A stretch of DNA of 64,000 nt, taken from assembly GCA_965203805.1 (NCBI GenBank), contig OZ241917.1:2688001-2752000 (forward strand). The letters run 5' to 3'. The translations under genes and the position numbers were made by a program. The notes under the pieces were generated by a model. That model had not been told where the DNA came from. It saw nothing but the letters and a program-made list of their open reading frames with translations, and ran no database searches. Positions 1 through 64,000 of the stretch are shown one piece after another (position 1 is the first letter of the stretch; every line of letters begins with the position of its first letter). The stretch comes from Candidatus Latescibacterota bacterium. Its GTDB lineage: Bacteria > Latescibacterota > UBA2968 > GCA-2709665.

Positions 1-2064
1 CGCCGCGGACCGCCCTGTCTTCATGACGACAAGGTCGAGACCTGCCGTTTTTCGAGGCGTGCGGTCCGGCGCGATGAGCGCGGTGAGTTCCGAAATGGTT
101 TTGCCGGCAGTCACCTGGAACGGTTCGTCCACCAGGCTGAGGGTGAGGTCGTCCGCCACCGCGCGCCAGACCTTGTAAAAGTGCCGGTTGTGGTACACGG
201 TCTTCCCGGTACCCGCATAGACGATGCCCAGCCGACTGTCGACGTTGAGCCACGCCGGGTGTTCGTAGGTTTTGATGACATCGCTTTCCGGTTCGGCGGT
301 GACGTAGCTCTCGAAGCGATCGGAACCCTCCGGCGTGTGAACGGTACGGGTTCCGTTGCAGTTGCCTTTCAAGGCCTTGAAGTTTTCGTTGACGATGCGC
401 AGGAAGCCCTGGTCTACGCTCTGAACGGCGATCTTCTCTCTCGCCGTGAGCCGTTCGCAGGAAAGCGAAATTCCGGAAGGCAGCCCCGCGAAGAGCACTT
501 CCTGGCGAACCGATTGCTGGGCGCGGTCCAGAACCATGGCGGCGGCGAAGCCTTCCGGGTGTTCGTCCACGCGAACCGAGACCAGGTCGTGGCTGTCGGG
601 CCTGTCCTGAACGTCAATATTGGCCAGATACGAATTGGATGCCGGGGCGACCGTATAGATGCCGTCCCTGTTCAACGGAAGCGCCATGATGTCGTTGCGC
701 CACGACAGCGATGTCTGGCCCGCGCGGTGTCTCTGGAAGACGAAACCGGAGTGGGGATAGACCTTGACGCCCCTCAGCTTGCGCTCGACCGCCGCCCCGG
801 ACGTCGGTTCGGGGCCGTCGCCGAAGATCCTGTGGAGGAAATAGGTGTGGGCGGGATTGACGACGTTGTGTTCCCGGATGATCAGCGGGTCCTGGGGTCC
901 GTGCACGGTCTCGGCAATCTGCCGGTCGTGCATTCGTCCGCCGGTGCTTTCGGCGCGCTGTTCCAGGGTTTCGAGTGCCCGGCGCTCAAAATAGGCCCCG
1001 TCCGGATCGTCTAGCAGCAGTGCCGCCGTCGCATGCGTCAGCGTTCCGGAATCGGGCGGGATATACGGCCAGTCCATGCCCTGCACGGGATGCATCGAAC
1101 CGGTCCGGTCCGTCGTACGTTTGAGCTGGTCGTAGATTTCCCTCCGGTTGAACAGGGCGTGTTCCGGAAGACTCGCTCCGAACGTTCCGTAGATGATGCC
1201 GAGCCGCCCGGTGAACATCACCGAACTGCCGGTGTAGCTGGGATGCACCATGCCGTGGTTCTCTGCCATGTAGTCCGGCAGTGCGACGAACGTCTGTCCG
1301 GTCAGTTCCCTGACCGTCTTCCCGTCTGAGAAGGGCGCAAGATTCTTCGTGTCCTGCTGGGTTGTGGTTGTCGAAAACATCCACCGGCGGGCCGTTTCGG
1401 CCCAGGACTTGACGTTGGGTGAGTTGCTCAGGAAACATTCAACCGAGGCCAGGCCGCAGGACGTCCAGCCGTTTTCTTCCATCTGGGTATTGGTGTAAAC
1501 GCCGCTCTTCGGGTCCATGGCGCCGAACCGCTCGGCATAGTCTTCGTGCATGCGCGCGATCATGCCCCAGGTCTCGTCGTCCACCATATCGCCCAGCATC
1601 AGGGCGGTCAGGGCGATGTCGGCAACATTTGTGCCGCACTGGCTCTCGGGGAAGAAGCCCCGCCCGCGTTCACCCCACTTCGTGCCCCAGGTCCGGGGAT
1701 TGCCAAGGCTCTTTTGAGGTCGGATACACTCGGCCGGACCCGTGTCGTGGGTAAAGCAGAGGTAGCGGATCCCCTTCAGCGCGAGTTCCCTCAGTTCTTC
1801 TTTCGAGCATCCGGTCCGCTTCGAATCGTATTCGGGCGAGTTCGCAAGCGCGGCAAACACGAAGATCGGCGAGGCCGTGTCGCTGCCGTACCAGTGGGCC
1901 CCGCCGAAGAAATGCCCGCAGTTGGGCCGCTCCGGCCAGTCTTCGAAATAGCTTAGGCCTATCGGCACCCAGTTCTCCAGGATGCGTTTATATCTCCGGC
2001 TGAGCGGGGTTTCCCTGGCCGGCACGGACGTCCGCTTTCGGTTCGTCAGAATCTCGGGGCGCAT
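1..2064 (-). CDS. Large hypothetical protein (>688 aa, runs off the window edge); possibly polysaccharide-lyase-like alpha/alpha fold
   Basis: Absent from the ORF track because no stop falls in the window. ATG at 2064 preceded by AAGGAG; manual translation MRPEILTNRKRT...NTQMEENGW...AENHGMVHPSY...QGMDW; the same frame is open at positions 60-1. Fold guess is weak. Confidence 0.75.
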   Translation of the reverse strand, partial: MRPEILTNRKRTSVPARETPLSRRYKRILENWVPIGLSYFEDWPERPNCGHFFGGAHWYGSDTASPIFVFAALANSPEYDSKRTGCSKEELRELALKGIRYLCFTHDTGPAECIRPQKSLGNPRTWGTKWGERGRGFFPESQCGTNVADIALTALMLGDMVDDETWGMIARMHEDYAERFGAMDPKSGVYTNTQMEENGWTSCGLASVECFLSNSPNVKSWAETARRWMFSTTTTQQDTKNLAPFSDGKTVRELTGQTFVALPDYMAENHGMVHPSYTGSSVMFTGRLGIIYGTFGASLPEHALFNRREIYDQLKRTTDRTGSMHPVQGMDWPYIPPDSGTLTHATAALLLDDPDGAYFERRALETLEQRAESTGGRMHDRQIAETVHGPQDPLIIREHNVVNPAHTYFLHRIFGDGPEPTSGAAVERKLRGVKVYPHSGFVFQRHRAGQTSLSWRNDIMALPLNRDGIYTVAPASNSYLANIDVQDRPDSHDLVSVRVDEHPEGFAAAMVLDRAQQSVRQEVLFAGLPSGISLSCERLTAREKIAVQSVDQGFLRIVNENFKALKGNCNGTRTVHTPEGSDRFESYVTAEPESDVIKTYEHPAWLNVDSRLGIVYAGTGKTVYHNRHFYKVWRAVADDLTLSLVDEPFQVTAGKTISELTALIAPDRTPRKTAGLDLVVMKTGRSAA

Positions 2065-2167
2065 AGGTGGCTCCTTTTTGGGTTTTGGGACCGAATCGAG
2101 GGAACAGTGTCAGTGAGGAATCGAATTTCCGGCAATGAACCATCCTACGGGTAATTTCCGTCTTCAC

Positions 2168-2587
2168 TCAGGGTTCGCGGTTTCGTCCGAAGATCTTGTC
2201 GATGATTGACCGACGCGAAAGCCGTTCCACTGCGATTCGGGTACCGCGGATTTCGGCCGAGAGTTCGTCTACAACCCCCAGCTTTTCAGTTATAACGTTG
2301 AGCTGCTGCTCGACCTTGATGAGCTTATTGCCGATCAATGCCGGGTCGGTAGCCTGCAATAGCTCAACTGCCCTCCGGAATTCAGCGAGGACGCTGTTCA
2401 GCGAGTCCACTGCGGCTCGCGCGACAGACGCGAGGTCTGAGACGTTCGCGTTGGCTTCGACGAGCCCTCTTCCGGCATTTGCGAGTGACTGTTGAAGCAC
2501 ATCGAATTGCTCAAGACGCCGGACCACTTCCGCGGCACGTCGCTCCGTTTCGTCGAGCCGTCCCTGTAGTTCTTCCATTATATCCAT
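2168..2587 (-). CDS. Small coiled-coil hypothetical protein
   Basis: 139 aa, heptad-rich, C-terminal IIDKIFG; start directly abuts the upstream stop (TAAATG). Confidence 0.75.
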   Translation of the reverse strand: MDIMEELQGRLDETERRAAEVVRRLEQFDVLQQSLANAGRGLVEANANVSDLASVARAAVDSLNSVLAEFRRAVELLQATDPALIGNKLIKVEQQLNVITEKLGVVDELSAEIRGTRIAVERLSRRSIIDKIFGRNREP

Positions 2588-5500
2588 TTACGCTCCCAAT
2601 ACTTTCGCCACCCCGTGCGATTCAAACTCTCGGAAGACGCGATCGGACACCTCGTTCAATTCATCGAAGACGTTTTGGATTCTTCGTGTGGCAATAACGG
2701 CGTGGACACGCGGATCATCCAGTTCAACAGCCCGCTGAATCGCTCTTTTTTCAACGTAGGTAAAGTCAGGTTCCATATCGGCCAGATCGAGCAGCGCGAT
2801 GGTGAGCGACGGACCGAGATCACCCGCGCGGGCCGACGCCAGGTCGTACATCTCTTCGATAGTCGTCTGGATGTCCGTATGCGAGATTCCGTATTTCTCG
2901 ACGCCGGACCGGATGGCGGCGCCGATTCCCCTAGAGCTCACGTTCTCATCGTGGTCCGAGCACATGGACTCGGAAAGTGCGCGGGCGATCAGAAGCCCCG
3001 GATGGTCCGGATAGGATTCCAGCGCGCGAATGCACAGACCGCGGAGCTCTCCCGCGTCCATCACAGACTGCACTTTGAAAACAAGATCCCACCACGGTGC
3101 TAACTCGACGTCCTCATTCTGTAGGAGTCCTTCGATGTGCTCAGCGCCAAAGCCTTCCTGGAGGTAGTCGAGTACCCGCGTGCGAATCTCCGCGTCGTCT
3201 TGCGCCTGGCGGGCTAGCAGCACCGCTTCCCGGATCATGCCCCGCCGGGAACGTTCGACCAAGTCGTACATAAACTCGATCAGTATCGTGGCAAGTGCAA
3301 GCGCCGCTTCCTGCGCGTGGCCGGTAACGACTTCATTCACTCGTCGAACGAGGGACTTGCTCCTTCCCGGTTGCGCCGAGAGGACGAACTCAAGCAGTCT
3401 GTCCTTACATCGCTCGAAATCGAACGCGTCCACGTGAAGCACAAACCTGCGGGATCCGAACTCGACTTCATAGTCGTCAATCACACCAATCCTGAGTAGC
3501 CGATAGACGGCTTTTTCCTTTCTGATACGGCTTTCGCCGTTTTCAAAGGGTCGCTCGATGCGTTGCCTGGAAGAGAGATCGCCCAGTGCATTCAACAGAT
3601 CCACGACATCTTCGATTTCCCGTGCCGCACCGCTGAACGCCTGCAGGTGAAACCATAATGCCCGGGTGAGGTCATCCGCTGTCTGGAGGTTTCCTTCAAT
3701 CTCATTGAACTTGCCGCGAAGTTCCTCGAGATCGAGATCGGGATCGATCAATTCTGTGGAACGACCCGGGTCGTATTCTGAAAACACGACGGTTGAACGC
3801 GCGAGTTTTCGGTCTCGTCCCGCGCGGCCGGCCTCCTGATAGAAGCTCTCAAGCGACATAGGCATTCCGAAATGCACGGTATACCTGATATTCGGTTTGT
3901 CGATCCCCATCCCGAACGCTTTGGTCGCGACAAGCACGGGCACGCGGTTGGTCATAAAATCGGCAGCGTTTTCACGTTTCCGCTGGTCCCAATTGTCGGC
4001 AACCACGGACGAGGGAGGGCCGCCAGAATATATAGTTACTTCAGCTCCCGTCGCTTGTTGCACGACATTCCGCACGTCCTGCACCCCGTAAGTGCGGGCC
4101 TTTACGGTGGGCACGAAGACGATACCGGAAGCTGTGTCGGCACCGGACGAGCGATAGAACTCCGCACGAGGCAACCCGAATCGTCCAGGCATCGCGTTCA
4201 GCACGCCGCGCAGTGCCGCCGAAGGGTCTTCGACCGGCGAAGTACGCACGATTTCAAAGCGTATTTCGGAACGGTCAAAGGAATCCGGTCGAATCAATGC
4301 GTCCGAGCGATTCCTGTCGATTCCCAGAGCGGCGAGCATGTCACGGAGGACGGCACGGGAGGCGGTTCCCGTGAGTGCCAGGAGCGGCGGCGGGCTGGAT
4401 TCGCTGTCTGCCCCGAGCTTTCTCAGGTTGTTCGCGAGGTTCAGATACGCGGGCCGAAAGTCGTGCCCCCACTCGGATACGCAGTGCGCTTCGTCGATGA
4501 CGGCCAGGTTGACAAACGTACACGCAACCAGGGCACGGAGCGCCGTCCGGAACTGGGGCGACTGCAGACGTTCGGGCGCATGAAGTACGAACAGGTATTC
4601 GCCTCGTTCGACCCGGCGCAGCAGACGTTCACGCTCTTCCCGGTCGGCAAGGTAGCTGGTAATTGATGCCACCCTATCGATTCCGTAGGACCTCAGACCC
4701 TCCACCTGGTCTTCGATCAATGCAGTTATCGGATCTACCACCAGAGTGACGCCGGGCATCAGCAGACCCGCAAGTTGGTAGACGATACTCTTTCCTCCGC
4801 CGGTCTGAAGCAACACGACGCTGTCGTTCTGTCGCAGTGCGTTGAAGATGGCCTGCCCCTGCATCGGGCGGAATTCTCGTTTCCGAAATAGGTTCTGGAG
4901 ATAAAACCGGAGCGGCCCTTGAGCGTCTTCGAAGGTCGACACCTCCGCGGCTCTTCTTCGCAAGTCGAATGACTGCTCGGTCGCGATCAATGCCGGGACA
5001 TACACTGAGCGAATGACGAAATCCTGTCCTTCGCGTGAAATAGCATGGTATGGGCTGGTTCCTGTTTCGACCGCGATGCGCAACGGTTCTCCGGCCGTTT
5101 CGGAATCCGCGGCTTTTATCCACCTTACCCCGCCTTCGCGCATCCAGGTCGTCGCGAACCCGTCGTCCGCTCGCACGGAACATCGTTCCGGGACCGAACT
5201 GCCGCCATACAGGATGTCGATGCCTGCAAGGAACCGAAGCACATCCAGCGCGCCGGCCGCGGCGGGCGCTCCGGCCCCACGGATGTCAATGGCCCATGTT
5301 CCGCCGGGCGTCAGCCATCCGTACTCTAGGGCCCTGGCGACTGCAAATTGCACCCTGGCCGCATTAGCGCAATTGAGAGCGAACGACGAGACATCCTCCT
5401 CGTGGCCATTGGCACGGGCGAATGCTGTCAGAGAACGTTGGCATCGATCGCGAATCTCGTCGAGCGTGGTTCCGCGGCCATTGAGCACTTCCGCGTTTGT

Positions 5501-6448
5501 GATACGTAGAACGTCGATCCCTGCTGATCGCAGTGCTTCATCGCGCGCCTCGTCCACCTCGACCGCACTAGCGTGTTCCGGACCGTCGATCTCTACGGCG
5601 AAAGGGGTTCCACCGGGGTGGCTGAAAAGAAAGTCGACGCGGCGGGCGCCGTTCCCATATCCGCCCGAGGACTCAACCAGTCGGTCGAGCGGCGCCTGAG
5701 GGGTGAACCAGTGACCGGCGCAGGTCCCGAGCGCCGCAGGCACCCACTGATTGAGAAACCAGCTTTCCGCCTGGCTCTGCAGCAGCGACTCTTCCGAATC
5801 GGGATCGAAGTCGAAAGCGGAGTCGAGGACGAACGGGGTCTTTTCCGTTACCCTCGCAAGAATGGTTTCAGCCGTGAAACGCAGCGGCGCGTCCGCCCGC
5901 GGCTCCCAACCAACTTCCGCATTGTCCTGGCCTGATGCGTTTACCCGATCGAACAAGCCGTGGGTGCGAAGTGCTTCGCGTTCGACCTCCAGAGTTGGCA
6001 TGGGCGTCTGCCCGCGGCGCAGAAACTTGACCAGGAGCGAGGTCGCGAAACGGACGTGTTCGACCGGTTCTCCGCGCCCTAGGCTTCTTCGCGAGAGGAC
6101 GACACACTGACTCAGTGCCCGTGTCAAACGCTCGTCTTGACCTAGCCGGACATTAAGGACTCCCGGCTTCGCTCCAACGGAGACGTATTCCGGGATGAAA
6201 TCGTTGCGGCGTACGCCTTCAATCCATTCAACCGGAAGCAATTCCCCATGAGTCGAACGGGGCCTTTCGGAAGGCTGCTTCGGCCTGCGGTCTTCACCGC
6301 GCCGCCGTGTCCCCCGGCACCTGGGAAACTTCGTGCAACCCCAGAACTGCTCTCCGGGGTTGGGCCCGCGCTTCGCCGTACGAAGCGCCATGGCAGAACC
6401 GCATGTTGGACATCTTGGAGTAATGGACTCGCCAGTTGATCTGTTCAT
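2588..6448 (-). CDS. RecQ-family SF2 helicase fused to a topoisomerase-type C4 zinc ribbon and a DUF559/Vsr-like endonuclease domain
   Basis: CPTCGS...FWGCTKFPRC; RRVDFL..AVEIDGPEH..RDEALRSAGIDVLRITN; QTGGGKS, IDEAHCVSEWGHDFRPAY, ATKAFGMGIDKPNIR, YQEAGRAGRD. Start uncertain (ORF extends to 6523). Confidence 0.9.
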   Translation of the reverse strand: MNRSTGESITPRCPTCGSAMALRTAKRGPNPGEQFWGCTKFPRCRGTRRRGEDRRPKQPSERPRSTHGELLPVEWIEGVRRNDFIPEYVSVGAKPGVLNVRLGQDERLTRALSQCVVLSRRSLGRGEPVEHVRFATSLLVKFLRRGQTPMPTLEVEREALRTHGLFDRVNASGQDNAEVGWEPRADAPLRFTAETILARVTEKTPFVLDSAFDFDPDSEESLLQSQAESWFLNQWVPAALGTCAGHWFTPQAPLDRLVESSGGYGNGARRVDFLFSHPGGTPFAVEIDGPEHASAVEVDEARDEALRSAGIDVLRITNAEVLNGRGTTLDEIRDRCQRSLTAFARANGHEEDVSSFALNCANAARVQFAVARALEYGWLTPGGTWAIDIRGAGAPAAAGALDVLRFLAGIDILYGGSSVPERCSVRADDGFATTWMREGGVRWIKAADSETAGEPLRIAVETGTSPYHAISREGQDFVIRSVYVPALIATEQSFDLRRRAAEVSTFEDAQGPLRFYLQNLFRKREFRPMQGQAIFNALRQNDSVVLLQTGGGKSIVYQLAGLLMPGVTLVVDPITALIEDQVEGLRSYGIDRVASITSYLADREERERLLRRVERGEYLFVLHAPERLQSPQFRTALRALVACTFVNLAVIDEAHCVSEWGHDFRPAYLNLANNLRKLGADSESSPPPLLALTGTASRAVLRDMLAALGIDRNRSDALIRPDSFDRSEIRFEIVRTSPVEDPSAALRGVLNAMPGRFGLPRAEFYRSSGADTASGIVFVPTVKARTYGVQDVRNVVQQATGAEVTIYSGGPPSSVVADNWDQRKRENAADFMTNRVPVLVATKAFGMGIDKPNIRYTVHFGMPMSLESFYQEAGRAGRDRKLARSTVVFSEYDPGRSTELIDPDLDLEELRGKFNEIEGNLQTADDLTRALWFHLQAFSGAAREIEDVVDLLNALGDLSSRQRIERPFENGESRIRKEKAVYRLLRIGVIDDYEVEFGSRRFVLHVDAFDFERCKDRLLEFVLSAQPGRSKSLVRRVNEVVTGHAQEAALALATILIEFMYDLVERSRRGMIREAVLLARQAQDDAEIRTRVLDYLQEGFGAEHIEGLLQNEDVELAPWWDLVFKVQSVMDAGELRGLCIRALESYPDHPGLLIARALSESMCSDHDENVSSRGIGAAIRSGVEKYGISHTDIQTTIEEMYDLASARAGDLGPSLTIALLDLADMEPDFTYVEKRAIQRAVELDDPRVHAVIATRRIQNVFDELNEVSDRVFREFESHGVAKVLGA

Positions 6449-6482
6449 TTCAGTAGTTGTGCTGAGCAATTCGGAACGGTCG

Positions 6483-7151
6483 TCAATACGCGGGCACGCC
6501 CGTCTTTTTGCCAATCCAATCAATCATAGCTCTGAACGTCGGACATTGCTCCGCTACGTCCAGCAATTCTGCGTCACGTAAAATGGCAACACTGTCCACA
6601 ATCTGTCTATAGGACTTCCTAGGACGATGTCTTCGGAAGAGTGCCTGCACGATTACCTTCGGCGGCTGGTCTTGATTCTGCTCTTCGGGAGGAAACCGCC
6701 AGTTGCGAGACAGATTTGGTAATTTGAGACGGTCCTTCAGCTGATTTGGCGCAGAAAGGAGCAGCACTTCCATGTCGTGTTTCATGGCGTTTGCGTGGAA
6801 CCTAGCGATATGACTCTCAACATCTCTACGACTCATACCTGTCTTTTCCAATTCACGCCGTATAAGCCGGTTTTGCACAACCTGCAATTCCTTCAGGTTC
6901 TGGTGTTTGTAATTGTCGGAAATGCCTCGGTTCGGATATAGATCTGGCAGGCCAACAACAAGATCGAAAGGGTCGTTTACGAGTTTTTCCAGCGCTCGCG
7001 ACCCAATTTTTCTGAGGAATTTGGGCTTGTTGTCGAGTTGTATTAGTTGAATGCCCCTGCCTTTTACTCGAAGCTTCTGCCTCCACCCGCCCCACAGCGC
7101 GGCCAAGGCCCGTACGTCAGACCTCCCTTCCACATAAACCCACACCTTCAT
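6483..7151 (-). CDS. DUF4276-like (TOPRIM-like) protein
   Basis: N-terminal VYVEGRSD, internal DLYP and HDMEVLLL, C-terminal CPTF; overlaps the ATPase stop by 4 nt. Confidence 0.7.
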   Translation of the reverse strand: MKVWVYVEGRSDVRALAALWGGWRQKLRVKGRGIQLIQLDNKPKFLRKIGSRALEKLVNDPFDLVVGLPDLYPNRGISDNYKHQNLKELQVVQNRLIRRELEKTGMSRRDVESHIARFHANAMKHDMEVLLLSAPNQLKDRLKLPNLSRNWRFPPEEQNQDQPPKVIVQALFRRHRPRKSYRQIVDSVAILRDAELLDVAEQCPTFRAMIDWIGKKTGVPAY

Positions 7152-8440
7152 GCGCCGGCCTCCAGTTCGCCGGAACGGTGCAGGTCACCGAGAGTCGCGC
7201 CGGTAACGTTTTTGAGCATGTCAACAAGTGTTTTTCGGTCCGACGGGCGATGCCATAGGACCCTAGCATCGTCTTCATCCCGCGCCATCACCGCAACGTC
7301 TTCAATGTCAAAACAGTCAAGCAGATCCGGGCTGTGAGTCGTCACGAGCACCTGCGTGCGTTCCGAGGCAGTCTTGATCATCTCCGCGACGACAGGCAAC
7401 AATCCAGGATGCAGCCCCAATTCCGGTTCGTCAATTGCAACCAGCATGCGAGGCAACGGATTCAATAGGGCCGTTGCCAGGCACAGGAATCGTAGCATGC
7501 CATCCGAGAGATCCCATAGATTCATGGATCGATGCATGCCCTTCTCGCGCACACCCACGAGCACTTGCGGTGGCGTTCCATGGGTAGTGTCACAATGGAT
7601 CTCCTCAAATCCGGGATTGGCAACGCGCAGGAATTCGCGCAGTTCCTCTGCCGCCGAGCGGAAGTCATACCGAGTCAAAATTTCGTGAAGCACGGTTCCG
7701 AGATTGTCGCCATTGCTAGACAATGTTGTAAATGGCGAAATATCGGCGGGTTTTGTACGAAGCGATGAAGAACGAGTTACATCGAAGCCCGGATAGAACG
7801 TCATATTTGCCAACAAAACTCGCACTAGGGATGCAACAGGAAACTCGTTGAAGAACCGGATTTTCGAGAGTAGCAAGGCGACTTCTTGCTGTGCCGGCTG
7901 TGCCGGAACGCTGGGGTGCGCAGTTTCTGTGGAACCGGTCTCACCTACATTCACCTCTGACGGTTGCGCTTCATCAAAGGGTGTTAACTTTCTCTGTCTT
8001 CTGTCAAAAATCTGTTGCCGGTATGGGTTCGCCTCCAAGAACTTGAAGGGTTCGGTATGACCAGGTGCTGGCTTTTGATTTCTGAGAACTTCGTATCGGG
8101 TTTGCATTTGGTACAGAGTATCTGGCACTAACTCGACCGCGTACACCAGTGATTTTTCTTCTTCTAGTTGTAAAATGTCCGATAGGGCGGAGTGATGAAG
8201 AGTGATGCTCCATGTCAACTGTTTGTTAACATCATTCGCGGAAAGCAACGACGCCGCCCCATAATGCCAGCCAATTGCCGTATTCAGTGGAACTTCGCAA
8301 CACTCCGCGATTAATTGCAGGCAATCGATCAGCGTACTCTTGCCTACGGCATTTGCACCGATCACCACGGTGAGCGGCTTGAAATCGGCCTTGAAGTCGT
8401 CGAGAAGCCGGTAGCCCCCGATTTCGATTTCAGTAATCAT
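7148..8440 (-). CDS. ABC-type (AAA_21/AAA_15-like) ATPase
   Basis: MITEIEIGGYR start at 8440, Walker A GANAVGKS, signature LSDGMLR, Walker B IDEPELGLHP, H-loop TTHSP. Confidence 0.9.
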   Translation of the reverse strand: MITEIEIGGYRLLDDFKADFKPLTVVIGANAVGKSTLIDCLQLIAECCEVPLNTAIGWHYGAASLLSANDVNKQLTWSITLHHSALSDILQLEEEKSLVYAVELVPDTLYQMQTRYEVLRNQKPAPGHTEPFKFLEANPYRQQIFDRRQRKLTPFDEAQPSEVNVGETGSTETAHPSVPAQPAQQEVALLLSKIRFFNEFPVASLVRVLLANMTFYPGFDVTRSSSLRTKPADISPFTTLSSNGDNLGTVLHEILTRYDFRSAAEELREFLRVANPGFEEIHCDTTHGTPPQVLVGVREKGMHRSMNLWDLSDGMLRFLCLATALLNPLPRMLVAIDEPELGLHPGLLPVVAEMIKTASERTQVLVTTHSPDLLDCFDIEDVAVMARDEDDARVLWHRPSDRKTLVDMLKNVTGATLGDLHRSGELEAGA

Positions 8441-8767
8441 GAGATTAACCCTTTCAATCCGATTGCCGCCTGCAGTATTTGATGTTGTCTGGCCCGGCAT
8501 CTGACGCCGGTATAGGTACAAGCGGTCGACGATCTCTTCAACGCGTGTCGACCGCCTGCGATACCGTCCAACCCGGAAATTCGATCCCTTTGGCCGTTCG
8601 TCCCGGTATCGCACGGACGTGTGAACCGGGTATAATAAATGCCCCTTTTCAGATTCTCTGTCAAGGAGCATCACACAGGCAATGACTGTGCCGGATCAAC
8701 TACATTTCACTCACGATTCCGATCGTCGATCGCCATACGGACGGTTGGGGAGATTCGGTCTCTCCGG

Positions 8768-9394
8768 CTATTTCAACTGAACTTGGGGATCGTCCTCGTA
8801 CGCAGAATCGATCTGGACCAGGCGTTCCAGAATCAGACAGAACAGTTCGAAGAGATCCTTCAGTATCTCCGTCTCTTTGATCACGCCGTCGCATTCGAAA
8901 TACAACTCATCCACGCCGTCGGGAAAGTCCGCCCCGAACATGCCTTCGTCGTCTTTGATCCGGAGATGTACCTTCGGCTGTTTCCGGAACAAACCCCGTA
9001 TCCTTTCATCGGCGAGCAGCAGCTTGATCTTTTCCGGACTGTTGCCTTTGATCAGGAAGCGATCATCGAAAACCGGGTCCCCTATCTCTATGTCCTGCAT
9101 ACCGAGCAATTTGCCGATTGAACTAAAGAACCCCTCGTGCGATATATCGAAAGAGAGACCATCCTTGTTGATAAACGGCGCCCGCATCCGGGTTAACCGC
9201 GTTGTCACCATCATCGTTCCCGAGTAAGTCGACTCCGTACGGGTATCGAGGATGATCCGCCACTCGCCGTGATTGTACGCAACAGCATTGGCGCCCCAAA
9301 AGCCCCCGTCGATGAATTCACCCTCCATATCCGACGCTATCTGCCTCCAGATTTCGTCCTTCGACGGTCCGAATATGGATCTGCGGATACTCAC
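8768..9394 (-). CDS. Conserved hypothetical protein
   Basis: 208-aa ORF with GGAGG RBS before GTG; globular composition. Confidence 0.7.
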   Translation of the reverse strand: MSIRRSIFGPSKDEIWRQIASDMEGEFIDGGFWGANAVAYNHGEWRIILDTRTESTYSGTMMVTTRLTRMRAPFINKDGLSFDISHEGFFSSIGKLLGMQDIEIGDPVFDDRFLIKGNSPEKIKLLLADERIRGLFRKQPKVHLRIKDDEGMFGADFPDGVDELYFECDGVIKETEILKDLFELFCLILERLVQIDSAYEDDPQVQLK

Positions 9395-9448
9395 ACTTCC
9401 TCCGGATTTCGGGGTTCTTTCAACACGTAGACTCCCGATAGGCCGCCC

Positions 9449-10189
9449 TTATTCCACAGCAAACAGCCGGTTGCGCGCCGGGAGGCTGACGATCTTCGAA
9501 TAGTGGTGGACTTTCAGATCGGGATTTTCGGGATCCACGGGGGTGGGCGCCTCGATGACGAAATCGGCGAAGTGCGGTGCGTTGAAGGCCACGAAGGCCA
9601 GCGACAGGCAATCGACAAGCCGGTCCGGCCGCTTCGAGAGGTCCGGAAAGGCGATCGGGCCGGTATCGACCTGGTAGCGGTCGTCCCCGCGGCGGGTATT
9701 CATGGTCTTTACCGGACATTCGATCAGCGCGCGAAGTCCGGTTTTTTCGTTGCGGATCTCCGTCTGCGAGACCAGCGGCGCGAAGCGGTATGTACCCTCG
9801 CGGATGGCCGTGTTCGACGGCAATTCTCGAATCCTGTCGCCCTCGACCAAATGGAGATCGTAGCCGCCGAACATCCGGTCGTACGGCTGCGTCTCACGGT
9901 ACCGGGCGCTGAAACAGGCCGGGCGCCGGAAGATGAGTCCTAAACGGGCGCTGAAGATAGGCAGGTAATCGTAATTGTCGCGTTTGAACAGGTCCCTGTT
10001 CTGAAACGTGTTCTCGCTCTTGCACGAGGCGGCCTGGTAGAAATCTTCGCAGGTCCCCGCTCTTTCGTCGAAAACGCGTGTGCGGGACTCGATCCAGAAG
10101 CGCGCCTCGTTGGCGGACCCCTTTCCAATGAGGAAAGAACGGCCGTAATCCAGCGGGGTCATTTCGAATCCGACTGCCCGAGTTCCCAT
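9449..10189 (-). CDS. Hypothetical protein
   Basis: ATG 1 nt after the sulP-like stop, with GGAG RBS; 246 aa. Confidence 0.7.
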   Translation of the reverse strand: MGTRAVGFEMTPLDYGRSFLIGKGSANEARFWIESRTRVFDERAGTCEDFYQAASCKSENTFQNRDLFKRDNYDYLPIFSARLGLIFRRPACFSARYRETQPYDRMFGGYDLHLVEGDRIRELPSNTAIREGTYRFAPLVSQTEIRNEKTGLRALIECPVKTMNTRRGDDRYQVDTGPIAFPDLSKRPDRLVDCLSLAFVAFNAPHFADFVIEAPTPVDPENPDLKVHHYSKIVSLPARNRLFAVE

Positions 10190-10190
10190 G

Positions 10191-12389
10191 CTATCGCTCC
10201 GTTCCCGGTTCGCCCCGCAGATGCCCGGCGAGAAGGTATCGATACAGCTTGAGCGCAAGCTCTTGTTCGTTCTCCTCCAGCTTGTCCAAAGCAACCGGCG
10301 TCAGCACCAGGGTTCGGCAGGGTTCGTCCGCAACGATCAGGGCCGCGGTCTGCCCGGGCGCGCCCGCCGGCCGGATCGAGTCACCCGGGCCGAGTTGAAA
10401 AAGGCGGGCGCCGGCGGAATCGTATCCGGAAGCCCTGCCGGAGAGCAGCAGTTGCAGACCGGATTTCGGCGCATCCGGTCCTGCGACGGCCTCGCCGGCA
10501 GAGTAATGACATTGGCCCAACCACCTCTGCAGTTCCTCCGTAAGGCTTTCGAAATCGATCTGACGCGCCAGGTAGCGCTCAAGGTCTTCCGCGGCGTGTT
10601 CCAGCAGAGAGGCGCGCCGTACCTCGGTCCTGTCGGCCTCCGCCTTCCAGGCCGACAGGAGGATCTCCTCCCCACGTTCGAGTGCGCGGTCCGCATCCGG
10701 CTCCACCAGCAATCCCGCATATACGGCAGGCGGAAGGTTATGTTCCAGCCCGGTCTGCAAACCCGCGGATAATCCGCTGAGTACAACCCGTACCCCGGCC
10801 GCGTTTGCCGTCTGCAGAAACCTGCTCAGGACGTTTACCGCCGAATAGTCGTAACCCGAAACGGCGCTGAAATCCAGTATCAGACAAACGGGTCGCGAAT
10901 CGCCTTTCAGGGAATTCCTGAGATGGTCGACGAGAGGACATACGCTACCGAAGAAAATGTAGCCCCGCAGCCGGTAGGCCTGCGCCCGCCCCCCTTCTTC
11001 CATCAGGATGGCGCGATCGGGGACGGGACGGGACCTGTTACTCCTTCGTTCGCGCACGGCGAACTGCGATTCGATCGGGTCGACGCGGCTGAGGCGCACG
11101 GCGAAAAACACGAGTGTAGCGAGCATCCCGACGCCCACGCCCTCGGCCATTCCGAAAGACGTGATCACAACGAAAATCAGCAGAATGATGCCGTATTCAG
11201 TCCGTGGGAGCCGCCTGCGGCTTGCCACGAGACCCTGGTCCAGCAAGCCCGCGCCGGCAAAGACCAGGATTCCGCCGATGAGCGGCGCAGGAACAAGCTC
11301 CAGCATCGCGTCTCCAAGAAACAATGCCCCCCCGATCACGAGCGCGGCGACCACTCCGGTCAACCTTGTTGTGGCCCCGAGCAACTTGCTGCGCAGGGAG
11401 GCCGGCACGACAATCGTCGACACCGTGCCGCCGCCGAGACCGGCGACCATACTCGTGACGCCCGTCACCCGGAACTCCCGGTCCCAGTCCAACTCCTGAT
11501 TCACCGCCAGCTCCAGGCCGGCGAAATTCATCACCACCGCGATAAACGCAACCAGAACCAGCGTCAGCATGTGGGGGGTCTGTCGGACCATGGCGGACCA
11601 TTGCACGTTTGCCAGGTCGGCCGGGTACAGGGTGGGCCACAGGTTCCCGTCAGTCGTTCTGCTGAGCAGCAGGCCCTCCGCCCGCGCAGTCTCGCCCGAA
11701 ATCCCGAGGCTGGCGAGGGCATAATGGAACGCGACGACGAAAAGCGCGACGCTCACCGGCATGATCAGCGGGTTCGCCCAGCGCTTCATCGCGAAATAAA
11801 GCGCGACCCCATACACCGCGCCCGGGCTCCATTTCCAGAACGCGGACGGGCCGAAGAGCGCGGGAATCGCGTAGAAGTCCGGTTTGGATCCCATCAGCGA
11901 CATCGCGGCGAGGCATACGGCCCCACCGATTCCGGCCACGAATCCACCCGCCACCGGATAGGGGATGAAGCGCATCAGGTTTGCCAGCCGGAAGCGTCCG
12001 ATGACGAGGCAGCCCGCGCCGGTGACCACTGCGGTCAGGATGAGCGCGACCGATGTCGTGACGAAAAGCGCATGGCCCTCGGCATCCATCGTGGATCCGA
12101 CCGCAGCCATGACGACGACCAGGACTGGAGACAAACCCGCAATTGCTCCTCGGTAACCGCCCCCGAGGGCGATGAACAGACACGCGGCGAAATTCCCGAA
12201 GAGCACCAGCCCGATTCCCTGCGAGGAATAGGCCGCAAGAGGACCCGAGAATATAAAACTCGCGAAGGCGACCTGGGCAACCAGCAACCCCAGACCCGCC
12301 GTAAATCCGGCCGTCAGCGCCGGAACCGTCTTCACGGACCCCAAGTCGGCGCGCAGCTCGAATACGAGATCTCTGAGAAAGGAATTCAT
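10191..12389 (-). CDS. SulP-family anion permease with STAS and cNMP-binding domains
   Basis: Many TM helices, RFIPYPVAGGFVAGIG, STAS LRGYIFFGS...LILDFSAVSGYDYSA, C-terminal cNMP-like fold; start set at MNSFLRD. Confidence 0.88.
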   Translation of the reverse strand: MNSFLRDLVFELRADLGSVKTVPALTAGFTAGLGLLVAQVAFASFIFSGPLAAYSSQGIGLVLFGNFAACLFIALGGGYRGAIAGLSPVLVVVMAAVGSTMDAEGHALFVTTSVALILTAVVTGAGCLVIGRFRLANLMRFIPYPVAGGFVAGIGGAVCLAAMSLMGSKPDFYAIPALFGPSAFWKWSPGAVYGVALYFAMKRWANPLIMPVSVALFVVAFHYALASLGISGETARAEGLLLSRTTDGNLWPTLYPADLANVQWSAMVRQTPHMLTLVLVAFIAVVMNFAGLELAVNQELDWDREFRVTGVTSMVAGLGGGTVSTIVVPASLRSKLLGATTRLTGVVAALVIGGALFLGDAMLELVPAPLIGGILVFAGAGLLDQGLVASRRRLPRTEYGIILLIFVVITSFGMAEGVGVGMLATLVFFAVRLSRVDPIESQFAVRERRSNRSRPVPDRAILMEEGGRAQAYRLRGYIFFGSVCPLVDHLRNSLKGDSRPVCLILDFSAVSGYDYSAVNVLSRFLQTANAAGVRVVLSGLSAGLQTGLEHNLPPAVYAGLLVEPDADRALERGEEILLSAWKAEADRTEVRRASLLEHAAEDLERYLARQIDFESLTEELQRWLGQCHYSAGEAVAGPDAPKSGLQLLLSGRASGYDSAGARLFQLGPGDSIRPAGAPGQTAALIVADEPCRTLVLTPVALDKLEENEQELALKLYRYLLAGHLRGEPGTER

Positions 12390-12404
12390 CGTCAATCGTC
12401 CAGA

Positions 12405-12448
12405 GGCAGCCTGACGGCTTCGCCAGTCTGCGACGATCGGTAAGCGGC
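12405..12448 (-). repeat. Diverged duplicate of the 3' end of the oxidoreductase gene (other copy 14146-14189)
   Basis: 37/44 identity with a 17-bp identical core GTCTGCGACGATCGGTA; reads AAYRSSQTGEAVRLPLDD*. Confidence 0.8.
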
Positions 12449-12549
12449 AGTCATCCAGCGGGGTCAGGGTCGCGCGAAGGTAGAACGGGACCGGCAGGCG
12501 TGTCGCACCGCGAAATACTGCCAGATGCAGTACAATATTCAAATTGAAC

Positions 12550-12578
12550 TTGAATTTTGCACCGATTCTCCTTACCTT
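12550..12578 (+). promoter_or_regulatory. Putative sigma-70 promoter for the ATPase gene
   Basis: TTGAAT-17 bp-TACCTT, followed by AAGGAG RBS before GTG 12617. Confidence 0.4.
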
Positions 12579-12616
12579 GTCCGTAAGGCGCGCCCACTCA
12601 GATAAGGAGCGGAACC

Positions 12617-13774
12617 GTGTTCAACCGACAACTCGCCAACGAATTGGCCGCGACGGCAAGAGAGTTCCCCGTGGTTACAATCATCGGACCTCGGCAGGCG
12701 GGAAAAACCACGTTGGCGCGAATGCAATTCCCCCACCACGCGTATGCGAACCTTGAAGCGCCCGATATACGAATGCTCGCAAGAAGCGACCCGCACGCTT
12801 TCTTCTCGCATTTCTCGCCGCCCGTCATCATCGACGAGATTCAGCGTGTGCCCGAATTGCTCTCTACGATCCAGGTTCTGGCCGACAACAGCCGTAAGCG
12901 GGGGCAATATATCCTCACAGGCAGTCACCAGCTGGGCCTTCAGGAAGCCGTTGTCCAATCCCTGGCCGGACGCACCGCTCTCTTGCGTCTGCTGCCACTG
13001 TCGATCTCGGAACTCGGCGCAAACGGCATCACACACACGCGCGATGAATATATATATCAGGGTTTTATGCCACGCCTCTACAGCGAAAAAGTCAATCCCA
13101 CCCGCCTGTACAGAAGTTACTGTCAGACCTATATCGAGCGCGACATCAGACAGATGATCAACCTCAGGCGCCTGGCAGACTTCGAGAACTTTACGCGCCT
13201 GCTGGCCGGACGCGTCGGTCAGGTTTTGAATCTGAATTCTCTGTCTAACGACGTGGGTGTCTCAAGTACCACGCTAAAGGAATGGCTCTCCGTGCTCGAA
13301 GCGTCTTACACCGTATTCAGATTAAACCCTTATTTCGAGAACTTCGGAAAACGCATCATCAAATCGCCGAAAATCTATTTTACCGAAGTCGGGCTTGCGT
13401 CCTATTTGCTCGGCATTGAATCGCCCGCGCTTGTTACCCGTGACCCACTGATCGGTAATCTCTTTGAAAACCTGGTCGTGATCGAAGCGTTGAAAGCCAG
13501 GCTGAACGCGGGAAAAGAGCCGGAACTCTATTTCTACCGTGACAACAAAGGCAATGAAGTGGACCTGCTGTTCAGGAAGAACAGGCGTTTAGTCCCAATT
13601 GAGATCAAATCGGCAATGACGTTTCATCCGGAATTCACAAAAGGAATCGCGCGGTTTCGAAAAATCGCGTCAGACACGGCGGAAGGCTATGTCGTATACG
13701 CCGGGAATCTGACACCCGAACTGCCCCATGCGCGCGTATTGCACTTTACGGATGTGAAGAAAATCTTTCGATAG
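12617..13774 (+). CDS. AAA_14/DUF4143 ATP-binding protein with C-terminal PD-(D/E)XK-like domain
   Basis: GPRQAGKTT, IIDEIQRVP, ILTGS, KSPKIYF, FENLV, EVDLL..IEIK; lower GC than its neighbours. Confidence 0.9.
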   Translation: MFNRQLANELAATAREFPVVTIIGPRQAGKTTLARMQFPHHAYANLEAPDIRMLARSDPHAFFSHFSPPVIIDEIQRVPELLSTIQVLADNSRKRGQYILTGSHQLGLQEAVVQSLAGRTALLRLLPLSISELGANGITHTRDEYIYQGFMPRLYSEKVNPTRLYRSYCQTYIERDIRQMINLRRLADFENFTRLLAGRVGQVLNLNSLSNDVGVSSTTLKEWLSVLEASYTVFRLNPYFENFGKRIIKSPKIYFTEVGLASYLLGIESPALVTRDPLIGNLFENLVVIEALKARLNAGKEPELYFYRDNKGNEVDLLFRKNRRLVPIEIKSAMTFHPEFTKGIARFRKIASDTAEGYVVYAGNLTPELPHARVLHFTDVKKIFR

Positions 13775-13855
13775 TCGAAGCCGCCTGGACCGGAGCAAGT
13801 TCCCGGAGATATCTCACCCTGGTGTCCTGTCCCAAAAATACCTTACCATTCTTCC

Positions 13856-13890
13856 GCCTGCCTGCGCAGTGCCCTGCGCTGCAGGCAGGC
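13856..13890. repeat. REP-like palindrome GCCTGCCTGC...GCAGGCAGGC
   Basis: 10-bp inverted repeat; same arms at 34215-34249. Confidence 0.6.
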
Positions 13891-14099
13891 CGATTCATCC
13901 CGTCTGTCGACGTTGCTTGCACTGAGATTGCCGAAGTGGCTTGTCGAAGTGCCATCGCTCGCCGACCTGGCCAGGTCGCATGCGCTCTGGCGCTGGGTCC
14001 TGAGCCTGTCGAAGGATGCGAGCCGGCCGACTCGACGGCCGAATTCAGGCAACTTATTTCCGGGACAGAACACTCGCATCCGCACTGGCGCAAGCGTAC

Positions 14100-15173
14100 T
14101 CAGAAAGCCGACGTCATCCGGCCCCCGCCAGGCCCGGCGCCCGGCGGCAGCTTGATCGCCTCACCGGTCTGCGACGATCGGTATGCGGCCAGAGCGATCT
14201 CGACCGCGGCCCGGCCGTCTTCCCCTGTAACCGGAGGGGGGGTGTCGTTGACGATACAGTCGATAAAATCCCGCACCTCGTCGGCAAAGGCTTTCTGCCG
14301 TGGATCGTCCACCGCCGCGTGGTCGTACACGGTTTCCCATTTCGACGCGCCGTCGCGGGCGACTTTGACTTTATTGTAAGGGTCGACCTCCATCAGGCCT
14401 TTGTCGCCCACGAGTTCCGCGGCGCAACTGAAGCCCCTCCAGCCCGGTGGCGGAAGCGCTTCGGAGTAGATGAGGTGGGCGCTGCCGCCGTTCCGGAAGC
14501 CAATCATGACCATGTTGGACGTCACGTCGCCGGGCACCTCGGTTCGCAGCGAATAGGACCGCGCGAAAACATAGTCGGCTTCGCTTTCGAACCACCAGCG
14601 CAACCGGTCGATATTGTGGACGCCCCACCCGATGAGGCCGCCCGGACCGTAGAGATCCAGGTCCGTGAACCATGCCCGGTCGGGGTCGGGCTTGCGGTAC
14701 CCGGACGTGGCGAGGGTGTCCCGGCACATCAGAAGCCGGCCGATGGCGCCTTCCTCCAGCAGGCGTTTGGAAATCGCGTCGCCCTCCCAGTACCGGTGGC
14801 TCTGTGCAACCATGAGCTTCCGATTCATGCGCGCCGCCGTCTGAATGATGGCGTCGCACTTCTCCAGCGTGATTTCCAACGGTTTTTCCACGAGGACGTG
14901 CTTGCCGGCTTCAAGAGCGGCGATGGCGTGTCCGGCATGCATGGCGTGGGGCGTGGTTACGATAACGGCGTGGATATCGTCCCTGGAAACCAGAGATTCC
15001 ATGCTTTCCTCGTAGTCCAGGCCGTATTCGCCGGCGAGGGCGGGACCGACTCCGGGCAGCCGGGCGGGGTCGTTCACGGCGACGGCTTTTCCCTGCGCCA
15101 CGTCTCTCAGGGCGTCTATATGCGTACGCCCCATTTTTCCTGCGCCGACGATGCCCACGCGTACACTTTCCAT
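14100..15173 (-). CDS. Gfo/Idh/MocA family oxidoreductase
   Basis: VGIVGAGKMG, AGKHVLVEKP, GGLIGWGVHNID. Confidence 0.92.
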   Translation of the reverse strand: MESVRVGIVGAGKMGRTHIDALRDVAQGKAVAVNDPARLPGVGPALAGEYGLDYEESMESLVSRDDIHAVIVTTPHAMHAGHAIAALEAGKHVLVEKPLEITLEKCDAIIQTAARMNRKLMVAQSHRYWEGDAISKRLLEEGAIGRLLMCRDTLATSGYRKPDPDRAWFTDLDLYGPGGLIGWGVHNIDRLRWWFESEADYVFARSYSLRTEVPGDVTSNMVMIGFRNGGSAHLIYSEALPPPGWRGFSCAAELVGDKGLMEVDPYNKVKVARDGASKWETVYDHAAVDDPRQKAFADEVRDFIDCIVNDTPPPVTGEDGRAAVEIALAAYRSSQTGEAIKLPPGAGPGGGRMTSAF

Positions 15174-15219
15174 AGGGTCCTCTCAATCGTTGGAAGAGAC
15201 GGGAAGCGGCGGTTCCGCT

Positions 15220-16116
15220 TTACAGCAGGCGTTTGCGCTTGGCAAGATAATTGAACAGCACCGTATCGAAGGGCATGGCGGTATCAAGCAGCACGTAGTC
15301 GATGAGGCTTTCCCGGCATTCGAGACCGAATTGCCCGGTGAGGGCATCCATGCGGTCCCGGTAATCGGATGCGATATGCCAGGGTTCGGTGGTCACGGAA
15401 GCGCCGGATTCGAGGTCGACGAACCGGGTTTCGCGACCGAAGTCGAGATCCCGTTCCCTCGGGTCCAGTATGTGGAAGACGATGACTTCGTGCTTGCGGT
15501 GACGAAAGTGTTTCAGTCCGGAAAGCAATGAACGCGGGTCGTCCATCAGATCGGACAGAACCACGATGAGGCCGCGGCGAACAATGCGTTCGGCCAGGCT
15601 GTGGAAGGTCGTGGCCAGGTCCGTGTCTTCGCCCTTCGGGTCGGTATTCTGAAGCGTTTCGAGCAGGGCGGGCAGTTGGGTCCCCGCGGACCTTGGCGGC
15701 AGGTAGGATCGGATTCCGCGATCGAAGGACACCAGACCGACGGCGTCACGCTGTCGGAGCATCAGGTACGACAGCGCCGCCGCGGTATAGGTGGCGTACT
15801 GAAATTTCGTCACGGCGCTCGAGCCATAGGCCATTGACGCGCTGGCGTCCAGCAGGATGTAGGCCTTGAGGTTGGTTTCTTCTTCGAATTGTTTTACATA
15901 AAGTCTGTCGGTTTTGCCAAAGACCTTCCAGTCGACGTTTCGCGGCGGGTCGCCCGGTATATACTGACGATACTCGGAGAACTCAACCGAGAATCCGTGA
16001 TACGGACTCTGATGCAGGCCCGTGATGAAGCCCTCAACCACGAGGCGGGCGACCAGATCGAGGCCGGACAGGCGGGCGACAACTTCGGGCTGGAGATAGG
16101 TGCGGAATTCGGGCAT
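15220..16116 (-). CDS. DUF58 (VWA-like) MoxR-associated protein
   Basis: GFSVEFSEYRQYIPGD..VDWK, LDASASM, VVLSD. Confidence 0.92.
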   Translation of the reverse strand: MPEFRTYLQPEVVARLSGLDLVARLVVEGFITGLHQSPYHGFSVEFSEYRQYIPGDPPRNVDWKVFGKTDRLYVKQFEEETNLKAYILLDASASMAYGSSAVTKFQYATYTAAALSYLMLRQRDAVGLVSFDRGIRSYLPPRSAGTQLPALLETLQNTDPKGEDTDLATTFHSLAERIVRRGLIVVLSDLMDDPRSLLSGLKHFRHRKHEVIVFHILDPRERDLDFGRETRFVDLESGASVTTEPWHIASDYRDRMDALTGQFGLECRESLIDYVLLDTAMPFDTVLFNYLAKRKRLL

Positions 16117-16136
16117 GGGCGCTGGCGACTGCGGTA

Positions 16137-17132
16137 TCAGGTGGCTTCTTTCAGAAGGCGCTGCACGAGTTCGAGCGCCGTGACCCCCTCGGCCTCGGCA
16201 TTGAAACTGGTGACGATGCGATGGCGCAGAACCGGTACGGCGACGAATTTGACGTCGTCGATCGCAGCTGCGTACCGTCCTTCCAGGAGGGCGCGGGCTT
16301 TGGCGCCCAGAATAAGGAACTGAGAAGCCCGCGGCCCCGCGCCCCAGTTGACCATCCGGGTGACATAGTCCGGCGCGCCGTCCGCACCCGGCCGGGTCCT
16401 GCGGGCCAGGCCCACGGCGTAGTCAATGACATGGTCGGCCACCGGAACCTTTCGGATGAGTTGCTGGAGTTCGACGATTTCATGCGCGTCGAATACCGGT
16501 TCGATTTCCGCGGTGTAGGCGCTGGTGGTCGTGCGAACGATCTGTCTTTCTTCTTCTTCCGCGGGATAGTCGATCCAAAGATTGAAAATGAACCGGTCGA
16601 GCTGCGCTTCGGGAAGCGGATACGTGCCTTCCTGCTCGATCGGATTCTGCGTTGCCAGCACAAAAAAGGGCTCTTCCAGGCGAAACGTGTCGCCGCCGGC
16701 GGTCACCTCGTGCTCCTGCATGGCCTGGAGCAGTGCCGCCTGGGTCTTCGGAGGGGTGCGGTTGACCTCGTCCGCCAGAATGACGTTCGCAAAGAGGGGG
16801 CCCTTTACGAAGCGGAAGGCCTTGTGGCCGGTGCGTTGGTCTTCTTCCAGGACTTCCGTGCCGGTAATATCCGATGGCATCAGGTCCGGCGTGAATTGAA
16901 TTCGGCTGAAGCGGAGGTCGAGCGCTCTGGCAAGCGTGCTGATGAGGAGCGTCTTTGCGAGACCCGGAACCCCCACGAGCAGGCAATGACCGCCGCAAAG
17001 GAGCGCAATGAGCAATTGGTCCACAATCTCCGTCTGCCCCACGATGATCTTGCCGATTTCGTTCTTGATACGGGCGTGGGCGGTCTTCAGTCTTTCGACG
17101 GCTTCGAGATCATCGGTGGGCTGTTCCGGCAT
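16137..17132 (-). CDS. moxR: MoxR-family AAA+ ATPase
   Basis: GVPGLAKT, RIQFTPDLMPSDITG, LADEVNRTPPKTQAALL, ATQNPIEQEGTYPLPEAQLDRF. Confidence 0.95.
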   Translation of the reverse strand: MPEQPTDDLEAVERLKTAHARIKNEIGKIIVGQTEIVDQLLIALLCGGHCLLVGVPGLAKTLLISTLARALDLRFSRIQFTPDLMPSDITGTEVLEEDQRTGHKAFRFVKGPLFANVILADEVNRTPPKTQAALLQAMQEHEVTAGGDTFRLEEPFFVLATQNPIEQEGTYPLPEAQLDRFIFNLWIDYPAEEEERQIVRTTTSAYTAEIEPVFDAHEIVELQQLIRKVPVADHVIDYAVGLARRTRPGADGAPDYVTRMVNWGAGPRASQFLILGAKARALLEGRYAAAIDDVKFVAVPVLRHRIVTSFNAEAEGVTALELVQRLLKEAT

Positions 17133-17200
17133 GGTTGGGCATTCCTTCGCGGTGCGAATCCAAGCCTGGTCGCGGACGTTCCCGGATGTCGGGGGCGCGT

Positions 17201-18559
17201 TCAGGTCTTCCGTTTCTGTTTCTTTGCCGCCGGGAACAGGATGTTGTTCAAAATAAGGCGATACCCTGGCGAGTTCCGGCGCAGCGCGAGTTGGGTGGGC
17301 GGGTCTCCCACGTAGTGGCGATAGTCTTCCGGGTCGTGTCCGGCGTAGAAGGTAAACGTGCCGCGACCCACATTTCCGTGGATGTACTTCACCTGATCCG
17401 TACCGCTGACCTCGCCCATAATGGTGACGGACTTCTTGATCCGATTCCTGCGAAATGCCGTGGTCTGACCCAGAAATCCGCGAACAACAGGCACGTGGTT
17501 CTGGGTGAGCATGGCGGGCACGGGATCGAATTTGGCCGAGAATTCAAACAGGGTGAACGCGTCGGCGTCGGGGCCCACAGGCCGCGCGCCGGTGGTGGGC
17601 GAGACGTCGATATCCGCGTGCTCATATTCCATCGGGTCCGCGACCAGGGAAAAGTCCTCGAAGGCGACCGTCCTCGAAAAGTCCAGTCTGGACTGCGCCT
17701 GAGGGTGGGGCGGGTCGCCGTCGTACACGGTATCCACGATGTCGACACCGGTTGCGGCCAGGGCAATATCAAAGGTATCCGTTGCGGAACACATTGCAAA
17801 CATAAATCCCCCGTCGGAGATGTATGCCAGTATGGCGCGGGCAACCGCGCCTTTTTCCTCGGAAACCTTTTTAAATCCCAGGCGCGTGGCGAGGCTTTCG
17901 AACTGGGCCTGCTGGCGCCGGTACCAGAGTTCATGACCATGGCTTCGGTAGAACTTTCCGTACTGACCTGTGAAATCCTCGTGATGCAGATGCAGCCAGT
18001 CGTACTCGGCAAGCTTCCCCGCCAGCACTTCTTCGTCCCAGAGAACGTCGTACGGGATTTCGGCGTATGACAGGGCCAACGTGACGGCATCGTCCCAGGG
18101 CTGTTTGTTCGGCGGCGTATATACCGCGATTTTCGGCGCCTTCTCCAGGCGCACGGCATTCATGTTTCCCTGCTCGATCTCCGCGTAAATGCGTACGGCA
18201 TCGGCTCCGGAGATACGCTCGAAATCGACGTCACGCAGACGCGCTTCACCTGCGGCCGATTCGACATAGTCCAACAGGAAGGCGCCGCCCCGGTAGTTGA
18301 GCAGCCACTCCACCACGAAGTTCTGCTCAAGCGCCCAGTAGGCCAGACCGTAGGCCTTGAGGTGATTCGTCTGCCCGAGGTCCATGGGAACGAGCAGCTT
18401 GTTCGCTGCCGCATTCGAAGGGGCGCCCAACAGACACACACTCAGGACGAGAACTCGGACAATAGTGCCGGTGCTGGCGCCAGAATGGTTCCGTAAGCCC
18501 GATTCCCCGGGCGGAACCGCGTCATTCGTCTTTCGGTTCGTGCGTCCGTGAGGTTTCAC
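17201..18559 (-). CDS. Exported glutamine-amidotransferase-like hypothetical protein (family often annotated 'asparagine synthetase B')
   Basis: Signal-like segment, QTNHLKAYG, WLLNYRGG, WLHLHHEDFTGQYGKFY, AMCSATD, GHDPEDY. Confidence 0.75.
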   Translation of the reverse strand: MKPHGRTNRKTNDAVPPGESGLRNHSGASTGTIVRVLVLSVCLLGAPSNAAANKLLVPMDLGQTNHLKAYGLAYWALEQNFVVEWLLNYRGGAFLLDYVESAAGEARLRDVDFERISGADAVRIYAEIEQGNMNAVRLEKAPKIAVYTPPNKQPWDDAVTLALSYAEIPYDVLWDEEVLAGKLAEYDWLHLHHEDFTGQYGKFYRSHGHELWYRRQQAQFESLATRLGFKKVSEEKGAVARAILAYISDGGFMFAMCSATDTFDIALAATGVDIVDTVYDGDPPHPQAQSRLDFSRTVAFEDFSLVADPMEYEHADIDVSPTTGARPVGPDADAFTLFEFSAKFDPVPAMLTQNHVPVVRGFLGQTTAFRRNRIKKSVTIMGEVSGTDQVKYIHGNVGRGTFTFYAGHDPEDYRHYVGDPPTQLALRRNSPGYRLILNNILFPAAKKQKRKT

Positions 18560-20386
18560 CTATCCGGGCTCCTCGCGGGTGGTTTCCAGGGTCTTGATTT
18601 TCTCTCGAAGCGCTCGAACCCGTTCCCGGGCCTCCCCGGCCTCCAGGCTGTGCGGATATGCCGCCAGAACGGATTCGTATGCCTGTAAAGCGTCCTGGTA
18701 TTGCCCGAGCGTCCGCTCGTAGATCCTTCCCGCGGTCAGCATCGCCCCGGGACACAACGGACTCCAGGGGACGCTTGCGACCATGTGCCGGGACATCCGA
18801 ATGGCTTCGCTGTACCTGCCGAGGCTGTCCAGGAGCGTCATCTGTTTTGCAAGGGCACGGTCCAGAAGACCCGATTTCGGATGGGTTTCCACAAACCTGC
18901 GGAACGCTATCAGGGCCGATTCCGGCTTCTGCCTGCGAACGAGCCTGCACGCCGCGGCGTAGGTTCGAAGCACCCCGGCATCCTCGCGGTCGGCATGCTC
19001 GAGCAGAACCGAGAGCGCCAGCGCGTCGTTGTATGCGAATCGATCCGAATCGCCCGAAAGCACCGTGTCGATCATGGCCCGGGCGGCAACGATGTCGCCC
19101 TGCAGATAACGGCATTCGGCAATGAGGAAACGGGCCTGGACGGCGTCTTCCGTCCCCTGCTGTTCCCTGGCAACGCGAGCATACACCGATTCGGCATCGT
19201 CAAGCCGGTCCGCAATGACCATGATGTCCGCAATTTCGAAGAGGGCTCGATAACGCCAGGAAGTGCGCCTTTTCGAGCCGGCGACCGCGCGGAATGCATC
19301 CAGCGCAGCCGTGGCATCCCCATAGTCGCGGCGCAGGAGGCGCCCCAGCCGATACCCGGCCTCCTGGGCATGGAGGGTCCCGGGATAGCTGCCAATCAGG
19401 CCCCTGTACATAGCCGCAGCCGTGTCGACCCTCGCCAAACCCTCGTTGGCCCTACCCAGGCCCAGGAGTACGCCCGGCGGGCCCGCAGCGGTCTCGGAGC
19501 CCGCCAGGAGCATCCGATAGCCGGCGGCCGCCGTCTCGAACCGGCCGGCATAGAAAGCGTGGTTGGCGAGACGCAGAAGAAACGTCTCCTGTTTCGGATG
19601 AAGACGTGAAAACGTCGCGAAAACCCGCAGCGCCGGCTCCTCGCGACCTGCCGCAATGGCGTACTCCGTGAACAGCCTCAGAGAGATGTCGTCCCGCGGA
19701 TGCGCCCGAAGCTCCCGGCCCAGGGCGGCAAGAATCCGGTCGTGCCGGTCGCCCTCGCGCGCGTAACGCCTGAATCGTGCTTCGATCGACCCGACGGCAT
19801 GCGGCTGCTGACGAACGAAAACCAGGTACTCGGCGACAGCATCGGGATAGCGCGCGTGCCGCTCGGCGATTTCAGCCATCTCCCTTGCGAAAAGCAGCGG
19901 GTTGTCCAGAGTCTTGCGTCCCTGCCGGCACACGGACAGAGCCCGCGACGGAAGGTTGTGTTTCAGGAAACGCCGGGCAACCAGCGCAAAGGTGCCCTCG
20001 TCGGAAGCATCGGCGACGATACGTTCCCAGTGCGCAATGGCTCCCTTCAGATCGCCCGTTTCGGACTGGATGTCCGCCAGCCTGAGACGGACCGACCGGT
20101 CTTGCGGTCTCTCCCTTAGATGGGCCTCAAGAAGGCGTCCGGCTTCGACGCGGCGCCCGGTGCGGACGAGGATCGATTCAATACGCAGGAGAACGTCTGC
20201 GCGGTAGGGATACCGTTTCAGAAGCTTCCGGTAAAGCCGCAGTGCGCCCCTCAGGTCGCCTGATGCCTCCATCGCATTGGCCTGTCTCAGGGTTTCTCCG
20301 GGCGTGGCGGCGGGGAGATCCACCGGCGCGATCAGGAGAAACGCAGCGAGAACGGAAACAGTATGGGGTAAAATCCGCATTTTCAC
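18560..20386 (-). CDS. Exported tetratricopeptide-repeat protein
   Basis: Signal peptide; repeated A..Y..L...YP helical motifs. Confidence 0.85.
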   Translation of the reverse strand: MKMRILPHTVSVLAAFLLIAPVDLPAATPGETLRQANAMEASGDLRGALRLYRKLLKRYPYRADVLLRIESILVRTGRRVEAGRLLEAHLRERPQDRSVRLRLADIQSETGDLKGAIAHWERIVADASDEGTFALVARRFLKHNLPSRALSVCRQGRKTLDNPLLFAREMAEIAERHARYPDAVAEYLVFVRQQPHAVGSIEARFRRYAREGDRHDRILAALGRELRAHPRDDISLRLFTEYAIAAGREEPALRVFATFSRLHPKQETFLLRLANHAFYAGRFETAAAGYRMLLAGSETAAGPPGVLLGLGRANEGLARVDTAAAMYRGLIGSYPGTLHAQEAGYRLGRLLRRDYGDATAALDAFRAVAGSKRRTSWRYRALFEIADIMVIADRLDDAESVYARVAREQQGTEDAVQARFLIAECRYLQGDIVAARAMIDTVLSGDSDRFAYNDALALSVLLEHADREDAGVLRTYAAACRLVRRQKPESALIAFRRFVETHPKSGLLDRALAKQMTLLDSLGRYSEAIRMSRHMVASVPWSPLCPGAMLTAGRIYERTLGQYQDALQAYESVLAAYPHSLEAGEARERVRALREKIKTLETTREEPG

Positions 20387-23300
20387 CGGTCGTCTTCGCG
20401 CTTAAGCGCGTCCTGCATCAATGACTCGAAGTAGCTCCGGATGAGCCGCTGGTATTCGATCGCGAACCCTGCATCGAGCGCTTCCCGGAGACGTTTACGG
20501 AGCGGGTTGTCGGCTTCGCCCAGATCCGGGGGCAACGTGCCCGGCCCCCGGTACGACAGGTCTGAACCCCGCCGTGCGCGCCGTTCCGTGCTTCGGCCGC
20601 GTTGACGGATCGATCTATGGGCATCCAGCAGGCGAGATAGAATCCTGCGCTGGCGCTCCAGCGTCCCGCTGCCCGCGCGCCGCTCCTGCATCTCCTGAAC
20701 GACGGCATCCATCTCTGATGCGATATGGTCCAGATCGCCGAGCAGCGCCTGCCGCCGGCTGCCCATACGCCGGCGGGTTTCCTGCAGCGCCTGCAGGATG
20801 GCTCTCTGCCTGGCCGCCATCCGTGCGAGGCTCATCTGGCGACCCTTTCCTTCGGACGACGGACGCCGCGAATCGAGCAGGGATTCGCTCAGTGTGTTCA
20901 GGCCCGACTGTTGGTCGGCCAATTCCTGCATGCGCTGGAGCATTTCTTCCAGGCCCACCGAAGATCCGGAAGCGGAGATGTCCTCAATTACCTTACGGAG
21001 CGCGAGCGCGGCGTCATTCAGGGCGCCCATGGCGTCTTTGCCGGTATCGGCGGCCCGTGAACCGGCGCCAGCCTGGATATGACCGGCGGCCTCCCTGATC
21101 CTGATGAGCGCCCGACCCAGCGCGGCGCCGGTTTCGGACGTGACGAAATAGGTCCTGTGAGCAGCTTCCATCAAGTGGTTGGCCAGACGCGTCGCGCCGG
21201 CCAGTAAACGCGCCTGCTCAGCCGCCAGCATTGCCGGATCGCTGTCCCGGGATAAACCCTCCGCCTTGCGCGCGGTCTCTTCCTGGGCCGCAGAGAGGCC
21301 CAGCAGGTTGTGGGTCAGCTGATCGAGTTGGCGTATGAGGGCTTCCTTCCGGCGGTTGACAAAAGCCTGCCTGAGCGCGTCGAATTCCTTCGCGAACCTG
21401 TCGAGTTCTCCGGCGATGCGTGCGCCGCGGGTTCGAGCCGACCGGGCCGATCCGCCGCGCAGATCGCGACTGACGAGGCGCATGCGTTCGGGTATGCGCT
21501 GTGCTTCGAACCGATCCGCCAGGCGTCCCAGCTGGTCCGCGGCCGCGGGGTGCTCCGCTATCTTCCCCGTGGTTTGCGCAAGTTCGTCTTCAAATGAATC
21601 TGTCCGTTTTCGGATCGCGTCCTGCTGGCCTGCCAGGGACGAAGGAACGCGTTCATCATCGATGTTCCGGACCACGTGATGCTGCGCCTCCGAAAGCGCA
21701 ACCAGTGCCCGGGCCATGGCCTCGAGGGCCTGTTCCGTGCGTAGTTGCCGCAACAGGTCGATCGTCCGCTCCAGAGACTGCTGAAACCCTTCCTGTTCGC
21801 CTCGGAAGGCCTTCAGGGCTTCCTCCACGGCTGCGGGATCGACGCGCTCCATGGCGTCCCGGAGTTCCTCCATCGCTTCTTTCAATCCGGGCGTCTCGAT
21901 TTCGGAGAGCAGTTCCTGTATCTGGTTCAGCTTCTGAAGGGTTTCGTCCCCCAGAAGTCCGCTCTGCTCCAACCTGTCCAGTGTTTCTTCGAGTTTCTCG
22001 CTCACCTTCTCAAGACGTTCCCCGGCGTCGGCCTGGTCTTCGATCGCGGTTTCCAGTTCCTTGCCATGCTGCCATTGCATCTGTCGTTCTTTCAACAGTC
22101 GACGAGCGAACGCTTCAAGGCGTTCCCGTACCGCCTCCCCCTCCTCCCTGATGGCGGTCATTTCCTTCAGACCCTCTTCGTGAGCCTGCTGCGATTGCCG
22201 ATGGATCTCCAGCAGAGAAGGAAATCGGATGGTGAATGCCGGAGTTTCCGCCATGCCCGGTCCCGAAACCGTGTTGGCGTCGTACGCGCGCAGCCTGAAG
22301 ACGACTCGATCGCCCGGCAACAGGTCCAGGCCTGAAAGATCCCACACATGGGTCCGGGTGAGTTCTCCGACGTCCGGTTCATCCAGGGGGAAGGGGAGGA
22401 TCTCCGCTGCCTCGTCATCGTTCAGGCGGTATCGAATTTCGATCCTTGCAACGCCGAAGTCATCTCTGGCTTCCACGAACAGGGGGACCTGCATGTCTTC
22501 CCCCAGTTCGGTGTCTTTTCCCGGCCGGAGCAAGCGGATTTCCGGAGGATGGTCCTGCAGGGCCACGATGCGGTATTCAACAGGATCGGTGCTGGCGATA
22601 TCGTGCGTATCGCGCAGTGCGACAGTATATCGCCGGTTCCGGCTGACATTCAGATTGAATCGAGCGAATCGTCCGTCTATTCGCGCCTTTGAAGCGATGC
22701 TGTCGTCGAAGACGATTTCAGCGGCGCTCAACGGCAGGCTGGATTCCACGTGAAGGGCGGTCGAGGTTCCGGCGATGGCCACAATATCGCCGCCATCCAC
22801 GTCGCGGACTTCCTCCAGGCGGGTATAGGCCGGATAGCGGTTGTCGTGGCGGAGCCGCACCACCATCGGCCGCGGTTTCGCCGTAATCGTATAGACCGGC
22901 GTTACGGCGTCGTTTGCTTGAAGTCGGTACTGAAGTGATCGGTTAACGGCGGGAATTCTGTGCTCGATCCGCCCGTTGCGCACCGAAAGCTCGAGGAGCG
23001 TCCAGGCGTCATCTTCCCGCAGATAGATCCCGGCCTGGAGGGGCACGAGACCGGTGAGCGTCGCCGTAATCGCCAACGGCTCGCCGGCGACGATTTCGGC
23101 GCTCCCGGGGTGGACTTCTATAAACGTCTCGGGCGGGCGGGTGTAGGCAGTGGCCGGTCGTGCAAGCCGGCCGGCGGCAGCGGTCAGCGGTCCGGGGAGA
23201 ATCGCGAACGCCACGAGAATGGCGATGCCAAGCGCACCGCAGAGAACGGCCATCCGCAGGGGTTGGATGCGGGCGACCAGCGGATCCAGGTTCAGCCTCG

Positions 23301-23718
23301 CGAGGGCTTCGTCCGCCTGAATCACGGCGGCGCCGACCATCCGGGCGGAATGGTCGACGCGCCTCTCCGGACTCCAGAGCTGCAGCGCGCTGATCAGACG
23401 CTGATGAAGTCCGCCGAACGCGTGTTCGACCTGCAGGGCGACGTCTTCCGGTGACGGCGGAAGGAAAAGCGGACGAAAGCAGTAAAATACCGCGAGAACG
23501 GCCAGAACAAGCCCGACAACCCCCACCACGGCCACCTTGACCGCCGGAGGGAGATAGAGGGCGGTTTCAATGAGAAGCAAAACGAAAGCGCATCCCAGCG
23601 CGCAGCAGAGCGTCAGTCCCGCACCGTACAGGACGCGGGCGGAAATCTGTCTTTTCCGAAGCGCGTACAGCCTGCGCAGCAGGTTCCGGTACGCGGCATT
23701 TGCGGATGTTCCGGACAT
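20383..23718 (-). CDS. DUF4175-like membrane-anchored protein with Ig-like and long coiled-coil domains
   Basis: N-terminal TMs, PAYT and DDFG motifs, Q/E-rich C-terminal half, YQRLIRSYFESL end. Confidence 0.8.
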   Translation of the reverse strand: MSGTSANAAYRNLLRRLYALRKRQISARVLYGAGLTLCCALGCAFVLLLIETALYLPPAVKVAVVGVVGLVLAVLAVFYCFRPLFLPPSPEDVALQVEHAFGGLHQRLISALQLWSPERRVDHSARMVGAAVIQADEALARLNLDPLVARIQPLRMAVLCGALGIAILVAFAILPGPLTAAAGRLARPATAYTRPPETFIEVHPGSAEIVAGEPLAITATLTGLVPLQAGIYLREDDAWTLLELSVRNGRIEHRIPAVNRSLQYRLQANDAVTPVYTITAKPRPMVVRLRHDNRYPAYTRLEEVRDVDGGDIVAIAGTSTALHVESSLPLSAAEIVFDDSIASKARIDGRFARFNLNVSRNRRYTVALRDTHDIASTDPVEYRIVALQDHPPEIRLLRPGKDTELGEDMQVPLFVEARDDFGVARIEIRYRLNDDEAAEILPFPLDEPDVGELTRTHVWDLSGLDLLPGDRVVFRLRAYDANTVSGPGMAETPAFTIRFPSLLEIHRQSQQAHEEGLKEMTAIREEGEAVRERLEAFARRLLKERQMQWQHGKELETAIEDQADAGERLEKVSEKLEETLDRLEQSGLLGDETLQKLNQIQELLSEIETPGLKEAMEELRDAMERVDPAAVEEALKAFRGEQEGFQQSLERTIDLLRQLRTEQALEAMARALVALSEAQHHVVRNIDDERVPSSLAGQQDAIRKRTDSFEDELAQTTGKIAEHPAAADQLGRLADRFEAQRIPERMRLVSRDLRGGSARSARTRGARIAGELDRFAKEFDALRQAFVNRRKEALIRQLDQLTHNLLGLSAAQEETARKAEGLSRDSDPAMLAAEQARLLAGATRLANHLMEAAHRTYFVTSETGAALGRALIRIREAAGHIQAGAGSRAADTGKDAMGALNDAALALRKVIEDISASGSSVGLEEMLQRMQELADQQSGLNTLSESLLDSRRPSSEGKGRQMSLARMAARQRAILQALQETRRRMGSRRQALLGDLDHIASEMDAVVQEMQERRAGSGTLERQRRILSRLLDAHRSIRQRGRSTERRARRGSDLSYRGPGTLPPDLGEADNPLRKRLREALDAGFAIEYQRLIRSYFESLMQDALKREDDR

Positions 23719-23754
23719 AGGTAGGGGGAGCGTAATTTCGGAGGCGTCGCGCGG

Positions 23755-24459
23755 TCAGTGGGTAAGCGCCCAGACGATGACGTTTGTGCCCATCTTCAAT
23801 GCGGCATCCCGCTTTTCAGCCGGATCTTCGTGGACTGCCGCGTCGTTCCAGCCATCCCCGAGGTCGCATTCGTAATTGTAAAACACCACAAGCCGTCCTT
23901 CGTGAAAGATGCCAAAGGCCTGCGGTCGTTTCCCGTCGTGCTCGTGGATCTTGGGAAGGCCGTCCGGGAACGGGAACGGGTGTTGAAAGATACCGAACGA
24001 GGGCGGCAACTCCACCAGTTCCTTGTCCGGGAACGTCCGTTTAACTTCACGGCGGAACGCCTTGTCCAGTCCGTAGTCGTCGTTGGCAAACAGGAAGCCG
24101 CCGTGTTCAAGGTACGTGCGCAGGCGCCTGGCCTCATCTTCGGAAAATCGGATATTTCCATGCCCGGTGAGGTAGAGTACGGGATAGGCGAAGAGGTCCT
24201 CGTCCATGATTTCGACCCTCGCTTCCCGGTCTGCCGTATGGATCGTCGTCTGACTTCGGATAAATGCCAGAAGGTTGGGAATCTCGGTGGGGCCGTTGTA
24301 CCAGTCGCCGCCGCCGCCGAACTTGAGCCGCGCTATCGTGAACGTCGCGGGAGGTTCCGGCAGTTGCGCCGGAGTGCGGGCGGCGCCAACCGCCAGAAGG
24401 CAAAGCAAGGCACAGGGCACTCCCCATCGGGCGGATCGTCCTGCGGCGTTGTAGGGCAT
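23755..24459 (-). CDS. DUF4159 domain protein
   Basis: ARLKFGGGGDWY, YLTGHG, GGFLFANDDYG, DLGDGW. Confidence 0.88.
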   Translation of the reverse strand: MPYNAAGRSARWGVPCALLCLLAVGAARTPAQLPEPPATFTIARLKFGGGGDWYNGPTEIPNLLAFIRSQTTIHTADREARVEIMDEDLFAYPVLYLTGHGNIRFSEDEARRLRTYLEHGGFLFANDDYGLDKAFRREVKRTFPDKELVELPPSFGIFQHPFPFPDGLPKIHEHDGKRPQAFGIFHEGRLVVFYNYECDLGDGWNDAAVHEDPAEKRDAALKMGTNVIVWALTH

Positions 24460-24606
24460 TGAAATCCTGTTTATCCGTCTTCAGGATTGCGACCGGAATC
24501 AGTGAAAACGGGGCCGGACGAGGAGAACGGCGGCGTGTGTGGCCCGCGTTCCGGCGCCCGGCCCCAGTTTAAACGTGACAGGCTATGGGAAGTTCCAGGG
24601 CTCCGG

Positions 24607-24954
24607 TCATTCGGAATCGATCTGAAGCAGTCGCCTCGCCAGGTCCGGCGCCAGCGCGGAGTTCTTTTCAAAACTGAACGTGCAATCGAACGCCACGTCG
24701 GCCAGGCATCTTTCGTCGATCGGAAACGCGTTGCACTGAAGCGGCCGATTTTCGTAGATGCTGCAGACCGAGAATCCATCGTCCTGTTTGACCAGGAAGG
24801 GACATTTGAAAAGAATCTCGCAGCAATTGCCGCACCGGTTGCATTCGCCCGCAAGGCGCGTTGCCTGCTGCGCAACATAGGACTTCCGAAAGTGAACCAG
24901 GATCAGTCGGCGAACTTTCCCTGCGGCCTGACGCGCCCTGAATGGCAAATTCAT
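24607..24954 (-). CDS. Small Cys-rich YkgJ-like (CxxCxxCC) metal/Fe-S protein
   Basis: CNRCGNCC, CPFL, CSIYENRPLQCNAFP; GGAG RBS before ATG 24954. Confidence 0.75.
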   Translation of the reverse strand: MNLPFRARQAAGKVRRLILVHFRKSYVAQQATRLAGECNRCGNCCEILFKCPFLVKQDDGFSVCSIYENRPLQCNAFPIDERCLADVAFDCTFSFEKNSALAPDLARRLLQIDSE

Positions 24955-24989
24955 GTGTGCTCCATTTTTCATCTGTCGCAGAGGCTTGC

Positions 24990-26519
24990 TCAGGGTTTGC
25001 TCCCGGACGTGGGGTCCCGTTCGACACTTGCCGGAGTCGACAGCCGGAAGAGTTGCCGGATCTCCTGCCACTCTCCGGTTTCAAGGAAGTTCCAGCCCCA
25101 CAGGACGAACGGATAGGCCAGCAACAGAATGCACCGGGTCACGACACCGGACGGGCTGGCATCGGAGACATTTCCGGATACGACAAGAAAAACGATGCCC
25201 CCGGCGACCGCGACCTTCGCCAGGCGGGCGTATTCGTAGGCGACCGGATAAAACCGTCGGGTGTGGAGATAAAGGAAAACGACCATGACCCCGTAGGCGG
25301 CCAGCGTGCTCCAGGCCGCGCCAAGCACGCCCATGCGCGGGATGAGCAGAAGGTTGAGTCCCACATTGATGCCCGCGCCCAGGGCCACAATGAAGGGCAG
25401 CATGCGTGAACGGCCCTCCGCGTAGACGCCGGCCGTCAATATAATGTATATGCCGGACAAAAGGAATGCAAGGGTTACAATGGGAATGACGCCCTGCGCG
25501 GGAAGGTAATCGGCGGCCCTGTCGCCGCAGCCCAGCAGGATGAGATCCCGGGCAAAGGCGGAAAGTACCAGCAGCAGCAGGGTCGCTCCCGCGGCAAAGT
25601 AGGTCGTCATCCGGGCGACGACGTTGCGGGCCTCCGTTCTGTCCGGAATGGCCAGGACCCCGGGCGCCCAGGCGGCGCGGAATACGCGCGTAAGCATCTG
25701 CATGGGCAGACAAAAACGGAAGAGGATCTGAAGGACCCCGACGGGATCCTTGCCGATAAAAAATTTGAGCAGCAACCGGTCGGACAGGTTTATCAGCAGA
25801 AGGGCCGCGGCGGAAGGAACGAAGGGCAGGCCGAAGTGCAGAAGCTCGCGCAGGATCGCGTGCGAATAGACGGGCCGGAGTTCACGAAAACCCACCGGAC
25901 ACAGGGCGAGAAAGGCAAACGTCGAGCTTGCCAGGTTGCTCCAGAATATGGCACGCACCCCGTGTCCTTCCCACGCAATCAGATAAACGGTGAGGCCGAG
26001 CTGCAATGTGTGCTGGACGAACCGGACAGCCGCGTAAATTCCGGATCGTTGCCGCACCCTGCACAACGTGAAAAAAGGCTCGGAAAGGGTATCCAGCAGC
26101 AGAATGACCGCGATTGTCCGGAAGATATCGGCGTAGGACGTGGAATTGAGAAAGAAAACAGCGAGGCGTGCCGCGGAGGTCCAGACGAGGACGGAAAGAA
26201 CGACGCCGACGACCAGAAGTGTCCAATATGCCGTGCTGAACTTGAGGCGAATGCCCGCGGCGCCGCGCTCGACGGAAAGATGGCGGACAAGCGCGTGGTT
26301 CAGACCCAGTGCGTACAGGAGAACGCTGAAACTGACAAAGGCATACGCCAGAGCCATGTCGCCGTTTTCGGAAGGCGAAAGGAGGCGGGCGTACACCGGC
26401 ACCAGCAGGATGCCCGTCGCCTTGCCGAGCAGGTCGCCCATCCCGTAAACGGCAGTGTGTTTTGCGAGCGATTTGACGTGACGCAAGCGCATGGTGAATT
26501 CGCGGTCATCCATCTTCAC
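24990..26519 (-). CDS. Wzx-like oligosaccharide flippase (MOP superfamily)
   Basis: About 14 TMs, LAKHTAVYG..LLVPVYARLL, LNLLLIPRMGVLGAA. Confidence 0.88.
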   Translation of the reverse strand: MKMDDREFTMRLRHVKSLAKHTAVYGMGDLLGKATGILLVPVYARLLSPSENGDMALAYAFVSFSVLLYALGLNHALVRHLSVERGAAGIRLKFSTAYWTLLVVGVVLSVLVWTSAARLAVFFLNSTSYADIFRTIAVILLLDTLSEPFFTLCRVRQRSGIYAAVRFVQHTLQLGLTVYLIAWEGHGVRAIFWSNLASSTFAFLALCPVGFRELRPVYSHAILRELLHFGLPFVPSAAALLLINLSDRLLLKFFIGKDPVGVLQILFRFCLPMQMLTRVFRAAWAPGVLAIPDRTEARNVVARMTTYFAAGATLLLLVLSAFARDLILLGCGDRAADYLPAQGVIPIVTLAFLLSGIYIILTAGVYAEGRSRMLPFIVALGAGINVGLNLLLIPRMGVLGAAWSTLAAYGVMVVFLYLHTRRFYPVAYEYARLAKVAVAGGIVFLVVSGNVSDASPSGVVTRCILLLAYPFVLWGWNFLETGEWQEIRQLFRLSTPASVERDPTSGSKP

Positions 26520-26591
26520 CGGTGTCGGACACGACGGCCGCCGCGCCGGGATGGAACCGGAGAACGCAGGTCGGAAGGATGGATGTGATGT

Positions 26592-29021
26592 CTACAACAT
26601 GGAAACAGGATCGATATCCACGTCCAGGGTCACTGCGGCGCGGCGATTTCGGCCGAATTCGCGCATGGCCCTGTGGGCGAGGACGTTCAGGTGTCTCGAT
26701 GAGGGCGCCTTAAGCACGACCTGCCACCGGTAGCTCCTTCGTATACGGGCAAGCGGCGCCTGCGCGGGCCCCATCACGTCCACGCGCGGTAATGCCATTT
26801 CGCGCAGGGCCTCGGCGCACAGCCCCGCGGTTCGTGCGACGTCCTGTTCACGTCTGCCCTTGAAGAGAAGCAGGGCCATACGGCCGAACGGCGGATAGAG
26901 TACGCTGCGTCGTCCTTCGAGTTCAAGTTCGGCGAACCTGTGAAAGTCATGCTTCCGCGCACACTGCACGGCTTCACTCTCCGGCAGGTGGGTCTGTATG
27001 ACGACCTCGCCGGGAGAACGTCCGCGTCCGGCCCGCCCGCTCACCTGCGTGAGCAGTTGAAACGTGCGCTCACCGGCTCTGAAGTCCGGCAGATGAATGC
27101 CGGTATCGGCAGAAATGACGCCGACAAGGGTGACGCCGGGAAAATCCAGGCCCTTGGCTACCATCTGCGTGCCCAGCAGAACATCAGCCTCGCCCAGCCT
27201 GAAGGACTCAAGGATCCGGTCGTGCGCCCCCTTTCGACGGGTTGTATCGACGTCCATGCGAAGGAGGCGCAATTCAGGGAATTGCGCCTTGAGCGCCTCT
27301 TCCACGCGCTGCGTACCCACACCGGACATCCGCAGGTTGGTTCCCTCGCAAGCGCGGCATGCGGACGGCGCCGGCGTTTCGAAAGCGCAGTAGTGACACA
27401 CCATCCGCCGGCCCGGGGCATGGTACGTGAGCGTGACCCGACAATTCGGGCATTGTACACCCGCGCCACAATCCAGACATTGGACGAATGGCGCATATCC
27501 TCTGCGGTTCTGCAGCAGGATGACCCGCTCTTTTCTTGCGAGGCGGTCCCTGAGTTTTTCCCGCAAGATCCCGGAAAAGAGACCACCGCTCTCTTTCCTC
27601 ATATCAACGAGGATGACATCGGGCAGAGGACGGGAATCGATCCGTTCAGGCAGGGGAAGCAGATGGGATTTTTCGGTATCGACGTTGTGAAAGGACTCGA
27701 GCGCGGGCGTTGCCGAGCCCAGAATGATGGGGATATTCGCCATTTTTGCCCGCATCACGGCAACGTCCCGCCCGTTGTACCGGGGCGCCGGTTCCGACTG
27801 CTTGTAGGCGCCGTCATGTTCCTCGTCCACAACAATAAGGCCAAGGTTTGAAACGGGCGCAAAGACCGCGGAACGCGCGCCGATGACAACGGTCCGCCGG
27901 CCCTCACGGATGTCCCGCCACGCGTCGTAGCGTTCGCCTTCAGACAGGGCGCTGTGGATAACGGCGACCCGGTCGTCGAAATGGGACCTGAAGCTGCGCA
28001 CCGTTTGAGGGGTGAGCGAAATCTCGGGTACCAGTATCAATGCGCCAAGACCGGATCTCAGCACACGTTCGACGGCCCGGATGTAGACCAGTGTTTTGCC
28101 GCTGCCGGTAACTCCGTGAAGGAGAAAGGAACTGAATTTGGGGGGCGCGAGTGAATCCTGGATTTCCTCTAGTGCTTTTTCTTGATGCACGGTGAGCCTA
28201 AGCTGCTCCGGGGTGGCGGACGCCACGTCGGCGTATGGATCCCGCCGGACTTCCCGTTGGAAGATCCGAACCAGCCTGCGGTCAACCAGCGCTTTGAGGA
28301 TGCCCCGCCCGATCCCTGCGCGGATGAGTGCGGCGGCGGGCATTGCGCCCCCGCATGCCCGAAGGCGCCTGAGACATTCCGCCTGTCGGGGCGCCCTGCG
28401 TTTCAGTGCGGGCCATTCCACCGCGAACCACCGCGCATCGGGCACCAGTTGAACCACGCGCTCCCGTTTGGACCTGACCCGGGGATCTTCGATGATCTGA
28501 TGGGTTGTGAGCATGCCCCGTCGAAGCAGGCCGTAGACGGCACTGCGGACACCGTTCCCGCGCAGACGAAGCTGCAGTTGGCGGAGGCTGGCCGGTCCAT
28601 GCGATTGCAGGTGGTCGAGCACCTGCTGTTGGCCGGGGGTGATCGCATCGCGACCGGCGCCGTTTAGGGCGTTGACGGCTATGCGTTGCCCGCTGTGGGT
28701 GTGGATGCCGGCGGGAAGGGCGGCCGTAAGCACTTCGGACAAGGTACAGACATAATAACCCGCCATCCACCGGCAGAGGTCCAGGACGCCCGGAGAGACG
28801 ACGGGATAGCGGTCGAGCAGGATGCCGATGGACTTGACGTTTTCCAGGTCGGTCGTGTCCTGAAAACCGACGACGATGCCCGTCGTCCACCTGGGTCCCA
28901 GGGGAACGAGCGCTCTGTATCCGACTTGAATCTGTTGTCTCAGGTCGTCGGGAACCAGATACGTCATCTCACTGTCGATAGGCGTGGCAAGGGGAACAAT
29001 CTGCGCGTAGTTTGAATCCAT
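26592..29021 (-). CDS. priA: Primosomal protein N'
   Basis: GVTGSGKT, VPEISLTPQ, VDEEHD, Zn-finger Cys pairs, GTQMVAKGLDF, QVSGRAGR. Confidence 0.97.
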   Translation of the reverse strand: MDSNYAQIVPLATPIDSEMTYLVPDDLRQQIQVGYRALVPLGPRWTTGIVVGFQDTTDLENVKSIGILLDRYPVVSPGVLDLCRWMAGYYVCTLSEVLTAALPAGIHTHSGQRIAVNALNGAGRDAITPGQQQVLDHLQSHGPASLRQLQLRLRGNGVRSAVYGLLRRGMLTTHQIIEDPRVRSKRERVVQLVPDARWFAVEWPALKRRAPRQAECLRRLRACGGAMPAAALIRAGIGRGILKALVDRRLVRIFQREVRRDPYADVASATPEQLRLTVHQEKALEEIQDSLAPPKFSSFLLHGVTGSGKTLVYIRAVERVLRSGLGALILVPEISLTPQTVRSFRSHFDDRVAVIHSALSEGERYDAWRDIREGRRTVVIGARSAVFAPVSNLGLIVVDEEHDGAYKQSEPAPRYNGRDVAVMRAKMANIPIILGSATPALESFHNVDTEKSHLLPLPERIDSRPLPDVILVDMRKESGGLFSGILREKLRDRLARKERVILLQNRRGYAPFVQCLDCGAGVQCPNCRVTLTYHAPGRRMVCHYCAFETPAPSACRACEGTNLRMSGVGTQRVEEALKAQFPELRLLRMDVDTTRRKGAHDRILESFRLGEADVLLGTQMVAKGLDFPGVTLVGVISADTGIHLPDFRAGERTFQLLTQVSGRAGRGRSPGEVVIQTHLPESEAVQCARKHDFHRFAELELEGRRSVLYPPFGRMALLLFKGRREQDVARTAGLCAEALREMALPRVDVMGPAQAPLARIRRSYRWQVVLKAPSSRHLNVLAHRAMREFGRNRRAAVTLDVDIDPVSML

Positions 29022-29028
29022 TGACGGA

Positions 29029-29952
29029 TCAACGCACGGGAGGCGGGGCCGCGGATTCAATCTCTTCAACCCAGATGGTGGATCGGGAGATGAACAGACG
29101 GTGCTTGCGGCCGTGTTTTGTAGGCAGGGAAACAGGCTTGTCCTGCAGGGAGAGGGAGACGGCGGCGGGGTCTTCAATTTCCACACGGAACCGATCGCGT
29201 GCGGTCCACTTGCGGCTGGTACCGGAAAGCAGGCGGTCTTCGAAGGTGGAATCGCCGTCGCTGAAGACACTCATCCGGGTGTCTACCAGCGCACGAGCGG
29301 ACAGGATGATCTCGTCTTCCCAGATGCCCGAATACTGCTGCGGAAGCGAATAGGACGACACAACCCGATCGCCGCGCAAGGCGTTCCCGGTATCGTCCGG
29401 TTCCCGTGGCGGGGCAGAAAGGGATTCCGGCTTCGCTGCGGCGGCGTGGCCGGCGGCCGCTTCAGGAAGGATCACGACCTCAGGCGCCTTTGAAGTATCC
29501 GGTGCGGATGTCGTCGACTGATTGACGTTCCCCGACATCGGCGATTCCGTCGCGACCTCCGGCGGGGAAGTCGAGTCTTGCATGAGGAAAATGGACGCGA
29601 TAACGAGCGCCAGCACGCAGAGAATCGCCAGAACGCGTCCGAAAGGCAGGGAAAGGTCGCGCCGCGGGCGCGCAACGAACTGACCGGATTCCAGATAGGG
29701 CTTGATCTTATCGTATTTATCCAGGGTTTCATCGACATCGAGGCCGACTTCCTGCGCGTACTTTTTGATGAAGAGCCGAACATAGATATCAGGAAGAATG
29801 TCGTAGTTGCCGGTTTCAATGGCGCGAAGATACTCCGGATTGATCCGCGTCCGGTCGAACAAGTCTTCAAGGGACATCCCGCTGGCTTCGCGATGTGCCC
29901 GCAACTCTGAAGCGAATTCCCGCATTAGAGGCTCCGAAATCAGTCCTTGCAT
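29029..29952 (-). CDS. RodZ-like HTH membrane protein (DUF4115 C-terminus)
   Basis: N-terminal XRE HTH (TRINPEYLRAIETG), single TM, linker, beta-rich C-terminus. Confidence 0.8.
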   Translation of the reverse strand: MQGLISEPLMREFASELRAHREASGMSLEDLFDRTRINPEYLRAIETGNYDILPDIYVRLFIKKYAQEVGLDVDETLDKYDKIKPYLESGQFVARPRRDLSLPFGRVLAILCVLALVIASIFLMQDSTSPPEVATESPMSGNVNQSTTSAPDTSKAPEVVILPEAAAGHAAAAKPESLSAPPREPDDTGNALRGDRVVSSYSLPQQYSGIWEDEIILSARALVDTRMSVFSDGDSTFEDRLLSGTSRKWTARDRFRVEIEDPAAVSLSLQDKPVSLPTKHGRKHRLFISRSTIWVEEIESAAPPPVR

Positions 29953-30545
29953 TGCCCGGCGGCAACCATCAACGACGATGTGCTCACCATGCGTTCGAGG
30001 AGTGAGCAGAAGAGCGAAAGCGGCAACCCCACCACATTGTAGAAACAGCCGGAGATGGAGTGAACGAACGCCGCCGCCCTGCCCTGAACCGCGTACGCGC
30101 CCGCCTTGTCCATGGGTTCCCGCGTTTGAACGTAGTGCCGGATTTCCTCGGGTGTGATCGGTCTCATGGAGACATCCGTGACAGCCACGTCGTGGAGAGA
30201 ACGACCGGACCCGGTATCGATCAACGCCAGGCCGGTATATACCCGGTGCGTCTTTCCGGAGAGCCTGCCCAGCATTTGTACCGCTTCGTCTTCCCCTGCC
30301 GGCTTTTCGAGAATGTCGCCTTGCAGCACGACAACGGTGTCGGCGCCGAGAACGATTTCCTCGTGAAAGTTGGCGGCGACCGCCCGCGCCTTTCGGCTGG
30401 CAATTTCGCGGACGTAGTCGGCGGGTGGAATCGATCCGTCCAAGTTTTCCGAAACATGGCTCGGCACAACGTCAAAGGACATGCCGAGAAGACGCAGAAG
30501 GTCGGACCGCCTCGGTGACGCGGAGGCCAGGATGAGTTTTTTCAT
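29940..30545 (-). CDS. maf: Maf nucleoside triphosphate pyrophosphatase
   Basis: LILASASPRR, GADTVV, DKAGAY, NVVGLP. Confidence 0.95.
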   Translation of the reverse strand: MKKLILASASPRRSDLLRLLGMSFDVVPSHVSENLDGSIPPADYVREIASRKARAVAANFHEEIVLGADTVVVLQGDILEKPAGEDEAVQMLGRLSGKTHRVYTGLALIDTGSGRSLHDVAVTDVSMRPITPEEIRHYVQTREPMDKAGAYAVQGRAAAFVHSISGCFYNVVGLPLSLFCSLLERMVSTSSLMVAAGQCKD

Positions 30546-30596
30546 GATGGGAAGTGTATTGCCCGGTACGGCCGCGCGACGGCGAATTCCTGCGTC

Positions 30597-31034
30597 CTAA
30601 GTCTCTATCATGAAGGTAACGGGACCGTCGTTGTGGATCTCAACCTGCATGTTGGCGCCGAACTGCCCCGTGCGTACGGACACACCCCGGCTGCGCAACG
30701 CTTTCACGAAATCTTCATAATACGCCTCGGCCATTTCGGGTGGGGCCGCGCCCGAATAGCCGGGACGGCGGCCCTTCCGGGTGTCGCCATATAGTGTGAA
30801 CTGCGAGACAACCAGTGCCTGCCCTTCGACGTCGAGGAGGGAACGGTTCATCTTTCCCTGCCCGTCTCCGAATATTCGAAGGTGGATGCACTTATCGGCC
30901 AAGTACTGAATGTTGTCCTGGGTGTCCTGGCGACCGACACCCAGGAGAATCAGCATCCCCCGGTCGATTTCGGCGCTGACCTGCCCGTCTATGGACACCG
31001 CGGAACGGCTGACCCGTTGTACAAGCGCGCGCAC
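30597..31034 (-). CDS. dtd: D-aminoacyl-tRNA deacylase
   Basis: (M)[18 protein letters not shown]; GTG start at 31034. Confidence 0.95.
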
Positions 31035-31205
31035 GCTGGTTCCCGGAGATCGAAAAACGCCACCATCGGGTGGGTTATGTGGAAAAATCGCGGCACGCGG
31101 CACAAGCCGTCATGCCAATGACTAATTTAGCCGATTCACGAGGGCGAAGCAAGGGAAAGAACACGCGGGACGGCGCGGCCGGATCCGGTTCCCTGACCGT
31201 CGTTC

Positions 31206-33578
31206 TCACAGCCCGAAACCGCCCCGGCGATGCTCCAGTTTGATCTGAGGGAAATCCTTGATATTGAGCTTGAAATGGAACCCCTTGTTGAAGCCCGTGG
31301 GATACCAGCTGAACGTGGCCTGCCAGCAGTGAAGGTCTCTGTAGACGTAGATGGACTGGGAGATAAGCCGGCTGTTTATCGGATCAAAGTTGACGGAGTA
31401 GTTGACGCGCCAGGCGCGGGTGGGATTCAGGGCCAGATCTGCCTTTATCCATGAGCGCTTCGTGGATCCGAAGCCCGCCGCAAGAGACTCCCGATGGCTG
31501 AAATAGTGTCCCAGGTTGAAATGCCACGGTTGTGTGACGTCGCCGAAGTCTCTGTAGATGTCGTCTTCGAAGTTAAAGCCCGTACCGGCGGAGGGCAGCA
31601 TGGATCTGTGGGTTCGGAGCGGATCGGATCCCCGATCGGTCCGCCCGCTGAAGCGAAGGCTGGTGTTGACGGTGAGGCTGCGCAGTCGCGGGCGATTCAG
31701 GTTCAGACGGTCCGCGGCGTCGTAAAACGTGTGGGACATATTGAGCCGAACGTCTATCCGGCGGGCCGGCTTTATCGAAGCCGACGTGCGCAGATCGCGC
31801 CATCGCCGCATCGGGTTGGTGTCGAAGTCGTATCCCGTAGAGAAGCTGGCGGTAGCGAATGTGGACCTCCGCACTTTGTCGTCCACCTCGGTCTTGATTT
31901 CGATTGTGTTGTTGAGCCGCATATTGAGGGTTCGCCTGGGGTCGTTCCAGTCCCGGCGGCCGTGAAAGCCCAGAGTAGCGCCCTCGACCCTCCCGCTCCG
32001 GGAATATCTGAAGTCGATCTGGGGCTGAAACCGGTGCCGGATACCCCTCAGCCGTCCAATGTTTGGCTTAAAGATGCCATACAGCGCGGTACCGGTGGCG
32101 AGACTGGCGTTGTAGGATTCCCGGCGCGTGCGCGCATCCTGGTTCAGACGCGAGGAGGACTGACTGACGTTGGCCCGATGGGCGAGATCCAGCCATCCGA
32201 ATGGGCGGTGCTGGCCGCTGAGCCCGAACCGGGAGCTTAGCGTCAGGTTGTGCGTGTTGTCGGACTCGTCCTCGTTTCTTGTGAAGGCGTTCGTGAGGCC
32301 GCCGGAAAGGTCGTAGTAGAACGCGTGGTACCAGTGGGCTTCCCGCGTTGTTTCAGGCTGGCCGAAAACACGACGCCTTCCCTGGCGGAACGACAGGCGG
32401 GGAAATCCCTGAAACCGGTTCTGGTTCTGGTCGAGGTCCCGGTAGTAGTTGAGATTGATATCCAGGCTCCTTCTGGCTTCCGTCCAGCGCCTGTCCATGG
32501 AAAAAGACGACCTGAGTTGTCGATTCAGATAACGATAGAGGTTGTTGGAATTGTGAAGGTCGAAACTGGAGCTGTTCGTAAAGTCCCCCCTGGCCCTCAT
32601 GTTGAGCGTGGGATTCAGGCGGTGCTGATGGTGGAAGTTCAAACGCCAGGCGCGATGCGAATCACCCGACGGCCGCCGGCCCCGCTCAAAGGAAAGATTC
32701 ATATAGCCGCTGAGTCGCCTGCGCACGGCGTAGTCGATGCCCGCGTCAAAGAGGAAACCGTTGCGCTCCCGCAGGGCCGTCTTCAACGTGGCGTCCCAGT
32801 AGTCGCTGGGCGCCCAATAGTAGCCGATATTGCTTACGGTGATGCCGTCGCGGCTGTTGCTGCCGATGCGGGGCGTCAGAATTCCGGAACGCCGGCCCTG
32901 CGTGAGCGGAAAGACGTAGAACGGCAGCCACATAATCGGGATCGGACCGACGCGAAAGGTAACGGAGCGTGCAATGGCCTTGTCGTTCTCAACCACCTTC
33001 AGCGCCTGGCACAAAAAGTCGTAGTGGGTGTGGTCTTTGTCGCAGGAGGACATGGAAATCGCGCGGGCGTGAAGTTCACGCAGGCGATCGAGGAGGATCT
33101 GCTCGCCCCGATAATATCGACGCCGGTGACGCGCCCGGCCACCTTGCACCCGGCCGCGGCCGGTCTCCAGGTGATAGACCATCGACGAACCGGTGAACCG
33201 CTCGCTGCCGCGGACGAACTCGGGCATTCCTATGGTTTTCGCCCCGGATGAATCCGGCAGAGCCTCGGCCTCCAGGCGCTTCGCATCCCGGTACAGGACG
33301 ATACGGCCGGCCCGCAGTTCCACGTCCTTATATTTGAGCGTGACGTTCCCCGTGAAGACGACGCGACCCGCTGCAACGTCCTCCTCAACCCGATCCGCCG
33401 AATACTCGTAAAGCATCGAGTCCATCGCGGTTGCCGCCGGACGGACGCGAGTCGGACCCGGTGCCATCTGCGCAAGCGCCGTACTGACAAGAAATGGCGC
33501 CAGGAACAGAAGCGCGCCGGATGCGCGGTGGATCGCCTTCAAGCGAGCAGTTGCAGGATGTATCGGATGCAAGTTCAT
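31206..33578 (-). CDS. lptD: LPS-assembly outer-membrane protein LptD-like
   Basis: OstA-like N-domain, PFYVFP..RRSGILTP, C-terminal RDLHCW; start uncertain. Confidence 0.82.
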   Translation of the reverse strand: MNLHPIHPATARLKAIHRASGALLFLAPFLVSTALAQMAPGPTRVRPAATAMDSMLYEYSADRVEEDVAAGRVVFTGNVTLKYKDVELRAGRIVLYRDAKRLEAEALPDSSGAKTIGMPEFVRGSERFTGSSMVYHLETGRGRVQGGRARHRRRYYRGEQILLDRLRELHARAISMSSCDKDHTHYDFLCQALKVVENDKAIARSVTFRVGPIPIMWLPFYVFPLTQGRRSGILTPRIGSNSRDGITVSNIGYYWAPSDYWDATLKTALRERNGFLFDAGIDYAVRRRLSGYMNLSFERGRRPSGDSHRAWRLNFHHQHRLNPTLNMRARGDFTNSSSFDLHNSNNLYRYLNRQLRSSFSMDRRWTEARRSLDINLNYYRDLDQNQNRFQGFPRLSFRQGRRRVFGQPETTREAHWYHAFYYDLSGGLTNAFTRNEDESDNTHNLTLSSRFGLSGQHRPFGWLDLAHRANVSQSSSRLNQDARTRRESYNASLATGTALYGIFKPNIGRLRGIRHRFQPQIDFRYSRSGRVEGATLGFHGRRDWNDPRRTLNMRLNNTIEIKTEVDDKVRRSTFATASFSTGYDFDTNPMRRWRDLRTSASIKPARRIDVRLNMSHTFYDAADRLNLNRPRLRSLTVNTSLRFSGRTDRGSDPLRTHRSMLPSAGTGFNFEDDIYRDFGDVTQPWHFNLGHYFSHRESLAAGFGSTKRSWIKADLALNPTRAWRVNYSVNFDPINSRLISQSIYVYRDLHCWQATFSWYPTGFNKGFHFKLNIKDFPQIKLEHRRGGFGL

Positions 33579-33757
33579 GTTCTCAAGGCGCCGCCTGTTT
33601 TCGCGAATGATCGAGAGGCATCCTGAAAAGACAGCGGCGACGCACCCCTGGAAGGACTCGGGGCGTAGAAGTTTTGCGACCTTGACGCCTGACTCTGCGT
33701 ACGCATCTACAGGCGCCGGACAGGAACGACACCGCGTTCGGTAGAAGACAAATGCAA

Positions 33758-33787
33758 TTGACTTTTTTGTGTATTTCACGTTATTTT
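33758..33787 (+). promoter_or_regulatory. Putative sigma-70 promoter of tRNA-Leu
   Basis: TTGACT-18 bp-TATTTT followed by a GC-rich discriminator. Confidence 0.45.
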
Positions 33788-33869
33788 AGGCGGTTGCGCT
33801 ATCGCACGACTTCGCTTTGAAATGATGTGCAGTGCGGGTGATTTCGAAGGGTAACGCGCTGTAATTCAT

Positions 33870-33955
33870 GCGGAAGTGGTGGAATTGGCAGACACGTCAG
33901 ATTTAGGATCTGGTGGGCATTGCCCGTGGGGGTTCGAATCCCCCCTTCCGCACCA
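33870..33955 (+). tRNA. tRNA-Leu (anticodon TAG)
   Basis: Acceptor GCGGAAG/CTTCCGC, D-loop GGAATTGGCAGAC, anticodon TTTAGGA, long variable arm, GGTTCGAATCC, encoded CCA. Confidence 0.97.
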
Positions 33956-34132
33956 GTGTTGAAGCCGGTCGGCGGGCTCCGAAGGCTCGGGCCGTGCGCT
34001 GCTGCACTTCCGGCGCACGGCTTTCCCATTGTACCGACGGAATGCAGACCGGCCCGCAGCATCGGGTGATTTTATCAATATTCCGTTTTTCGGAAAGTGA
34101 GTCAAGCCGAATTCCGGCGATTCGAACCTCAG

Positions 34133-34347
34133 CAGCCCGTTGAAAAAGTCCATGCGGGCTGCCCTGCCTGGCCGGCAGACAGGCGCCCGGCCCTTGTGAC
34201 CGAATGACAGCGTTGCCTGCCTGCGCCAGCCAACGCGCGGCAGGCAGGCGCTTTCTCCCCGAATCCGGGGATTCGCGTCGGTCGCGCGCCTTGTCCTCGG
34301 CCACAGTGACTCGGCCTCGTCCGCAGAGCGACTTTATTAACGGACTG
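34133..34347. mobile_element. MITE (~215 bp) with IS1182/IS5-like ends
   Basis: TIRs CAGCCCGTTGAAAAAGTC / GACTTTATTAACGGACTG (15/18 match), flanked on both sides by TCAG (34129-32, 34348-51); no transposase. Confidence 0.7.
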
Positions 34348-34360
34348 TCAGGGAGCGACG

Positions 34361-35647
34361 ATGGATCAACTTGCATTCTTGACCGAACAAAAAATCCGTG
34401 AGATCGGACGCCGGTTCGGCACGCCTGTCTTTGTCTATGACCAGGCGACTTTGGAGGCTCGGGCGAGGGACGTGCTGGATTTTCCGCATGCCTTTGGATT
34501 GACCGCCCGGTACGCAATGAAGGCGTTACCGACAGCGGCCGTTGTGCGGATTCTCAACGGGGCGGGGTTGCACATCGATGCCAGCAGCGGGTACGAAGTG
34601 GAGCGGGCGATGCGGGCCGGCGTACCTCCCGAGCAGATCCAGCTTACCGCTCAGCGGACGCCCGCAAATCTGGAAAGCCTGGTGAAACAGGGCGTCAGGT
34701 TCAATGCCTGTTCTCTGCAGCAGCTGCGGGACTACGGGGAACTGTTTCCCGGATGTTCCCTGACCGTTCGAATGAACCCCGGTCTGGGATCCGGCCATAG
34801 CAGGAAAACCAATGTGGGCGGTCCATCCGCCAGTTTCGGAATCTGGCACGAGCATCTGGATGACGTACTGGCAATTGCCGAGGCGTGCAGCTTGAGGATT
34901 TCGAGTATGCATACCCACATCGGTTCAGGCAGCGATCCCGAGGTCTGGGAGCACTGCGCGATGATCTCTCTGCGCATCGCTGCCAACCTGCCGGAGGTGG
35001 AAGTGCTCAGCCTTGGAGGCGGATTCAAGGTGGGACGCATGCCAGGGGAGGCGTCTACCGACCTGAAACGGATCGGTACGCATGTCATGGAAGCGTTTCG
35101 TGCCTTTCGAAGCGAGCATGGGCGCAGGCTACGGCTGGAGGTCGAACCCGGCACCTTCCTGGTAGCCAATGCTGGAGCGCTGATCTGTTCGGTGATCGAT
35201 TGTGTCGATACGGGCGGGGACGGGTACGAGTTCCTGAAGGTGGATGCCGGTATGACCGAACTATTGCGCATCAGCCTTTACGGTGCGCAGCACCCGATCA
35301 TGACCGTGCCCGCGCGGCCGGGGTCGCGGCGGCAGAGAGAATACCTGGTTGCCGGACATTGCTGCGAGAGCGGGGACGTGCTGACGCCGGCCCCTGGGGA
35401 TCCCGAGGGATTGCAGCCCCGCCTGCTTGCCGAAGCGAGGATCGGCGATCTGCTGGCGGTGGGCGGGTCCGGCGCGTACTGTTCCGGCATGGCGTCGAAG
35501 AATTACAATTCGTTTCCCGAGGCCGCAGAGGTTCTGCAGGCTTCCGACGGCACGCTGCACCTGATTCGGAAACGACAAACGCTTGAGCAGATCACGGCGA
35601 ACGAGGTGATGCCGGACCTGCCGGATACCGGGCCCGGCCGCCTCTGA
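34361..35647 (+). CDS. lysA: Diaminopimelate decarboxylase
   Basis: FGTPVFVYD, YAMKA (PLP Lys), HTHIGSG, LGGG, EPGTFLV, HCCESGD, GAY..M..NYN. Confidence 0.93.
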   Translation: MDQLAFLTEQKIREIGRRFGTPVFVYDQATLEARARDVLDFPHAFGLTARYAMKALPTAAVVRILNGAGLHIDASSGYEVERAMRAGVPPEQIQLTAQRTPANLESLVKQGVRFNACSLQQLRDYGELFPGCSLTVRMNPGLGSGHSRKTNVGGPSASFGIWHEHLDDVLAIAEACSLRISSMHTHIGSGSDPEVWEHCAMISLRIAANLPEVEVLSLGGGFKVGRMPGEASTDLKRIGTHVMEAFRAFRSEHGRRLRLEVEPGTFLVANAGALICSVIDCVDTGGDGYEFLKVDAGMTELLRISLYGAQHPIMTVPARPGSRRQREYLVAGHCCESGDVLTPAPGDPEGLQPRLLAEARIGDLLAVGGSGAYCSGMASKNYNSFPEAAEVLQASDGTLHLIRKRQTLEQITANEVMPDLPDTGPGRL

Positions 35648-35786
35648 ACGCGTCACGTTTCTCAACCCAGGCGCGTTCCCCTGAGAAGACTGCCTGCCGA
35701 ATTTCCGTCCGACCCGCGTGCGGACAATCCACTCCCATCGTCAGCGGCTACTTCCCTTCAGGGAACGAAAGTGCATCCGTGATTTC

Positions 35787-37649
35787 CTACGCTTCCGGGA
35801 CCCTGTAGCTGTAAACGTGAGACCCGCTGCCGAAATAGATGCGGCCGTTGAGGATGTCTCCTCCCGGACCGATGGGCACGGGCGATTCCGCCAGCAACCG
35901 GATCGCGTATGTTTCGGGTTCCACGATGGCGATACCCTTCGTGAAGAGGATGTAAACGGCGCCGTCCGGCGCGGTGACGAACACCCTCGGGCCCTGTTGG
36001 GACGTTGTGGGACCGAACTCGGCTCCGAGCTCTTTCCGGTGGACCACCCTACTGGCTCCGGGATCGAAGACGAAAAAGCGCCTGCGGTCGACCACGCCGT
36101 AGACGACGCCATTCGGCCCCGAACACATGTCGGTGTACCCCTGCGCGCCGGCAAACACCGCGGCGTGCCAGTCGAGCCGCTTCGTTTCCATATCCATGAT
36201 ATAGAGTTCTGCTTCACGGGCTTTCTGTTCGCCGCCCGTACCGGCACTGGTCGTGGTGCCCCCCAGAAGCTTGCCATCGGGCAGGGGCGCCAGGCTCATT
36301 GTGGATTGGTCGGGCAGGATGTCGGTATGCTCGAGCAGGGTGTGCTCGCGGGTCTGCCTGTCCCAGAACAGCATCCCGCCGCCTGTCAACCCGTATCCGG
36401 GGGTACCGGCAAGCACGACGGTTCTCCCGTTCGGATGGGCAAGCAGCATGTGAGGCCGGTTGATGACCTCGTGGCATTCGTATAGCAGATCCGGATTGCA
36501 GCCGGCCTTGCCACGCTCGGTGTGTACCCACGGTCTGCCCGGGTCCCATTCTTCAAGCAGTCCGTGGGTGTATGCGCCAATGAAGAACATGCCGCCTTCT
36601 CTGGCGACGGTATTCCACTGCCCCAGTGCCGGACGATTGGTCCAGGTATCGGTTTCCGGATTGAAACTGAAGAAGTGCATGGGAAAGGCGGTTCCCCCGC
36701 AGACGGTATTGTCGGGAGCCGTCGCAACACCCATGATGTGGGCGCCTTCGCTGGAATAGTCGAATGAAACCCGGCGAGTGTTGCCGGAACGGGGATCCTC
36801 CACGGCCAGAATACGGTCCACCAGGCTGCATTCGACCATGCGTTTGCCGTCGGGAAAATCGGTGTGGAAGAGGCCCTGGCTGCCGGCGATAAAGGGCTTC
36901 TCACGTCTGTTTTCGATCCTGCCGACATCCGTTCTCACACCTCGATACAGTTCCATCCAACCGTCCTCGGATCCGCCGCTTGTATGCCCGTAGACCCTTC
37001 CGTTCAGGTCACGGTACACCGGCGCGTGGGCCTGGCTTCGCTCGCTTTCGACAAGGAGAGGTTCCGCCTTTCCGGTTTCCGGATCCAGGGAAACAATCTG
37101 ACTGGCGGTGCTGCCGATGCCGAAATAGACCCAACCGGTATCGTCGGCCGCGATCGCCCTGGGATACTGACGCCAGTTCTGGTCGTAGAGATTGCCGAAG
37201 TCGCGGAACTCCCCGGTCCGGGGGTTGTAGGATGCCACCGCGCTGTTCGGATACGTTCCGGACCAGATGCGGCCGTCGTCATCCTCGGTCATGCTCATGG
37301 CCATCTGCGGCACGGTCTTGTGATGGAAGGTGAATGCGCGCTCTACGGGGTCGAATTCCACAAAGTGGCTGTTGAAGTGGGTGTAGTACCTGTTTCGGCT
37401 GGACAGGATGGCCGCGAAGGGTCCGTCGCCGCCCGGCGGATACGGCATGGGGAATTCTTCGCTCTTGCCGGTTTCCGCATCGATCATGAGAAGTGCGTAT
37501 CCGCCGCGGTGGTCGTAAAGCCAGATCAGAACGACATTACGGCCCTCGCCGTCCGCCGTTACGGCCGTGCCGCGATGGTTGCTGATCGGGGTGGCGACGC
37601 CGTGATGAAAAAAGCCGTTTCCCATCGCTTCGGTATTGGAATCAGACAT
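35787..37649 (-). CDS. Beta-propeller hypothetical protein
   Basis: Repeated DG.IY.GT / YDP.TG blades; GGAGG RBS; no obvious signal peptide. Confidence 0.8.
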   Translation of the reverse strand: MSDSNTEAMGNGFFHHGVATPISNHRGTAVTADGEGRNVVLIWLYDHRGGYALLMIDAETGKSEEFPMPYPPGGDGPFAAILSSRNRYYTHFNSHFVEFDPVERAFTFHHKTVPQMAMSMTEDDDGRIWSGTYPNSAVASYNPRTGEFRDFGNLYDQNWRQYPRAIAADDTGWVYFGIGSTASQIVSLDPETGKAEPLLVESERSQAHAPVYRDLNGRVYGHTSGGSEDGWMELYRGVRTDVGRIENRREKPFIAGSQGLFHTDFPDGKRMVECSLVDRILAVEDPRSGNTRRVSFDYSSEGAHIMGVATAPDNTVCGGTAFPMHFFSFNPETDTWTNRPALGQWNTVAREGGMFFIGAYTHGLLEEWDPGRPWVHTERGKAGCNPDLLYECHEVINRPHMLLAHPNGRTVVLAGTPGYGLTGGGMLFWDRQTREHTLLEHTDILPDQSTMSLAPLPDGKLLGGTTTSAGTGGEQKAREAELYIMDMETKRLDWHAAVFAGAQGYTDMCSGPNGVVYGVVDRRRFFVFDPGASRVVHRKELGAEFGPTTSQQGPRVFVTAPDGAVYILFTKGIAIVEPETYAIRLLAESPVPIGPGGDILNGRIYFGSGSHVYSYRVPEA

Positions 37650-37963
37650 CGGATTGCCTCCGTTGAGTTTCCGTACGGGCTCGGGTAGCGGACGGTTCAG
37701 ATGGAAGGATAAATCGACCGGGGCAAATATAATATCCGGACACCGACAGAAAAACCAAAATAGGCGGACGGTTGCTGATGACCCCGCGTCCGTCTACGGA
37801 TTCAGGATCGGGGTATCCCGGGTCGCATTTGCAGGGAGAACGGCCCGTAGATCCCTAAAACGACGTGGGCCCGCCGCGGGCGGTGGCAGGGAGGGATTGC
37901 GCTACCGGGGATGGTCGGGCGCACGCTTCGATACGACGTTCGCGGAGGCCGCAGCAGTTCAGT

Positions 37964-39160
37964 TCACCCTTGCAGCCGGACCCACTTTCCCACGATACGG
38001 CTCAGCCGCCGCGCGCGGACCCGCCCCACGAGGGGGTATACAGGAAGGAACAGGAGTTGGGGCCACATCGCCAATACGCGGGTTGGCGCCTGGTCCGGCA
38101 GATTCCGGTTTGGCGGAACGACGCAAAGAGACGGTGGCCACAGATGTGCGTCAAAGCCGGCGTCCCAGAGTTTCCGGCACAGGTCCGCGGCGTTTCCGGC
38201 ACGGACGACGAAGAGCCAGTAGGAGTGGTCCGCACGCCGACCCGGATAACAGAGTTCCGGTATGCTTCGGTGGAACGCCGTCGCCTCCGTACGGCAGCCT
38301 GTGCGCTCCAGTGCATTGGAGCGCAGTCTCCTGGACAATAAATGCAAAAGGGCGCCGCATGGTTGACGGCGGATTTTCTTGAGCAACTCCAGCCCCCGGA
38401 AACCCCTGGTAGCGCGGTAACTCACGGCATCGTGCGACAGGCCCAACAACCGGCACGCGGCGCATAGAAGCGTATAGGGACCGGGCCTGTTGAGCAGGAG
38501 AACGACGCCGTATTTCACGAGGCGTATGAAGAACCGCGCCTTGCCCTGGACCGGATAGCTGCGATGCAGCCGCCCGACCTCGCCTCTAAGGTCGGGATCG
38601 CGCACAAAGAGCAGGCCGCCGCCCAACGCGGTATTGTATTTGATCGGGCCGAAGCTGAACATGCGCACGTGGCTCTCCGGATGTCCTGTAAAGTCGTCAC
38701 CCCGATAGGCCTGGGCGCAGTCCTCAAACAGCACCAGGCCATGCTTCCTGGCGAAGCCTACCAGGGGATCCATGGAGATGCGGGCGCCGAACAAATGGGT
38801 GGCCAGCAGCGCAACGGCTCTTGGCGTAAGCCCGTTGTTCAGGCTGTCCGGATCGGGTTCGAGCGTTTGGGGATCCAGATCGACCGGAACGGGCACGAGA
38901 CCGTGGCTCCGGATGATTTCGAGTATGTCGGGGATCGTGACGGCGGACACGAGGACGTGCGACCCGCGCGGAAAACGGGCCGCCTGGAGAACGGCATCGA
39001 AGCCGCTGCGAAGCGAAAGAAAGAAAAGGGCCTCGTCCGGATTGCCGATGCTTTCGCGGCAGGCAGCGTGCCCTTTCGCACGGCGGTCGCCCGAGAGGCA
39101 TTGGCCCATTCCGAAGAGCAGGTCGCGCCAGCCGATATCCAATCTCTTTCGAGGAATCAT
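37964..39160 (-). CDS. DegT/DnrJ/EryC1/StrS PLP-dependent aminotransferase
   Basis: THLFG, FEDCAQA, FSFGPIK..TALGGG; start set at MIPRKRLDIG. Confidence 0.88.
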   Translation of the reverse strand: MIPRKRLDIGWRDLLFGMGQCLSGDRRAKGHAACRESIGNPDEALFFLSLRSGFDAVLQAARFPRGSHVLVSAVTIPDILEIIRSHGLVPVPVDLDPQTLEPDPDSLNNGLTPRAVALLATHLFGARISMDPLVGFARKHGLVLFEDCAQAYRGDDFTGHPESHVRMFSFGPIKYNTALGGGLLFVRDPDLRGEVGRLHRSYPVQGKARFFIRLVKYGVVLLLNRPGPYTLLCAACRLLGLSHDAVSYRATRGFRGLELLKKIRRQPCGALLHLLSRRLRSNALERTGCRTEATAFHRSIPELCYPGRRADHSYWLFVVRAGNAADLCRKLWDAGFDAHLWPPSLCVVPPNRNLPDQAPTRVLAMWPQLLFLPVYPLVGRVRARRLSRIVGKWVRLQG

Positions 39161-39334
39161 GGTCGATTCACTCGTTCGCCTGCGCGGTCGGGCAGTTGAG
39201 GAGGGTGTTGGGGAACCGATTCCACATGAACCGAGCGCTCTTTCGGGTAGAGCCTGAACTTCAGGCGCTGATAACTTGCATATCCTCAATGTCTGCGTTC
39301 TTACATTTTTACATCCTCCATAATACCCACATCC

Positions 39335-39351
39335 TGTTGCATACTGCAACA
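39335..39351. promoter_or_regulatory. Palindromic operator candidate TGTTGCA-TAC-TGCAACA
   Basis: Perfect 7-3-7 inverted repeat in the AT-rich region upstream of the aminotransferase. Confidence 0.45.
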
Positions 39352-39514
39352 CGTTAATTGACTTCGATATTGTGACGCCGAGGACGCCGGGGGGCGCTAT
39401 CAATGTTTCGTATCCGTGGATAGAAGGCGCGCGTTTCTTCCCGTGCTTCGTCCTTGTCCCGGGAGAGCGTCGTAGACGATTGCCCGTGCGAGGGCATCTG
39501 TGCGGGTCGTGCCA

Positions 39515-40342
39515 TCAGGCGGGATCCTGTTCACTGGGCGTTTCGACCGGCTTCGCTTCGCGCTGCGCCATTTGATTGAACCACCACAAACCGGCCACGG
39601 CCCCGACGATACCGCTCACAAACAACCACCAGGGAAGGAACTCTACAACATGCCAATCCTCGATAGGTCGGAATAACTCCATACGCACCGATATCAACGA
39701 CAGAAAATTGTTCAGCGCGTGACCGAACAACGCGGGCAGCAAGGAACCTGTGTGTATGACCCACCACGCAAATACGATACCCAGTATCATAGATACCGGA
39801 AATTGCCAGGGATTCATATGGAGCACGGCGAACAGTAACGCGGACCACAGAATGGCACGCCTCCGGGTACCATGGGCTAACAACCCGCCCAGAATGACGC
39901 CTCTGCAGAGGACCTCCTCGGTAAGCGGCGCTTGAATCGCCAGGACATAAAACGCAAGACCAAATGGTGTTTTACTGCCCATCAAATCAAGAAACACGTC
40001 GAGTATTACTTCGGGGATTGGAATCAGATATTGTACGAAGCTTGCAAGGTTGGATGAGAAAATGCCCAATCCCACGATCGAGACGGAAACGGGTAAGTAC
40101 ATTTTCCACGGAACTGTCTTGAAAAGCAGGATGTCGGACCACGGCCGACGGGATCGACGTTGCGCATATAGCACGATCAGACCAACGGCGGGCAGATTTA
40201 CAATCAATTTCAGGTAATCGAAGATCCGTGTCGCATTGCCCGACGCGACGCCGAGGAAATGAAGCACCAACCCCAATGCGTTCATTGCTACGAAAAGCAG
40301 GACCACCAACCAAACGGATTGCTTCAAATTCGGATAGGCCAT
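39515..40342 (-). CDS. CPBP (type II CAAX/Abi) intramembrane metalloprotease, paralogue 4
   Basis: MAYPNLKQ start; TEEVLCRG, FAVLH, GHALNN. Confidence 0.92.
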   Translation of the reverse strand: MAYPNLKQSVWLVVLLFVAMNALGLVLHFLGVASGNATRIFDYLKLIVNLPAVGLIVLYAQRRSRRPWSDILLFKTVPWKMYLPVSVSIVGLGIFSSNLASFVQYLIPIPEVILDVFLDLMGSKTPFGLAFYVLAIQAPLTEEVLCRGVILGGLLAHGTRRRAILWSALLFAVLHMNPWQFPVSMILGIVFAWWVIHTGSLLPALFGHALNNFLSLISVRMELFRPIEDWHVVEFLPWWLFVSGIVGAVAGLWWFNQMAQREAKPVETPSEQDPA

Positions 40343-40426
40343 TGATTTCCTCCCTTTCAAGCGGTCAGATGTTCGCACATCTGACGATCCGGATTCCCGG
40401 CGAGGGTCGTCGTCGGGGTTCCGTCA

Positions 40427-41254
40427 TCAGAACTGTTCCCGACCTTCCGGCGTCGCGACCTGTGTGCCTCCGCGCATGGACATCCCATTAAACCACCACA
40501 GTCCGATCAGGGCCAGAATCATGCCGGAACCATGCATCCACCAGGGAAGCATCATACCGGCGCTGACACCATCCGTGGATCCGAGGACGCCAAGATACGA
40601 GGCCGTCACGATCAGAAAGTTGTTCAGCGCGTGTCCGACGATGGCGGGCAGCAGGGAGCCGGTTTGTACGACAATCCATGCGAATACGATCCCCAACAGA
40701 AAAGCGGCGGGAAACTGCCATGGATCTATATGGATAATTGCAAACAGCACCGCCGACCAGACGATGGCTCGAGCCGGAGTCCGGTGGGCCAGCAGGCCGC
40801 CAAGTATAACGCCTCTGAAGAGGACTTCCTTTAAAAGCGGCGCCTGAATCACCATGGTATAAAATCTAAGCGGAAAGGGCTTCTCCTTCCTGGCCCGATC
40901 CCCGACCACATCGAGCATTCCTTCGGGCGGGGATATCAGGTGCCGCAGCAGGTTACCCAGGTCCGATCCGACGATTGCCAATCCGACGACGGCCACGACA
41001 AGCGGAATGTACAATTGTAACGAAACGGCCTTGAACGGCAAGATTTCGGACAAGGTCCGATCGGTTCGACGCTTTGCGTAAAGAACCGCCAGGATGAATC
41101 CGGTCAATATCGAGAGCTGGACGACGTATGGATTCTGGTTTAACTCCTGGCCGACAATCATGCCATGGACGGCAAACGGCACGGTGATTGTCAGGCTGAA
41201 CAGGAAAAACAGCACCACGAGCCATACGGATTGCTTCAAATTGGGATAGGCCAT
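40427..41254 (-). CDS. CPBP intramembrane metalloprotease, paralogue 3 (EE motif changed to KE)
   Basis: LLKEVLFRG, FAIIH, GHALNN. Confidence 0.9.
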   Translation of the reverse strand: MAYPNLKQSVWLVVLFFLFSLTITVPFAVHGMIVGQELNQNPYVVQLSILTGFILAVLYAKRRTDRTLSEILPFKAVSLQLYIPLVVAVVGLAIVGSDLGNLLRHLISPPEGMLDVVGDRARKEKPFPLRFYTMVIQAPLLKEVLFRGVILGGLLAHRTPARAIVWSAVLFAIIHIDPWQFPAAFLLGIVFAWIVVQTGSLLPAIVGHALNNFLIVTASYLGVLGSTDGVSAGMMLPWWMHGSGMILALIGLWWFNGMSMRGGTQVATPEGREQF

Positions 41255-41424
41255 CTATTCCCTCCTCTTTTGGACGTCGTTTGCGGCAAATCCATATATC
41301 CGAATACCAGTGCGGTCGGGGAGTGTTCGTTATCGTCCATTGAATCGACATTCACGAACCGGGAACGGTCGGCGGACTTCTCGCTTTCACCATACAGGCA
41401 ATTTCCTTGCAGGGAACGGGTCAT
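41236..41424 (-). CDS. Possible 62-aa small protein
   Basis: AGAGGAG RBS before ATG; lies directly downstream of a sigma-54-like promoter; overlaps the CPBP start. Confidence 0.35.
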   Translation of the reverse strand: MTRSLQGNCLYGESEKSADRSRFVNVDSMDDNEHSPTALVFGYMDLPQTTSKRGGNRWPIPI

Positions 41425-41460
41425 GTCTCCTCTCGCGATCGTGAACGACCCGAATCGACG

Positions 41461-41477
41461 TGCAAGAAACAGGCCAG
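41461..41477 (-). promoter_or_regulatory. Sigma-54 (-24/-12) promoter candidate
   Basis: CTGGCCTGTTTCTTGCA matches TGGC-N7-TTGC spacing. Confidence 0.6.
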
Positions 41478-41537
41478 ACTTGAGAAATATGGCAACTTAT
41501 CGTCTATAACCTGAATAATTCACCTAGACAGGAACTT

Positions 41538-41563
41538 ACATGGATGGACAGGATGAACAGGAT
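41538..41563 (+). repeat. Short tandem ACAGGAT-type repeat
   Basis: ACATGGAT-GGACAGGAT-GAACAGGAT. Confidence 0.45.
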
Positions 41564-42076
41564 AAAGACCCAGAGCAGGACAAATGCTCACGATTCCGGG
41601 CCAAACCGATGGATCCTTACCTCCGTGGACAACGAAACATGCCCCTGACCAATCACTTTCGTAATTCATGAAATGCTGACGCGTGATATTTCGCAGAATC
41701 TATTGAAAAACAACCCGTTATACATCAAGACCAGGGTTTTCGTGAATAATCCGCCGTAAATCGTTTAATTGAAGGATTCCGAATCGAAGGGTGCCCGGAG
41801 GTGTCGCAAAACGCGCCTGACTGCCGCGACGTGTATTCCAAATATGCGCGTGCGGAGGGACATAATTTGCGGTACGTGAAGAGATTTGGTCGGCAATCGA
41901 GGGGGCGTGCAAAAAAGCGATGCATTCTGCATCACGGGACGCGTTCTGCAACGATCGGCGCCGGTCGGAAACCGCTTGGAATCGCCAGGGACCGGGAGAC
42001 ACACAAAAAAAATCCCGCTCCATCCCCTCGCCATTCAGTGATGAACTTTCCGGCGGCACCCCGATTAAAGGGTGCC

Positions 42077-42225
42077 GGGCAGTGTCACCACTCACGCAGC
42101 TTTGAGGATGCGGGAAGGTCCTGCGTATTCGCCGGGAACGTGGGAGCTACCCATGCCCCTTTGAGTCGGCTGTTGTATTCGGCAGGCTACCCGACATACG
42201 GGTACTGCCCGAGTGGTGACAACCC
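42077..42225 (-). ncRNA. Candidate structured rod-like RNA (~150 nt)
   Basis: 11-bp closing stem (42083-93 with 42211-21), nested internal stems, upstream TTGTTT-17-TATATT promoter (42255-42227), downstream GC hairpin (42054-77). Confidence 0.5.
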
Positions 42226-42456
42226 GAATATAGTGTCCGCTATTGAGAAAAACAAGGGGCAAATGAGGTCCGGAATTGGGAAGTCCACCCGTCGGAGGCA
42301 AGGGCGCGCGCCGGTCCCCGGCGTTGAGACGCCGCTGAACGTCGACTACAGATGGACCCCAGCCGGTACGTGAGAGCCGCGCCTTCAGAACGGAAGGATC
42401 GCCACAGGCGAAACACCCCATCAACCGCTTCCACTTCGTGAATGATGAAAGTCCTC

Positions 42457-43260
42457 CTATTCTGATTCCCTGACAGGATAGCAAATGTCCGCCTGTTGCA
42501 TCTCCGTTTGCAGCCAGTTGCTGAACAATGTGTGGCGAATCTCGCTGATGACGCGATCTGTCAGCCTCGCAGGATAGCTTCTCTGCAGCATATACAGTGC
42601 GAAGCCGCCAGGCGCTTTGTCGGGACCGAAGACCTCACCCGGCGCGGCAGCGAAGAGGCGCGCGGCAATGCCCTTCGGCAGATGTTCTCGCCGCAACCGC
42701 CCCCTAAACCCGCCGGCAGGCCGTGTGCGCTCGTCCTGAGAGAATTCGCGGGCTAATGCGCAGAAATCGGCGCCGTCTTCACGTATCTGAAATCGGATTT
42801 CGTCGATGACGCCTCTGTCCTTATGGAAAATCCAGCAGACCTCGGCCTCGTCGAAATCCAGCGTGTGCTGTGCGAAGTAGGGTTCAATCCGTCCCTCCGT
42901 GATTTTTCCGGACATCATGCGCTCCAATCGCCTTACCTGGGCGTCTTCGGCAACGTCACCCAGGGTTATGCCTCGGGACCGGAGCCAGGCTTCCGTGTCT
43001 TCCACGCGTTCCAGGCGATGTCGATACCGCCAGTCGTCGACGTCGCGCTGGATATCCTCAGCCTTCGCGTGGATGCCCTCCCTCTCCGCGAGCTGCCGCA
43101 CCAGCTCTCTTCGAGCGTACTCACCGAGGAATCCGAGGTTGTCTGCAACGCCCAGATGGCGCACAACCTGTTTCAGTGACACGGCGATTCCATTGACCCG
43201 AACCAGCGATAAGGCCCCGGCCTCGTTTGCGGGTTCGTGTTCATCCTGACGGCGCATCAC
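42457..43260 (-). CDS. PpiC/rotamase-like foldase associated with the peptide exporter
   Basis: FCALAREFSQDE..GGFRG..LP; SurA-like helical N-part; ATGA-coupled to HlyD. Confidence 0.82.
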   Translation of the reverse strand: MMRRQDEHEPANEAGALSLVRVNGIAVSLKQVVRHLGVADNLGFLGEYARRELVRQLAEREGIHAKAEDIQRDVDDWRYRHRLERVEDTEAWLRSRGITLGDVAEDAQVRRLERMMSGKITEGRIEPYFAQHTLDFDEAEVCWIFHKDRGVIDEIRFQIREDGADFCALAREFSQDERTRPAGGFRGRLRREHLPKGIAARLFAAAPGEVFGPDKAPGGFALYMLQRSYPARLTDRVISEIRHTLFSNWLQTEMQQADICYPVRESE

Positions 43261-44657
43261 GTCTCGCCCTGGCGCGCGGACGGCGTTGTCGCGGCATCGT
43301 ACGTTGCGGACTCGTACAGCTTTCGCAAAGGACTCAGCAGCATCAGCAGGACCGACTGGCGGTCCGTCATGATCTCCGCCGTGCCCTTCATGCCGAAGAG
43401 GAGCGGCTTTTCCTGTCCTTTCACGGCCATGGTGGTCTCCTCCAATTCAACGACCCCTTTGAATATCGGCCCTACGGTCTCGTCGACGACGGCGTCCGGC
43501 GAGATCTGCTTGAGCAATCCGCGTTTAATTCCGAAGTCCTGGAACGCGAAAGCGTCGTATTTCAATTTGACGATCTGTCCCGGCTTGAGCAGGCCCACGT
43601 CCTTGTTCAAAACAGTCAGTTCGGCGACGATCGGCGCGGACGCCGGCGCCAGAGTCGCCAGAGCCTGTCCTTTGTTGATGACATGTCCGAGCGTATTCAC
43701 CTCCACGCGGGTTACAATTCCGGCCTCCGGGGCCAGAATCAGGTCCGATTCGGCATCGAGCTGGCGATCGACGCGTTTGCGCGCCTGATCCAGCCTCAGC
43801 CGCGCGGTCTTGTATGCGTGCCTGATCTGCGCGGCCTCGCGGCCGTGAGCGATGCGAGCCTCGAGAATCCGGCGCTTGAGGTCCTGCACCGCCGTTTCGT
43901 TCTTGTAGATTTCCGACATGCGTCCGGGAAGCTGCGCAAGGGCGGTCAGATATCTGACGCGCGCGCGATTGATCTCCGCCCTGCTGATCAGTTGGCGTTC
44001 GTACAGCATCTTCTGCTGCAGATAGTCTTGTTTCAAATGATCGATTTCGGCCTGACGAAAGCCGATTTGCGCCTGCAATTCCGCATCCGACGGGCCCGCT
44101 CCCCCTTCCTCGAGGGCGCCCACGTCGGCGTGGTAATCCTGCAAGGCATTCTGGTGGGCGACCATGAACCGCTCCAGAACGGACAGCCGTTTATTCAGCG
44201 AAGCGATCGTTTCCCGGTTCAATTCAGTCCTCTGGGGCAATACATGGTGATATTCGTACTCGGCCTTCTGAAACGCCATTTCCGCTTGTTCGAGTTCACG
44301 CAGGTCTCCCCAGGTTTCCCACGATTTGAGCTTGAACAGCAATTGGCCTTCTTCGATGTGGTCGCCTTCCGTAATACCGATGTATTCGATTTCACCGCCG
44401 CGACGGGCCTGCAACGTCTTCACTTTTCCGAGCGGTACGAGCCTGAACGGCGCTGACGCGACCACGTCCACCTTGCCCCACCACGCCCACACGACCGCGA
44501 TGCCGACAAACAGGAGCACGATATATAACAACGCCCGGCCCCAAAACGGTCGGAGGGACCCGATAAACGCGCGCATGTCTTCGGCCGCGTCGTCCCGGGG
44601 CCCGACAACGACAGTCGGCGCGGTACCGGGTGAGGATTTCAGCGGGTGTCCCGTCAC
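43257..44657 (-). CDS. HlyD-family membrane fusion protein
   Basis: N-terminal TM, EGDHIEEGQLL, long coiled coil, DAFAFQDFG, GMKGTAEI. Confidence 0.93.
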   Translation of the reverse strand: MTGHPLKSSPGTAPTVVVGPRDDAAEDMRAFIGSLRPFWGRALLYIVLLFVGIAVVWAWWGKVDVVASAPFRLVPLGKVKTLQARRGGEIEYIGITEGDHIEEGQLLFKLKSWETWGDLRELEQAEMAFQKAEYEYHHVLPQRTELNRETIASLNKRLSVLERFMVAHQNALQDYHADVGALEEGGAGPSDAELQAQIGFRQAEIDHLKQDYLQQKMLYERQLISRAEINRARVRYLTALAQLPGRMSEIYKNETAVQDLKRRILEARIAHGREAAQIRHAYKTARLRLDQARKRVDRQLDAESDLILAPEAGIVTRVEVNTLGHVINKGQALATLAPASAPIVAELTVLNKDVGLLKPGQIVKLKYDAFAFQDFGIKRGLLKQISPDAVVDETVGPIFKGVVELEETTMAVKGQEKPLLFGMKGTAEIMTDRQSVLLMLLSPLRKLYESATYDAATTPSARQGET

Positions 44658-44684
44658 GGGTACGGCTCCTCGCAGGCAGGTGGT

Positions 44685-47600
44685 TCAAGCCATCTGCAAC
44701 TGCTGGCTGGACATGTGGTAGTAAAGGCCGCGGCGATCCATGAGTTCTTCATGGGTTCCCGTGTCGACGATGTGGCCCTTTTCAAGCACGACAATCACGT
44801 CGGCATCCCGCACGGTACTCAAACGGTGAGCAATGATCATTGCGGTGCGGTTTTCGAGGAAAAGGTCCAGGTTTGCCTGGATCGCGCCTTCGGAGTCCGT
44901 ATCCAGTGCGTTTGTGGCTTCGTCGAAGATCAGGATTCCCGGATCACGGTACAGCGCTCTCGCGATCGCAATCCGTTGCCGCTGTCCGCCGGACAATCCG
45001 ATCCCCTGCTCGCCGACTTTTGTCTCATATCCCAGGGGCATCTCGGTCACAAAGTCCTGTACACAGGCCATTCTCGCCACCTCAAGGACCCGGTCCATAT
45101 CGGCGTCGGCTTCTCCAACCGCGATGTTCTCCGCAATCGTGCCGCTGAAAAGAAACGGATCCTGCATCACCATGCCCACCTGGCGCCGAAGCCAGTGCGG
45201 GTCCAGGTCGCGCACGTCCATCCCATCCAGCACCACCCTCCCTTCCGTGGGATCGAACAGGCGCGGCACCAGCTTCACCAGCGTGGTCTTGCCCGCCCCG
45301 CTCCGCCCGACAATGGCGACTTTGCGCCCCGGTTCGAGAATCAGGCTGATGTTGTTCAACACGTAAGGTTCGTCGGAGCCCACGCCGTATCTGAAAAACA
45401 CATCGTCGAATATAACGCGGCCTTCCACCCGTTTCAGTCTCATGCCGTGCCCGCGCTGGCGCGCATCCTCCATCTCTGCGTCGTACACGTCATTCAGCCT
45501 GTCCAGGGCGACGCGGGCTTCCTGCACCTCCGGCCAGACGCCGATCAACCCCATTACAGGTCCCATAACGTTGCCGATGAGCGCGTTGAACGCCATCAAC
45601 TGCCCCACGGACAGCTCCCCTTCCATAACCAGGGATGCGCCGTACCACAGGATCACGGTTGAACTCAGCAGATTGATCATACTGCCCCCCGCCCCGAACA
45701 GCATTTCCATTTTCAAACGCTTGAAACCGATCTGGATTTCTTTCGTGAACTTCCCTTCCCATTGCCACCTGGTGACGCGTTCGACGGCCTCGGCCTTCAC
45801 CACGTCGACGCCGTGCAATGAGTCGATCAGGACGGACGACTGCTCCGCGCGGGCAAGAAAGGCGCGCTGGCTGAACGACTTCAATATCGGGGTATAAATC
45901 AGCGTGAGACCCACGGAAAGCGGCACGAAGATCAACATCACGAGCGTCAGCTCCCAATTGTAATAGAACATCAGTCCCAGATAGACGAACAACATGATGA
46001 AGTCCAGTATTGCGGACACGGTCGTGTCGGTAAACAGGCGCTGGATCGTGGCGTTCTCCTTGAACCGCGTGGTCAAATCGCCGGTGCGCCTCAGCGCGAA
46101 GAATCGCATGGAAAGACCCAGCAGGTGCCGGTAGAACCTGCACAACATCGTAAGGCTGAGGCGCGCGCTGATATATCCGATGAGATATGCGCGCAAGGTC
46201 GACGTCCCCATCTGGAACAGCGCCACAACGACCATACCCGCCAGCATCAGGTTCAGCAGATCCCTGTCGTGATGCACAAGTACCTGGTCCACGATCGTCT
46301 GTGTGAATACCGGGGAGGCCAGTCCGAACAGACTGAGCACCAGAGACGCCAGCAACACCTCGATCAGGATGGGTGTATAAGGCTTGATCAACGGGAAGAA
46401 CCGCTTGAAGGAAGACCTGGAGGGTTCATTCTCGGACACCTGATCCGTGTATTCCAGCAGGAGGGCCATATTGGTCCAGCTCTTCTCGAATTCCGCACGG
46501 GACAACGTCCGGAGGCCCAGGGCGGGATCCGCGATCCTCACGTCTTTTCTGGTGATTTCGTACAGCACCACGAAATGGTTGCCTTCCCAGTGCAGGATCG
46601 CCGGCAGTCCGGTCCGCATCAGCGCTTCGTATCCCGTACGCACGCCGCGCGTGACGAACCCGAGCGTCTCCGCCGCTTCGGCCAGCGCCGCCATCGACGT
46701 GCCGTCGCGGGAAACGTTGCACATATCGCGCAGCCGGTTCAGCCCGATCGGCATCTTGTAATACTTGCAGATCATCCCCAGACACGCCGCCCCGCAATCG
46801 GACTGATCATGCTGTTTCAGGAATGGATAGCGGAACGAAGACGGCGCGCCGTTTCTTCCATCATCCGATTCACCGCTCCCGGTTCCGTCTGCCGGTCCGT
46901 TCGCGTCTGCGACGTTCTTCTTTTCCGGCGATCGGGCTTCGACCCTGGCGCGCACTTCGGAAGGACGGGTCCCGAGGGACGGTGACACGTTCGAATTCTC
47001 TCCTGCATGCAACTGACGCACCAGGGACGTGGCGGACCCGAACGCGGCAGCCGCGTCGCCAAGGTCACGAAAGTCGCTATCGGCGAGGTAAAACAGAACA
47101 CTATCCCGGGTACTGCGGACAACCGGGGGCCCGCCTTCGGAACGATCGGTTTCCTCGAAGAAATCACCCGCGACCAGACGACGGGCGACGCCATCCCCGG
47201 ACATCATCTCCAGCTCGCCGCTTCCCACCACGCAGAACCGCCCTCGCGACTGACCGGGACCGGAAACCGTCGCTCCCGTCGCAATCTCCTCACGCTTCAT
47301 ACGACGGAACAACCTCCGCATCGCATCCCCGGAAACGGACCCTTTCAGAAACCTCGTGAAATCCCGATATGGGATATTCGCCACCTGATCCTGGAGATGT
47401 GCTTTCAGTTCGGGTTCTTTTTTCGTCACGTTGACGAAGTCACCCCGCGACACACGCAAAACCTCGGAATCCTCCACCGCGCGCACCGATGCCCGATGTC
47501 CGCGGCCGGTCAGCAGCGCCCCCTCGCCGAAATGGTCGCCGGGATACAGGAAACCCAGGGTTTCAGGATGGCCGTCCGCATTTCGCCCGATCACTCGCAA

Positions 47601-47726
47601 CCGACCCGATCGCACGATGTAGAACGCATCGCCGGGTCTCCCCTGATCGAAGACGACCGACCCGAAGGGAAATCCGACCGGCTCTGACCGAATCGACATT
47701 TGAGAAATGAGGGATAGGACGTCCAT
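44685..47726 (-). CDS. Peptidase-containing ABC transporter (cNMP-binding domains + C39 peptidase + TMD + NBD)
   Basis: GDHFGEGALL..RASVRA; QHDQSDCGAACL, HWEGNHFVV, IADPA; GRSGAGKT, LSGGQRQR, ILIFDEAT. Confidence 0.95.
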   Translation of the reverse strand: MDVLSLISQMSIRSEPVGFPFGSVVFDQGRPGDAFYIVRSGRLRVIGRNADGHPETLGFLYPGDHFGEGALLTGRGHRASVRAVEDSEVLRVSRGDFVNVTKKEPELKAHLQDQVANIPYRDFTRFLKGSVSGDAMRRLFRRMKREEIATGATVSGPGQSRGRFCVVGSGELEMMSGDGVARRLVAGDFFEETDRSEGGPPVVRSTRDSVLFYLADSDFRDLGDAAAAFGSATSLVRQLHAGENSNVSPSLGTRPSEVRARVEARSPEKKNVADANGPADGTGSGESDDGRNGAPSSFRYPFLKQHDQSDCGAACLGMICKYYKMPIGLNRLRDMCNVSRDGTSMAALAEAAETLGFVTRGVRTGYEALMRTGLPAILHWEGNHFVVLYEITRKDVRIADPALGLRTLSRAEFEKSWTNMALLLEYTDQVSENEPSRSSFKRFFPLIKPYTPILIEVLLASLVLSLFGLASPVFTQTIVDQVLVHHDRDLLNLMLAGMVVVALFQMGTSTLRAYLIGYISARLSLTMLCRFYRHLLGLSMRFFALRRTGDLTTRFKENATIQRLFTDTTVSAILDFIMLFVYLGLMFYYNWELTLVMLIFVPLSVGLTLIYTPILKSFSQRAFLARAEQSSVLIDSLHGVDVVKAEAVERVTRWQWEGKFTKEIQIGFKRLKMEMLFGAGGSMINLLSSTVILWYGASLVMEGELSVGQLMAFNALIGNVMGPVMGLIGVWPEVQEARVALDRLNDVYDAEMEDARQRGHGMRLKRVEGRVIFDDVFFRYGVGSDEPYVLNNISLILEPGRKVAIVGRSGAGKTTLVKLVPRLFDPTEGRVVLDGMDVRDLDPHWLRRQVGMVMQDPFLFSGTIAENIAVGEADADMDRVLEVARMACVQDFVTEMPLGYETKVGEQGIGLSGGQRQRIAIARALYRDPGILIFDEATNALDTDSEGAIQANLDLFLENRTAMIIAHRLSTVRDADVIVVLEKGHIVDTGTHEELMDRRGLYYHMSSQQLQMA

Positions 47727-47818
47727 GGATTGATTCCCGCGATTCGCAGCGTTGTTCGAATCTCCGGATGTAGACCGGTGTCCAGCAGGCTACTGCACGT
47801 TGAATTTCGATCCCATAT

Positions 47819-47834
47819 ATACTATATATAGTAT
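47819..47834. promoter_or_regulatory. Perfect 16-bp AT palindrome ATACTATATATAGTAT upstream of the PCAT gene
   Basis: Self-complementary, in otherwise GC-rich intergenic DNA ~95 bp before the ATG. Confidence 0.5.
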
Positions 47835-47891
47835 GTCAGTGTGCGTGATCCGCTGTCTCGTGACGCAGCGATACGTCCCCAACCGGCGCGG

Positions 47892-48767
47892 CTACTTCGG
47901 AGGCAGTGAGCGCCCCACGAGTCCCGGCGTTGCATCCGTCCCGGGATCTTCAGGCGGGACCTCGCCCTCAGAAACGGGCTCAGCGGGCTTCGCAACCCGG
48001 GAAAACCACCACAGTCCCACAGCAGCGAGCGCCACCCCGGCCGCACTGAACCACCAGGGGTTGAACGCTACGTCGTTGAGGTCACCCGAAATGTCTATAT
48101 CCGATATATCAGAATGCAGAATCGTCACGGCGATTAGGTTGTTCAATGCGTGTCCGAACAGGGCGGGCAACAAGGATCCTGTACGGATAACCCACCACGC
48201 CCAGACCATGCCTGATATGAAGATAGGCACAAATGTCCACGGGTCCAGATGCAACATTCCAAACAAGACTGCTGACAATAGAACCGCGCAGACCCTTGAA
48301 TGATGTGCCAGCAGACCACTCAGGATAATGCCTCTGAATAGCAACTCTTCGCCCAGAGGCGCGATGACGGCTGCCCCGAAGACAGCCGACAGAAAAGACG
48401 TCTTGCGCAGGATCTCCGAACGATAGATTTCCTGCATCCACTCGGGAACGGGAGCAATCCGAATCGCGACTTTCATCAATTCGGTATCGAGCATCCCCAG
48501 GCCGACGACTGATATTGCAACGCAGGGCCATATCCGCCAATCAAACCGCGTGTTGAATAGAGGACGTATATATCGCCAGTCCAGATCCGTGCGCCGGTAA
48601 ACATAACCCAGAAGAATGACGAAATTCACCAGCAACAGAATTCCCATCAGGAAATCGTCTTCAAACTTCCACCGGTCGACAACGAGCACCGCCACCGCCA
48701 GGCCAACCTGAATCAACAGGAACAGAAACAGTAACCAGATCGTCTGTTTCAGGTTCGGATACGCCAT
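47892..48767 (-). CDS. CPBP intramembrane metalloprotease, paralogue 2
   Basis: MAYPNLKQ; GEELLFRG, FGMLH, GHALNN. Confidence 0.92.
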   Translation of the reverse strand: MAYPNLKQTIWLLFLFLLIQVGLAVAVLVVDRWKFEDDFLMGILLLVNFVILLGYVYRRTDLDWRYIRPLFNTRFDWRIWPCVAISVVGLGMLDTELMKVAIRIAPVPEWMQEIYRSEILRKTSFLSAVFGAAVIAPLGEELLFRGIILSGLLAHHSRVCAVLLSAVLFGMLHLDPWTFVPIFISGMVWAWWVIRTGSLLPALFGHALNNLIAVTILHSDISDIDISGDLNDVAFNPWWFSAAGVALAAVGLWWFSRVAKPAEPVSEGEVPPEDPGTDATPGLVGRSLPPK

Positions 48768-48779
48768 ATGGATAACTTA

Positions 48780-49649
48780 TTATGTTGAGGATGAAGAACC
48801 CGGATCGTACCGCATTGGTTCGTGGGGTTCATCAACGCGTATTGTCGGCGCCTCTCTGGAGGACAAAACGTAGAATCCGGCTTCCGACGAATGATCCTGA
48901 ATCCAACTGTCATTGTCATATCTGCGAGCCTTTGAATAAACCATGACATCTCCCGCGCCTCCGGCAAACGTGGCACAAAGTAGCAAGACCGACCAGACCG
49001 CCGGATCAAACGACAGAATTAAAACCGCGGCGGGTGTTGTTACGATCAACGGGAGTAGCGCGAATGCCCGGTATGCGCTCAGTGTCATCGGTTTGTCAGC
49101 GTGGCAGTAAAAGGCCGTTAATCGCAAGTTGATTCCAAAGTGCAGCGAACTAAATGGAATTTTCCCCCACGCCATCGCGGCAATACCGTGAAGTGCTTCG
49201 TGAATCACAAACAAGGCGATTAGTCCTCCAATCAATTTCCATAGATCGACGAGAGGAAATCGCAGCTCTATCGCCCATGGAAGCAAGGCATCTGCCCCGA
49301 TGACAGACATTCCCGAAATCCAGAACATCAAAAAACACAAACTGTAAATCTCGTGTTTTTCAAGAATCACTTCAGTGACGTTAGAATCCTGGCCGGGTTC
49401 AATTCCGCCTGGATTCGACACACATAACCCGCCGACTGCGGTCACCATTCCCGCTGCGGTTTCATAGAGCTTTTTTCGAAAGATTATAAACGAGAATGCC
49501 TGAACAACCAGGACCGCCATCAGGATCACAAGATCGAATTGAATGACGTACCTGAGAATCAGCAAAGCAGGCGCAACGGAAAATAGCGCATACGATATGG
49601 CCGCGAGAATCCAACGACTCCACGTTCCCCCTGGGAGGACATCCTTCAT
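48780..49649 (-). CDS. DUF3267-like membrane zinc metalloprotease with an extra N-terminal TM pair
   Basis: IHEALHG, AFYCH, ALLPL, GGAGD, WIQDH. Confidence 0.82.
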   Translation of the reverse strand: MKDVLPGGTWSRWILAAISYALFSVAPALLILRYVIQFDLVILMAVLVVQAFSFIIFRKKLYETAAGMVTAVGGLCVSNPGGIEPGQDSNVTEVILEKHEIYSLCFLMFWISGMSVIGADALLPWAIELRFPLVDLWKLIGGLIALFVIHEALHGIAAMAWGKIPFSSLHFGINLRLTAFYCHADKPMTLSAYRAFALLPLIVTTPAAVLILSFDPAVWSVLLLCATFAGGAGDVMVYSKARRYDNDSWIQDHSSEAGFYVLSSREAPTIRVDEPHEPMRYDPGSSSST

Positions 49650-49748
49650 CCGGAACCTCCGATGCTGTGTCTATTGGTCTTTCTTGTGAATCAATGGACT
49701 ATTGCCTGATTTGTTCGTGTCACAAACTTAGAACTCTGCGATCTGCGG

Positions 49749-50603
49749 CTAGTCGCCGTCTGCTGGCGAATCTGCCGTCTCAGTCACGAGGGGGTTGGCT
49801 GATTGCGTCTTCTTCGATATCTGGCGAAACCACCAGAGTCCTAGTGTAGCCAATAACACGCCAGCGCCTGTCCACCACCAGGGATTGAAAAACACAACAT
49901 TGAAGTCTTCTGCTACCTCGAGATATGGTATTTCGAAGTGCAACGTCGTGACGCCGATGAGATTGTTCAATGCGTGGCCGAAAAGCGCAGGCCACAAGGA
50001 TCCAGTCCGGAAATACCACCAGGCGAATACGAGCCCGTACAATAGGGCCGGTGGAAATTGCCAGGGATTGAGATGACCCACGCCAAACAGAAACGCCGAC
50101 CAGAAAATCGCCCTGTTCCTGGTATAGTGTGCCAGCAAACCGGCAAATATCGCGCCTCTGTATAGCAACTCTTCAACGATCGGGGCGACAAACACGGCCC
50201 GGAACACGGCTGAGGAGTAAGATGTTTTGCGCCCGAACTCCGATTTAAAAATGTCCTGGATTAAATCGGGCATAGGAATCAACCGAATTACCGCTTTGTC
50301 CATTTCAAGTAGAACCATCCCGATACCAAAGATCGAAATTGCCACACAAGGCCACACACGCCAATCAAAGTTTGTGTTCAGCAATTGTGATGTGTCTCTC
50401 CAGGTTCGATCCGCGCGGCGGAATACGTAGCGCAAGTAGAGAAAGTAAACCACCAGAGTCGATATGCCTGTCAACAGGTTTTCGTGTCGAGAACTTTCGC
50501 CAAGGACGGTCTGTACAACGTAGATGATGAGTTCCAAAACCGACTCTGTTATCCAGAATAGAACCACTAACCAGATGGACTGCCGAATGTTCGGATACGT
50601 CAT
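49749..50603 (-). CDS. CPBP intramembrane metalloprotease, paralogue 1
   Basis: MTYPNIRQ; VEELLYRG, FGVGH, GHALNN. Confidence 0.92.
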   Translation of the reverse strand: MTYPNIRQSIWLVVLFWITESVLELIIYVVQTVLGESSRHENLLTGISTLVVYFLYLRYVFRRADRTWRDTSQLLNTNFDWRVWPCVAISIFGIGMVLLEMDKAVIRLIPMPDLIQDIFKSEFGRKTSYSSAVFRAVFVAPIVEELLYRGAIFAGLLAHYTRNRAIFWSAFLFGVGHLNPWQFPPALLYGLVFAWWYFRTGSLWPALFGHALNNLIGVTTLHFEIPYLEVAEDFNVVFFNPWWWTGAGVLLATLGLWWFRQISKKTQSANPLVTETADSPADGD

Positions 50604-50910
50604 TCGAATATCCTATCGTAAGGCGTCGCGGACCGTGGTTTCACGTGGGGCCGAGATCTTTAGTTGGATTACGCCTAAAGAAGAAGTAGACGCAAGATAA
50701 TGATCTGGAAAGGTCACTCACACTGCAATCTAAACGTGCCTTCCGGCGCTCTATCCGGATTCCTGCATCGGCTTCCTCGGCAAATTACCAGAGTGAATGA
50801 GGCGTGATCTCGCCGTTCCTCCAGCCCTTTTGCAACCTTAGAGAATGCGAGCGATTGAATGCACTTGGGCCCAAACTCTCCGTGGGCCCTCCCCTCCTCG
50901 CATGGTTGAC

Positions 50911-51516
50911 TCACTCGACTGGGGTCTCGCCCTCCGGCCAAATGGTACAACCAGGTTCGGATGGATGATCTCTGACCCAGAGATTCTTGTCGTAGTCCTG
51001 GACTTTGAAATACATCAATACGTCCCCTGAACACCCTGAGAACGCCACACTGAAGAGTAATAGTGTCCAGATAGCTGGATCCAAAAGGATCACAAGACCG
51101 GTAACGAATGTAGTAACTAAAAGAGGCAGGAGCAGCAAGACACGAAAATTACCCATCCTCATCCGGCTCGAAAAATGGCAATAAGGGGCCAGCCATTTCC
51201 ATTTGAATCCGAAACGAACCGAACTGTATGGGACCTTGCCCCACTTCAGTGCGGCAAAGGCGTGTAGCGCCTCATGAAAGACGACGATGAGAATTGTACA
51301 AGCCAGAAACATCCAGCGGTCGCGATTGAGGAAGCGGAAATCGATTTTCCATAAATTGACTATATCGCCTACTAAAGCAAGAGTAAACGCGAAACAGAAC
51401 ATTACTAACGAAAAAACAACCATATAGACTTTGTCAACGCGAAACTCAAGAATCTCGTGTCCGATCTTATCTCGATCGAGTAATCGCCCCGAATCGGCTC
51501 CTTCATTCATCGGCAT
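50911..51516 (-). CDS. DUF3267-like membrane zinc metalloprotease
   Basis: FHEALHA, APYCH, GCSGD, WVRDHP; GAGG RBS before ATG 51516. Confidence 0.85.
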   Translation of the reverse strand: MPMNEGADSGRLLDRDKIGHEILEFRVDKVYMVVFSLVMFCFAFTLALVGDIVNLWKIDFRFLNRDRWMFLACTILIVVFHEALHAFAALKWGKVPYSSVRFGFKWKWLAPYCHFSSRMRMGNFRVLLLLPLLVTTFVTGLVILLDPAIWTLLLFSVAFSGCSGDVLMYFKVQDYDKNLWVRDHPSEPGCTIWPEGETPVE

Positions 51517-51652
51517 ACCATCCTCACGCTTCCGCGTTCGAATCAAGATTGCAGTGCCTACCAGGTCTCGTGATTGTGACCCCTGGATGGAGAAAATCGG
51601 AAGTCGCAAAGCAGAGTAGCACTTGGGTCTTATCGAATAGCAACGGCATCAG

Positions 51653-51690
51653 GACCGGTGCAGGCTCCCCCATGCAAACCTGCACCGGTC
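51653..51690 (-). terminator. Strong hairpin after the precursor genes
   Basis: 12-bp perfect stem GACCGGTGCAGG/CCTGCACCGGTC; no U-tract, so possibly a stabiliser or attenuator. Confidence 0.5.
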
Positions 51691-51731
51691 GCGTCAGACA
51701 CTGCCTACGGAATCTTTCCGATCTGTCGCTC

Positions 51732-52025
51732 TCAGAAATTCGATAGTCCGTCGGCCATGTCGGATATGAAGCCACCGGCAACGAAATCTACGGCGTCGTT
51801 AGCCCTATCCCAATACCACTGAGCCGCTTCCGCAGTACCTGTGGGATTTGTAATTGCACTGACTGTGATTCCAACCAGTACGCCTAGTACAAATGGAGCT
51901 AAACCTCCGGAAATTTCTGCCACTGATTCCCTAGCCAAATCCTCCTGCAGAATTGGTAAGGTAGAAAATGCTGACAACACTTGGCCAGCATCTGTCGCCA
52001 CTGGATTCGACAATACATGGGTCAT
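51732..52025 (-). CDS. Double-glycine leader peptide precursor 3 (41-aa leader, 56-aa core)
   Basis: AGGAGG RBS; LPILQEDLARESVAEISGG|LAPFVLGVLVG... Confidence 0.8.
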   Translation of the reverse strand: MTHVLSNPVATDAGQVLSAFSTLPILQEDLARESVAEISGGLAPFVLGVLVGITVSAITNPTGTAEAAQWYWDRANDAVDFVAGGFISDMADGLSNF

Positions 52026-52454
52026 TTTATCCTCCTGAAGAGTAAAACGTTATTGCTGATTTGCAAACAAGTGGCTTGAATCTCGCGTTACGAAAACGGT
52101 GACTATTCCTGACGGTTACCGGGTTCGAGAATCGTGCTGTTCCTCTCGTCGGGATGTCAGGTCCGGTGCTCCTTCGATAGCCATGGCGGTCGATCGGGGT
52201 CTGATTATCGAAGGTCCATCGGACGCCAATGTAACACGCACCGTCACTTTATCACGCAGTTTATTCGTTCACTGGCGTGAGGCGCCGGCAAGTCCCGTCT
52301 CCCTACACTAAAGGGAACTTCGTTCATTCACTGTTGGGTTGGATCGCGGAAGATTCCGCGTTGACTTCCCGGAGTCTGCTGAGAAGCCCACTGCATCAGT
52401 AGTCGAGATTGGCAGGATGGATCACTTTCCGCCTGACAAACCCCGCACCGAGTT

Positions 52455-52655
52455 TCAGTCGCCGAAATAATCGGCGATGGCTTCTGCAATTTTCATGCCA
52501 ATCCATCTTGACATGAAACGCGGCCCCAAAGGTGGCACACCAATTCCACCCGATGCATTCGCCATCTCACGCCGCACAAGATTGGTTTCCCGGCCTGGAA
52601 GTTGGGCGCAGGTCGCGACGGCTAGCGCGGGCTGCAACTGAATTCGATCTGTCAT
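52455..52655 (-). CDS. Double-glycine leader peptide precursor 2 (37-aa leader, 29-aa core)
   Basis: GGAG RBS; LPGRETNLVRREMANASGG|IGVPPLGPRFMSRWIGMKIAEAIADYFGD. Confidence 0.72.
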   Translation of the reverse strand: MTDRIQLQPALAVATCAQLPGRETNLVRREMANASGGIGVPPLGPRFMSRWIGMKIAEAIADYFGD

Positions 52656-52736
52656 TTCTCCACGTCCTTTCTGTATTGTTTCTGGCACGAACACGTGAGT
52701 TTTCAATCCAGACTTAACCTGACTGCTTCAACTCCA

Positions 52737-52940
52737 CTACAGTGTACGGCTCGACCTGTCCGGCTCCGGCAAGGTTACGCCGAATATTTCAGCGACCCAA
52801 TTTCTGAGAAGGCGGCCCAGCCCGGCGTCGCCGCCGGAAATTCGTGCGGTCTGCCCTGCGGTCAGGTCTTCCGTCTGAACCGGCAGACGGGCCGGAACTT
52901 CGTGAGACGCCGCAGGGCTCGATGCGATTCTTCTGTTCAT
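52737..52940 (-). CDS. Double-glycine leader peptide precursor 1 (37-aa leader, 30-aa core)
   Basis: AAGGAGGTG RBS before ATG 52940, hidden inside a longer 220-aa ORF call; LPVQTEDLTAGQTARISGG|DAGLGRLLRNWVAEIFG... Confidence 0.75.
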   Translation of the reverse strand: MNRRIASSPAASHEVPARLPVQTEDLTAGQTARISGGDAGLGRLLRNWVAEIFGVTLPEPDRSSRTL

Positions 52941-53166
52941 GTCTTTCACCTCCTTTCGTCGGCATCCTCGCGACGTCCGGACAATCGTGTTGCCCCTCCG
53001 ATAACCGGATTCGCGTCGCGCAGATGCATTGATGTCCGAAGCGTCTGTAACCCTTCTTCCTCCCGCGGCATACGCCCCGCGGGAGGCGGCTTCGGCTTTG
53101 AACCAAAGGGTGCGTTTTGCCACGGAACGCGAGCGCGGTCCGCAACGCTGTCGATGCATTGGAACC

Positions 53167-53181
53167 GCAAGGACTGTGCCA
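53167..53181 (-). promoter_or_regulatory. Sigma-54 promoter candidate for the precursor operon
   Basis: TGGCACAGTCCTTGC matches TGGCAC-N5-TTGC. Confidence 0.65.
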
Positions 53182-53352
53182 CTCGCGACACCCCCCGGCA
53201 TAACTGACTGGCCTGCAAATGCGAATCGATTTGAAGACTTCCGGGAGGCCGATGTCTCTCGGCGAATCGTTGAAATATGTGTTCCATTCTGCGTCACTCG
53301 GGTGAAACCATGTTGCCTTTGGCGCCTCAGAGACCCTGTCTGGAACCGGCAC

Positions 53353-53384
53353 AAAAAAACACCGGCGACATAGGTCACCGGTGT
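53353..53384 (-). terminator. Intrinsic terminator
   Basis: ACACCGGTGAC-CTAT-GTCGCCGGTGT followed by a T run on the minus strand. Confidence 0.6.
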
Positions 53385-53655
53385 ATTCATTGAAAACATA
53401 GAGGGGTTACGTCATCTCGCGTTCCGCCGAGGTTGATCAGAGAGGCAAGAAGTCAACGAGAAGCGAAGGGGACCCGTGATCGGCCCATTCAAAACGACTG
53501 AATTCCAGTTGCCGAACTTCCGGGATATCGTTAAACTTGGGACAACGTTGTCAATCTTTCAGCGGAACGTACGTCAGAAATGTTCCTTCAGTCTCCAGAT
53601 TTATCGTTCACATACCGGGCTGCGGCCCTACACGATCTGCAACCGATCGATAACC

Positions 53656-54099
53656 ATGCCTCAATTCGGCAAATATCTGTCTCCAACGTTCGGAAAATTC
53701 CTGGTCACCGGTCTGGGCGGCGTGTTTGTCAACCTCGGTTCGTTTCAACTGATGCTCACGCTCGGCGTGCACCCGCTGCTGGCGTCGCCGATAGCGATCG
53801 AGCTGTCGATCATCTCCAATTTCCTCCTCAACAACTACTGGACCTTCCGCGACCGCTCGCTGTCCGGAAGACGACGGATTCGGGGTTTGAAGTATCATAT
53901 TGTTTCGTTTGTGACGCTGTTGCTGAGCTACGGCACCTTCGTGTTGCTCTCCGTGTTGTTCACGGATGTGCCGCTGATCATCCTGCAGGGATGCGCGATC
54001 GCCCCGGCCGGCGTGCTGAACTACTCCGCCAACTCGCTCTGGACGTTTCGCGAGGAAACTCGCGAGGGTCGAGACGACGTCCGGGGCGGAACGGGATGA
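53656..54099 (+). CDS. GtrA-like membrane protein
   Basis: KFLVTGLGGVFVN, SIISNFLLNNYWTF, NYSANSLWTF. Confidence 0.85.
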   Translation: MPQFGKYLSPTFGKFLVTGLGGVFVNLGSFQLMLTLGVHPLLASPIAIELSIISNFLLNNYWTFRDRSLSGRRRIRGLKYHIVSFVTLLLSYGTFVLLSVLFTDVPLIILQGCAIAPAGVLNYSANSLWTFREETREGRDDVRGGTG

Positions 54100-54435
54100 C
54101 GGAATACCCGAATCCCCGTGTGCCCTCCTCCCGCTAGTCTCGGCTCCCGTTGCCTCTAACTCGTCTGAAATACGTGGATTACTTCCCCACTTCATTCACA
54201 GAGAAGCCTTGTGACTCGGGCCGATCGGACGCCTGTTCCAACGTAAAGCGGGGCGCATGAATTATCGTTAACAAGAGAGGACCGGCGAACGCAACAGGGG
54301 TGATTTTTCTTACTGCAATCACTTGACACGGCGGAACAGGGTGGGTATTATCAAGGCGCGACCAGGATCGCAACCGCCTGACGATTCCGATAGATGAATG
54401 GGTAGGTTTTCCACGGGGTAGAAGCCAGTCGCGTC

Positions 54436-54903
54436 GTGGAGGTCCATACAGTGAGAAATGTCGATATTGCGGTGACCGGCGCCGATGGAACACTCCAGCT
54501 CGTCCTGGAAATCAAGAACGTGCCGGGTGCAACTGCCGAGTGGGTCATCCTGATGCGTCGCAACTTGCTTGCCCATTCGTTTCTGCCTCCGGCGCCATTC
54601 TTCCTGCTTGTGCTCCCGGACTTTTTGTACCTCTGGACAGGGTCCTCTACGTTAGATGGTTTGGCAAAACCTGACTATAAAATCGAAACCTCCGAAATGC
54701 TCGCGCCATATCTTAAATATAACCAATCCCTTATTGAACTAAGTCGATATGGGCTGGAAATGCTTACGGTGTCGTGGCTGGAAGATATACTTCATGCTGA
54801 CCTGAGACGAGACTCGGTTGACGGCAATCTCAGATGGATTTTTGACTCGGGGTTATATAGAGCAATTACAAACGGTTCCCTGGAACTCGAAGCGATGACA
54901 TGA
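54436..54903 (+). CDS. Hypothetical protein with a PD-(D/E)XK-like motif
   Basis: VDIAV...LVLEIK; ATGA-coupled to the PIN gene. Confidence 0.65.
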   Translation: MEVHTVRNVDIAVTGADGTLQLVLEIKNVPGATAEWVILMRRNLLAHSFLPPAPFFLLVLPDFLYLWTGSSTLDGLAKPDYKIETSEMLAPYLKYNQSLIELSRYGLEMLTVSWLEDILHADLRRDSVDGNLRWIFDSGLYRAITNGSLELEAMT

Positions 54904-55505
54904 TTGTATACCTTGAGTCAAATTTCGTACTTGAACTGGCATTTCTTCAAGCCGAGCATGAACATTGCTCGGCACTTTTGCGTCTATCGGAATCGGGAGA
55001 GATTCGCCTGGTTTTACCGGCATTCAGCATCGGTGAACCGTACGAAACGTGGGTGCGCCGCTCGAAGCGAAGACGAGACGTCCACGAGGAGTTGACTACC
55101 GCAATTCGAGAACTTTCCCGGTCAAGTCCTTACGAACGGGTAACCGACCATTTCCACGAACTCACTGGAATACTGATCCGAAGTGGTGAGGAGGAGAAGC
55201 GCCGTTTGGATGAAACCCTGGAAGACATCCTGAGAACCGTTGAAGTAATACCGATTGGATTGAGCATTATCAGAGCGGCCATAAATTACCAAAGGAAGCT
55301 AACCCTTTCGCCGCAAGATTCGATAGTTTACGCTTCGGTTCTCGATCACCTGAATCCAGAATCATCCGAGCCAGGCTGTTTCATAACCACGAACTCAAGA
55401 GATTTCGCCAATCCGGACATCGAAACCGAACTTACTGACCACAACTGCCGGCTGCTGACAAAATTCGCCGACGGCGTGGGGTATATCCGAAGTCAGTTGT
55501 CGTGA
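54900..55505 (+). CDS. PIN-domain protein (DUF4935-like)
   Basis: IVYLESNFV, SIGE, PQDSIVYAS, FITTNSRDF. Confidence 0.82.
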   Translation: MIVYLESNFVLELAFLQAEHEHCSALLRLSESGEIRLVLPAFSIGEPYETWVRRSKRRRDVHEELTTAIRELSRSSPYERVTDHFHELTGILIRSGEEEKRRLDETLEDILRTVEVIPIGLSIIRAAINYQRKLTLSPQDSIVYASVLDHLNPESSEPGCFITTNSRDFANPDIETELTDHNCRLLTKFADGVGYIRSQLS

Positions 55506-55566
55506 TTGGAATTCATCCGCGCCTTGTCGGCACGACTGCTGACCTATGATCAGGCCGCGCGGTTCC

Positions 55567-55980
55567 TCAGCCGTGTATCCCGTCCAGCTCCGGCAGCAGC
55601 CGGACGCTTTCCTGCTCGTTCGGATCTGTGCGGGCGATCACGGCGGTGCAGCTCTCGGTCTCGCTGGCATTGTACGGCAGGTGGGGTACGCCGGGCGGGA
55701 TGTAGACAAAATCGCCGCTGTTGACGGACACGTGCTCCTCCAGGTTGTCTCCGTACCACATTCCTGAACGGCCGCTGATGACGTAGACGGCGGTCTCGTG
55801 GTCATCGTGCAGGTGTGCCCTGGCGCGTTCGCCGGGTGGGATGGACAGCAGGTGCATGCATAAACCGCGCGCGCCGGTGTTCTCGGCCATGACACCCTCG
55901 CGATAGGTAAATTCCTGCTTGCCCGTGTATTGTTTCCGCGATCGAATCAGCTTGCATGTCGGGGCGGTTGTCGACGGCAT
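55567..55980 (-). CDS. Cupin domain protein
   Basis: AHLHDDHETAVYVISG, GDFVYIPPGVPH. Confidence 0.9.
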   Translation of the reverse strand: MPSTTAPTCKLIRSRKQYTGKQEFTYREGVMAENTGARGLCMHLLSIPPGERARAHLHDDHETAVYVISGRSGMWYGDNLEEHVSVNSGDFVYIPPGVPHLPYNASETESCTAVIARTDPNEQESVRLLPELDGIHG

Positions 55981-56052
55981 GATTTCAATCTCCCGGATTC
56001 AATGGTAGATGCGAATCGATACTGGCGGGTTCAGAAATTTCCGGCTTTCCGC

Positions 56053-56820
56053 TCATGTCTTCACCGCCCGACAACAGAAAACCGGCCAGTAAAACGCGAA
56101 GTCGTCGTCGCCCGAACGGCGAATCCCGAACTCGCTCTTGACCTTCTCCGGCGCGGCGGCAAAGTCCCGGTGCAATCCCTCAGAGGCCGCTGCAGGTGTC
56201 CCGGACCTGTCAACCCACTCCCGAAGCGTCATGTTCACCCGTGTGGCCGCGTCATGCGTGATGTCGAAGCCCGTGTCGGTCACGTAGCTGCGCCACTCCG
56301 ACGGTGACGCCGCCGTTGCATGCGTTGGGTCGCGCGCGACCTCGACCCGATGATGCCATGCGGCAACGGCGGGGTTTTCCGACGTCGTCGTGTCGCACAG
56401 CAGAAAGACACCTCCGGATCTCAACACCCGGTGGACCTCTGACAGAAACCTCCCGACGTCCTGAAAATGGTGAGGCGCGGTCCGGCAGGTGACCAGATCG
56501 ATCGATGCGTCCTGATACGGGATATCGCCCGCATCGATCGTCTCGAACCGGACGTTTGCAATGCCGCGTTCCGCCGCGAGCCTTCGGGCCTGCTCCAGCA
56601 TCCCCCGCGCGATGTCCGAAGCGACGATTGTGTCACAGAACGCCGCAACCGCGAACGCGGTAAATCCGGGACCGGTGGCGATGTCCAGACCCAGCCTGTA
56701 GCGATCGAGCGATGCCCACGCCTGCATGATGCACAGACTCTCGCCCGACGAATGCGCTTCGCTCACCGCGTATTTCGCCGCCTGGCGATGAAACTGCTCT
56801 CCAGCTGAATTCAATCGCAT
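56053..56820 (-). CDS. Class I SAM-dependent methyltransferase
   Basis: LDIATGPG, DLVTCRTAPHHF, VHRVLRSGG. Confidence 0.9.
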   Translation of the reverse strand: MRLNSAGEQFHRQAAKYAVSEAHSSGESLCIMQAWASLDRYRLGLDIATGPGFTAFAVAAFCDTIVASDIARGMLEQARRLAAERGIANVRFETIDAGDIPYQDASIDLVTCRTAPHHFQDVGRFLSEVHRVLRSGGVFLLCDTTTSENPAVAAWHHRVEVARDPTHATAASPSEWRSYVTDTGFDITHDAATRVNMTLREWVDRSGTPAAASEGLHRDFAAAPEKVKSEFGIRRSGDDDFAFYWPVFCCRAVKT

Positions 56821-56889
56821 TTCCGAAGTTGAGATTTCGACATGAAAATGAGCGCCAATGATCCGGTACGGCCGCCGCCCCCATGCCGT

Positions 56890-58026
56890 TCACGCCGCGC
56901 CCAGGACCTCCCGCAGGCGGCGGGCGACGGCGCCCAGGTCTTCGTCCGTCAACGTGGGCACCGACACGTGGAGCGCGTTTGCGCTGTCCCCGAGAACGAT
57001 GCCCGGCCGTCCGGCCTTCAATTCGTCCAGGACCTGTGACCGGGTTTTTCCTACAGCGTTCTCATCGAACCGGATCAGCAGCCCGCTGCCGAGGCCGCGT
57101 CTTTCGGTGACGTGTTCGACTTCGATATCCGAAACTCCCTCCAACTTGCGGAATAGTTCGTCCGCCTTGCGCCGGTGATCGGCAAACCGCGCCTCGTGGT
57201 CCATTTCGAACCACTCCTTCAGGGCGGCCGTGACGGCGATCACCTCCTGGCGGTCCACCTTCATGGGACGTCCCACCGTGCGCCGTTCCTCGGTCTCGAA
57301 TCCGATGAAACCCTGCGTGAAGGCCGCGTCCACCAGGTCCTTCCGTCCGCACATGATCCCCGTGGAGTTGCACGACCCGAAATATTTCGCGCCGTACCCC
57401 ACCACGTCCGCGCCCATCCGGGGGTACCTGCACATCACGTCCAGCGGGAATATCTGGGAGGCCGCATCCACGATCACCGGAATGCCATGGTCCTTTGCAA
57501 TCGCCATCGCGTCTTCCAGCGGAACGACCCCCTCCCCTCCTCCGGGGGCGACGTAGAGCAGGCCGGCCGTGCGCTCGGTCATCGCCGTCCTCAACTGGCT
57601 CCCGGTAGTGCCCGACGCGTCGCCTACCTCTACCAGTTTCCCGCCGTACACAGTCACACAGCGTTCATACTTGTAACGCTGCCTGGCCTGAATCAGAAAC
57701 TCGTCGCGCATCCCCGTTGTATCGGGCAGCCGCTCCATCTTTCCGGTGTCGTTGCCCGTCATGCACGCCGCCGACCCCAGCGAAAGCACCGAGGCGCATC
57801 CGGGCGTAACCAGCGCCGCCTCCGCCCCCAGCATCCCGGCGATCACCTCGCCCGAACGCTTCAGCAGTTCCTTCATATCCACAAAATACCGGTTCGCGTC
57901 CTGCATGGCCCGGAGCACCCCCGGAGACAGCCGCGAGCCGCCCAGTACCGTCTGGCTGCCCATCGCGTTGATCACAGGGTTCACGCCCAGGTCTTCGTAG
58001 ATCCTGCGTCCTCTTTCGCTGTCCAT
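56890..58026 (-). CDS. SelA-like PLP-dependent enzyme (DgaE-type subfamily)
   Basis: LGVNPVINAMG..T.LGGS, IVDAA, YGAKYF, RPMKVDRQE. Confidence 0.82.
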   Translation of the reverse strand: MDSERGRRIYEDLGVNPVINAMGSQTVLGGSRLSPGVLRAMQDANRYFVDMKELLKRSGEVIAGMLGAEAALVTPGCASVLSLGSAACMTGNDTGKMERLPDTTGMRDEFLIQARQRYKYERCVTVYGGKLVEVGDASGTTGSQLRTAMTERTAGLLYVAPGGGEGVVPLEDAMAIAKDHGIPVIVDAASQIFPLDVMCRYPRMGADVVGYGAKYFGSCNSTGIMCGRKDLVDAAFTQGFIGFETEERRTVGRPMKVDRQEVIAVTAALKEWFEMDHEARFADHRRKADELFRKLEGVSDIEVEHVTERRGLGSGLLIRFDENAVGKTRSQVLDELKAGRPGIVLGDSANALHVSVPTLTDEDLGAVARRLREVLGAA

Positions 58027-58161
58027 ACCCACCTCTTGTACGGGAAACATCCGTCGCGAAGACTGAAAATCGGCGGCGCCATTCGCTTCTGACACCGCCG
58101 ACAAGATAGCTTTGACAAATTAACCGATCAATTCCTTTCTGACAGCAGACCATACGACAAA

Positions 58162-58186
58162 GGGCGACCACAAGGGTCGCCCGTAC
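58162..58186. repeat. REP-like hairpin GGGCGACC-ACAAG-GGTCGCCC-GTAC
   Basis: 8-bp perfect stem with a TAC foot, intergenic. Confidence 0.55.
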
Positions 58187-58322
58187 GAAGCATCGGCAAA
58201 CCGCCGGATGGCTCCACCCGTACGGATTGTGGATTCCACCAATTCTTCATCTGAACTCAGTTGAAACCCGGTGCTGTATACCTTCTCTCTCTCACGACAC
58301 GATCCCCTGACGTTGAGGTCAT

Positions 58323-60371
58323 TTAATGGTCTAAACCTGGAATACCGGATTCGAAGAGATACGCAAGTTTCGCGAATACGGCTCGATTACCCGGCCGGCC
58401 ATCCACGAATACGAAGTAAAAATGGCTTTCCGGGGTGAATTCGTAATCGAAGAGCGCATTGAAACTCAGGGACGCTTCATCTTGCAACCGTTCATCGATA
58501 TGCTCAATATAAATGCGCCAGCCGACCCGTCGAGTGAGCTGGTAGTTGCCGCGGAGCCGGAATACGATCGTGTTGCGAAATGAATTCCACGAAAGATAGC
58601 CAAGATCGACGTCCGCGGTAGTTTTGCCCAAGAGGTTGAGACCTGCAGAGAAACTCGAATATCGGCTGATTTCTCCTCGACGAAGCCCGATTCGACTGAA
58701 CATCCTGAGGTGCCACCGTTGTGCGGTGTATTTTATCTCTGAACCAATAAACCTGGAATCGAACAGTTCATCGACCTCGCGCAGGGCATTGAGTCCACCG
58801 AACGTGGAGAAATCAACTCGCCCAATTTCGACTTCGAACCGTAACTCGCTACGTCTTTCCCTCAGCTGCTGCTGTGCGTTGGTTTGGTATGCGTGGTACA
58901 TTCCAGCCGTCAATGACTGCACGAGGCTTGTCTCCGGCAACACGTAACTGTATCCCGCGCGTACACGTTTGCGATGGAATGCGTCATCTTCGAGACCAAT
59001 CTCATTGGGACGAAAGCCGTCTTGTATTTCCTCAATCCCGGTCTGGGCCATCCAACCTTCATGAATCCACGTCAGCGCGTGGTGGTACGCGCGATGGGCC
59101 TGGCCGCCAATGGAATTGACGGCAAATTGGGACGTTGCAGTCAAGTCTCTACGAAATCCAAAACGACCATTGAGAGACAGAAGCAACACCTCTCTGTCTG
59201 CCTGGTGTTTTTGGGCTCCCATGAATCCAACGACTGTTCGCTTACCAATGTCCCAGTTAACGCGACCGCCCACGAGATTCGCCTGCTTTTTCCGATCCTC
59301 ATCGTATCGGTCGATCATCTTTCCGTAAGTGTTGATCACCGCAAAATTGGCAGCTCGAAATCTGCCGGCTATCTTTGTCCCAATATCGATCTCCTGAACG
59401 CGGCGGGTATAGAACAGGTTCAGGGGCAACTTGAACAGATCGGCGCCCTCCCTGAAAAATGGCCTGCGTTCCGGGAGTGACAGCTCCCGGTCGTCAGTAA
59501 TGTTGATTCGCGTCGGGTCGCTTTCCAACTGAGAAAAGTCGGGGTTGAACGTCACATTCGAGGTAAAGTGGGTCGAGACCGGGACAATGAAGTCCACTCC
59601 CCCGTCGAAATCATCCTGATGGTCATCTATCGAACGATAAGTGGCGTAGGGAAGAATGCCGATTTTCGGTTCTATGTGGATTGATCCAAGATTCAATCCC
59701 GTCAGATCGCCGAATTCGGACACGCGGCCGAAATATGCAGTCGGCGCCCAGGAATAGGATTGACCGTTTATCGGATGTGTCCTCCAAAAGTTGATCCCCC
59801 ACGTCGTTTTGTCAGGATCAAATCGGAGGACTCGAAACGGGATCGCGAATTCGGCGGTCCATCCAAGTCGGTGTTTCCTTACCCTTGATTCCCATACGGC
59901 ATCCCAACTCATATCGAAAACACTCTCGTTACTTATCCGTTGGTCCATCTGTGTGCCAAGTGTATTTGTCGCAAAAACGTAACAATTGCGACGGTCGCGA
60001 TAAGTGTCCAGCATCACTTCTACGCAGTCATTGTGCCACACACGGGAATCCCGTCGGGTCATTGTTTCCCGCAGATTCCCCATCTCCGGTTCGTCACAGT
60101 AGATGCCGATATAGAGCGCTTCATCGTCGTACAGGATTCTGACTTCAGTTTTCAGGCTCGATGGGTGAATACTTCCCTCCTTTACACGGAAAAAGCCGGT
60201 CGCAATCGACGCTTGTTGCCATACGGCATCGGAAAGATCGCCATCTATAACCGGTGCGGTTTTCACCCTTACGGCCTGAGCGGCCCGGGTCCGGTCCCGA
60301 TCGTCAGCCCACGTCGATACCGGCAAGAACAACGTTACGACGATACTGCAAATGTGTACCCACTGTTTCAT
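58323..60371 (-). CDS. Exported CBM9-like / DUF5916-type outer-membrane protein
   Basis: Signal peptide, APVIDGDLSD, WTAEFAIPF, NPDFSQLESD, ERRPFF.EG, FYTRR. Confidence 0.82.
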   Translation of the reverse strand: MKQWVHICSIVVTLFLPVSTWADDRDRTRAAQAVRVKTAPVIDGDLSDAVWQQASIATGFFRVKEGSIHPSSLKTEVRILYDDEALYIGIYCDEPEMGNLRETMTRRDSRVWHNDCVEVMLDTYRDRRNCYVFATNTLGTQMDQRISNESVFDMSWDAVWESRVRKHRLGWTAEFAIPFRVLRFDPDKTTWGINFWRTHPINGQSYSWAPTAYFGRVSEFGDLTGLNLGSIHIEPKIGILPYATYRSIDDHQDDFDGGVDFIVPVSTHFTSNVTFNPDFSQLESDPTRINITDDRELSLPERRPFFREGADLFKLPLNLFYTRRVQEIDIGTKIAGRFRAANFAVINTYGKMIDRYDEDRKKQANLVGGRVNWDIGKRTVVGFMGAQKHQADREVLLLSLNGRFGFRRDLTATSQFAVNSIGGQAHRAYHHALTWIHEGWMAQTGIEEIQDGFRPNEIGLEDDAFHRKRVRAGYSYVLPETSLVQSLTAGMYHAYQTNAQQQLRERRSELRFEVEIGRVDFSTFGGLNALREVDELFDSRFIGSEIKYTAQRWHLRMFSRIGLRRGEISRYSSFSAGLNLLGKTTADVDLGYLSWNSFRNTIVFRLRGNYQLTRRVGWRIYIEHIDERLQDEASLSFNALFDYEFTPESHFYFVFVDGRPGNRAVFAKLAYLFESGIPGLDH

Positions 60372-60425
60372 CGTGTGAACCGATTCAATCGCTTTAACCT
60401 CCCAATGAACGAGTGTTTGGGATTT

Positions 60426-62255
60426 TTATCCGCTTGCTTGCGAGTTTAAATCTCCGTGCCACAGCCGCTGCATCTCTTCGCAGTTTTCGAGGAGAGCGTC
60501 CAATGTACCCTCCGCGCAGATGCGCCCGTCCTTGAGGACGATGATATTGTCGGCGCGCCGCAAGGCGGCTCGACGATGCGATACCAAGAGATACGTGCCG
60601 ACGTAGGGGGCGGTCGCGGTCAACCCCCGCTGGTCAAATACCCGCTCCCACAATACCCGCTCCGTCTCGACGTCGAGGGCGCTGGAGAGGTCGTCGAACA
60701 CGACCAGTTCCGGTTCACGCACAAACGTCCGCGCGGCTGCCGTCCGAAGAACCTGCCCGCCTGAGAGTTTTGCGCCACTCGGCCCAATCAACGTATCCAA
60801 TCCGTTTCCAAGCGCCTCCAAATCGTCTTCCATCACAGCCTTGCCAATTGCCGCAGGGAGATCAACACGATCTTCACGCAACCCCAGAAGAATGTTGTCT
60901 CGAAGCGTGTCGCTGAACAGGCGCGGAACCTGGGGCGTATATGCACATCGCGGAGGGACGAGGAACGACGCCGGGTGCGGCACGTGCTCGCCATTCCAGT
61001 AGATGTCTCCCGCATCCCCGGGCAGGTAACCCAACAGGGACTCCAGAAGCGTGGTCTTGCCGGATCCAATTTGTCCGGTGATCACCGTTACGGTCCCGGC
61101 TTCCAGAAACAGATCTATCCCTTCGATTCCCCGTCGGGTCTCCGGATGACGATAGCTCAAGCCTTCCACGCACAGGTGCCGTAAAGAGTGAAACCTCATT
61201 TTTCTGATATACGGAACGGGTGGAAGATCACCCCGCAGGTAAGCCGGGCCGGGTCGGACAAGGGTATCTTGAGCAATGCCCGGCAACAGTTCACGGAGTC
61301 GCTCGAAGGAAACGCAGGCCTGTTTGTGCGCGGCCAACAACGCTCCCAGGCGGTCTGCAAATGCCAAAACGGTAAATTCACCCATGGCGATGTAACTGAC
61401 AAACAGCGCGAAATCACCGACGGTAAAGTCCCCTTCTCTCATCCGTTCGGCGGCAAATATCAGAATTACGCCGGTCGCCAGGTTGATTGTCGTGGAATTC
61501 ATCGATGCCAGCAGCCGGTTGAAGAGCCGTTCCCTGATTGCCGCTCTACGCCTTGCTTCGTTCAGCCCGTCGAAACGCAGGACGGCGTGCGTCTCGCTGT
61601 CTGCAGCCTTTACTGCCAGTACCGCCGCGAAGAGATCTCCGAGGAATCCAGTGACGCGGCCCGTGCTTTCCCGGCTTTCATGCCTGTATGACCTGATTCG
61701 CCTTCCCAATCCGTTTGCAAGGAGTAAAATAGCTGTCATCGGTATGAATGCCATAAGCGTGATATACCGATTGACACTCAAGAGCACGGCCAAGGCAAAC
61801 ACGGCGGCGAGCGCATTCCCGGTGAGAGAGAGTAAATTGGTTATGGGGGCCACCGCGCCATCGATATCGTCATCCAATCGGTTGACGATATCGCCCGACC
61901 CATGTTCGGCACGGCTTTGCGCGTCCTGCAGGAGACTCTCGAACAGATTCGCGCGGATACGTGTCTTCAGTTTCCCCTCGAAATACGCGTAGGTCGCGGC
62001 ATATCCCTGCTCGGCGACCTGCACGGCGAATCGGGTGGCAAGAAAGAGGATCACAAGGGTCGAGATACCGAAGCGGACATCCGTGTCCCGTGTCAGGGCG
62101 TTGAAGAACTCACGCAGGATCAGGCCGACGATCAGGGGAAACCCGAAATAGCCCAGAGACAGGATGACACCAAGCAAGAAAAGCCAGGGACTGAATCGTA
62201 TCAGCGCCAGGTAATACGGGCCCCTGCCTGCTGCCTCTTGGACTGTTGATATCAC
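60426..62255 (-). CDS. ABC exporter, fused permease/ATPase (heterodimer subunit)
   Basis: [13 protein letters not shown], degenerate Walker [10 protein letters not shown]. Confidence 0.92.
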
Positions 62256-63997
62256 GACTGTTTCCCCTCCAGTCCCGTTCGCAACAGTCCGTAAAGGACG
62301 GAATTGGGATTCTCCGCCAGATCCGCGTACGCCCCGGTTTCCTGGATTCGTCCTTCGTCCAGAATCATGACTTCGTCCGCCCGATGCACGGTCGAAAGAC
62401 GGTGCGCGATGATAATCGCGGTCCGATTCCGGAGGAGTTCGTCCATTGCCCGGACAAGGCGGCTCTCGGTTACCGCGTCCAGGCGCGCAGTAGCTTCGTC
62501 CAGAATCAGCAAACCAGGCTCCCTCAGGAAAACCCGCGTAAATGCCAACAACTGCGCCTCACCCGCGGAGAGGCCACCGCCACCCGGCGGCATTCGCGTA
62601 TCGAGACCCTCAGGAAGCGACTCGTACCATACATTCAGTCCCAATGCCCGAAGCCCAGCCAGAACGCAATCATCCTGAATCGATCGATCGAACAAAGTCA
62701 GGTTGTCGCGAACCGATGACTGGAACAGCTGTACGTCCTGCGTGACCAATCCAACGCGCCGGCGAAGTTCGGACAGCCGCGGTTTGAGGATGTCTGTGCC
62801 GCCGATGAAAATCGATCCGCGACTGGCGTCGTACAGGCGAAACAGAAGTCGGGACAGCGTTGTCTTCCCGCACCCGGTACGTCCCAGCAGGCCAAGTACT
62901 TTGCCCGAATCCAGCTGAAACGTGAGATGATCCAGTACCGTTTTTCCGTGCTCGTAGGAAAAGCAGACGTTCCGGCACTCGACGGAAAGCGCGCCCGACG
63001 GGAGAATGGCTCCGGGGCCGTCCTGAATCCCTGTTCCGGTCGCCCTGAGTTCTTCGATGCGCTCAGCGCCAACCCTGATCCGCTGGAAGACTTCAACCTG
63101 CCTTTGAATCCGGTTCAGGGGCGTGTGCAGCATCTGAAGGTAATGGAGCACGAGATAGACGGTGCCGATGGTAATGGCGTTCGCCCCAAACAGAATTGCT
63201 CCATACGCCATCGCCACGGCGAAACCGGCCGCGAACACGATGTTCGATATGGACCATCCCGCATCCGTGATCACGTCGGCCTTGAACGCCGTTGTGAACG
63301 CCCGCCTCACAGCCTCGTGGAAGCGGCGCATCGTATAGGGGATTGCGCCGGCTGCCCGTATGTCCCGCAGACCCGCAAGACGTTCCTCCAGAAAACCGGA
63401 CAGCTCTGCGCCGGCTTGCCTTTCGGCATGCCAGAACGACACCGACATTTGTTGGGCGCGAATGTGAACCGTCAGATATACGGCTGCAAATGCGCCGAGC
63501 ATTGCGCCCAGTCGCCAGTCTTCCACCGTGAGCACGATCAACACGCCAAGCGTCACCAGGAGGCCGCCAATCAGTTCAATCACGAAATCCGAAAAAAAAG
63601 CGCCGAGTCGACTCACGTCGCCGTCAACGCGCTCAATCAGTTCGCCTGGTGTGCGCTTGTTGTGAAAAGACATATCCAGGCTCAGGATGTGACCCGTCAG
63701 ATCGGACCGCAGGCGGTTGGTCGCACGCCAGCTCACGTCGCTGCAAACGTAGCCTGCCAGGGCGGACACGGTCTGGTGAATCATCCCCACGCTAATGAAC
63801 AACAAGCCCGCGCGGATGAGCTGCTCCAGTGATCCTCCCTCCCGTGCTGTATCGATGAAGAAACGCATGATCAGAGGGTTGATGAGCTGCAGACCGATCC
63901 CGCCTGACAACAGTAGCGCCATCACCAGAACCCTCGGCCACTGCGGCTTGAGATAGCGAACGAGCAACTTCAAATACTGGCTCACCGGTTCTTTCAT
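62252..63997 (-). CDS. ABC exporter, fused permease/ATPase (heterodimer subunit)
   Basis: GRTGCGKT, degenerate signature [12 protein letters not shown]; ATGA-coupled to its partner. Confidence 0.92.
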
Positions 63998-64000
63998 AGC

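Follow-up and report, generated by a model that had tools for sequence, protein, structure and literature searches.

Firmicute class II (two-peptide) bacteriocin loci encode unmodified peptides with double-glycine leaders that are exported by a PCAT; they also carry several tandem CPBP genes and are mosaic: peptide and CPBP alleles are swapped, and truncated remnants persist. Abi/CPBP immunity genes were reportedly described in such loci (plantaricin, pneumococcal blp) by Kjos et al. in 2010. The class II microcins of Enterobacterales are also unmodified, often anionic, double-glycine-leader peptides, which leave a diderm cell by way of a PCAT, an HlyD-type adaptor and TolC, and their loci include a dedicated small immunity protein. 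The cyanobacterial group I (also II and VI) bacteriocin clusters (Wang, Fewer and Sivonen 2011, PMC3140520) combine a long-type C39 ABC transporter bearing an N-terminal cyclic-nucleotide-binding (CAP_ED) extension with an HlyD protein and a rotamase-domain 'SurA' protein, for substrates with double-glycine leaders; in the available parts of that paper's text, recognised precursors average 0.35 in group I, the words 'CAAX' and 'immunity' are absent and DUF3267 is not mentioned. In 2025-26, DUF3267 received a function, that of leader peptidase for membrane-helix bacteriocins (TMcins): its member TmcP, of the S2P clan and, going by the accessible text, the only characterised DUF3267 protein, is biosynthetic (PMC13712780). 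TMcin clusters encode this membrane protease (HExxH...D) beside a precursor whose leader, about 40-45 aa long, is followed by a membrane helix and a short C-terminal portion. According to the accessible parts of the two papers, TMcins have been reported from no phyla but Bacillota and Actinomycetota, use the type V ABC transporter TmcBC and also a TmcE escort, and have a conserved Cys pair and neither a double-glycine leader nor C39 (PMC12328743, PMC13712780). Finally, a single CAAX/CPBP gene lies within the angicin locus of the Gram-positive Streptococcus anginosus; its product, SilX, is described in the available text as acting in signal-peptide processing or export and as giving no immunity (PMC9298176).

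The locus analysed here occupies positions 39515-52940 of the window, that is, of the whole 64,000-nt stretch of DNA studied. All its genes lie on the minus strand, in the order P1, P2, P3, DUF3267, CPBP, DUF3267, CPBP, PCAT, HlyD, PpiC-like, CPBP, CPBP, and all their Pfam matches are above gathering scores. The features are as follows.

53359..53384, minus strand: terminator-like hairpin (11 pairs and a T run)
52737..52940, minus strand: precursor P1 (67 aa; ORF and motif scan), Shine-Dalgarno sequence AAGGAGGTG upstream
52455..52655, minus strand: precursor P2 (66 aa; ORF and motif scan)
51732..52025, minus strand: precursor P3 (97 aa; ORF and motif scan), AGGAGG upstream
50911..51516, minus strand: DUF3267 protein DUFa (201 aa), putative S2P-clan intramembrane zinc protease (PF11667, 61.5 bits)
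49749..50603, minus strand: CPBP/Rce1-like intramembrane protease CPBPa (284 aa; PF02517, 76.1 bits)
48780..49649, minus strand: DUF3267 protein DUFb (289 aa; PF11667, 56.6 bits)
47892..48767, minus strand: CPBP protease CPBPb (291 aa; PF02517, 76.5 bits)
44685..47726, minus strand: PCAT (1013 aa; Pfam)
43257..44657, minus strand: HlyD-family periplasmic adaptor (466 aa; PF13437, PF16576)
42457..43260, minus strand: PpiC/rotamase-like accessory protein (267 aa; PF00639, 41.3 bits)
42005..42256, minus strand: structured RNA of about 220 nt (conservation and covariation)
40427..41254, minus strand: CPBP protease CPBPc (275 aa; PF02517, 74.2 bits)
39515..40342, minus strand: CPBP protease CPBPd (275 aa from ATG; PF02517, 67.6 bits)

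The gene order and single strand given in a preliminary description of this DNA were reproduced by ORF, Pfam and NCBIfam checks. Its statement that tailoring genes are absent also stands for the cluster and the six flanking ORFs between 35787 and 55980, where scans (Pfam, NCBIfam) turned up none. Its upstream edge, 53384, has to be moved, being not a gene start but the terminator-like hairpin, within a spurious 220-aa frame; nucleotide conservation among relatives starts at this hairpin, which bounds the conserved leader region of P1 on the upstream side, and the first gene, P1, begins at 52940 behind its ribosome site. The cluster and the scanned flanking ORFs showed no gene for a histidine kinase, a response regulator or any other receptor, and no small dedicated immunity gene was recognised. 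Both DUF3267 genes of the genome and four of its six Rce1-like genes lie in the locus, and seven TolC-like genes lie elsewhere in the genome.

The exporter trio of PCAT, HlyD and PpiC-like protein matches the cyanobacterial group I/II/VI clusters, as previously proposed (PMC3140520, available text). The locus differs from them in belonging to another phylum, in having three clear adjacent precursors, and in its PpiC-like protein, which reaches 89.5 bits with TIGR04500 (cut-off 180). This protein has no hydrophobic N-terminus. With the Firmicute loci it shares the unmodified peptides, PCAT export, tandem CPBP genes and mosaicism, but it has a diderm host, an HlyD adaptor, an unlinked outer-membrane factor, cNMP domains on the PCAT, leaders about twice as long, neutral or acidic cores and DUF3267 genes, and no quorum-sensing two-component system in the locus. 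Class II microcins resemble it in peptide type and export route, but lack CPBP/DUF3267 arrays, a cNMP domain and a rotamase gene. The likeness to TMcin clusters lies in the DUF3267 gene beside a precursor, in the build of that precursor and in the predominance of membrane proteins among the products (PMC12328743, PMC13712780, available text); unlike TMcins, the P3 core has no Cys. The parts of this locus are individually known; their combination is not.

The three precursors share a leader family of about 37-41 aa (LP...SGG), and one profile picks up all three leaders. P1 consists of a 37-aa leader ending in ISGG and a 30-aa amphipathic-looking core, P2 of a 37-aa leader ending in ASGG and a 29-aa core with an acidic C-terminus, and P3 of a 41-aa leader ending in ISGG, an uncharged hydrophobic stretch and an acidic tail. 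Prolines are conserved in the cores just past the cut site. A scan for the double-glycine-leader motif in all six frames of the 5.87-Mb genome returned 92 small ORFs. Of these, three cluster in 1.2 kb of a single strand, immediately upstream of the sole C39 gene of the genome, and chance is thus excluded. A purine-rich ribosome site precedes each, and across the five precursor groups the third codon position is always the one that differs most (first/second/third: 310/227/528 in one P1 type, 982/963/1741 in P2), so that, judged from sequence comparison, the small ORFs behave as coding genes. No curated bacteriocin family matched the precursors (best TIGR03949, 14.9 bits, cut-off 21.5).

The PCAT contains two cNMP-binding stretches, a C39 peptidase, an ABC membrane domain and an ATPase (Pfam). 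It stays under every NCBIfam family cut-off, as does the HlyD protein for TIGR01843 (205.7 bits, cut-off 208.65). The best score of the PCAT is with the HlyB-type T1SS model TIGR01846 (625.7 bits, cut-off 725.55), which would suit the idea that it exports a large protein encoded elsewhere, or that the small ORFs are untranslated. RTX exporters have an inactive C39-like domain. Here, the catalytic Cys, His and Asp of C39 are retained, as the preliminary description had claimed, and they align with two solved PCATs, 6mpz (double-glycine protease domain) and 4ry2 (PCAT1). Together with the occurrence of leader family and exporter in about 40 genomes, the position of leader genes inside clusters and the conservation of codon pattern, open frames and ribosome sites, this makes it very improbable that the small ORFs are not the substrates. 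The motif scan and alignment bear out three precursors adjoining an intact C39 PCAT, and we assign the locus to double-glycine peptide export with high confidence.

In the genus, each of the 14 other genomes has the locus in syntenic arrangement, and exporter and leader family occur together in about 40 of the 168 genomes of the phylum, which is named Latescibacterota in most record titles. The leader profile matched 41 of the 168 genomes and the exporter's PpiC-like gene occurs in 45 of them, both sets coming from the same genera; both were found in 14/14 other genomes of the genus and 21/21 of a second genus, although co-occurrence of adjacent, co-inherited genes among relatives overstates functional coupling. 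Of the 14 clusters in the genus that have an intact exporter, tblastn finds P1 in 13, the exception being the second cluster of G045, and it also finds P1 in a disrupted locus (G054, as L004); P2 has orthologues and a second paralogue in related clusters, and a P3 profile search of 1.84 billion proteins gave 24 representatives. The locus is lineage-wide and modular, conserved across two genera, and not a one-off.

Within the genus, exporter genes are 71-93% identical, and peptide cores and proteases are mosaic, duplicated or truncated. At 68% identity, the 57 CPBPs fall into 22 types and the 24 DUF3267 proteins into 11, duplicates and truncated copies included; G091 has tandem repeats of peptide-CPBP pairs. 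P1 core types (DAGLG... and AIRWR...) cut across leader variants. Such swapping of cores behind conserved leaders also occurs in pherotype systems, and P1-P3 might be secreted pheromones, the core diversity representing pherotypes, with the membrane proteases processing or degrading the signals and cNMP tying export to cell state. Pheromones such as ComC also use double-glycine leaders and a PCAT, and a language-model comparison places P1 nearest to ComC-family clusters, only a lead at 0.85, below the 0.9 mark. The cores, neutral to acidic, are not cationic, which fits signalling and sets them apart from typical, cationic class II bacteriocins; class II microcins, however, are anionic. CPBP proteins have roles in signal-peptide maturation that are documented (SilX, PMC9298176, available text) or given by name (the MroQ family, in NCBIfam). 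We nevertheless regard signalling as quite unlikely, given the lack of kinase, regulator and receptor genes noted above; toxin-immunity turnover would better explain why a locus holds several unrelated cores and tandem peptide-CPBP pairs and why members of the array decay. The sequences point, with moderate confidence, to an unmodified multi-peptide bacteriocin or microcin-like system, and antagonistic peptides of class II bacteriocin or microcin type are the somewhat favoured products.

The protease array is expanded, as previously noted, with two DUF3267 and four CPBP genes, but its description as six metalloproteases holds only for the two DUF3267 proteins, which have HExxH. The four CPBPs have no HExxH and match, below family cut-offs, NCBIfam families named glutamic-type intramembrane proteases. 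CPBPa carries the EExxxR, FxxxH and HxxxN motifs and CPBPb retains them; in the alignment, Lys replaces the first Glu of EExxxR in CPBPc. In a subfamily search, high-scoring relatives of these CPBPs turned up almost only in exporter-bearing genomes, so that non-producers showed none of the orphan immunity genes to be expected there. Nor did any P1 core type pair off simply with one trailing CPBP type. Both observations tell against the reading favoured here. By analogy with the Abi/CPBP proteins of Firmicute class II loci, the four CPBPs may be self-immunity factors, an assignment with about an even chance of being right.

DUFa has an HExxH and a distal Asp invariant across 23 homologues; in structure comparison, its AF2 model (pLDDT 85.5) retrieved S2P-family chains at ranks 1, 3, 5 and 9 (Z 5.1-6.8). 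DUFb, 36% identical, retains HEALH in the alignment and has an additional hydrophobic N-terminal extension of about 80 aa. A DUF3267 gene lies directly downstream of 11 of 12 full-length P3-type genes, and in the two genera 39 of 42 DUF3267 matches lie within 12 kb upstream of a same-strand PpiC-like gene. DUFa type tracks P3 subtype, whereas the neighbouring CPBPa recombines freely.

Since TmcP is a leader peptidase, processing by the DUF3267 genes is a serious alternative to immunity (PMC13712780, available text). All six intramembrane proteases could then be biosynthetic, with immunity located elsewhere: P3, perhaps with P1 and P2, would be inserted in the inner membrane, C39 would remove the leader, and DUF3267 and/or CPBP proteins would cut further or escort the peptide before extraction by the PCAT, as a diderm counterpart of TMcin biosynthesis. 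P3, with its 41-aa leader and hydrophobic stretch right after GG, is built like the precursor from which TmcP cuts a 45-aa leader, and SilX is a precedent for a CPBP in peptide processing (PMC13712780, PMC9298176, available text). The P3-DUF3267 pairing described above argues in the same direction, as does the replacement of the second Gly by E, K or T in 5 of the 19 hand-picked rows of the P3-family alignment. A missing second Gly is unusual for C39 sites. Leader removal is, however, already explained by an intact C39 and a conserved SGG, and the P3 core lacks the Cys pair of TMcins. Extra, orphan or truncated protease genes without an adjoining peptide gene (a second DUFa copy in G046, G048 and G052; CPBP fragments) are common, which is odd for essential maturases, and protease number varies (0 to 3 DUF3267, 2 to 5 CPBP) among similar peptide sets. 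A wholly biosynthetic array thus seems unlikely to us, if less so than signalling.

The RNA between the PpiC-like gene and CPBPc has its own promoter-like TTGTTT-N17-TATATT and a T-run terminator. It is 87-93% identical in 13 related clusters, where its flanks diverge, and both sides have changed in 13 of 48 pairs (4.9 +/- 1.7 in shuffles). Rfam gave no family at gathering score. It is probably a leader of the trailing CPBP genes.

The best reading is that the locus, which is chromosomal, encodes several unmodified ribosomal peptides with double-glycine leaders. The earlier bacteriocin/microcin or signalling proposal keeps its precursors, PCAT, exporter trio and lack of tailoring, but not an all-metalloprotease array. 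In the antagonistic system favoured here, the cytoplasmic C39 domain would cleave after SGG, and the cores would leave the diderm cell via the ABC transporter, HlyD and an unlinked TolC-like outer-membrane factor, with the PpiC-like protein as a dedicated accessory and export gated by a cyclic nucleotide through the two N-terminal cNMP-binding domains. The DUF3267 (S2P-like) protease beside P3 may act on P3 inside the membrane, either finishing its processing, as TmcP does for a TMcin, or destroying re-entering peptide. The fast-changing set of membrane proteases in this lineage probably serves to protect the producer or to finish the peptides.

The analysis established that the cluster encodes three coding precursors of one leader family (P1, P2, and P3) and an intact ABC transporter with a C39 peptidase domain (PCAT) that is unique in the genome. 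Its thirteen elements all run in one direction on the minus strand of the window (39515-52940), and every Pfam domain match in the cluster exceeded its gathering score. Both DUF3267 genes of the genome (DUFa and DUFb) and four of its six Rce1-like genes (CPBPa to CPBPd) sit here.

Elements of the peptide cluster, in gene order (window coordinates).
52737-52940, minus strand, P1, small ORF
52455-52655, minus strand, P2, small ORF
51732-52025, minus strand, P3, small ORF
50911-51516, minus strand, DUFa, DUF3267 protein (Pfam PF11667)
49749-50603, minus strand, CPBPa, CPBP protein (Pfam PF02517)
48780-49649, minus strand, DUFb, DUF3267 protein (Pfam PF11667)
47892-48767, minus strand, CPBPb, CPBP protein (Pfam PF02517)
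44685-47726, minus strand, PCAT, 1013 aa, with two cNMP-binding stretches, C39, membrane domain, and ATPase
43257-44657, minus strand, HlyD adaptor (Pfam PF13437)
42457-43260, minus strand, PpiC-type rotamase-like protein (Pfam PF00639)
42005-42256, minus strand, conserved block of about 250 nt specifying an RNA
40427-41254, minus strand, CPBPc, CPBP protein (Pfam PF02517)
39515-40342, minus strand, CPBPd, CPBP protein (Pfam PF02517)

The PpiC-like gene is separated from the two trailing CPBP genes by a 1.2-kb gap. The flanks are unrelated to the cluster, with a divergent GtrA-like gene, a PIN-domain gene, and a cupin upstream, and a DegT-family aminotransferase and a propeller-like protein downstream. 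In agreement with the preliminary description, no YcaO, LanM, radical SAM, or other tailoring domain was found in the cluster proteins and the six flanking ORFs scanned. In its peptide and protease parts (40001-42000 and 48001-52000), the cluster has a lower G+C content (0.50-0.53) than in the exporter genes (about 0.59-0.60), and values of 0.60-0.63 prevail across much of the window.

Other features were observed nearby. The interval between P1 and the divergent GtrA-like gene contains a strong terminator-like hairpin of 11 pairs with a T run (53359-53384, minus strand), and it is exactly from this hairpin onwards that relatives share conserved sequence upstream of P1. At 54436-55505 (plus strand), a PIN_12-domain gene shares its first 4 nt with a 155-aa ORF that matches no Pfam family, and the two look like a toxin-antitoxin-like pair. 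A tRNA gene (33870-33952, plus strand) was the only element of the window to reach an Rfam gathering score.

Each small ORF is preceded by a purine-rich ribosome site (AAGGAGGTG 5' of P1, GGAG 5' of P2, and AGGAGG 5' of P3) and begins with an N-terminal part of 37-41 aa ending in SGG. A six-frame scan of the 5.87-Mb genome detected 92 small ORFs with a double-glycine-leader motif, and three of these, P1 to P3, lie within 1.2 kb here on the same strand as the exporter. A profile built from P3 relatives also detected the P1 and P2 leaders of this genome; the three leaders thus belong to one family attached to unrelated cores. The cores (30 aa in P1, 29 aa in P2, and 56 aa in P3) contain no Cys, have conserved prolines near the cut site, and were neutral to acidic when the sequences were read by eye. 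The P3 core, also read by eye, begins with a hydrophobic stretch free of charged residues, behind which comes an acidic tail.

No curated family was matched by the precursors, the best score being that of P3 against TIGR03949 (class IIb bacteriocin, lactobin A/cerein 7B family, NCBIfam), at 14.9 bits for a cut-off of 21.5; P1 and P2 gave no match to this model at E <= 1, nor did the NHLP/Nif11 leader models of NCBIfam match P1, P2, P3, or two relatives at this level. A third, very unlikely alternative to our reading is that the small ORFs are not substrates at all. Against it, the reading frames remain open in orthologues, and the third codon position was the most variable in all five precursor groups tested (differences at codon positions 1/2/3: 310/227/528, 347/250/487, 982/963/1741, 500/429/764, and 247/201/363). 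We consider P1 to P3 real precursors, specific to this exporter. A tblastn search with the precursors of all relatives revealed no further precursor remnants in the window's cluster (best E-value 0.004). Among public sequencing runs, four from two studies were listed, none of them recorded as RNA.

The C39 gene of PCAT is the only one in the genome. Its C39 domain (PF03412, 136.6 bits) aligned over its full length with 6mpz, a double-glycine protease domain of an AMS/PCAT transporter, and with PCAT1 (4ry2), and its Cys, His, and Asp are in register with both; the mutant chain 7n87 (C21A) has Ala at the aligned Cys, marking the catalytic position. RTX exporters carry a Cys-less C39-like domain, and the domain found here is, judging from the alignment, an active-type peptidase and not of that kind. 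The same chain contains the membrane domain (PF00664, 181.8 bits), the ATPase (PF00005, 116.6 bits), and a cyclic-nucleotide-binding extension matched in two stretches (PF00027, 95.4 bits). The genes for HlyD (PF13437, 49 bits) and the PpiC-like protein (PF00639, 41.3 bits) are contiguous, the PpiC start overlapping the HlyD stop. All three proteins fell below the curated cut-offs of related NCBIfam families; they form a subfamily of their own. For PCAT, the scores were 511.1 versus 523.85 (TIGR01193), 589.2 versus 853.3 (TIGR03796), and 625.7 versus 725.55 bits (TIGR01846); the PpiC-like protein reached 89.5 versus 180 bits for TIGR04500 (putative peptide maturation system protein).

The criterion of a cNMP extension for this trio was taken from PMC3140520 (Wang et al.). 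In that paper, cyanobacterial groups I, II, and VI combine, as in the window, a long C39 transporter bearing a cyclic-nucleotide-binding extension with HlyD and a rotamase, and group I bacteriocin clusters occur in all but one surveyed cyanobacterial genome, with few precursors recognised. Adjacency and leader conservation suggest that the neighbouring double-glycine leaders are putative substrates cleaved by PCAT. The C39 cut would fall after SGG, and the cores would leave via PCAT, HlyD, and a TolC-like channel, for which any of seven unlinked TolC-like genes elsewhere in the genome could be the source. Export may be gated by cyclic nucleotide binding, and the PpiC-like protein would help peptides whose cores have conserved prolines near the cut site.

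The DUF3267 proteins scored 61.5 (DUFa) and 56.6 bits (DUFb) against PF11667, for a gathering score of 27.1. In DUFa, H81, E82, H85, P131, P147, and D165 were invariant in 23 homologues; the S2P-clan DUF3267 motif is given as HExxH with a distal Asp and Pro in PMC13712780. The AlphaFold model of DUFa (pLDDT 85.5) shows four long helices together with a small sheet. Foldseek returned no match to this model in the PDB at E <= 0.001. With VIA-align, S2P-family proteins ranked 1, 3, 5, and 9: SpoIVFB (Z 6.8, rmsd 3.4, 108 aligned), two RseP orthologues (Z 6.4 and 5.5), and the M. jannaschii S2P (mjS2P, Z 5.1), all within a range that the tool rates as middling. In a set of 5.8 billion clustered proteins, only 25 relatives of DUFa reached E <= 0.001, and the few that are named come from bins of Latescibacteria, Gemmatimonadetes, and Planctomycetota.

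The P3 stop and the downstream DUFa start are 216 nt apart. The P3 relatives, some of which lack the second Gly, fall into two classes. Class 1, to which the window's P3 belongs, combines a hydrophobic stretch with a conserved W-Y-x-D-R segment and ends in ...ADGLSN, and class 2 has a Cys-rich C-terminal tail. A narrow P3-type alignment found no distant relatives in metagenome contigs. A DUF3267 gene was directly downstream of 11 of the 12 full-length class-1 matches in the phylum (E < 1e-30; three genera), and the twelfth is in a genome that is 89% complete and in 650 contigs. Within the genus, the DUFa type tracks the P3 subtype (63-77% identity where P3 is of the window's subtype versus 46-48% with the other subtype), whereas CPBPa, encoded by the next gene, shows another pattern. 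A complex prediction for DUFa and P3 scored 0.02 against a mark of 0.32, which is uninformative either way.

Class-2 precursors were observed at the P3 position in five fetched loci (L111:12798-13079(-), L122:6701-6970(+), L123:6679-6960(+), L124:6647-6910(+), and L119:13577-13852(-)). Behind a leader of the common family, they have a long hydrophobic core rich in Ala and Val and then a basic, Cys-rich C-terminal tail, which hints at a modification or metal site. A DUFb-type DUF3267 gene follows directly in four of the five, and behind two CPBP genes in the genome G058.

These data bear on the main rival explanation, in which all the proteases are biosynthetic and belong to a membrane pathway like that of TMcins, which are membrane-helix bacteriocins. 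Two papers of 2025-26 describe this pathway. According to PMC13712780, the enzyme that takes off the 45-aa TMcin leader inside the membrane is TmcP, an S2P-clan member of the DUF3267 family. The mature TMcin contains a membrane helix, as described in PMC12328743, and the P3 core likewise begins with a hydrophobic stretch; the same paper reports TMcins only from Bacillota and Actinomycetota. P3 has the build of a TMcin precursor, yet it carries a double-glycine leader and adjoins a PCAT, whereas the TMcin cluster uses the TmcBC transporter, and the P3 core is without Cys, whereas the mature TMcin has a conserved Cys pair. In our preferred reading, the membrane-helix peptide would also be acted on by DUF3267, and immunity would come from the CPBPs.

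The four CPBPs scored 67.6-76.5 bits against PF02517 (gathering score 22.4). CPBP/Rce1-like proteins have the motifs EExxxR, FxxxH, and HxxxN, and all three are kept in CPBPa, CPBPb, and CPBPd; in CPBPc, the EE pair reads KE, with Lys for the first Glu. Their best NCBIfam match, far below the cut-off, was the CPBP half of an ABC-permease/CPBP fusion family, and proteins of about 760 aa containing the CPBP domain of that family occur in neighbouring genera. Proteins scoring >260 bits as members of the window's CPBP subfamily turned up in no genome without the exporter. Non-producers often carry orphan immunity genes, and none from this subfamily (>260 bits) was seen in the non-producers of our sample. 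CPBPs in bacteriocin loci reportedly give self-immunity, as Kjos et al. are said to have found in 2010. In favour of the biosynthetic alternative, SilX, a CPBP of a bacteriocin locus, is described in PMC9298176 as processing a signal peptide without giving immunity. From the locus architecture, we infer that the CPBPs of this cluster may confer bacteriocin self-immunity.

The distribution of the cluster was analyzed at several distances. A survey of close relatives, with one genome per species and DUFa relatives at 40-77% identity, yielded 16 loci, assigned to Latescibacterota (12), Gemmatimonadota (three), and an 'uncultured bacterium' (one). The same cluster was present in all 16, with an intact PCAT in 14 and a PpiC-like gene within the fetched range in 14. 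None of the next 63 DUF3267 loci (mostly Bacteroidota, 23-36% identity) matched the C39 part of PCAT, so that the PCAT link is specific to this clade. Three of the 63 matched only the ABC part, and seven, all from Chryseobacterium, had a CPBP gene about 1.8 kb downstream and no PCAT (L026, L037, L040, L051, L053, L056, and L059, about 10000-12660), an arrangement that may represent a single inheritance in one genus.

Throughout the phylum, the PpiC-like gene was found in 45 of 168 genomes, and in all 14 other genomes of the genus and all 21 of a second genus; the leader family was found in 41 of the 168, in the same genera as the PpiC-like gene, and DUF3267 in 41, counts that overstate independence, as the genomes are kin and the genes adjacent. 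Of the 42 DUF3267 matches in these two genera, 39 have a PpiC-like gene on their own strand no more than 12 kb downstream; one of the other three is 17 kb away in a disrupted cluster, and two are on contigs without a PpiC match. The leader genes, the exporter, and the DUF3267 and CPBP genes are thus coupled both phyletically and positionally.

Full clusters were then compared in the 14 other genomes of the genus and in five of the second genus. Within the genus, leaving aside a divergent second cluster in G045, intact PCAT, HlyD, and PpiC-like genes were 79-93%, 78-91%, and 71-86% identical to those of the window, respectively. The GtrA-like gene adjoins the locus in 13 of 15 genomes; for G050 and the disrupted G054, the ranges fetched contained no match to it. 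The clusters contain from one precursor (G056) to four or more, from none to three DUF3267 genes, and from two to five CPBP genes, and some accessory copies are truncated to fragments of 15-53% of the full gene. At 68% identity, 57 full-length CPBPs fell into 22 types and 24 DUF3267 proteins into 11, and the combination of types differs in nearly every genome. The P1 cores are of two unrelated types (DAGLG... and AIRWR...) that cut across variants of the N-terminal half of the leader, so that cores have been exchanged while the leader in front of them was passed on vertically. The P1 core types were also compared with the types of the trailing CPBPs, and no link was seen. In G091, peptide and CPBP genes alternate in tandem pairs. 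These comparisons showed that cores and proteases turn over as modules.

Several loci presented individual rearrangements. In G090, a satellite of four leader-type ORFs followed by a CPBP gene (G090:C2 about 2021272-2024669) lies about 117 kb from the nearest PpiC-like gene. The exporter of G054 is destroyed (L004:13192-14219 and L116; G054:C1 about 4359886-4378862), leaving pieces of PCAT and, about 13 kb of other DNA away, the PpiC-like gene reduced to its C-terminal 59%; the peptide, DUF3267, and CPBP genes persist. The PCAT of G081 (L010:11684-15994 / L128) appears to be split, as tblastn recovered it in three pieces; an insert of about 1.2 kb, which may be an insertion element or an intron, precedes its last 235 residues.

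Pneumococcal blp is a mosaic bacteriocin-immunity locus, and the modular pattern of these clusters resembles such loci, with the same overstated independence in its counts. A second rival explanation is that the peptides are signals. The ESM Atlas neighbours of P1 were ComC and a lantibiotic leader, and those of P3 included one cluster with Bacteriocin_IIc in 12% of its members, all with scores <0.9 and thus leads only. Sequence alone cannot separate our preferred reading, secreted bacteriocins with CPBP immunity, from the biosynthetic-protease and signalling explanations.

The conserved block in the gap after the PpiC-like gene specifies a structured RNA of about 220 nt. The block opens with a promoter-like TTGTTT-N17-TATATT and finishes with a T run. 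It is 87-93% identical in 13 related clusters, in which the flanks are unalignable, and its six tblastx frames scored alike, as expected for non-coding sequence. Four further genomic copies, 72-83% identical, were detected.

Paralogues of the RNA (positions in the fetched loci).
L130:4187-4356, plus strand, RNA paralogue
L131:4099-4261, plus strand, RNA paralogue
L132:4083-4250, minus strand, RNA paralogue
L133:4134-4298, minus strand, RNA paralogue

When compared with these paralogues, 13 of 48 predicted pairs had changed on both sides, versus 4.9 +/- 1.7 in shuffles (0 of 500 reached 13), and 97.7% of cells were paired, versus at most 48% with the partners slid. No Rfam family matched the RNA at gathering score; sRNA-Xcc1, with 28 bits against a gathering score of 53 and absent in the four paralogues, was dismissed as a chance match. 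Near one paralogue, in L130, group II intron RNA domains (L130:5649-6407, plus strand; G000:C1 about 5624648-5625406; RF02003, 102 bits, and RF00029, 46.9 bits) were observed close to an IS1595-family transposase gene.

According to a covariance model, 62 of the phylum's 151 genomes searched have full-length copies, with 1-13 per genome. For 24 copies outside clusters, a ribosome site was mostly present within a few dozen bases downstream, and the ORFs that follow usually begin, as read by eye, like a signal peptide, a lipoprotein signal, or a membrane helix. Fourteen likely downstream ORFs were compared with Pfam, which assigned WD40 to two, LRR to one, DUF1232 to one, and no family to ten. 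In three related clusters, about 180 nt separate the RNA terminator from the first of the trailing CPBP genes downstream. We read the RNA as a probable cis-acting leader, possibly a riboswitch, that would control the trailing CPBP operon, and it is a candidate for a new cis-regulatory RNA class.

All components come from known families; as far as our searches reach, what is new is their combination, the phylum, and the PCAT-linked pair of a DUF3267 protein and a membrane-helix peptide. No description of such a cluster was found in the literature on Latescibacter and bacteriocins, as covered by titles and abstract openings, with most subscription journals outside the search. A more elaborate scenario, which we regard as rather unlikely in its entirety, is a membrane-localised, PCAT-coupled synthesis in a diderm: the P3 helix peptide would be made within the inner membrane, cut first by the cytoplasmic C39 domain, and then handled by its own DUF3267 protease with a CPBP partner, yielding a pore-former extracted from the membrane or a released acidic C-terminal peptide, and a separate CPBP immunity operon would be switched by a new riboswitch-like RNA class that precedes exported-protein genes phylum-wide.

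Because the exporter trio adjoins clear substrates here, cleavage, export, and cNMP gating are directly testable in this system. The pairing of DUF3267 with a membrane-helix precursor would extend the TMcin logic outside Gram-positives and join it to a PCAT. To our knowledge, peptide-specific immunity by intramembrane proteases has never been shown biochemically, and the 22 CPBP and 11 DUF3267 types present in about 20 clusters constitute a natural experiment on it. Finally, the genomes of this phylum met here are all metagenome-assembled, and the peptides offer a handle on how its members compete.

Follow-up and report, generated by a model that had tools for sequence, protein, structure and literature searches.

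The three genes under study, P3, P2, and P1, lie within a 64-kb window (the whole stretch of DNA analysed, 64,000 nucleotides) and head an operon that continues with two DUF3267/CPBP pairs, a PCAT exporter, an HlyD-type adaptor, and a gene for a parvulin protein (Table 1). Each of the three is predicted to encode a precursor peptide composed of a leader and a core, and the lengths proposed previously (leaders of 37 to 41 aa; cores of 30, 29, and 56 aa) match the open reading frames of P3, P2, and P1. The P3 leader runs from MNRRI to LPVQTEDLTAGQTARISGG and is followed by a core beginning with DAGLG, which has the character of an amphipathic helix-type peptide; the P2 leader runs from MTDRI to LPGRETNLVRREMANASGG, its core extending from IGVPP to IAEAIADYFGD. 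The longer P1 core, beginning with LAPFV, features a transmembrane (TM)-type helix with a GxxxG motif, followed by TNP and by a segment extending from WYWDRANDAVDFV to MADGLSNF.

Table 1. Features of the precursor locus, with positions in the window
Feature	Coordinates	Strand	Remarks
Terminator-like hairpin (11 pairs + T run)	53359..53384	-	upstream of P3; consensus scan
Precursor P3 (slot A)	52737..52940	-	67 aa: leader 37 + core 30
Precursor P2 (slot B)	52455..52655	-	66 aa: leader 37 + core 29
Precursor P1 (slot C)	51732..52025	-	97 aa: leader 41 + core 56
DUF3267 membrane zincin (HEALH)	50911..51609	-	PF11667 E 1.1e-16; directly after P1
CPBP/Rce1-like intramembrane protease	49749..50603	-	PF02517 E 2.6e-21; EELLYR, FGVGH, HALNN
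Second DUF3267 membrane zincin	48780..49649	-	PF11667 E 3.7e-15
Second CPBP/Rce1-like intramembrane protease	47892..48767	-	PF02517 E 1.9e-21
PCAT exporter, 1013 aa	44685..47726	-	two cNMP stretches, C39 peptidase, ABC membrane domain, ATPase
HlyD-type periplasmic adaptor	43257..44657	-	TIGR01843 205.7 bits, cut-off 208.65
PrsA/SurA-like parvulin protein, 267 aa	42457..43260	-	PF00639 E 3.2e-10
Third CPBP paralogue	40427..41254	-	downstream of parvulin gene
Fourth CPBP paralogue	39515..40378	-	

The earlier note on this DNA had described a leader register common to all three precursors, LP-x5-L-x5-A-x2-SGG, and this was confirmed, the three leader 19-mers aligning without gaps from position -19 to -1. 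Specifically, SGG ends all three leaders and Leu occupies position -12 in each; V, M, and T are found at -7 and I, A, and I at -4, with Thr -7 belonging to P3 and Ala -4 to P2. When the window was translated in all six frames, the pattern LP.{5}L.{5}A..SGG gave three matches, and the whole genome of 5,865,457 bases gave exactly three as well, always at the sites of P1, P2, and P3. The leader HMM described below recovered P3, P2, and P1 with E values of 2.5e-14, 3.9e-16, and 6.0e-11, and its refined version recovered the three at E 1.3e-15, 5.8e-14, and 1.2e-10 among 106,774 open reading frame segments of the genome. No fourth or decayed precursor scored better than E 0.2 with the refined HMM, either within the 430 bases separating P1 from P2 or in the rest of the genome; an extra tandem copy of P2, with leader DNA in common, is present in two other metagenome runs.

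As also noted previously, two precursors were mis-started in the open reading frame track, P2 at a TTG at 52706 (83 aa) and P3 at an ATG at 53399 (220 aa). The family alignment places the starts at ATG 52655 and ATG 52940, respectively, with a GGAG-type site before each. The hairpin upstream of P3 probably indicates where a separate transcription unit for the precursors begins, but as evidence it is weak, because the consensus scan found three terminator-like sites compared with 3.0 expected from shuffles; the same type of scan revealed no sigma-70-like promoter upstream of P3. The GC content of the precursor and protease part is about 0.49 to 0.55, compared to 0.59 for the genome.

Leader family in related Latescibacterota

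An HMM was seeded with the three window leaders only and then iterated. It yielded 114 members. Apart from the three window leaders, these comprise 111 precursors spread over 44 of the 45 related Latescibacterota loci, and 13 loci of other phyla gave none. The proposal of a new leader family, made previously with the proviso that a lack of additional members would speak against it, is thereby supported, and the objection clearly fails; moreover, the register generalises. Leu -19 and Gly -2 are present in all 114 members, Pro -18 in 97, Leu -12 in 108, and Cys at -22 in 81; of the 92 members aligned at position -1, 87 have Gly and 4 have Ala there. The N terminus carries an M-x-x-R-I motif (M-x-x-R-I-x-S-x-P), and the leader is conserved over its whole 37 to 41 aa. 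Conservation is seen at the protein level, and the cores diverge. All members are co-oriented with the PCAT, HlyD, and parvulin genes and located upstream of the PCAT gene; 111 of the 114 start with ATG, and 107 are preceded by a Shine-Dalgarno-like site.

When searched against 1.84e9 representative proteins, the leader profile matched 102 cluster representatives at E<=1e-3, five of which, being long and repetitive, were taken as false positives, leaving about 97 clusters. The family occurs in 41 of the 168 genomes of the phylum, all of them within two families of one order, which consists of uncultured, sponge-associated Latescibacterota. None of the Pfam and NCBIfam leader models, including those for double-glycine, Nif11 (TIGR03798), NHLP (TIGR03793), and TIGR01847-type leaders, matches any of the 114 members, and P2 and P3 have no match in NCBIfam at E<=1 or in Pfam at E<=0.01. 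Where public names exist, they read "hypothetical protein" only, and ten divergent members carry the same name or none. A literature search on Latescibacteria bacteriocins and RiPPs and on the combination of cNMP, C39, and double-glycine elements, confined to openly available text, found no description of the family; one paper on sponge Latescibacterota, in its accessible part, lists generic antiSMASH "RiPP-like" clusters only. Sequence comparison thus supports the assignment of the P1, P2, and P3 leaders to a lineage-specific double-glycine leader family. The distinctiveness claimed for these leaders holds for the conserved stretch upstream of the last 13 residues, with Leu -19 and Pro -18, which is new, but not for those 13 residues, which are canonical for double-glycine leaders.

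Core peptides, exporter, and accessory proteins

The window cores are Cys-free and contain Trp, as had been stated, and P1 contains the GxxxG sequence GVLVG; beyond the window, only 54 of the 114 family cores lack Cys. Their non-cationic nature was likewise confirmed by counting, the net charge being 0 for P3, 0 for P2, and -5 for P1. Across the family, 88 of 114 cores are net negative and only 16 positive. Anionic cores are unusual among membrane-active bacteriocins. The three cores had further been called unrelated, which requires qualification: an acidic amphipathic motif and an arrangement in slots A, B, and C are common to them, although the motif is marginal in P1. It scores 14.4 bits in P2 (a value reached by none of 2000 shuffles), a moderate 6.5 bits in P3 (1% of shuffles), and 5.9 bits in P1 (9% of shuffles). 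Of 16 clade I loci, 15 have slot A occupied and 13 have slot B occupied, and conservation of the P1 core family extends over 27 sequences. The P1 core reaches a maximum 19-residue hydropathy of 1.87, and a structure predicted from the 27 homologues features a helix at residues 43 to 59, with low model confidence (pLDDT 48.5). Precursor repertoires differ among genomes whose PCATs are 91 to 93% identical.

Matches to known peptide families were few. PF10439 (Bacteriocin_IIc) is matched by 4 of the 114 members (best 2.6e-5) and TIGR03949 also by 4 (best E 0.0074), and several members match glycine-zipper families. Assignment of P1 to the class IIb two-peptide bacteriocins (lactobin A/cerein 7B, TIGR03949) was considered and rejected: the match (E 0.017, 14.9 bits) stays below the cut-off of 21.5 bits and spans residues 35 to 58, from the end of the leader into the first part of the core, and the core has a charge of -5.

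The PCAT contains the Pfam domains PF00027 (two stretches, E 2e-27), PF03412 (E 6e-40), PF00664, and PF00005. Its C39 domain matches LahT150 (6mpz) with E 7.9e-23, and the catalytic Cys, His, and Asp, contained in SDCGAAC, NHFVVL, and ADPA, respectively, line up with their counterparts in LahT150 and PCAT1 (4ry2). All matches of the transporter and the adaptor to curated models remain below the respective cut-offs, with 589.2 of 853.3 bits for TIGR03796, 625.7 of 725.55 for HlyB (TIGR01846), and 511.1 of 523.85 for TIGR01193 in the case of the PCAT. The locus encodes no outer-membrane channel.

The start of the parvulin gene overlaps the HlyD stop, and in 42 of 45 related loci the parvulin gene comes after that for HlyD. 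Leader family and parvulin gene occur together in 39 genomes, the leader alone in 2, the parvulin gene alone in 2, and neither in 125. The protein has no N-terminal hydrophobic signal and reaches 89.5 bits with TIGR04500 (cut-off 180), covering profile positions 83 to 335 of 340. Its predicted structure (pLDDT 83.7) features a chaperone domain and a parvulin domain in a PrsA/SurA-like fold; consistently, Foldseek returned 5htf, 9hga, 6vj6, and 2pv3 with a probability of 1.00 and TM-scores of 0.33 to 0.49, the E values for 5htf, 2pv3, and 6vj6 being about 1e-7 to 4e-8. A complex prediction of the parvulin protein with the leader, run without controls, gave a score of 0.21, below the mark of 0.32, which speaks neither for nor against binding.

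CPBP proteases are defined by the motifs EExxxR and FxxxH, and CAAX/CPBP proteases are reported to confer bacteriocin immunity, to take part in bacteriocin processing, or to serve as receptors (PMC9298176). CPBP/DUF3267 genes are located between the precursors and the PCAT gene in 20 of 21 loci with TM-type cores versus 8 of 24 others, loci which are not phylogenetically independent. Since such genes are absent from this position in 17 of the 45 loci, they do not belong to the core of the system. The gene directly following the 23 TM-core precursors encodes a DUF3267 protein in 12 cases, a CPBP protein in 4, and another precursor in 6; in the remaining case neither protease is found before the PCAT. 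Pfam scans of the window neighbours revealed no modification enzyme linked to the operon, and a search of this genome for homologues of the glycosyltransferase pair present in a sister clade gave nothing above 150 bits.

Proposed mechanism and alternative explanations

Taken together, we consider it fairly likely that P3, P2, and P1 form a PCAT-exported, bacteriocin-like multi-peptide set of a lineage-specific double-glycine leader family. By homology, the last approximately 13 leader residues (L-12, M/T/V at -7, I/A at -4, and S-G-G) would form a helix that docks in the C39 domain, part of the PCAT encoded nearby; this domain would cut after Gly-Gly, and the ABC part, the HlyD protein, and an outer-membrane channel would export the cores. 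The conservation of the upstream approximately 24 residues (M-x-x-R-I-x-S-x-P ... L-19, P-18) suggests a second recognition element, presumably dispensable for a C39 domain. Judged by co-occurrence and fold, the best candidate reader of this element is the co-distributed, putatively cytoplasmic PrsA/SurA-like parvulin protein, followed by the cNMP domains of the PCAT, which probably gate export on a nucleotide signal, in analogy to what has been proposed for HetC. Slots A and B would provide short amphipathic neutral peptides and slot C a longer peptide with a transmembrane helix, the products together acting as a membrane-active set. The DUF3267 and CPBP proteases may serve self-protection and/or extra processing, above all of the transmembrane peptide. 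Because no modification enzyme is encoded in the window's clade, its peptides are probably unmodified except for proteolysis.

A more far-reaching scheme, in which all of the following elements would apply jointly, appears rather unlikely to us. Here, the leader of 37 residues would be bipartite and have two readers, the C39 domain taking positions -1 to -13 and the cytoplasmic parvulin chaperone taking, and perhaps isomerising, Leu-Pro at -19/-18; the cyclic nucleotide-type domains of the exporter would gate release; the cargo, anionic amphipathic peptides of one motif and thus of a non-classical kind, would serve cell-cell or host interaction of the sponge-associated Latescibacterota; and sister-clade peptides would be glycosylated by the dedicated glycosyltransferase pair encoded directly upstream.

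Whether the products need be toxins at all has to be weighed. The conserved motif, the A-B-C slots, and the conservation of the P1 core are more readily explained by a conserved function than by a toxin in an arms race, and with the anionic or neutral character of the cores they would suit exported signals of the pheromone/quorum-sensing type or symbiosis cues. The cut-and-export route would then be unchanged, the cNMP domains would tie release to the state of the cell, and the CPBP proteases would act in signal maturation or sensing instead of immunity. Such a role also agrees with the proposal of HetC, a cNMP-domain PCAT, as exporter of a signalling peptide (PMC10986499), with the link of the CAAX proteases SilX and MroQ to signal-peptide maturation (PMC9298176), and with an AraC-type response regulator upstream in 10 clade II loci. 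However, Pfam scans detected no histidine kinase or receptor gene in the window operon, and the fact that a locus encodes three to four distinct peptides and up to six membrane proteases also speaks against signals. In addition, the order of peptide followed by membrane protein, the turnover of cassettes, and the low-GC island typify bacteriocin loci, and the few cores that match bacteriocin and glycine-zipper models point the same way, so that we regard signalling as an improbable alternative.

A route resembling that of TMcin, slightly less probable still, would have P1 and the other TM-helix cores insert into the membrane of the producer and mature through the adjacent DUF3267 protease, the double-glycine site serving export only or being unused and P3 and P2 being accessory. 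The DUF3267 protein TmcP is an S2P-clan leader protease that cuts the leader off the transmembrane bacteriocin TMcin (PMC13712780), and both the hydropathy of the P1 core and the position of a DUF3267 gene directly after about half of the TM-core precursors are in line with this. Nevertheless, P1 shares with P2 and P3 a complete double-glycine leader of one family and is encoded beside a C39 domain with intact catalytic residues; the structure model of P1 is of low confidence; and P1 contains no Cys, whereas TMcins possess two universally conserved Cys residues, which form a disulfide, and their clusters are reported from gram-positive bacteria (PMC13712780). Finally, the three reading frames are short and annotated at most as hypothetical, and one might suspect that they are not genes and that the motif reflects chance or an in-frame DNA repeat. 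This is hardly credible, given that the strict motif occurs three times in 5.87 Mb, all clustered, that the 114 members agree in strand and position as well as in start codon and ribosome-binding site, that conservation is at the protein level with diverging cores, and that the family is present in 41 genomes.

An uncultured sponge-associated phylum thus gains more than 200 genes for predicted exported peptides that form one defined family, unnamed in Pfam and NCBIfam, and the leader profile provides a searchable tool for genome mining. The data indicate a testable second step of leader recognition, in which Leu-Pro at -19/-18 would be read by a dedicated parvulin chaperone. Furthermore, mostly anionic cores sharing a motif call into question the default label of "bacteriocin" for double-glycine peptides of diderms.

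Comparison with known systems

The leaders resemble those of the LahT150, PCAT1, and ComA systems, i.e., of class II bacteriocins, lanthipeptides, and competence peptides, in having Gly-Gly at -2/-1, hydrophobic residues at -4, -7, and -12, and E/Q at -8, and the adjacent ABC exporter with a C39 domain whose catalytic Cys, His, and Asp align is equally typical of double-glycine systems. According to the LahT150 study, which also mentions ProcA substrates, the last 13 leader residues suffice, positions -4, -7, and -12 being used, and Thr is accepted at -4, with the tested variants excluding Thr at -7 (as in P3) and Ala at -4 (as in P2) (PMC6363468). In contrast to these leaders, those described here are conserved over their full length, with invariant L-19, as well as P-18, Cys -22, and M-x-x-R-I, and the cores, unlike peptides of the LahT150/PCAT1/ComA type, are mostly anionic.

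HetC of Nostoc PCC 7120 has the same order of domains, cNMP, C39, and ABC, the likeness being one of domain order. Its cNMP domain is reported to bind ppGpp in vitro and to be required in vivo, and its substrate is given as unknown, with no gene for a double-glycine leader near hetC (PMC10986499). The present exporter differs in having two cNMP stretches and candidate substrates in the same operon, and so a cNMP-domain PCAT is paired with obvious substrates, a pairing missing for HetC.

Like TMcin of Staphylococcus aureus, P1 is a leader peptide with a TM helix encoded beside a PF11667 protease with an HExxH motif and an ABC exporter, a likeness by family and domain; unlike TMcin, it has a double-glycine leader, no Cys pair, a C39 exporter, and a diderm host. 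The pairing of a PpiC/SurA-like protein with a peptidase ABC exporter is reminiscent of the MirC (TIGR04500) cluster, the rosaritide cluster also containing a TIGR03796-type PCAT. MirC acts as a chaperone-like partner in this graspetide cluster (PMC13097080). The protein described here, however, lacks the N-terminal domain of MirC and features a clear parvulin domain (PF00639), both TIGR04500 and TIGR03796 remain below their cut-offs, and no ATP-grasp ligase was found among the 38 scanned open reading frames of the window or 77 chosen from ten related loci.

Tandem double-glycine precursors followed by CPBP proteins and a PCAT with an accessory protein are reminiscent of loci for two- or multi-peptide class II bacteriocins with Abi/CAAX immunity, as are the GxxxG motif and the weak TIGR03949 match of P1. 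Unlike in these loci, the peptides are non-cationic and belong to a diderm host, three peptides are accompanied by as many as four CPBP and two DUF3267 genes, and the parvulin protein and the cNMP domains are general parts of the system. Systems of the prochlorosin type combine one conserved leader with many cores. The present family resembles them in that a single type of leader is joined to a wide variety of cores and a genome encodes several precursors, and differs from them in that its leader is unrelated to Nif11/NHLP leaders and no lanthionine synthetase accompanies it.

Precursor genes, their neighborhood, and the extent of the leader family

The precursor genes P3, P2, and P1 head a minus-strand gene array that continues with DUF3267/CPBP pairs, a peptidase-containing exporter (PCAT), HlyD, a PpiC-type protein, and two CPBP genes. 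Each of the three starts with ATG behind a GGAG-type site, and that these reading frames are not genes is practically excluded. The ORF list started P2 upstream at TTG 52706 and P3 at ATG 53399, 153 codons upstream; an earlier note had called both mis-started, and the family alignment bears this out. As also proposed there, the last 19 leader residues of P1, P2, and P3 align without gaps in the register LP-x5-L-x5-A-x2-SGG, a pattern that in strict form has three matches in the six-frame translation of the window and three in the whole 5.87-Mb genome, i.e., the same sites. The description of the cores as free of Cys, containing Trp, and in one case (P1) carrying GxxxG was likewise correct, and the core lengths and neutral to acidic charge of two cores agree with the computed values in the table. 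The GxxxG helix of P1 has a hydropathy of 1.87, within the membrane-spanning range.

Features of the precursor array (window coordinates)
Feature	Position	Strand	Remarks
P3 precursor	52737-52940	minus	67 aa; core 30 aa, net charge 0
P2 precursor	52455-52655	minus	66 aa; core 29 aa, net charge 0
P1 precursor	51732-52025	minus	97 aa; core 56 aa, net charge -5
DUF3267	50911-51609	minus	first after P1
CPBP/Rce1-like	49749-50603	minus	
DUF3267 (second)	48780-49649	minus	
CPBP (second)	47892-48767	minus	
Exporter	44685-47726	minus	1013 aa; two cyclic-nucleotide-binding stretches, C39 peptidase, ABC membrane and ATPase domains
HlyD	43257-44657	minus	
PpiC-type protein	42457-43260	minus	267 aa; start overlaps HlyD stop
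CPBP (third)	40427-41254	minus	
CPBP (fourth)	39515-40378	minus	

The C39 domain of the exporter aligned best with double-glycine proteases of solved structure, LahT150 (6mpz, E 7.9e-23) and PCAT1 (4ry2), and in these alignments the catalytic Cys, His, and Asp are all present. The G+C content is about 0.49-0.55 in the precursor and protease part, 0.57-0.62 in the exporter stretch, and 0.59 in the genome. The low-GC stretch (48000-55500) suggests an exchangeable cassette; it takes in the precursors and the four protease genes as well as a GtrA-like gene (53476-54099) and, at 54436-55505, an ORF without known family and a PIN_12-domain gene. Four studies contributed sponge and marine metagenome runs with DNA nearly identical to the locus. 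Two adjoining ABC exporter genes that lack a peptidase domain (60426-63997; 609 and 581 aa) are located upstream on the same strand. An AAA_21 (AbiEii-like) ATPase gene (7148-8674) near the gene of a 1311-aa DEAD-helicase/DUF559 protein (2588-6523) forms a possible defense-type pair unrelated to the precursor system.

With the exporter as anchor, 58 loci were gathered, 45 from Latescibacterota-type genomes (including a few labeled Gemmatimonadota or "uncultured bacterium," whose exporters are 79-80% identical) and 13 distant partial matches in other phyla. The check suggested in the earlier note, a leader HMM, was seeded with the three window leaders only and run for three iterations on 23,762 six-frame ORF segments (E < 0.01). 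It yielded 114 members: the three window precursors plus 111 from 44 of the 45 related loci; the 13 distant ones gave none. All 114 lie upstream of the exporter on its strand; 111 start with ATG, 107 have a Shine-Dalgarno-like site, and leaders measure 37 aa in 64 members and 41 aa in 26, with few of other lengths. Against 1.84 billion proteins, the leader profile found 102 cluster representatives at E ≤ 1e-3, about 97 of them short proteins that begin with the leader; five long, repetitive proteins were taken as false positives. The leader is present in 41 of the 168 species genomes of the phylum, all in two families of one order (17 of 21 and 23 of 31 genomes, the window's genome not counted; 14 of 14 in the window's genus), compared with 0 of 115 genomes in the remaining twelve families. 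Neither Pfam nor NCBIfam leader models matched any of the 114 members, and public names are "hypothetical protein" only. The members, their distribution, the lack of a curated match, and these names together support the proposal of a new leader family.

A conserved distal leader half and a constantly associated parvulin protein

Counting back from the predicted cut after SGG, the Leu-Pro at -19/-18 and the Leu at -12 noticed in the window hold family-wide (L-19 in 114, P-18 in 97, and L-12 in 108 of 114 members). Further columns are E/Q-8 (97 of 114), M-7 (75), A-6 (77), G-2 (114 of 114), and G-1 (87 of 92 aligned), and more distally C-22 (81) and an N-terminal M-x-x-R (R in 90 of 112). For LahT150, the last 13 leader residues are reported to suffice, with -4, -7, and -12 seated in a hydrophobic groove (PMC6363468). 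Compared with such leaders, the family's last 13 residues are an ordinary double-glycine leader; judged by its alignment, the family is defined by the conserved stretch -13 to -37, including the invariant Leu-19 and near-invariant Pro-18. To our knowledge, a C39 domain has no use for this stretch. In a subfamily of about 21 of the 114 leaders (e.g., L027:9447-9839, L034:7546-7833, and L002:8053-8403 of the exporter-anchored loci), A-G-I-D-G plus an invariant Leu replaces S-G-G; with the register held by L-19/L-12, the predicted cut falls after Gly-Leu, odd for a C39 site, and the cores are glycine-zipper-like. Other metagenome contigs match just 37 bases at 52546-52582, which indicates conservation of leader DNA among paralogues.

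Besides the exporter, the sole constant companions of the leader are HlyD and the PpiC-type protein, whose predicted structure (pLDDT 83.7) resembles, by fold comparison, the PrsA and SurA foldases, with a chaperone domain and a parvulin domain. Since it lacks an N-terminal hydrophobic signal, it is probably cytoplasmic. Its gene comes next after HlyD in 42 of the 45 related loci. Among the three exceptions, L018 and L039 are contigs that end in or just past the exporter genes, and L049 has an exporter match over the first 345 residues only. Across the phylum, 39 genomes have leader and parvulin, two the leader alone, two the parvulin alone, and 125 neither, counts that are not independent because the genomes are related; of the four discordant cases, three come from fragmented assemblies and one has a weak parvulin match. 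Parvulins favor a hydrophobic residue, e.g., Leu, ahead of Pro. From this preference, the distal conservation beyond what C39 needs, and the co-distribution of leader and parvulin, we infer that the leader may be bipartite, its proximal part being read by C39 and its distal Leu-Pro by the parvulin chaperone or, failing that, by the cyclic-nucleotide-binding (cNMP) domains.

Cores, gene slots, and accessory enzymes

The family cores are of many types; 88 of the 114 are negatively charged, 10 neutral, and 16 positive, an unusual distribution for bacteriocins. Expectation-maximization on 67 nonredundant cores revealed a shared amphipathic acidic motif, roughly [VI]-[AV]-D-x-[IV]-[SG]-[DE]-x-[VFI]-[DGS] (e.g., IADAIVDYFD, VVDCVSEWID, and IRDLVAEIFG). 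Its log-likelihood was 218.7 at width 8 (shuffled, 125.3 ± 4.3) and 270.3 at width 10 (shuffled, 158.0 ± 6.4). This shuffled-set comparison is the fair control, rather than the 56 of 67 cores whose top-scoring site lies above the 95th percentile of shuffles, as the scoring matrix was trained on the same sequences. The three window cores had been described as unrelated, which holds only in part: the motif is strong in P2 (IAEAIADYFG), moderate in P3 (LRNWVAEIFG), and marginal in P1.

Gene order is fixed in the window's clade (the window and 15 loci): slot A (P3-like) is occupied in 15 of 16 and slot B (P2-like) in 13 of 16, and a longer hydrophobic peptide comes last in 15 of 16, being either P1-like (slot C) or a transmembrane helix that ends in a poly-Cys tail (slot D). 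The C-terminal Cys run of slot D cores reaches seven consecutive residues (...CCCCCCCDD, ...CCSCSCKK; e.g., L016:3684-3947, L043:4532-4783, and L013:7667-7936). The P1 core family (27 sequences) has an invariant Pro in TNP and Trp in W-Y-x-D-R and usually ends in ADGLSN. Precursor sets differ between genomes with 91-93% identical exporters, and contigs of two other metagenome runs (X7 and X10) carry an insert of about 296-300 bases that is bordered by another copy of P2 leader DNA (80-84 bases, from the stretch 52539-52622), which implies an extra tandem precursor; both observations point to turnover of the repertoire.

CPBP or DUF3267 genes lie between precursors and exporter in 20 of 21 loci with a transmembrane-type core versus 8 of 24 without (Fisher 2.8e-5, overstated because the loci are related), which marks these proteins as accessories that go with the hydrophobic peptide rather than as part of the system core. 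The gene directly after a transmembrane-type precursor (n = 23) is DUF3267 in 12 cases, CPBP in four, and another precursor in six, with neither protease before the PCAT in one. A recent study showed that DUF3267 is an intramembrane zinc protease of the S2P clan; the DUF3267 protein TmcP takes the leader off TMcin, a transmembrane-helix bacteriocin, within the producer membrane (PMC13712780). For CAAX/CPBP proteases encoded in bacteriocin loci, links have been reported to immunity, processing, receptor function, and signal-peptide maturation (PMC9298176).

Some sister-clade loci have extra peptidases between precursors and exporter, either an S41 tail-specific-type peptidase with two ORFs without known family or an M16 pair (L016:8580-9644, L043:8822-9895, and L035:7138-9926). 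In this clade (L016-L047), two glycosyltransferase genes, for an approximately 850-aa GT4 plus GT28-C protein and a 467-aa GT1-family protein, directly precede the precursors (e.g., L028:3015-6949, L043:13-4031, and L045:3094-7100), often with an AraC-type response regulator gene ahead. The pair occurs in 28 loci and one of its genes in three more; none was found in the window's clade or genome. Many sister-clade cores have an initial Cys or are rich in Ser/Thr/Asp/Glu, and this composition and the adjoining genes suggest that the peptides may be glycosylated.

Proposed function and comparison with known systems

The functional reading draws on sequence, synteny, and published relatives. We consider it fairly probable that P1, P2, and P3, whose sequences have the features that define double-glycine substrates, are cleaved behind SGG and leave the cell through the PCAT/HlyD machine, aided by the parvulin chaperone and controlled by the cNMP domains; outside the cell, the peptides would act as a multi-peptide bacteriocin-like set, and the DUF3267/CPBP proteins would protect against, or process, its transmembrane component. 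That the peptides are signals rather than toxins seems unlikely to us, even with the anionic charge, the common motif, the conserved slots, and the reported HetC precedent (PMC10986499) in its favor. Maturation of P1 in the manner of TMcin, via DUF3267, appears more doubtful still.

For the proposed parvulin role in leader reading, the closest precedent is MirC, a PpiC-type protein (TIGR04500) described as an obligatory partner with chaperone-like function in a graspetide cluster with a TIGR03796-type PCAT (PMC13097080). The window's parvulin protein matches TIGR04500 and its exporter TIGR03796, both below cut-off, and none of the curated leader, exporter, and parvulin-partner models tested (Pfam and NCBIfam) gave membership. 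Double-glycine precursors with a PCAT are already known; new, relative to the open-access text searched, are the leader family itself with its conserved distal half, its constant pairing with an exporter bearing cNMP domains and a parvulin protein of the PrsA/SurA type, and a mostly anionic, motif-sharing cargo.
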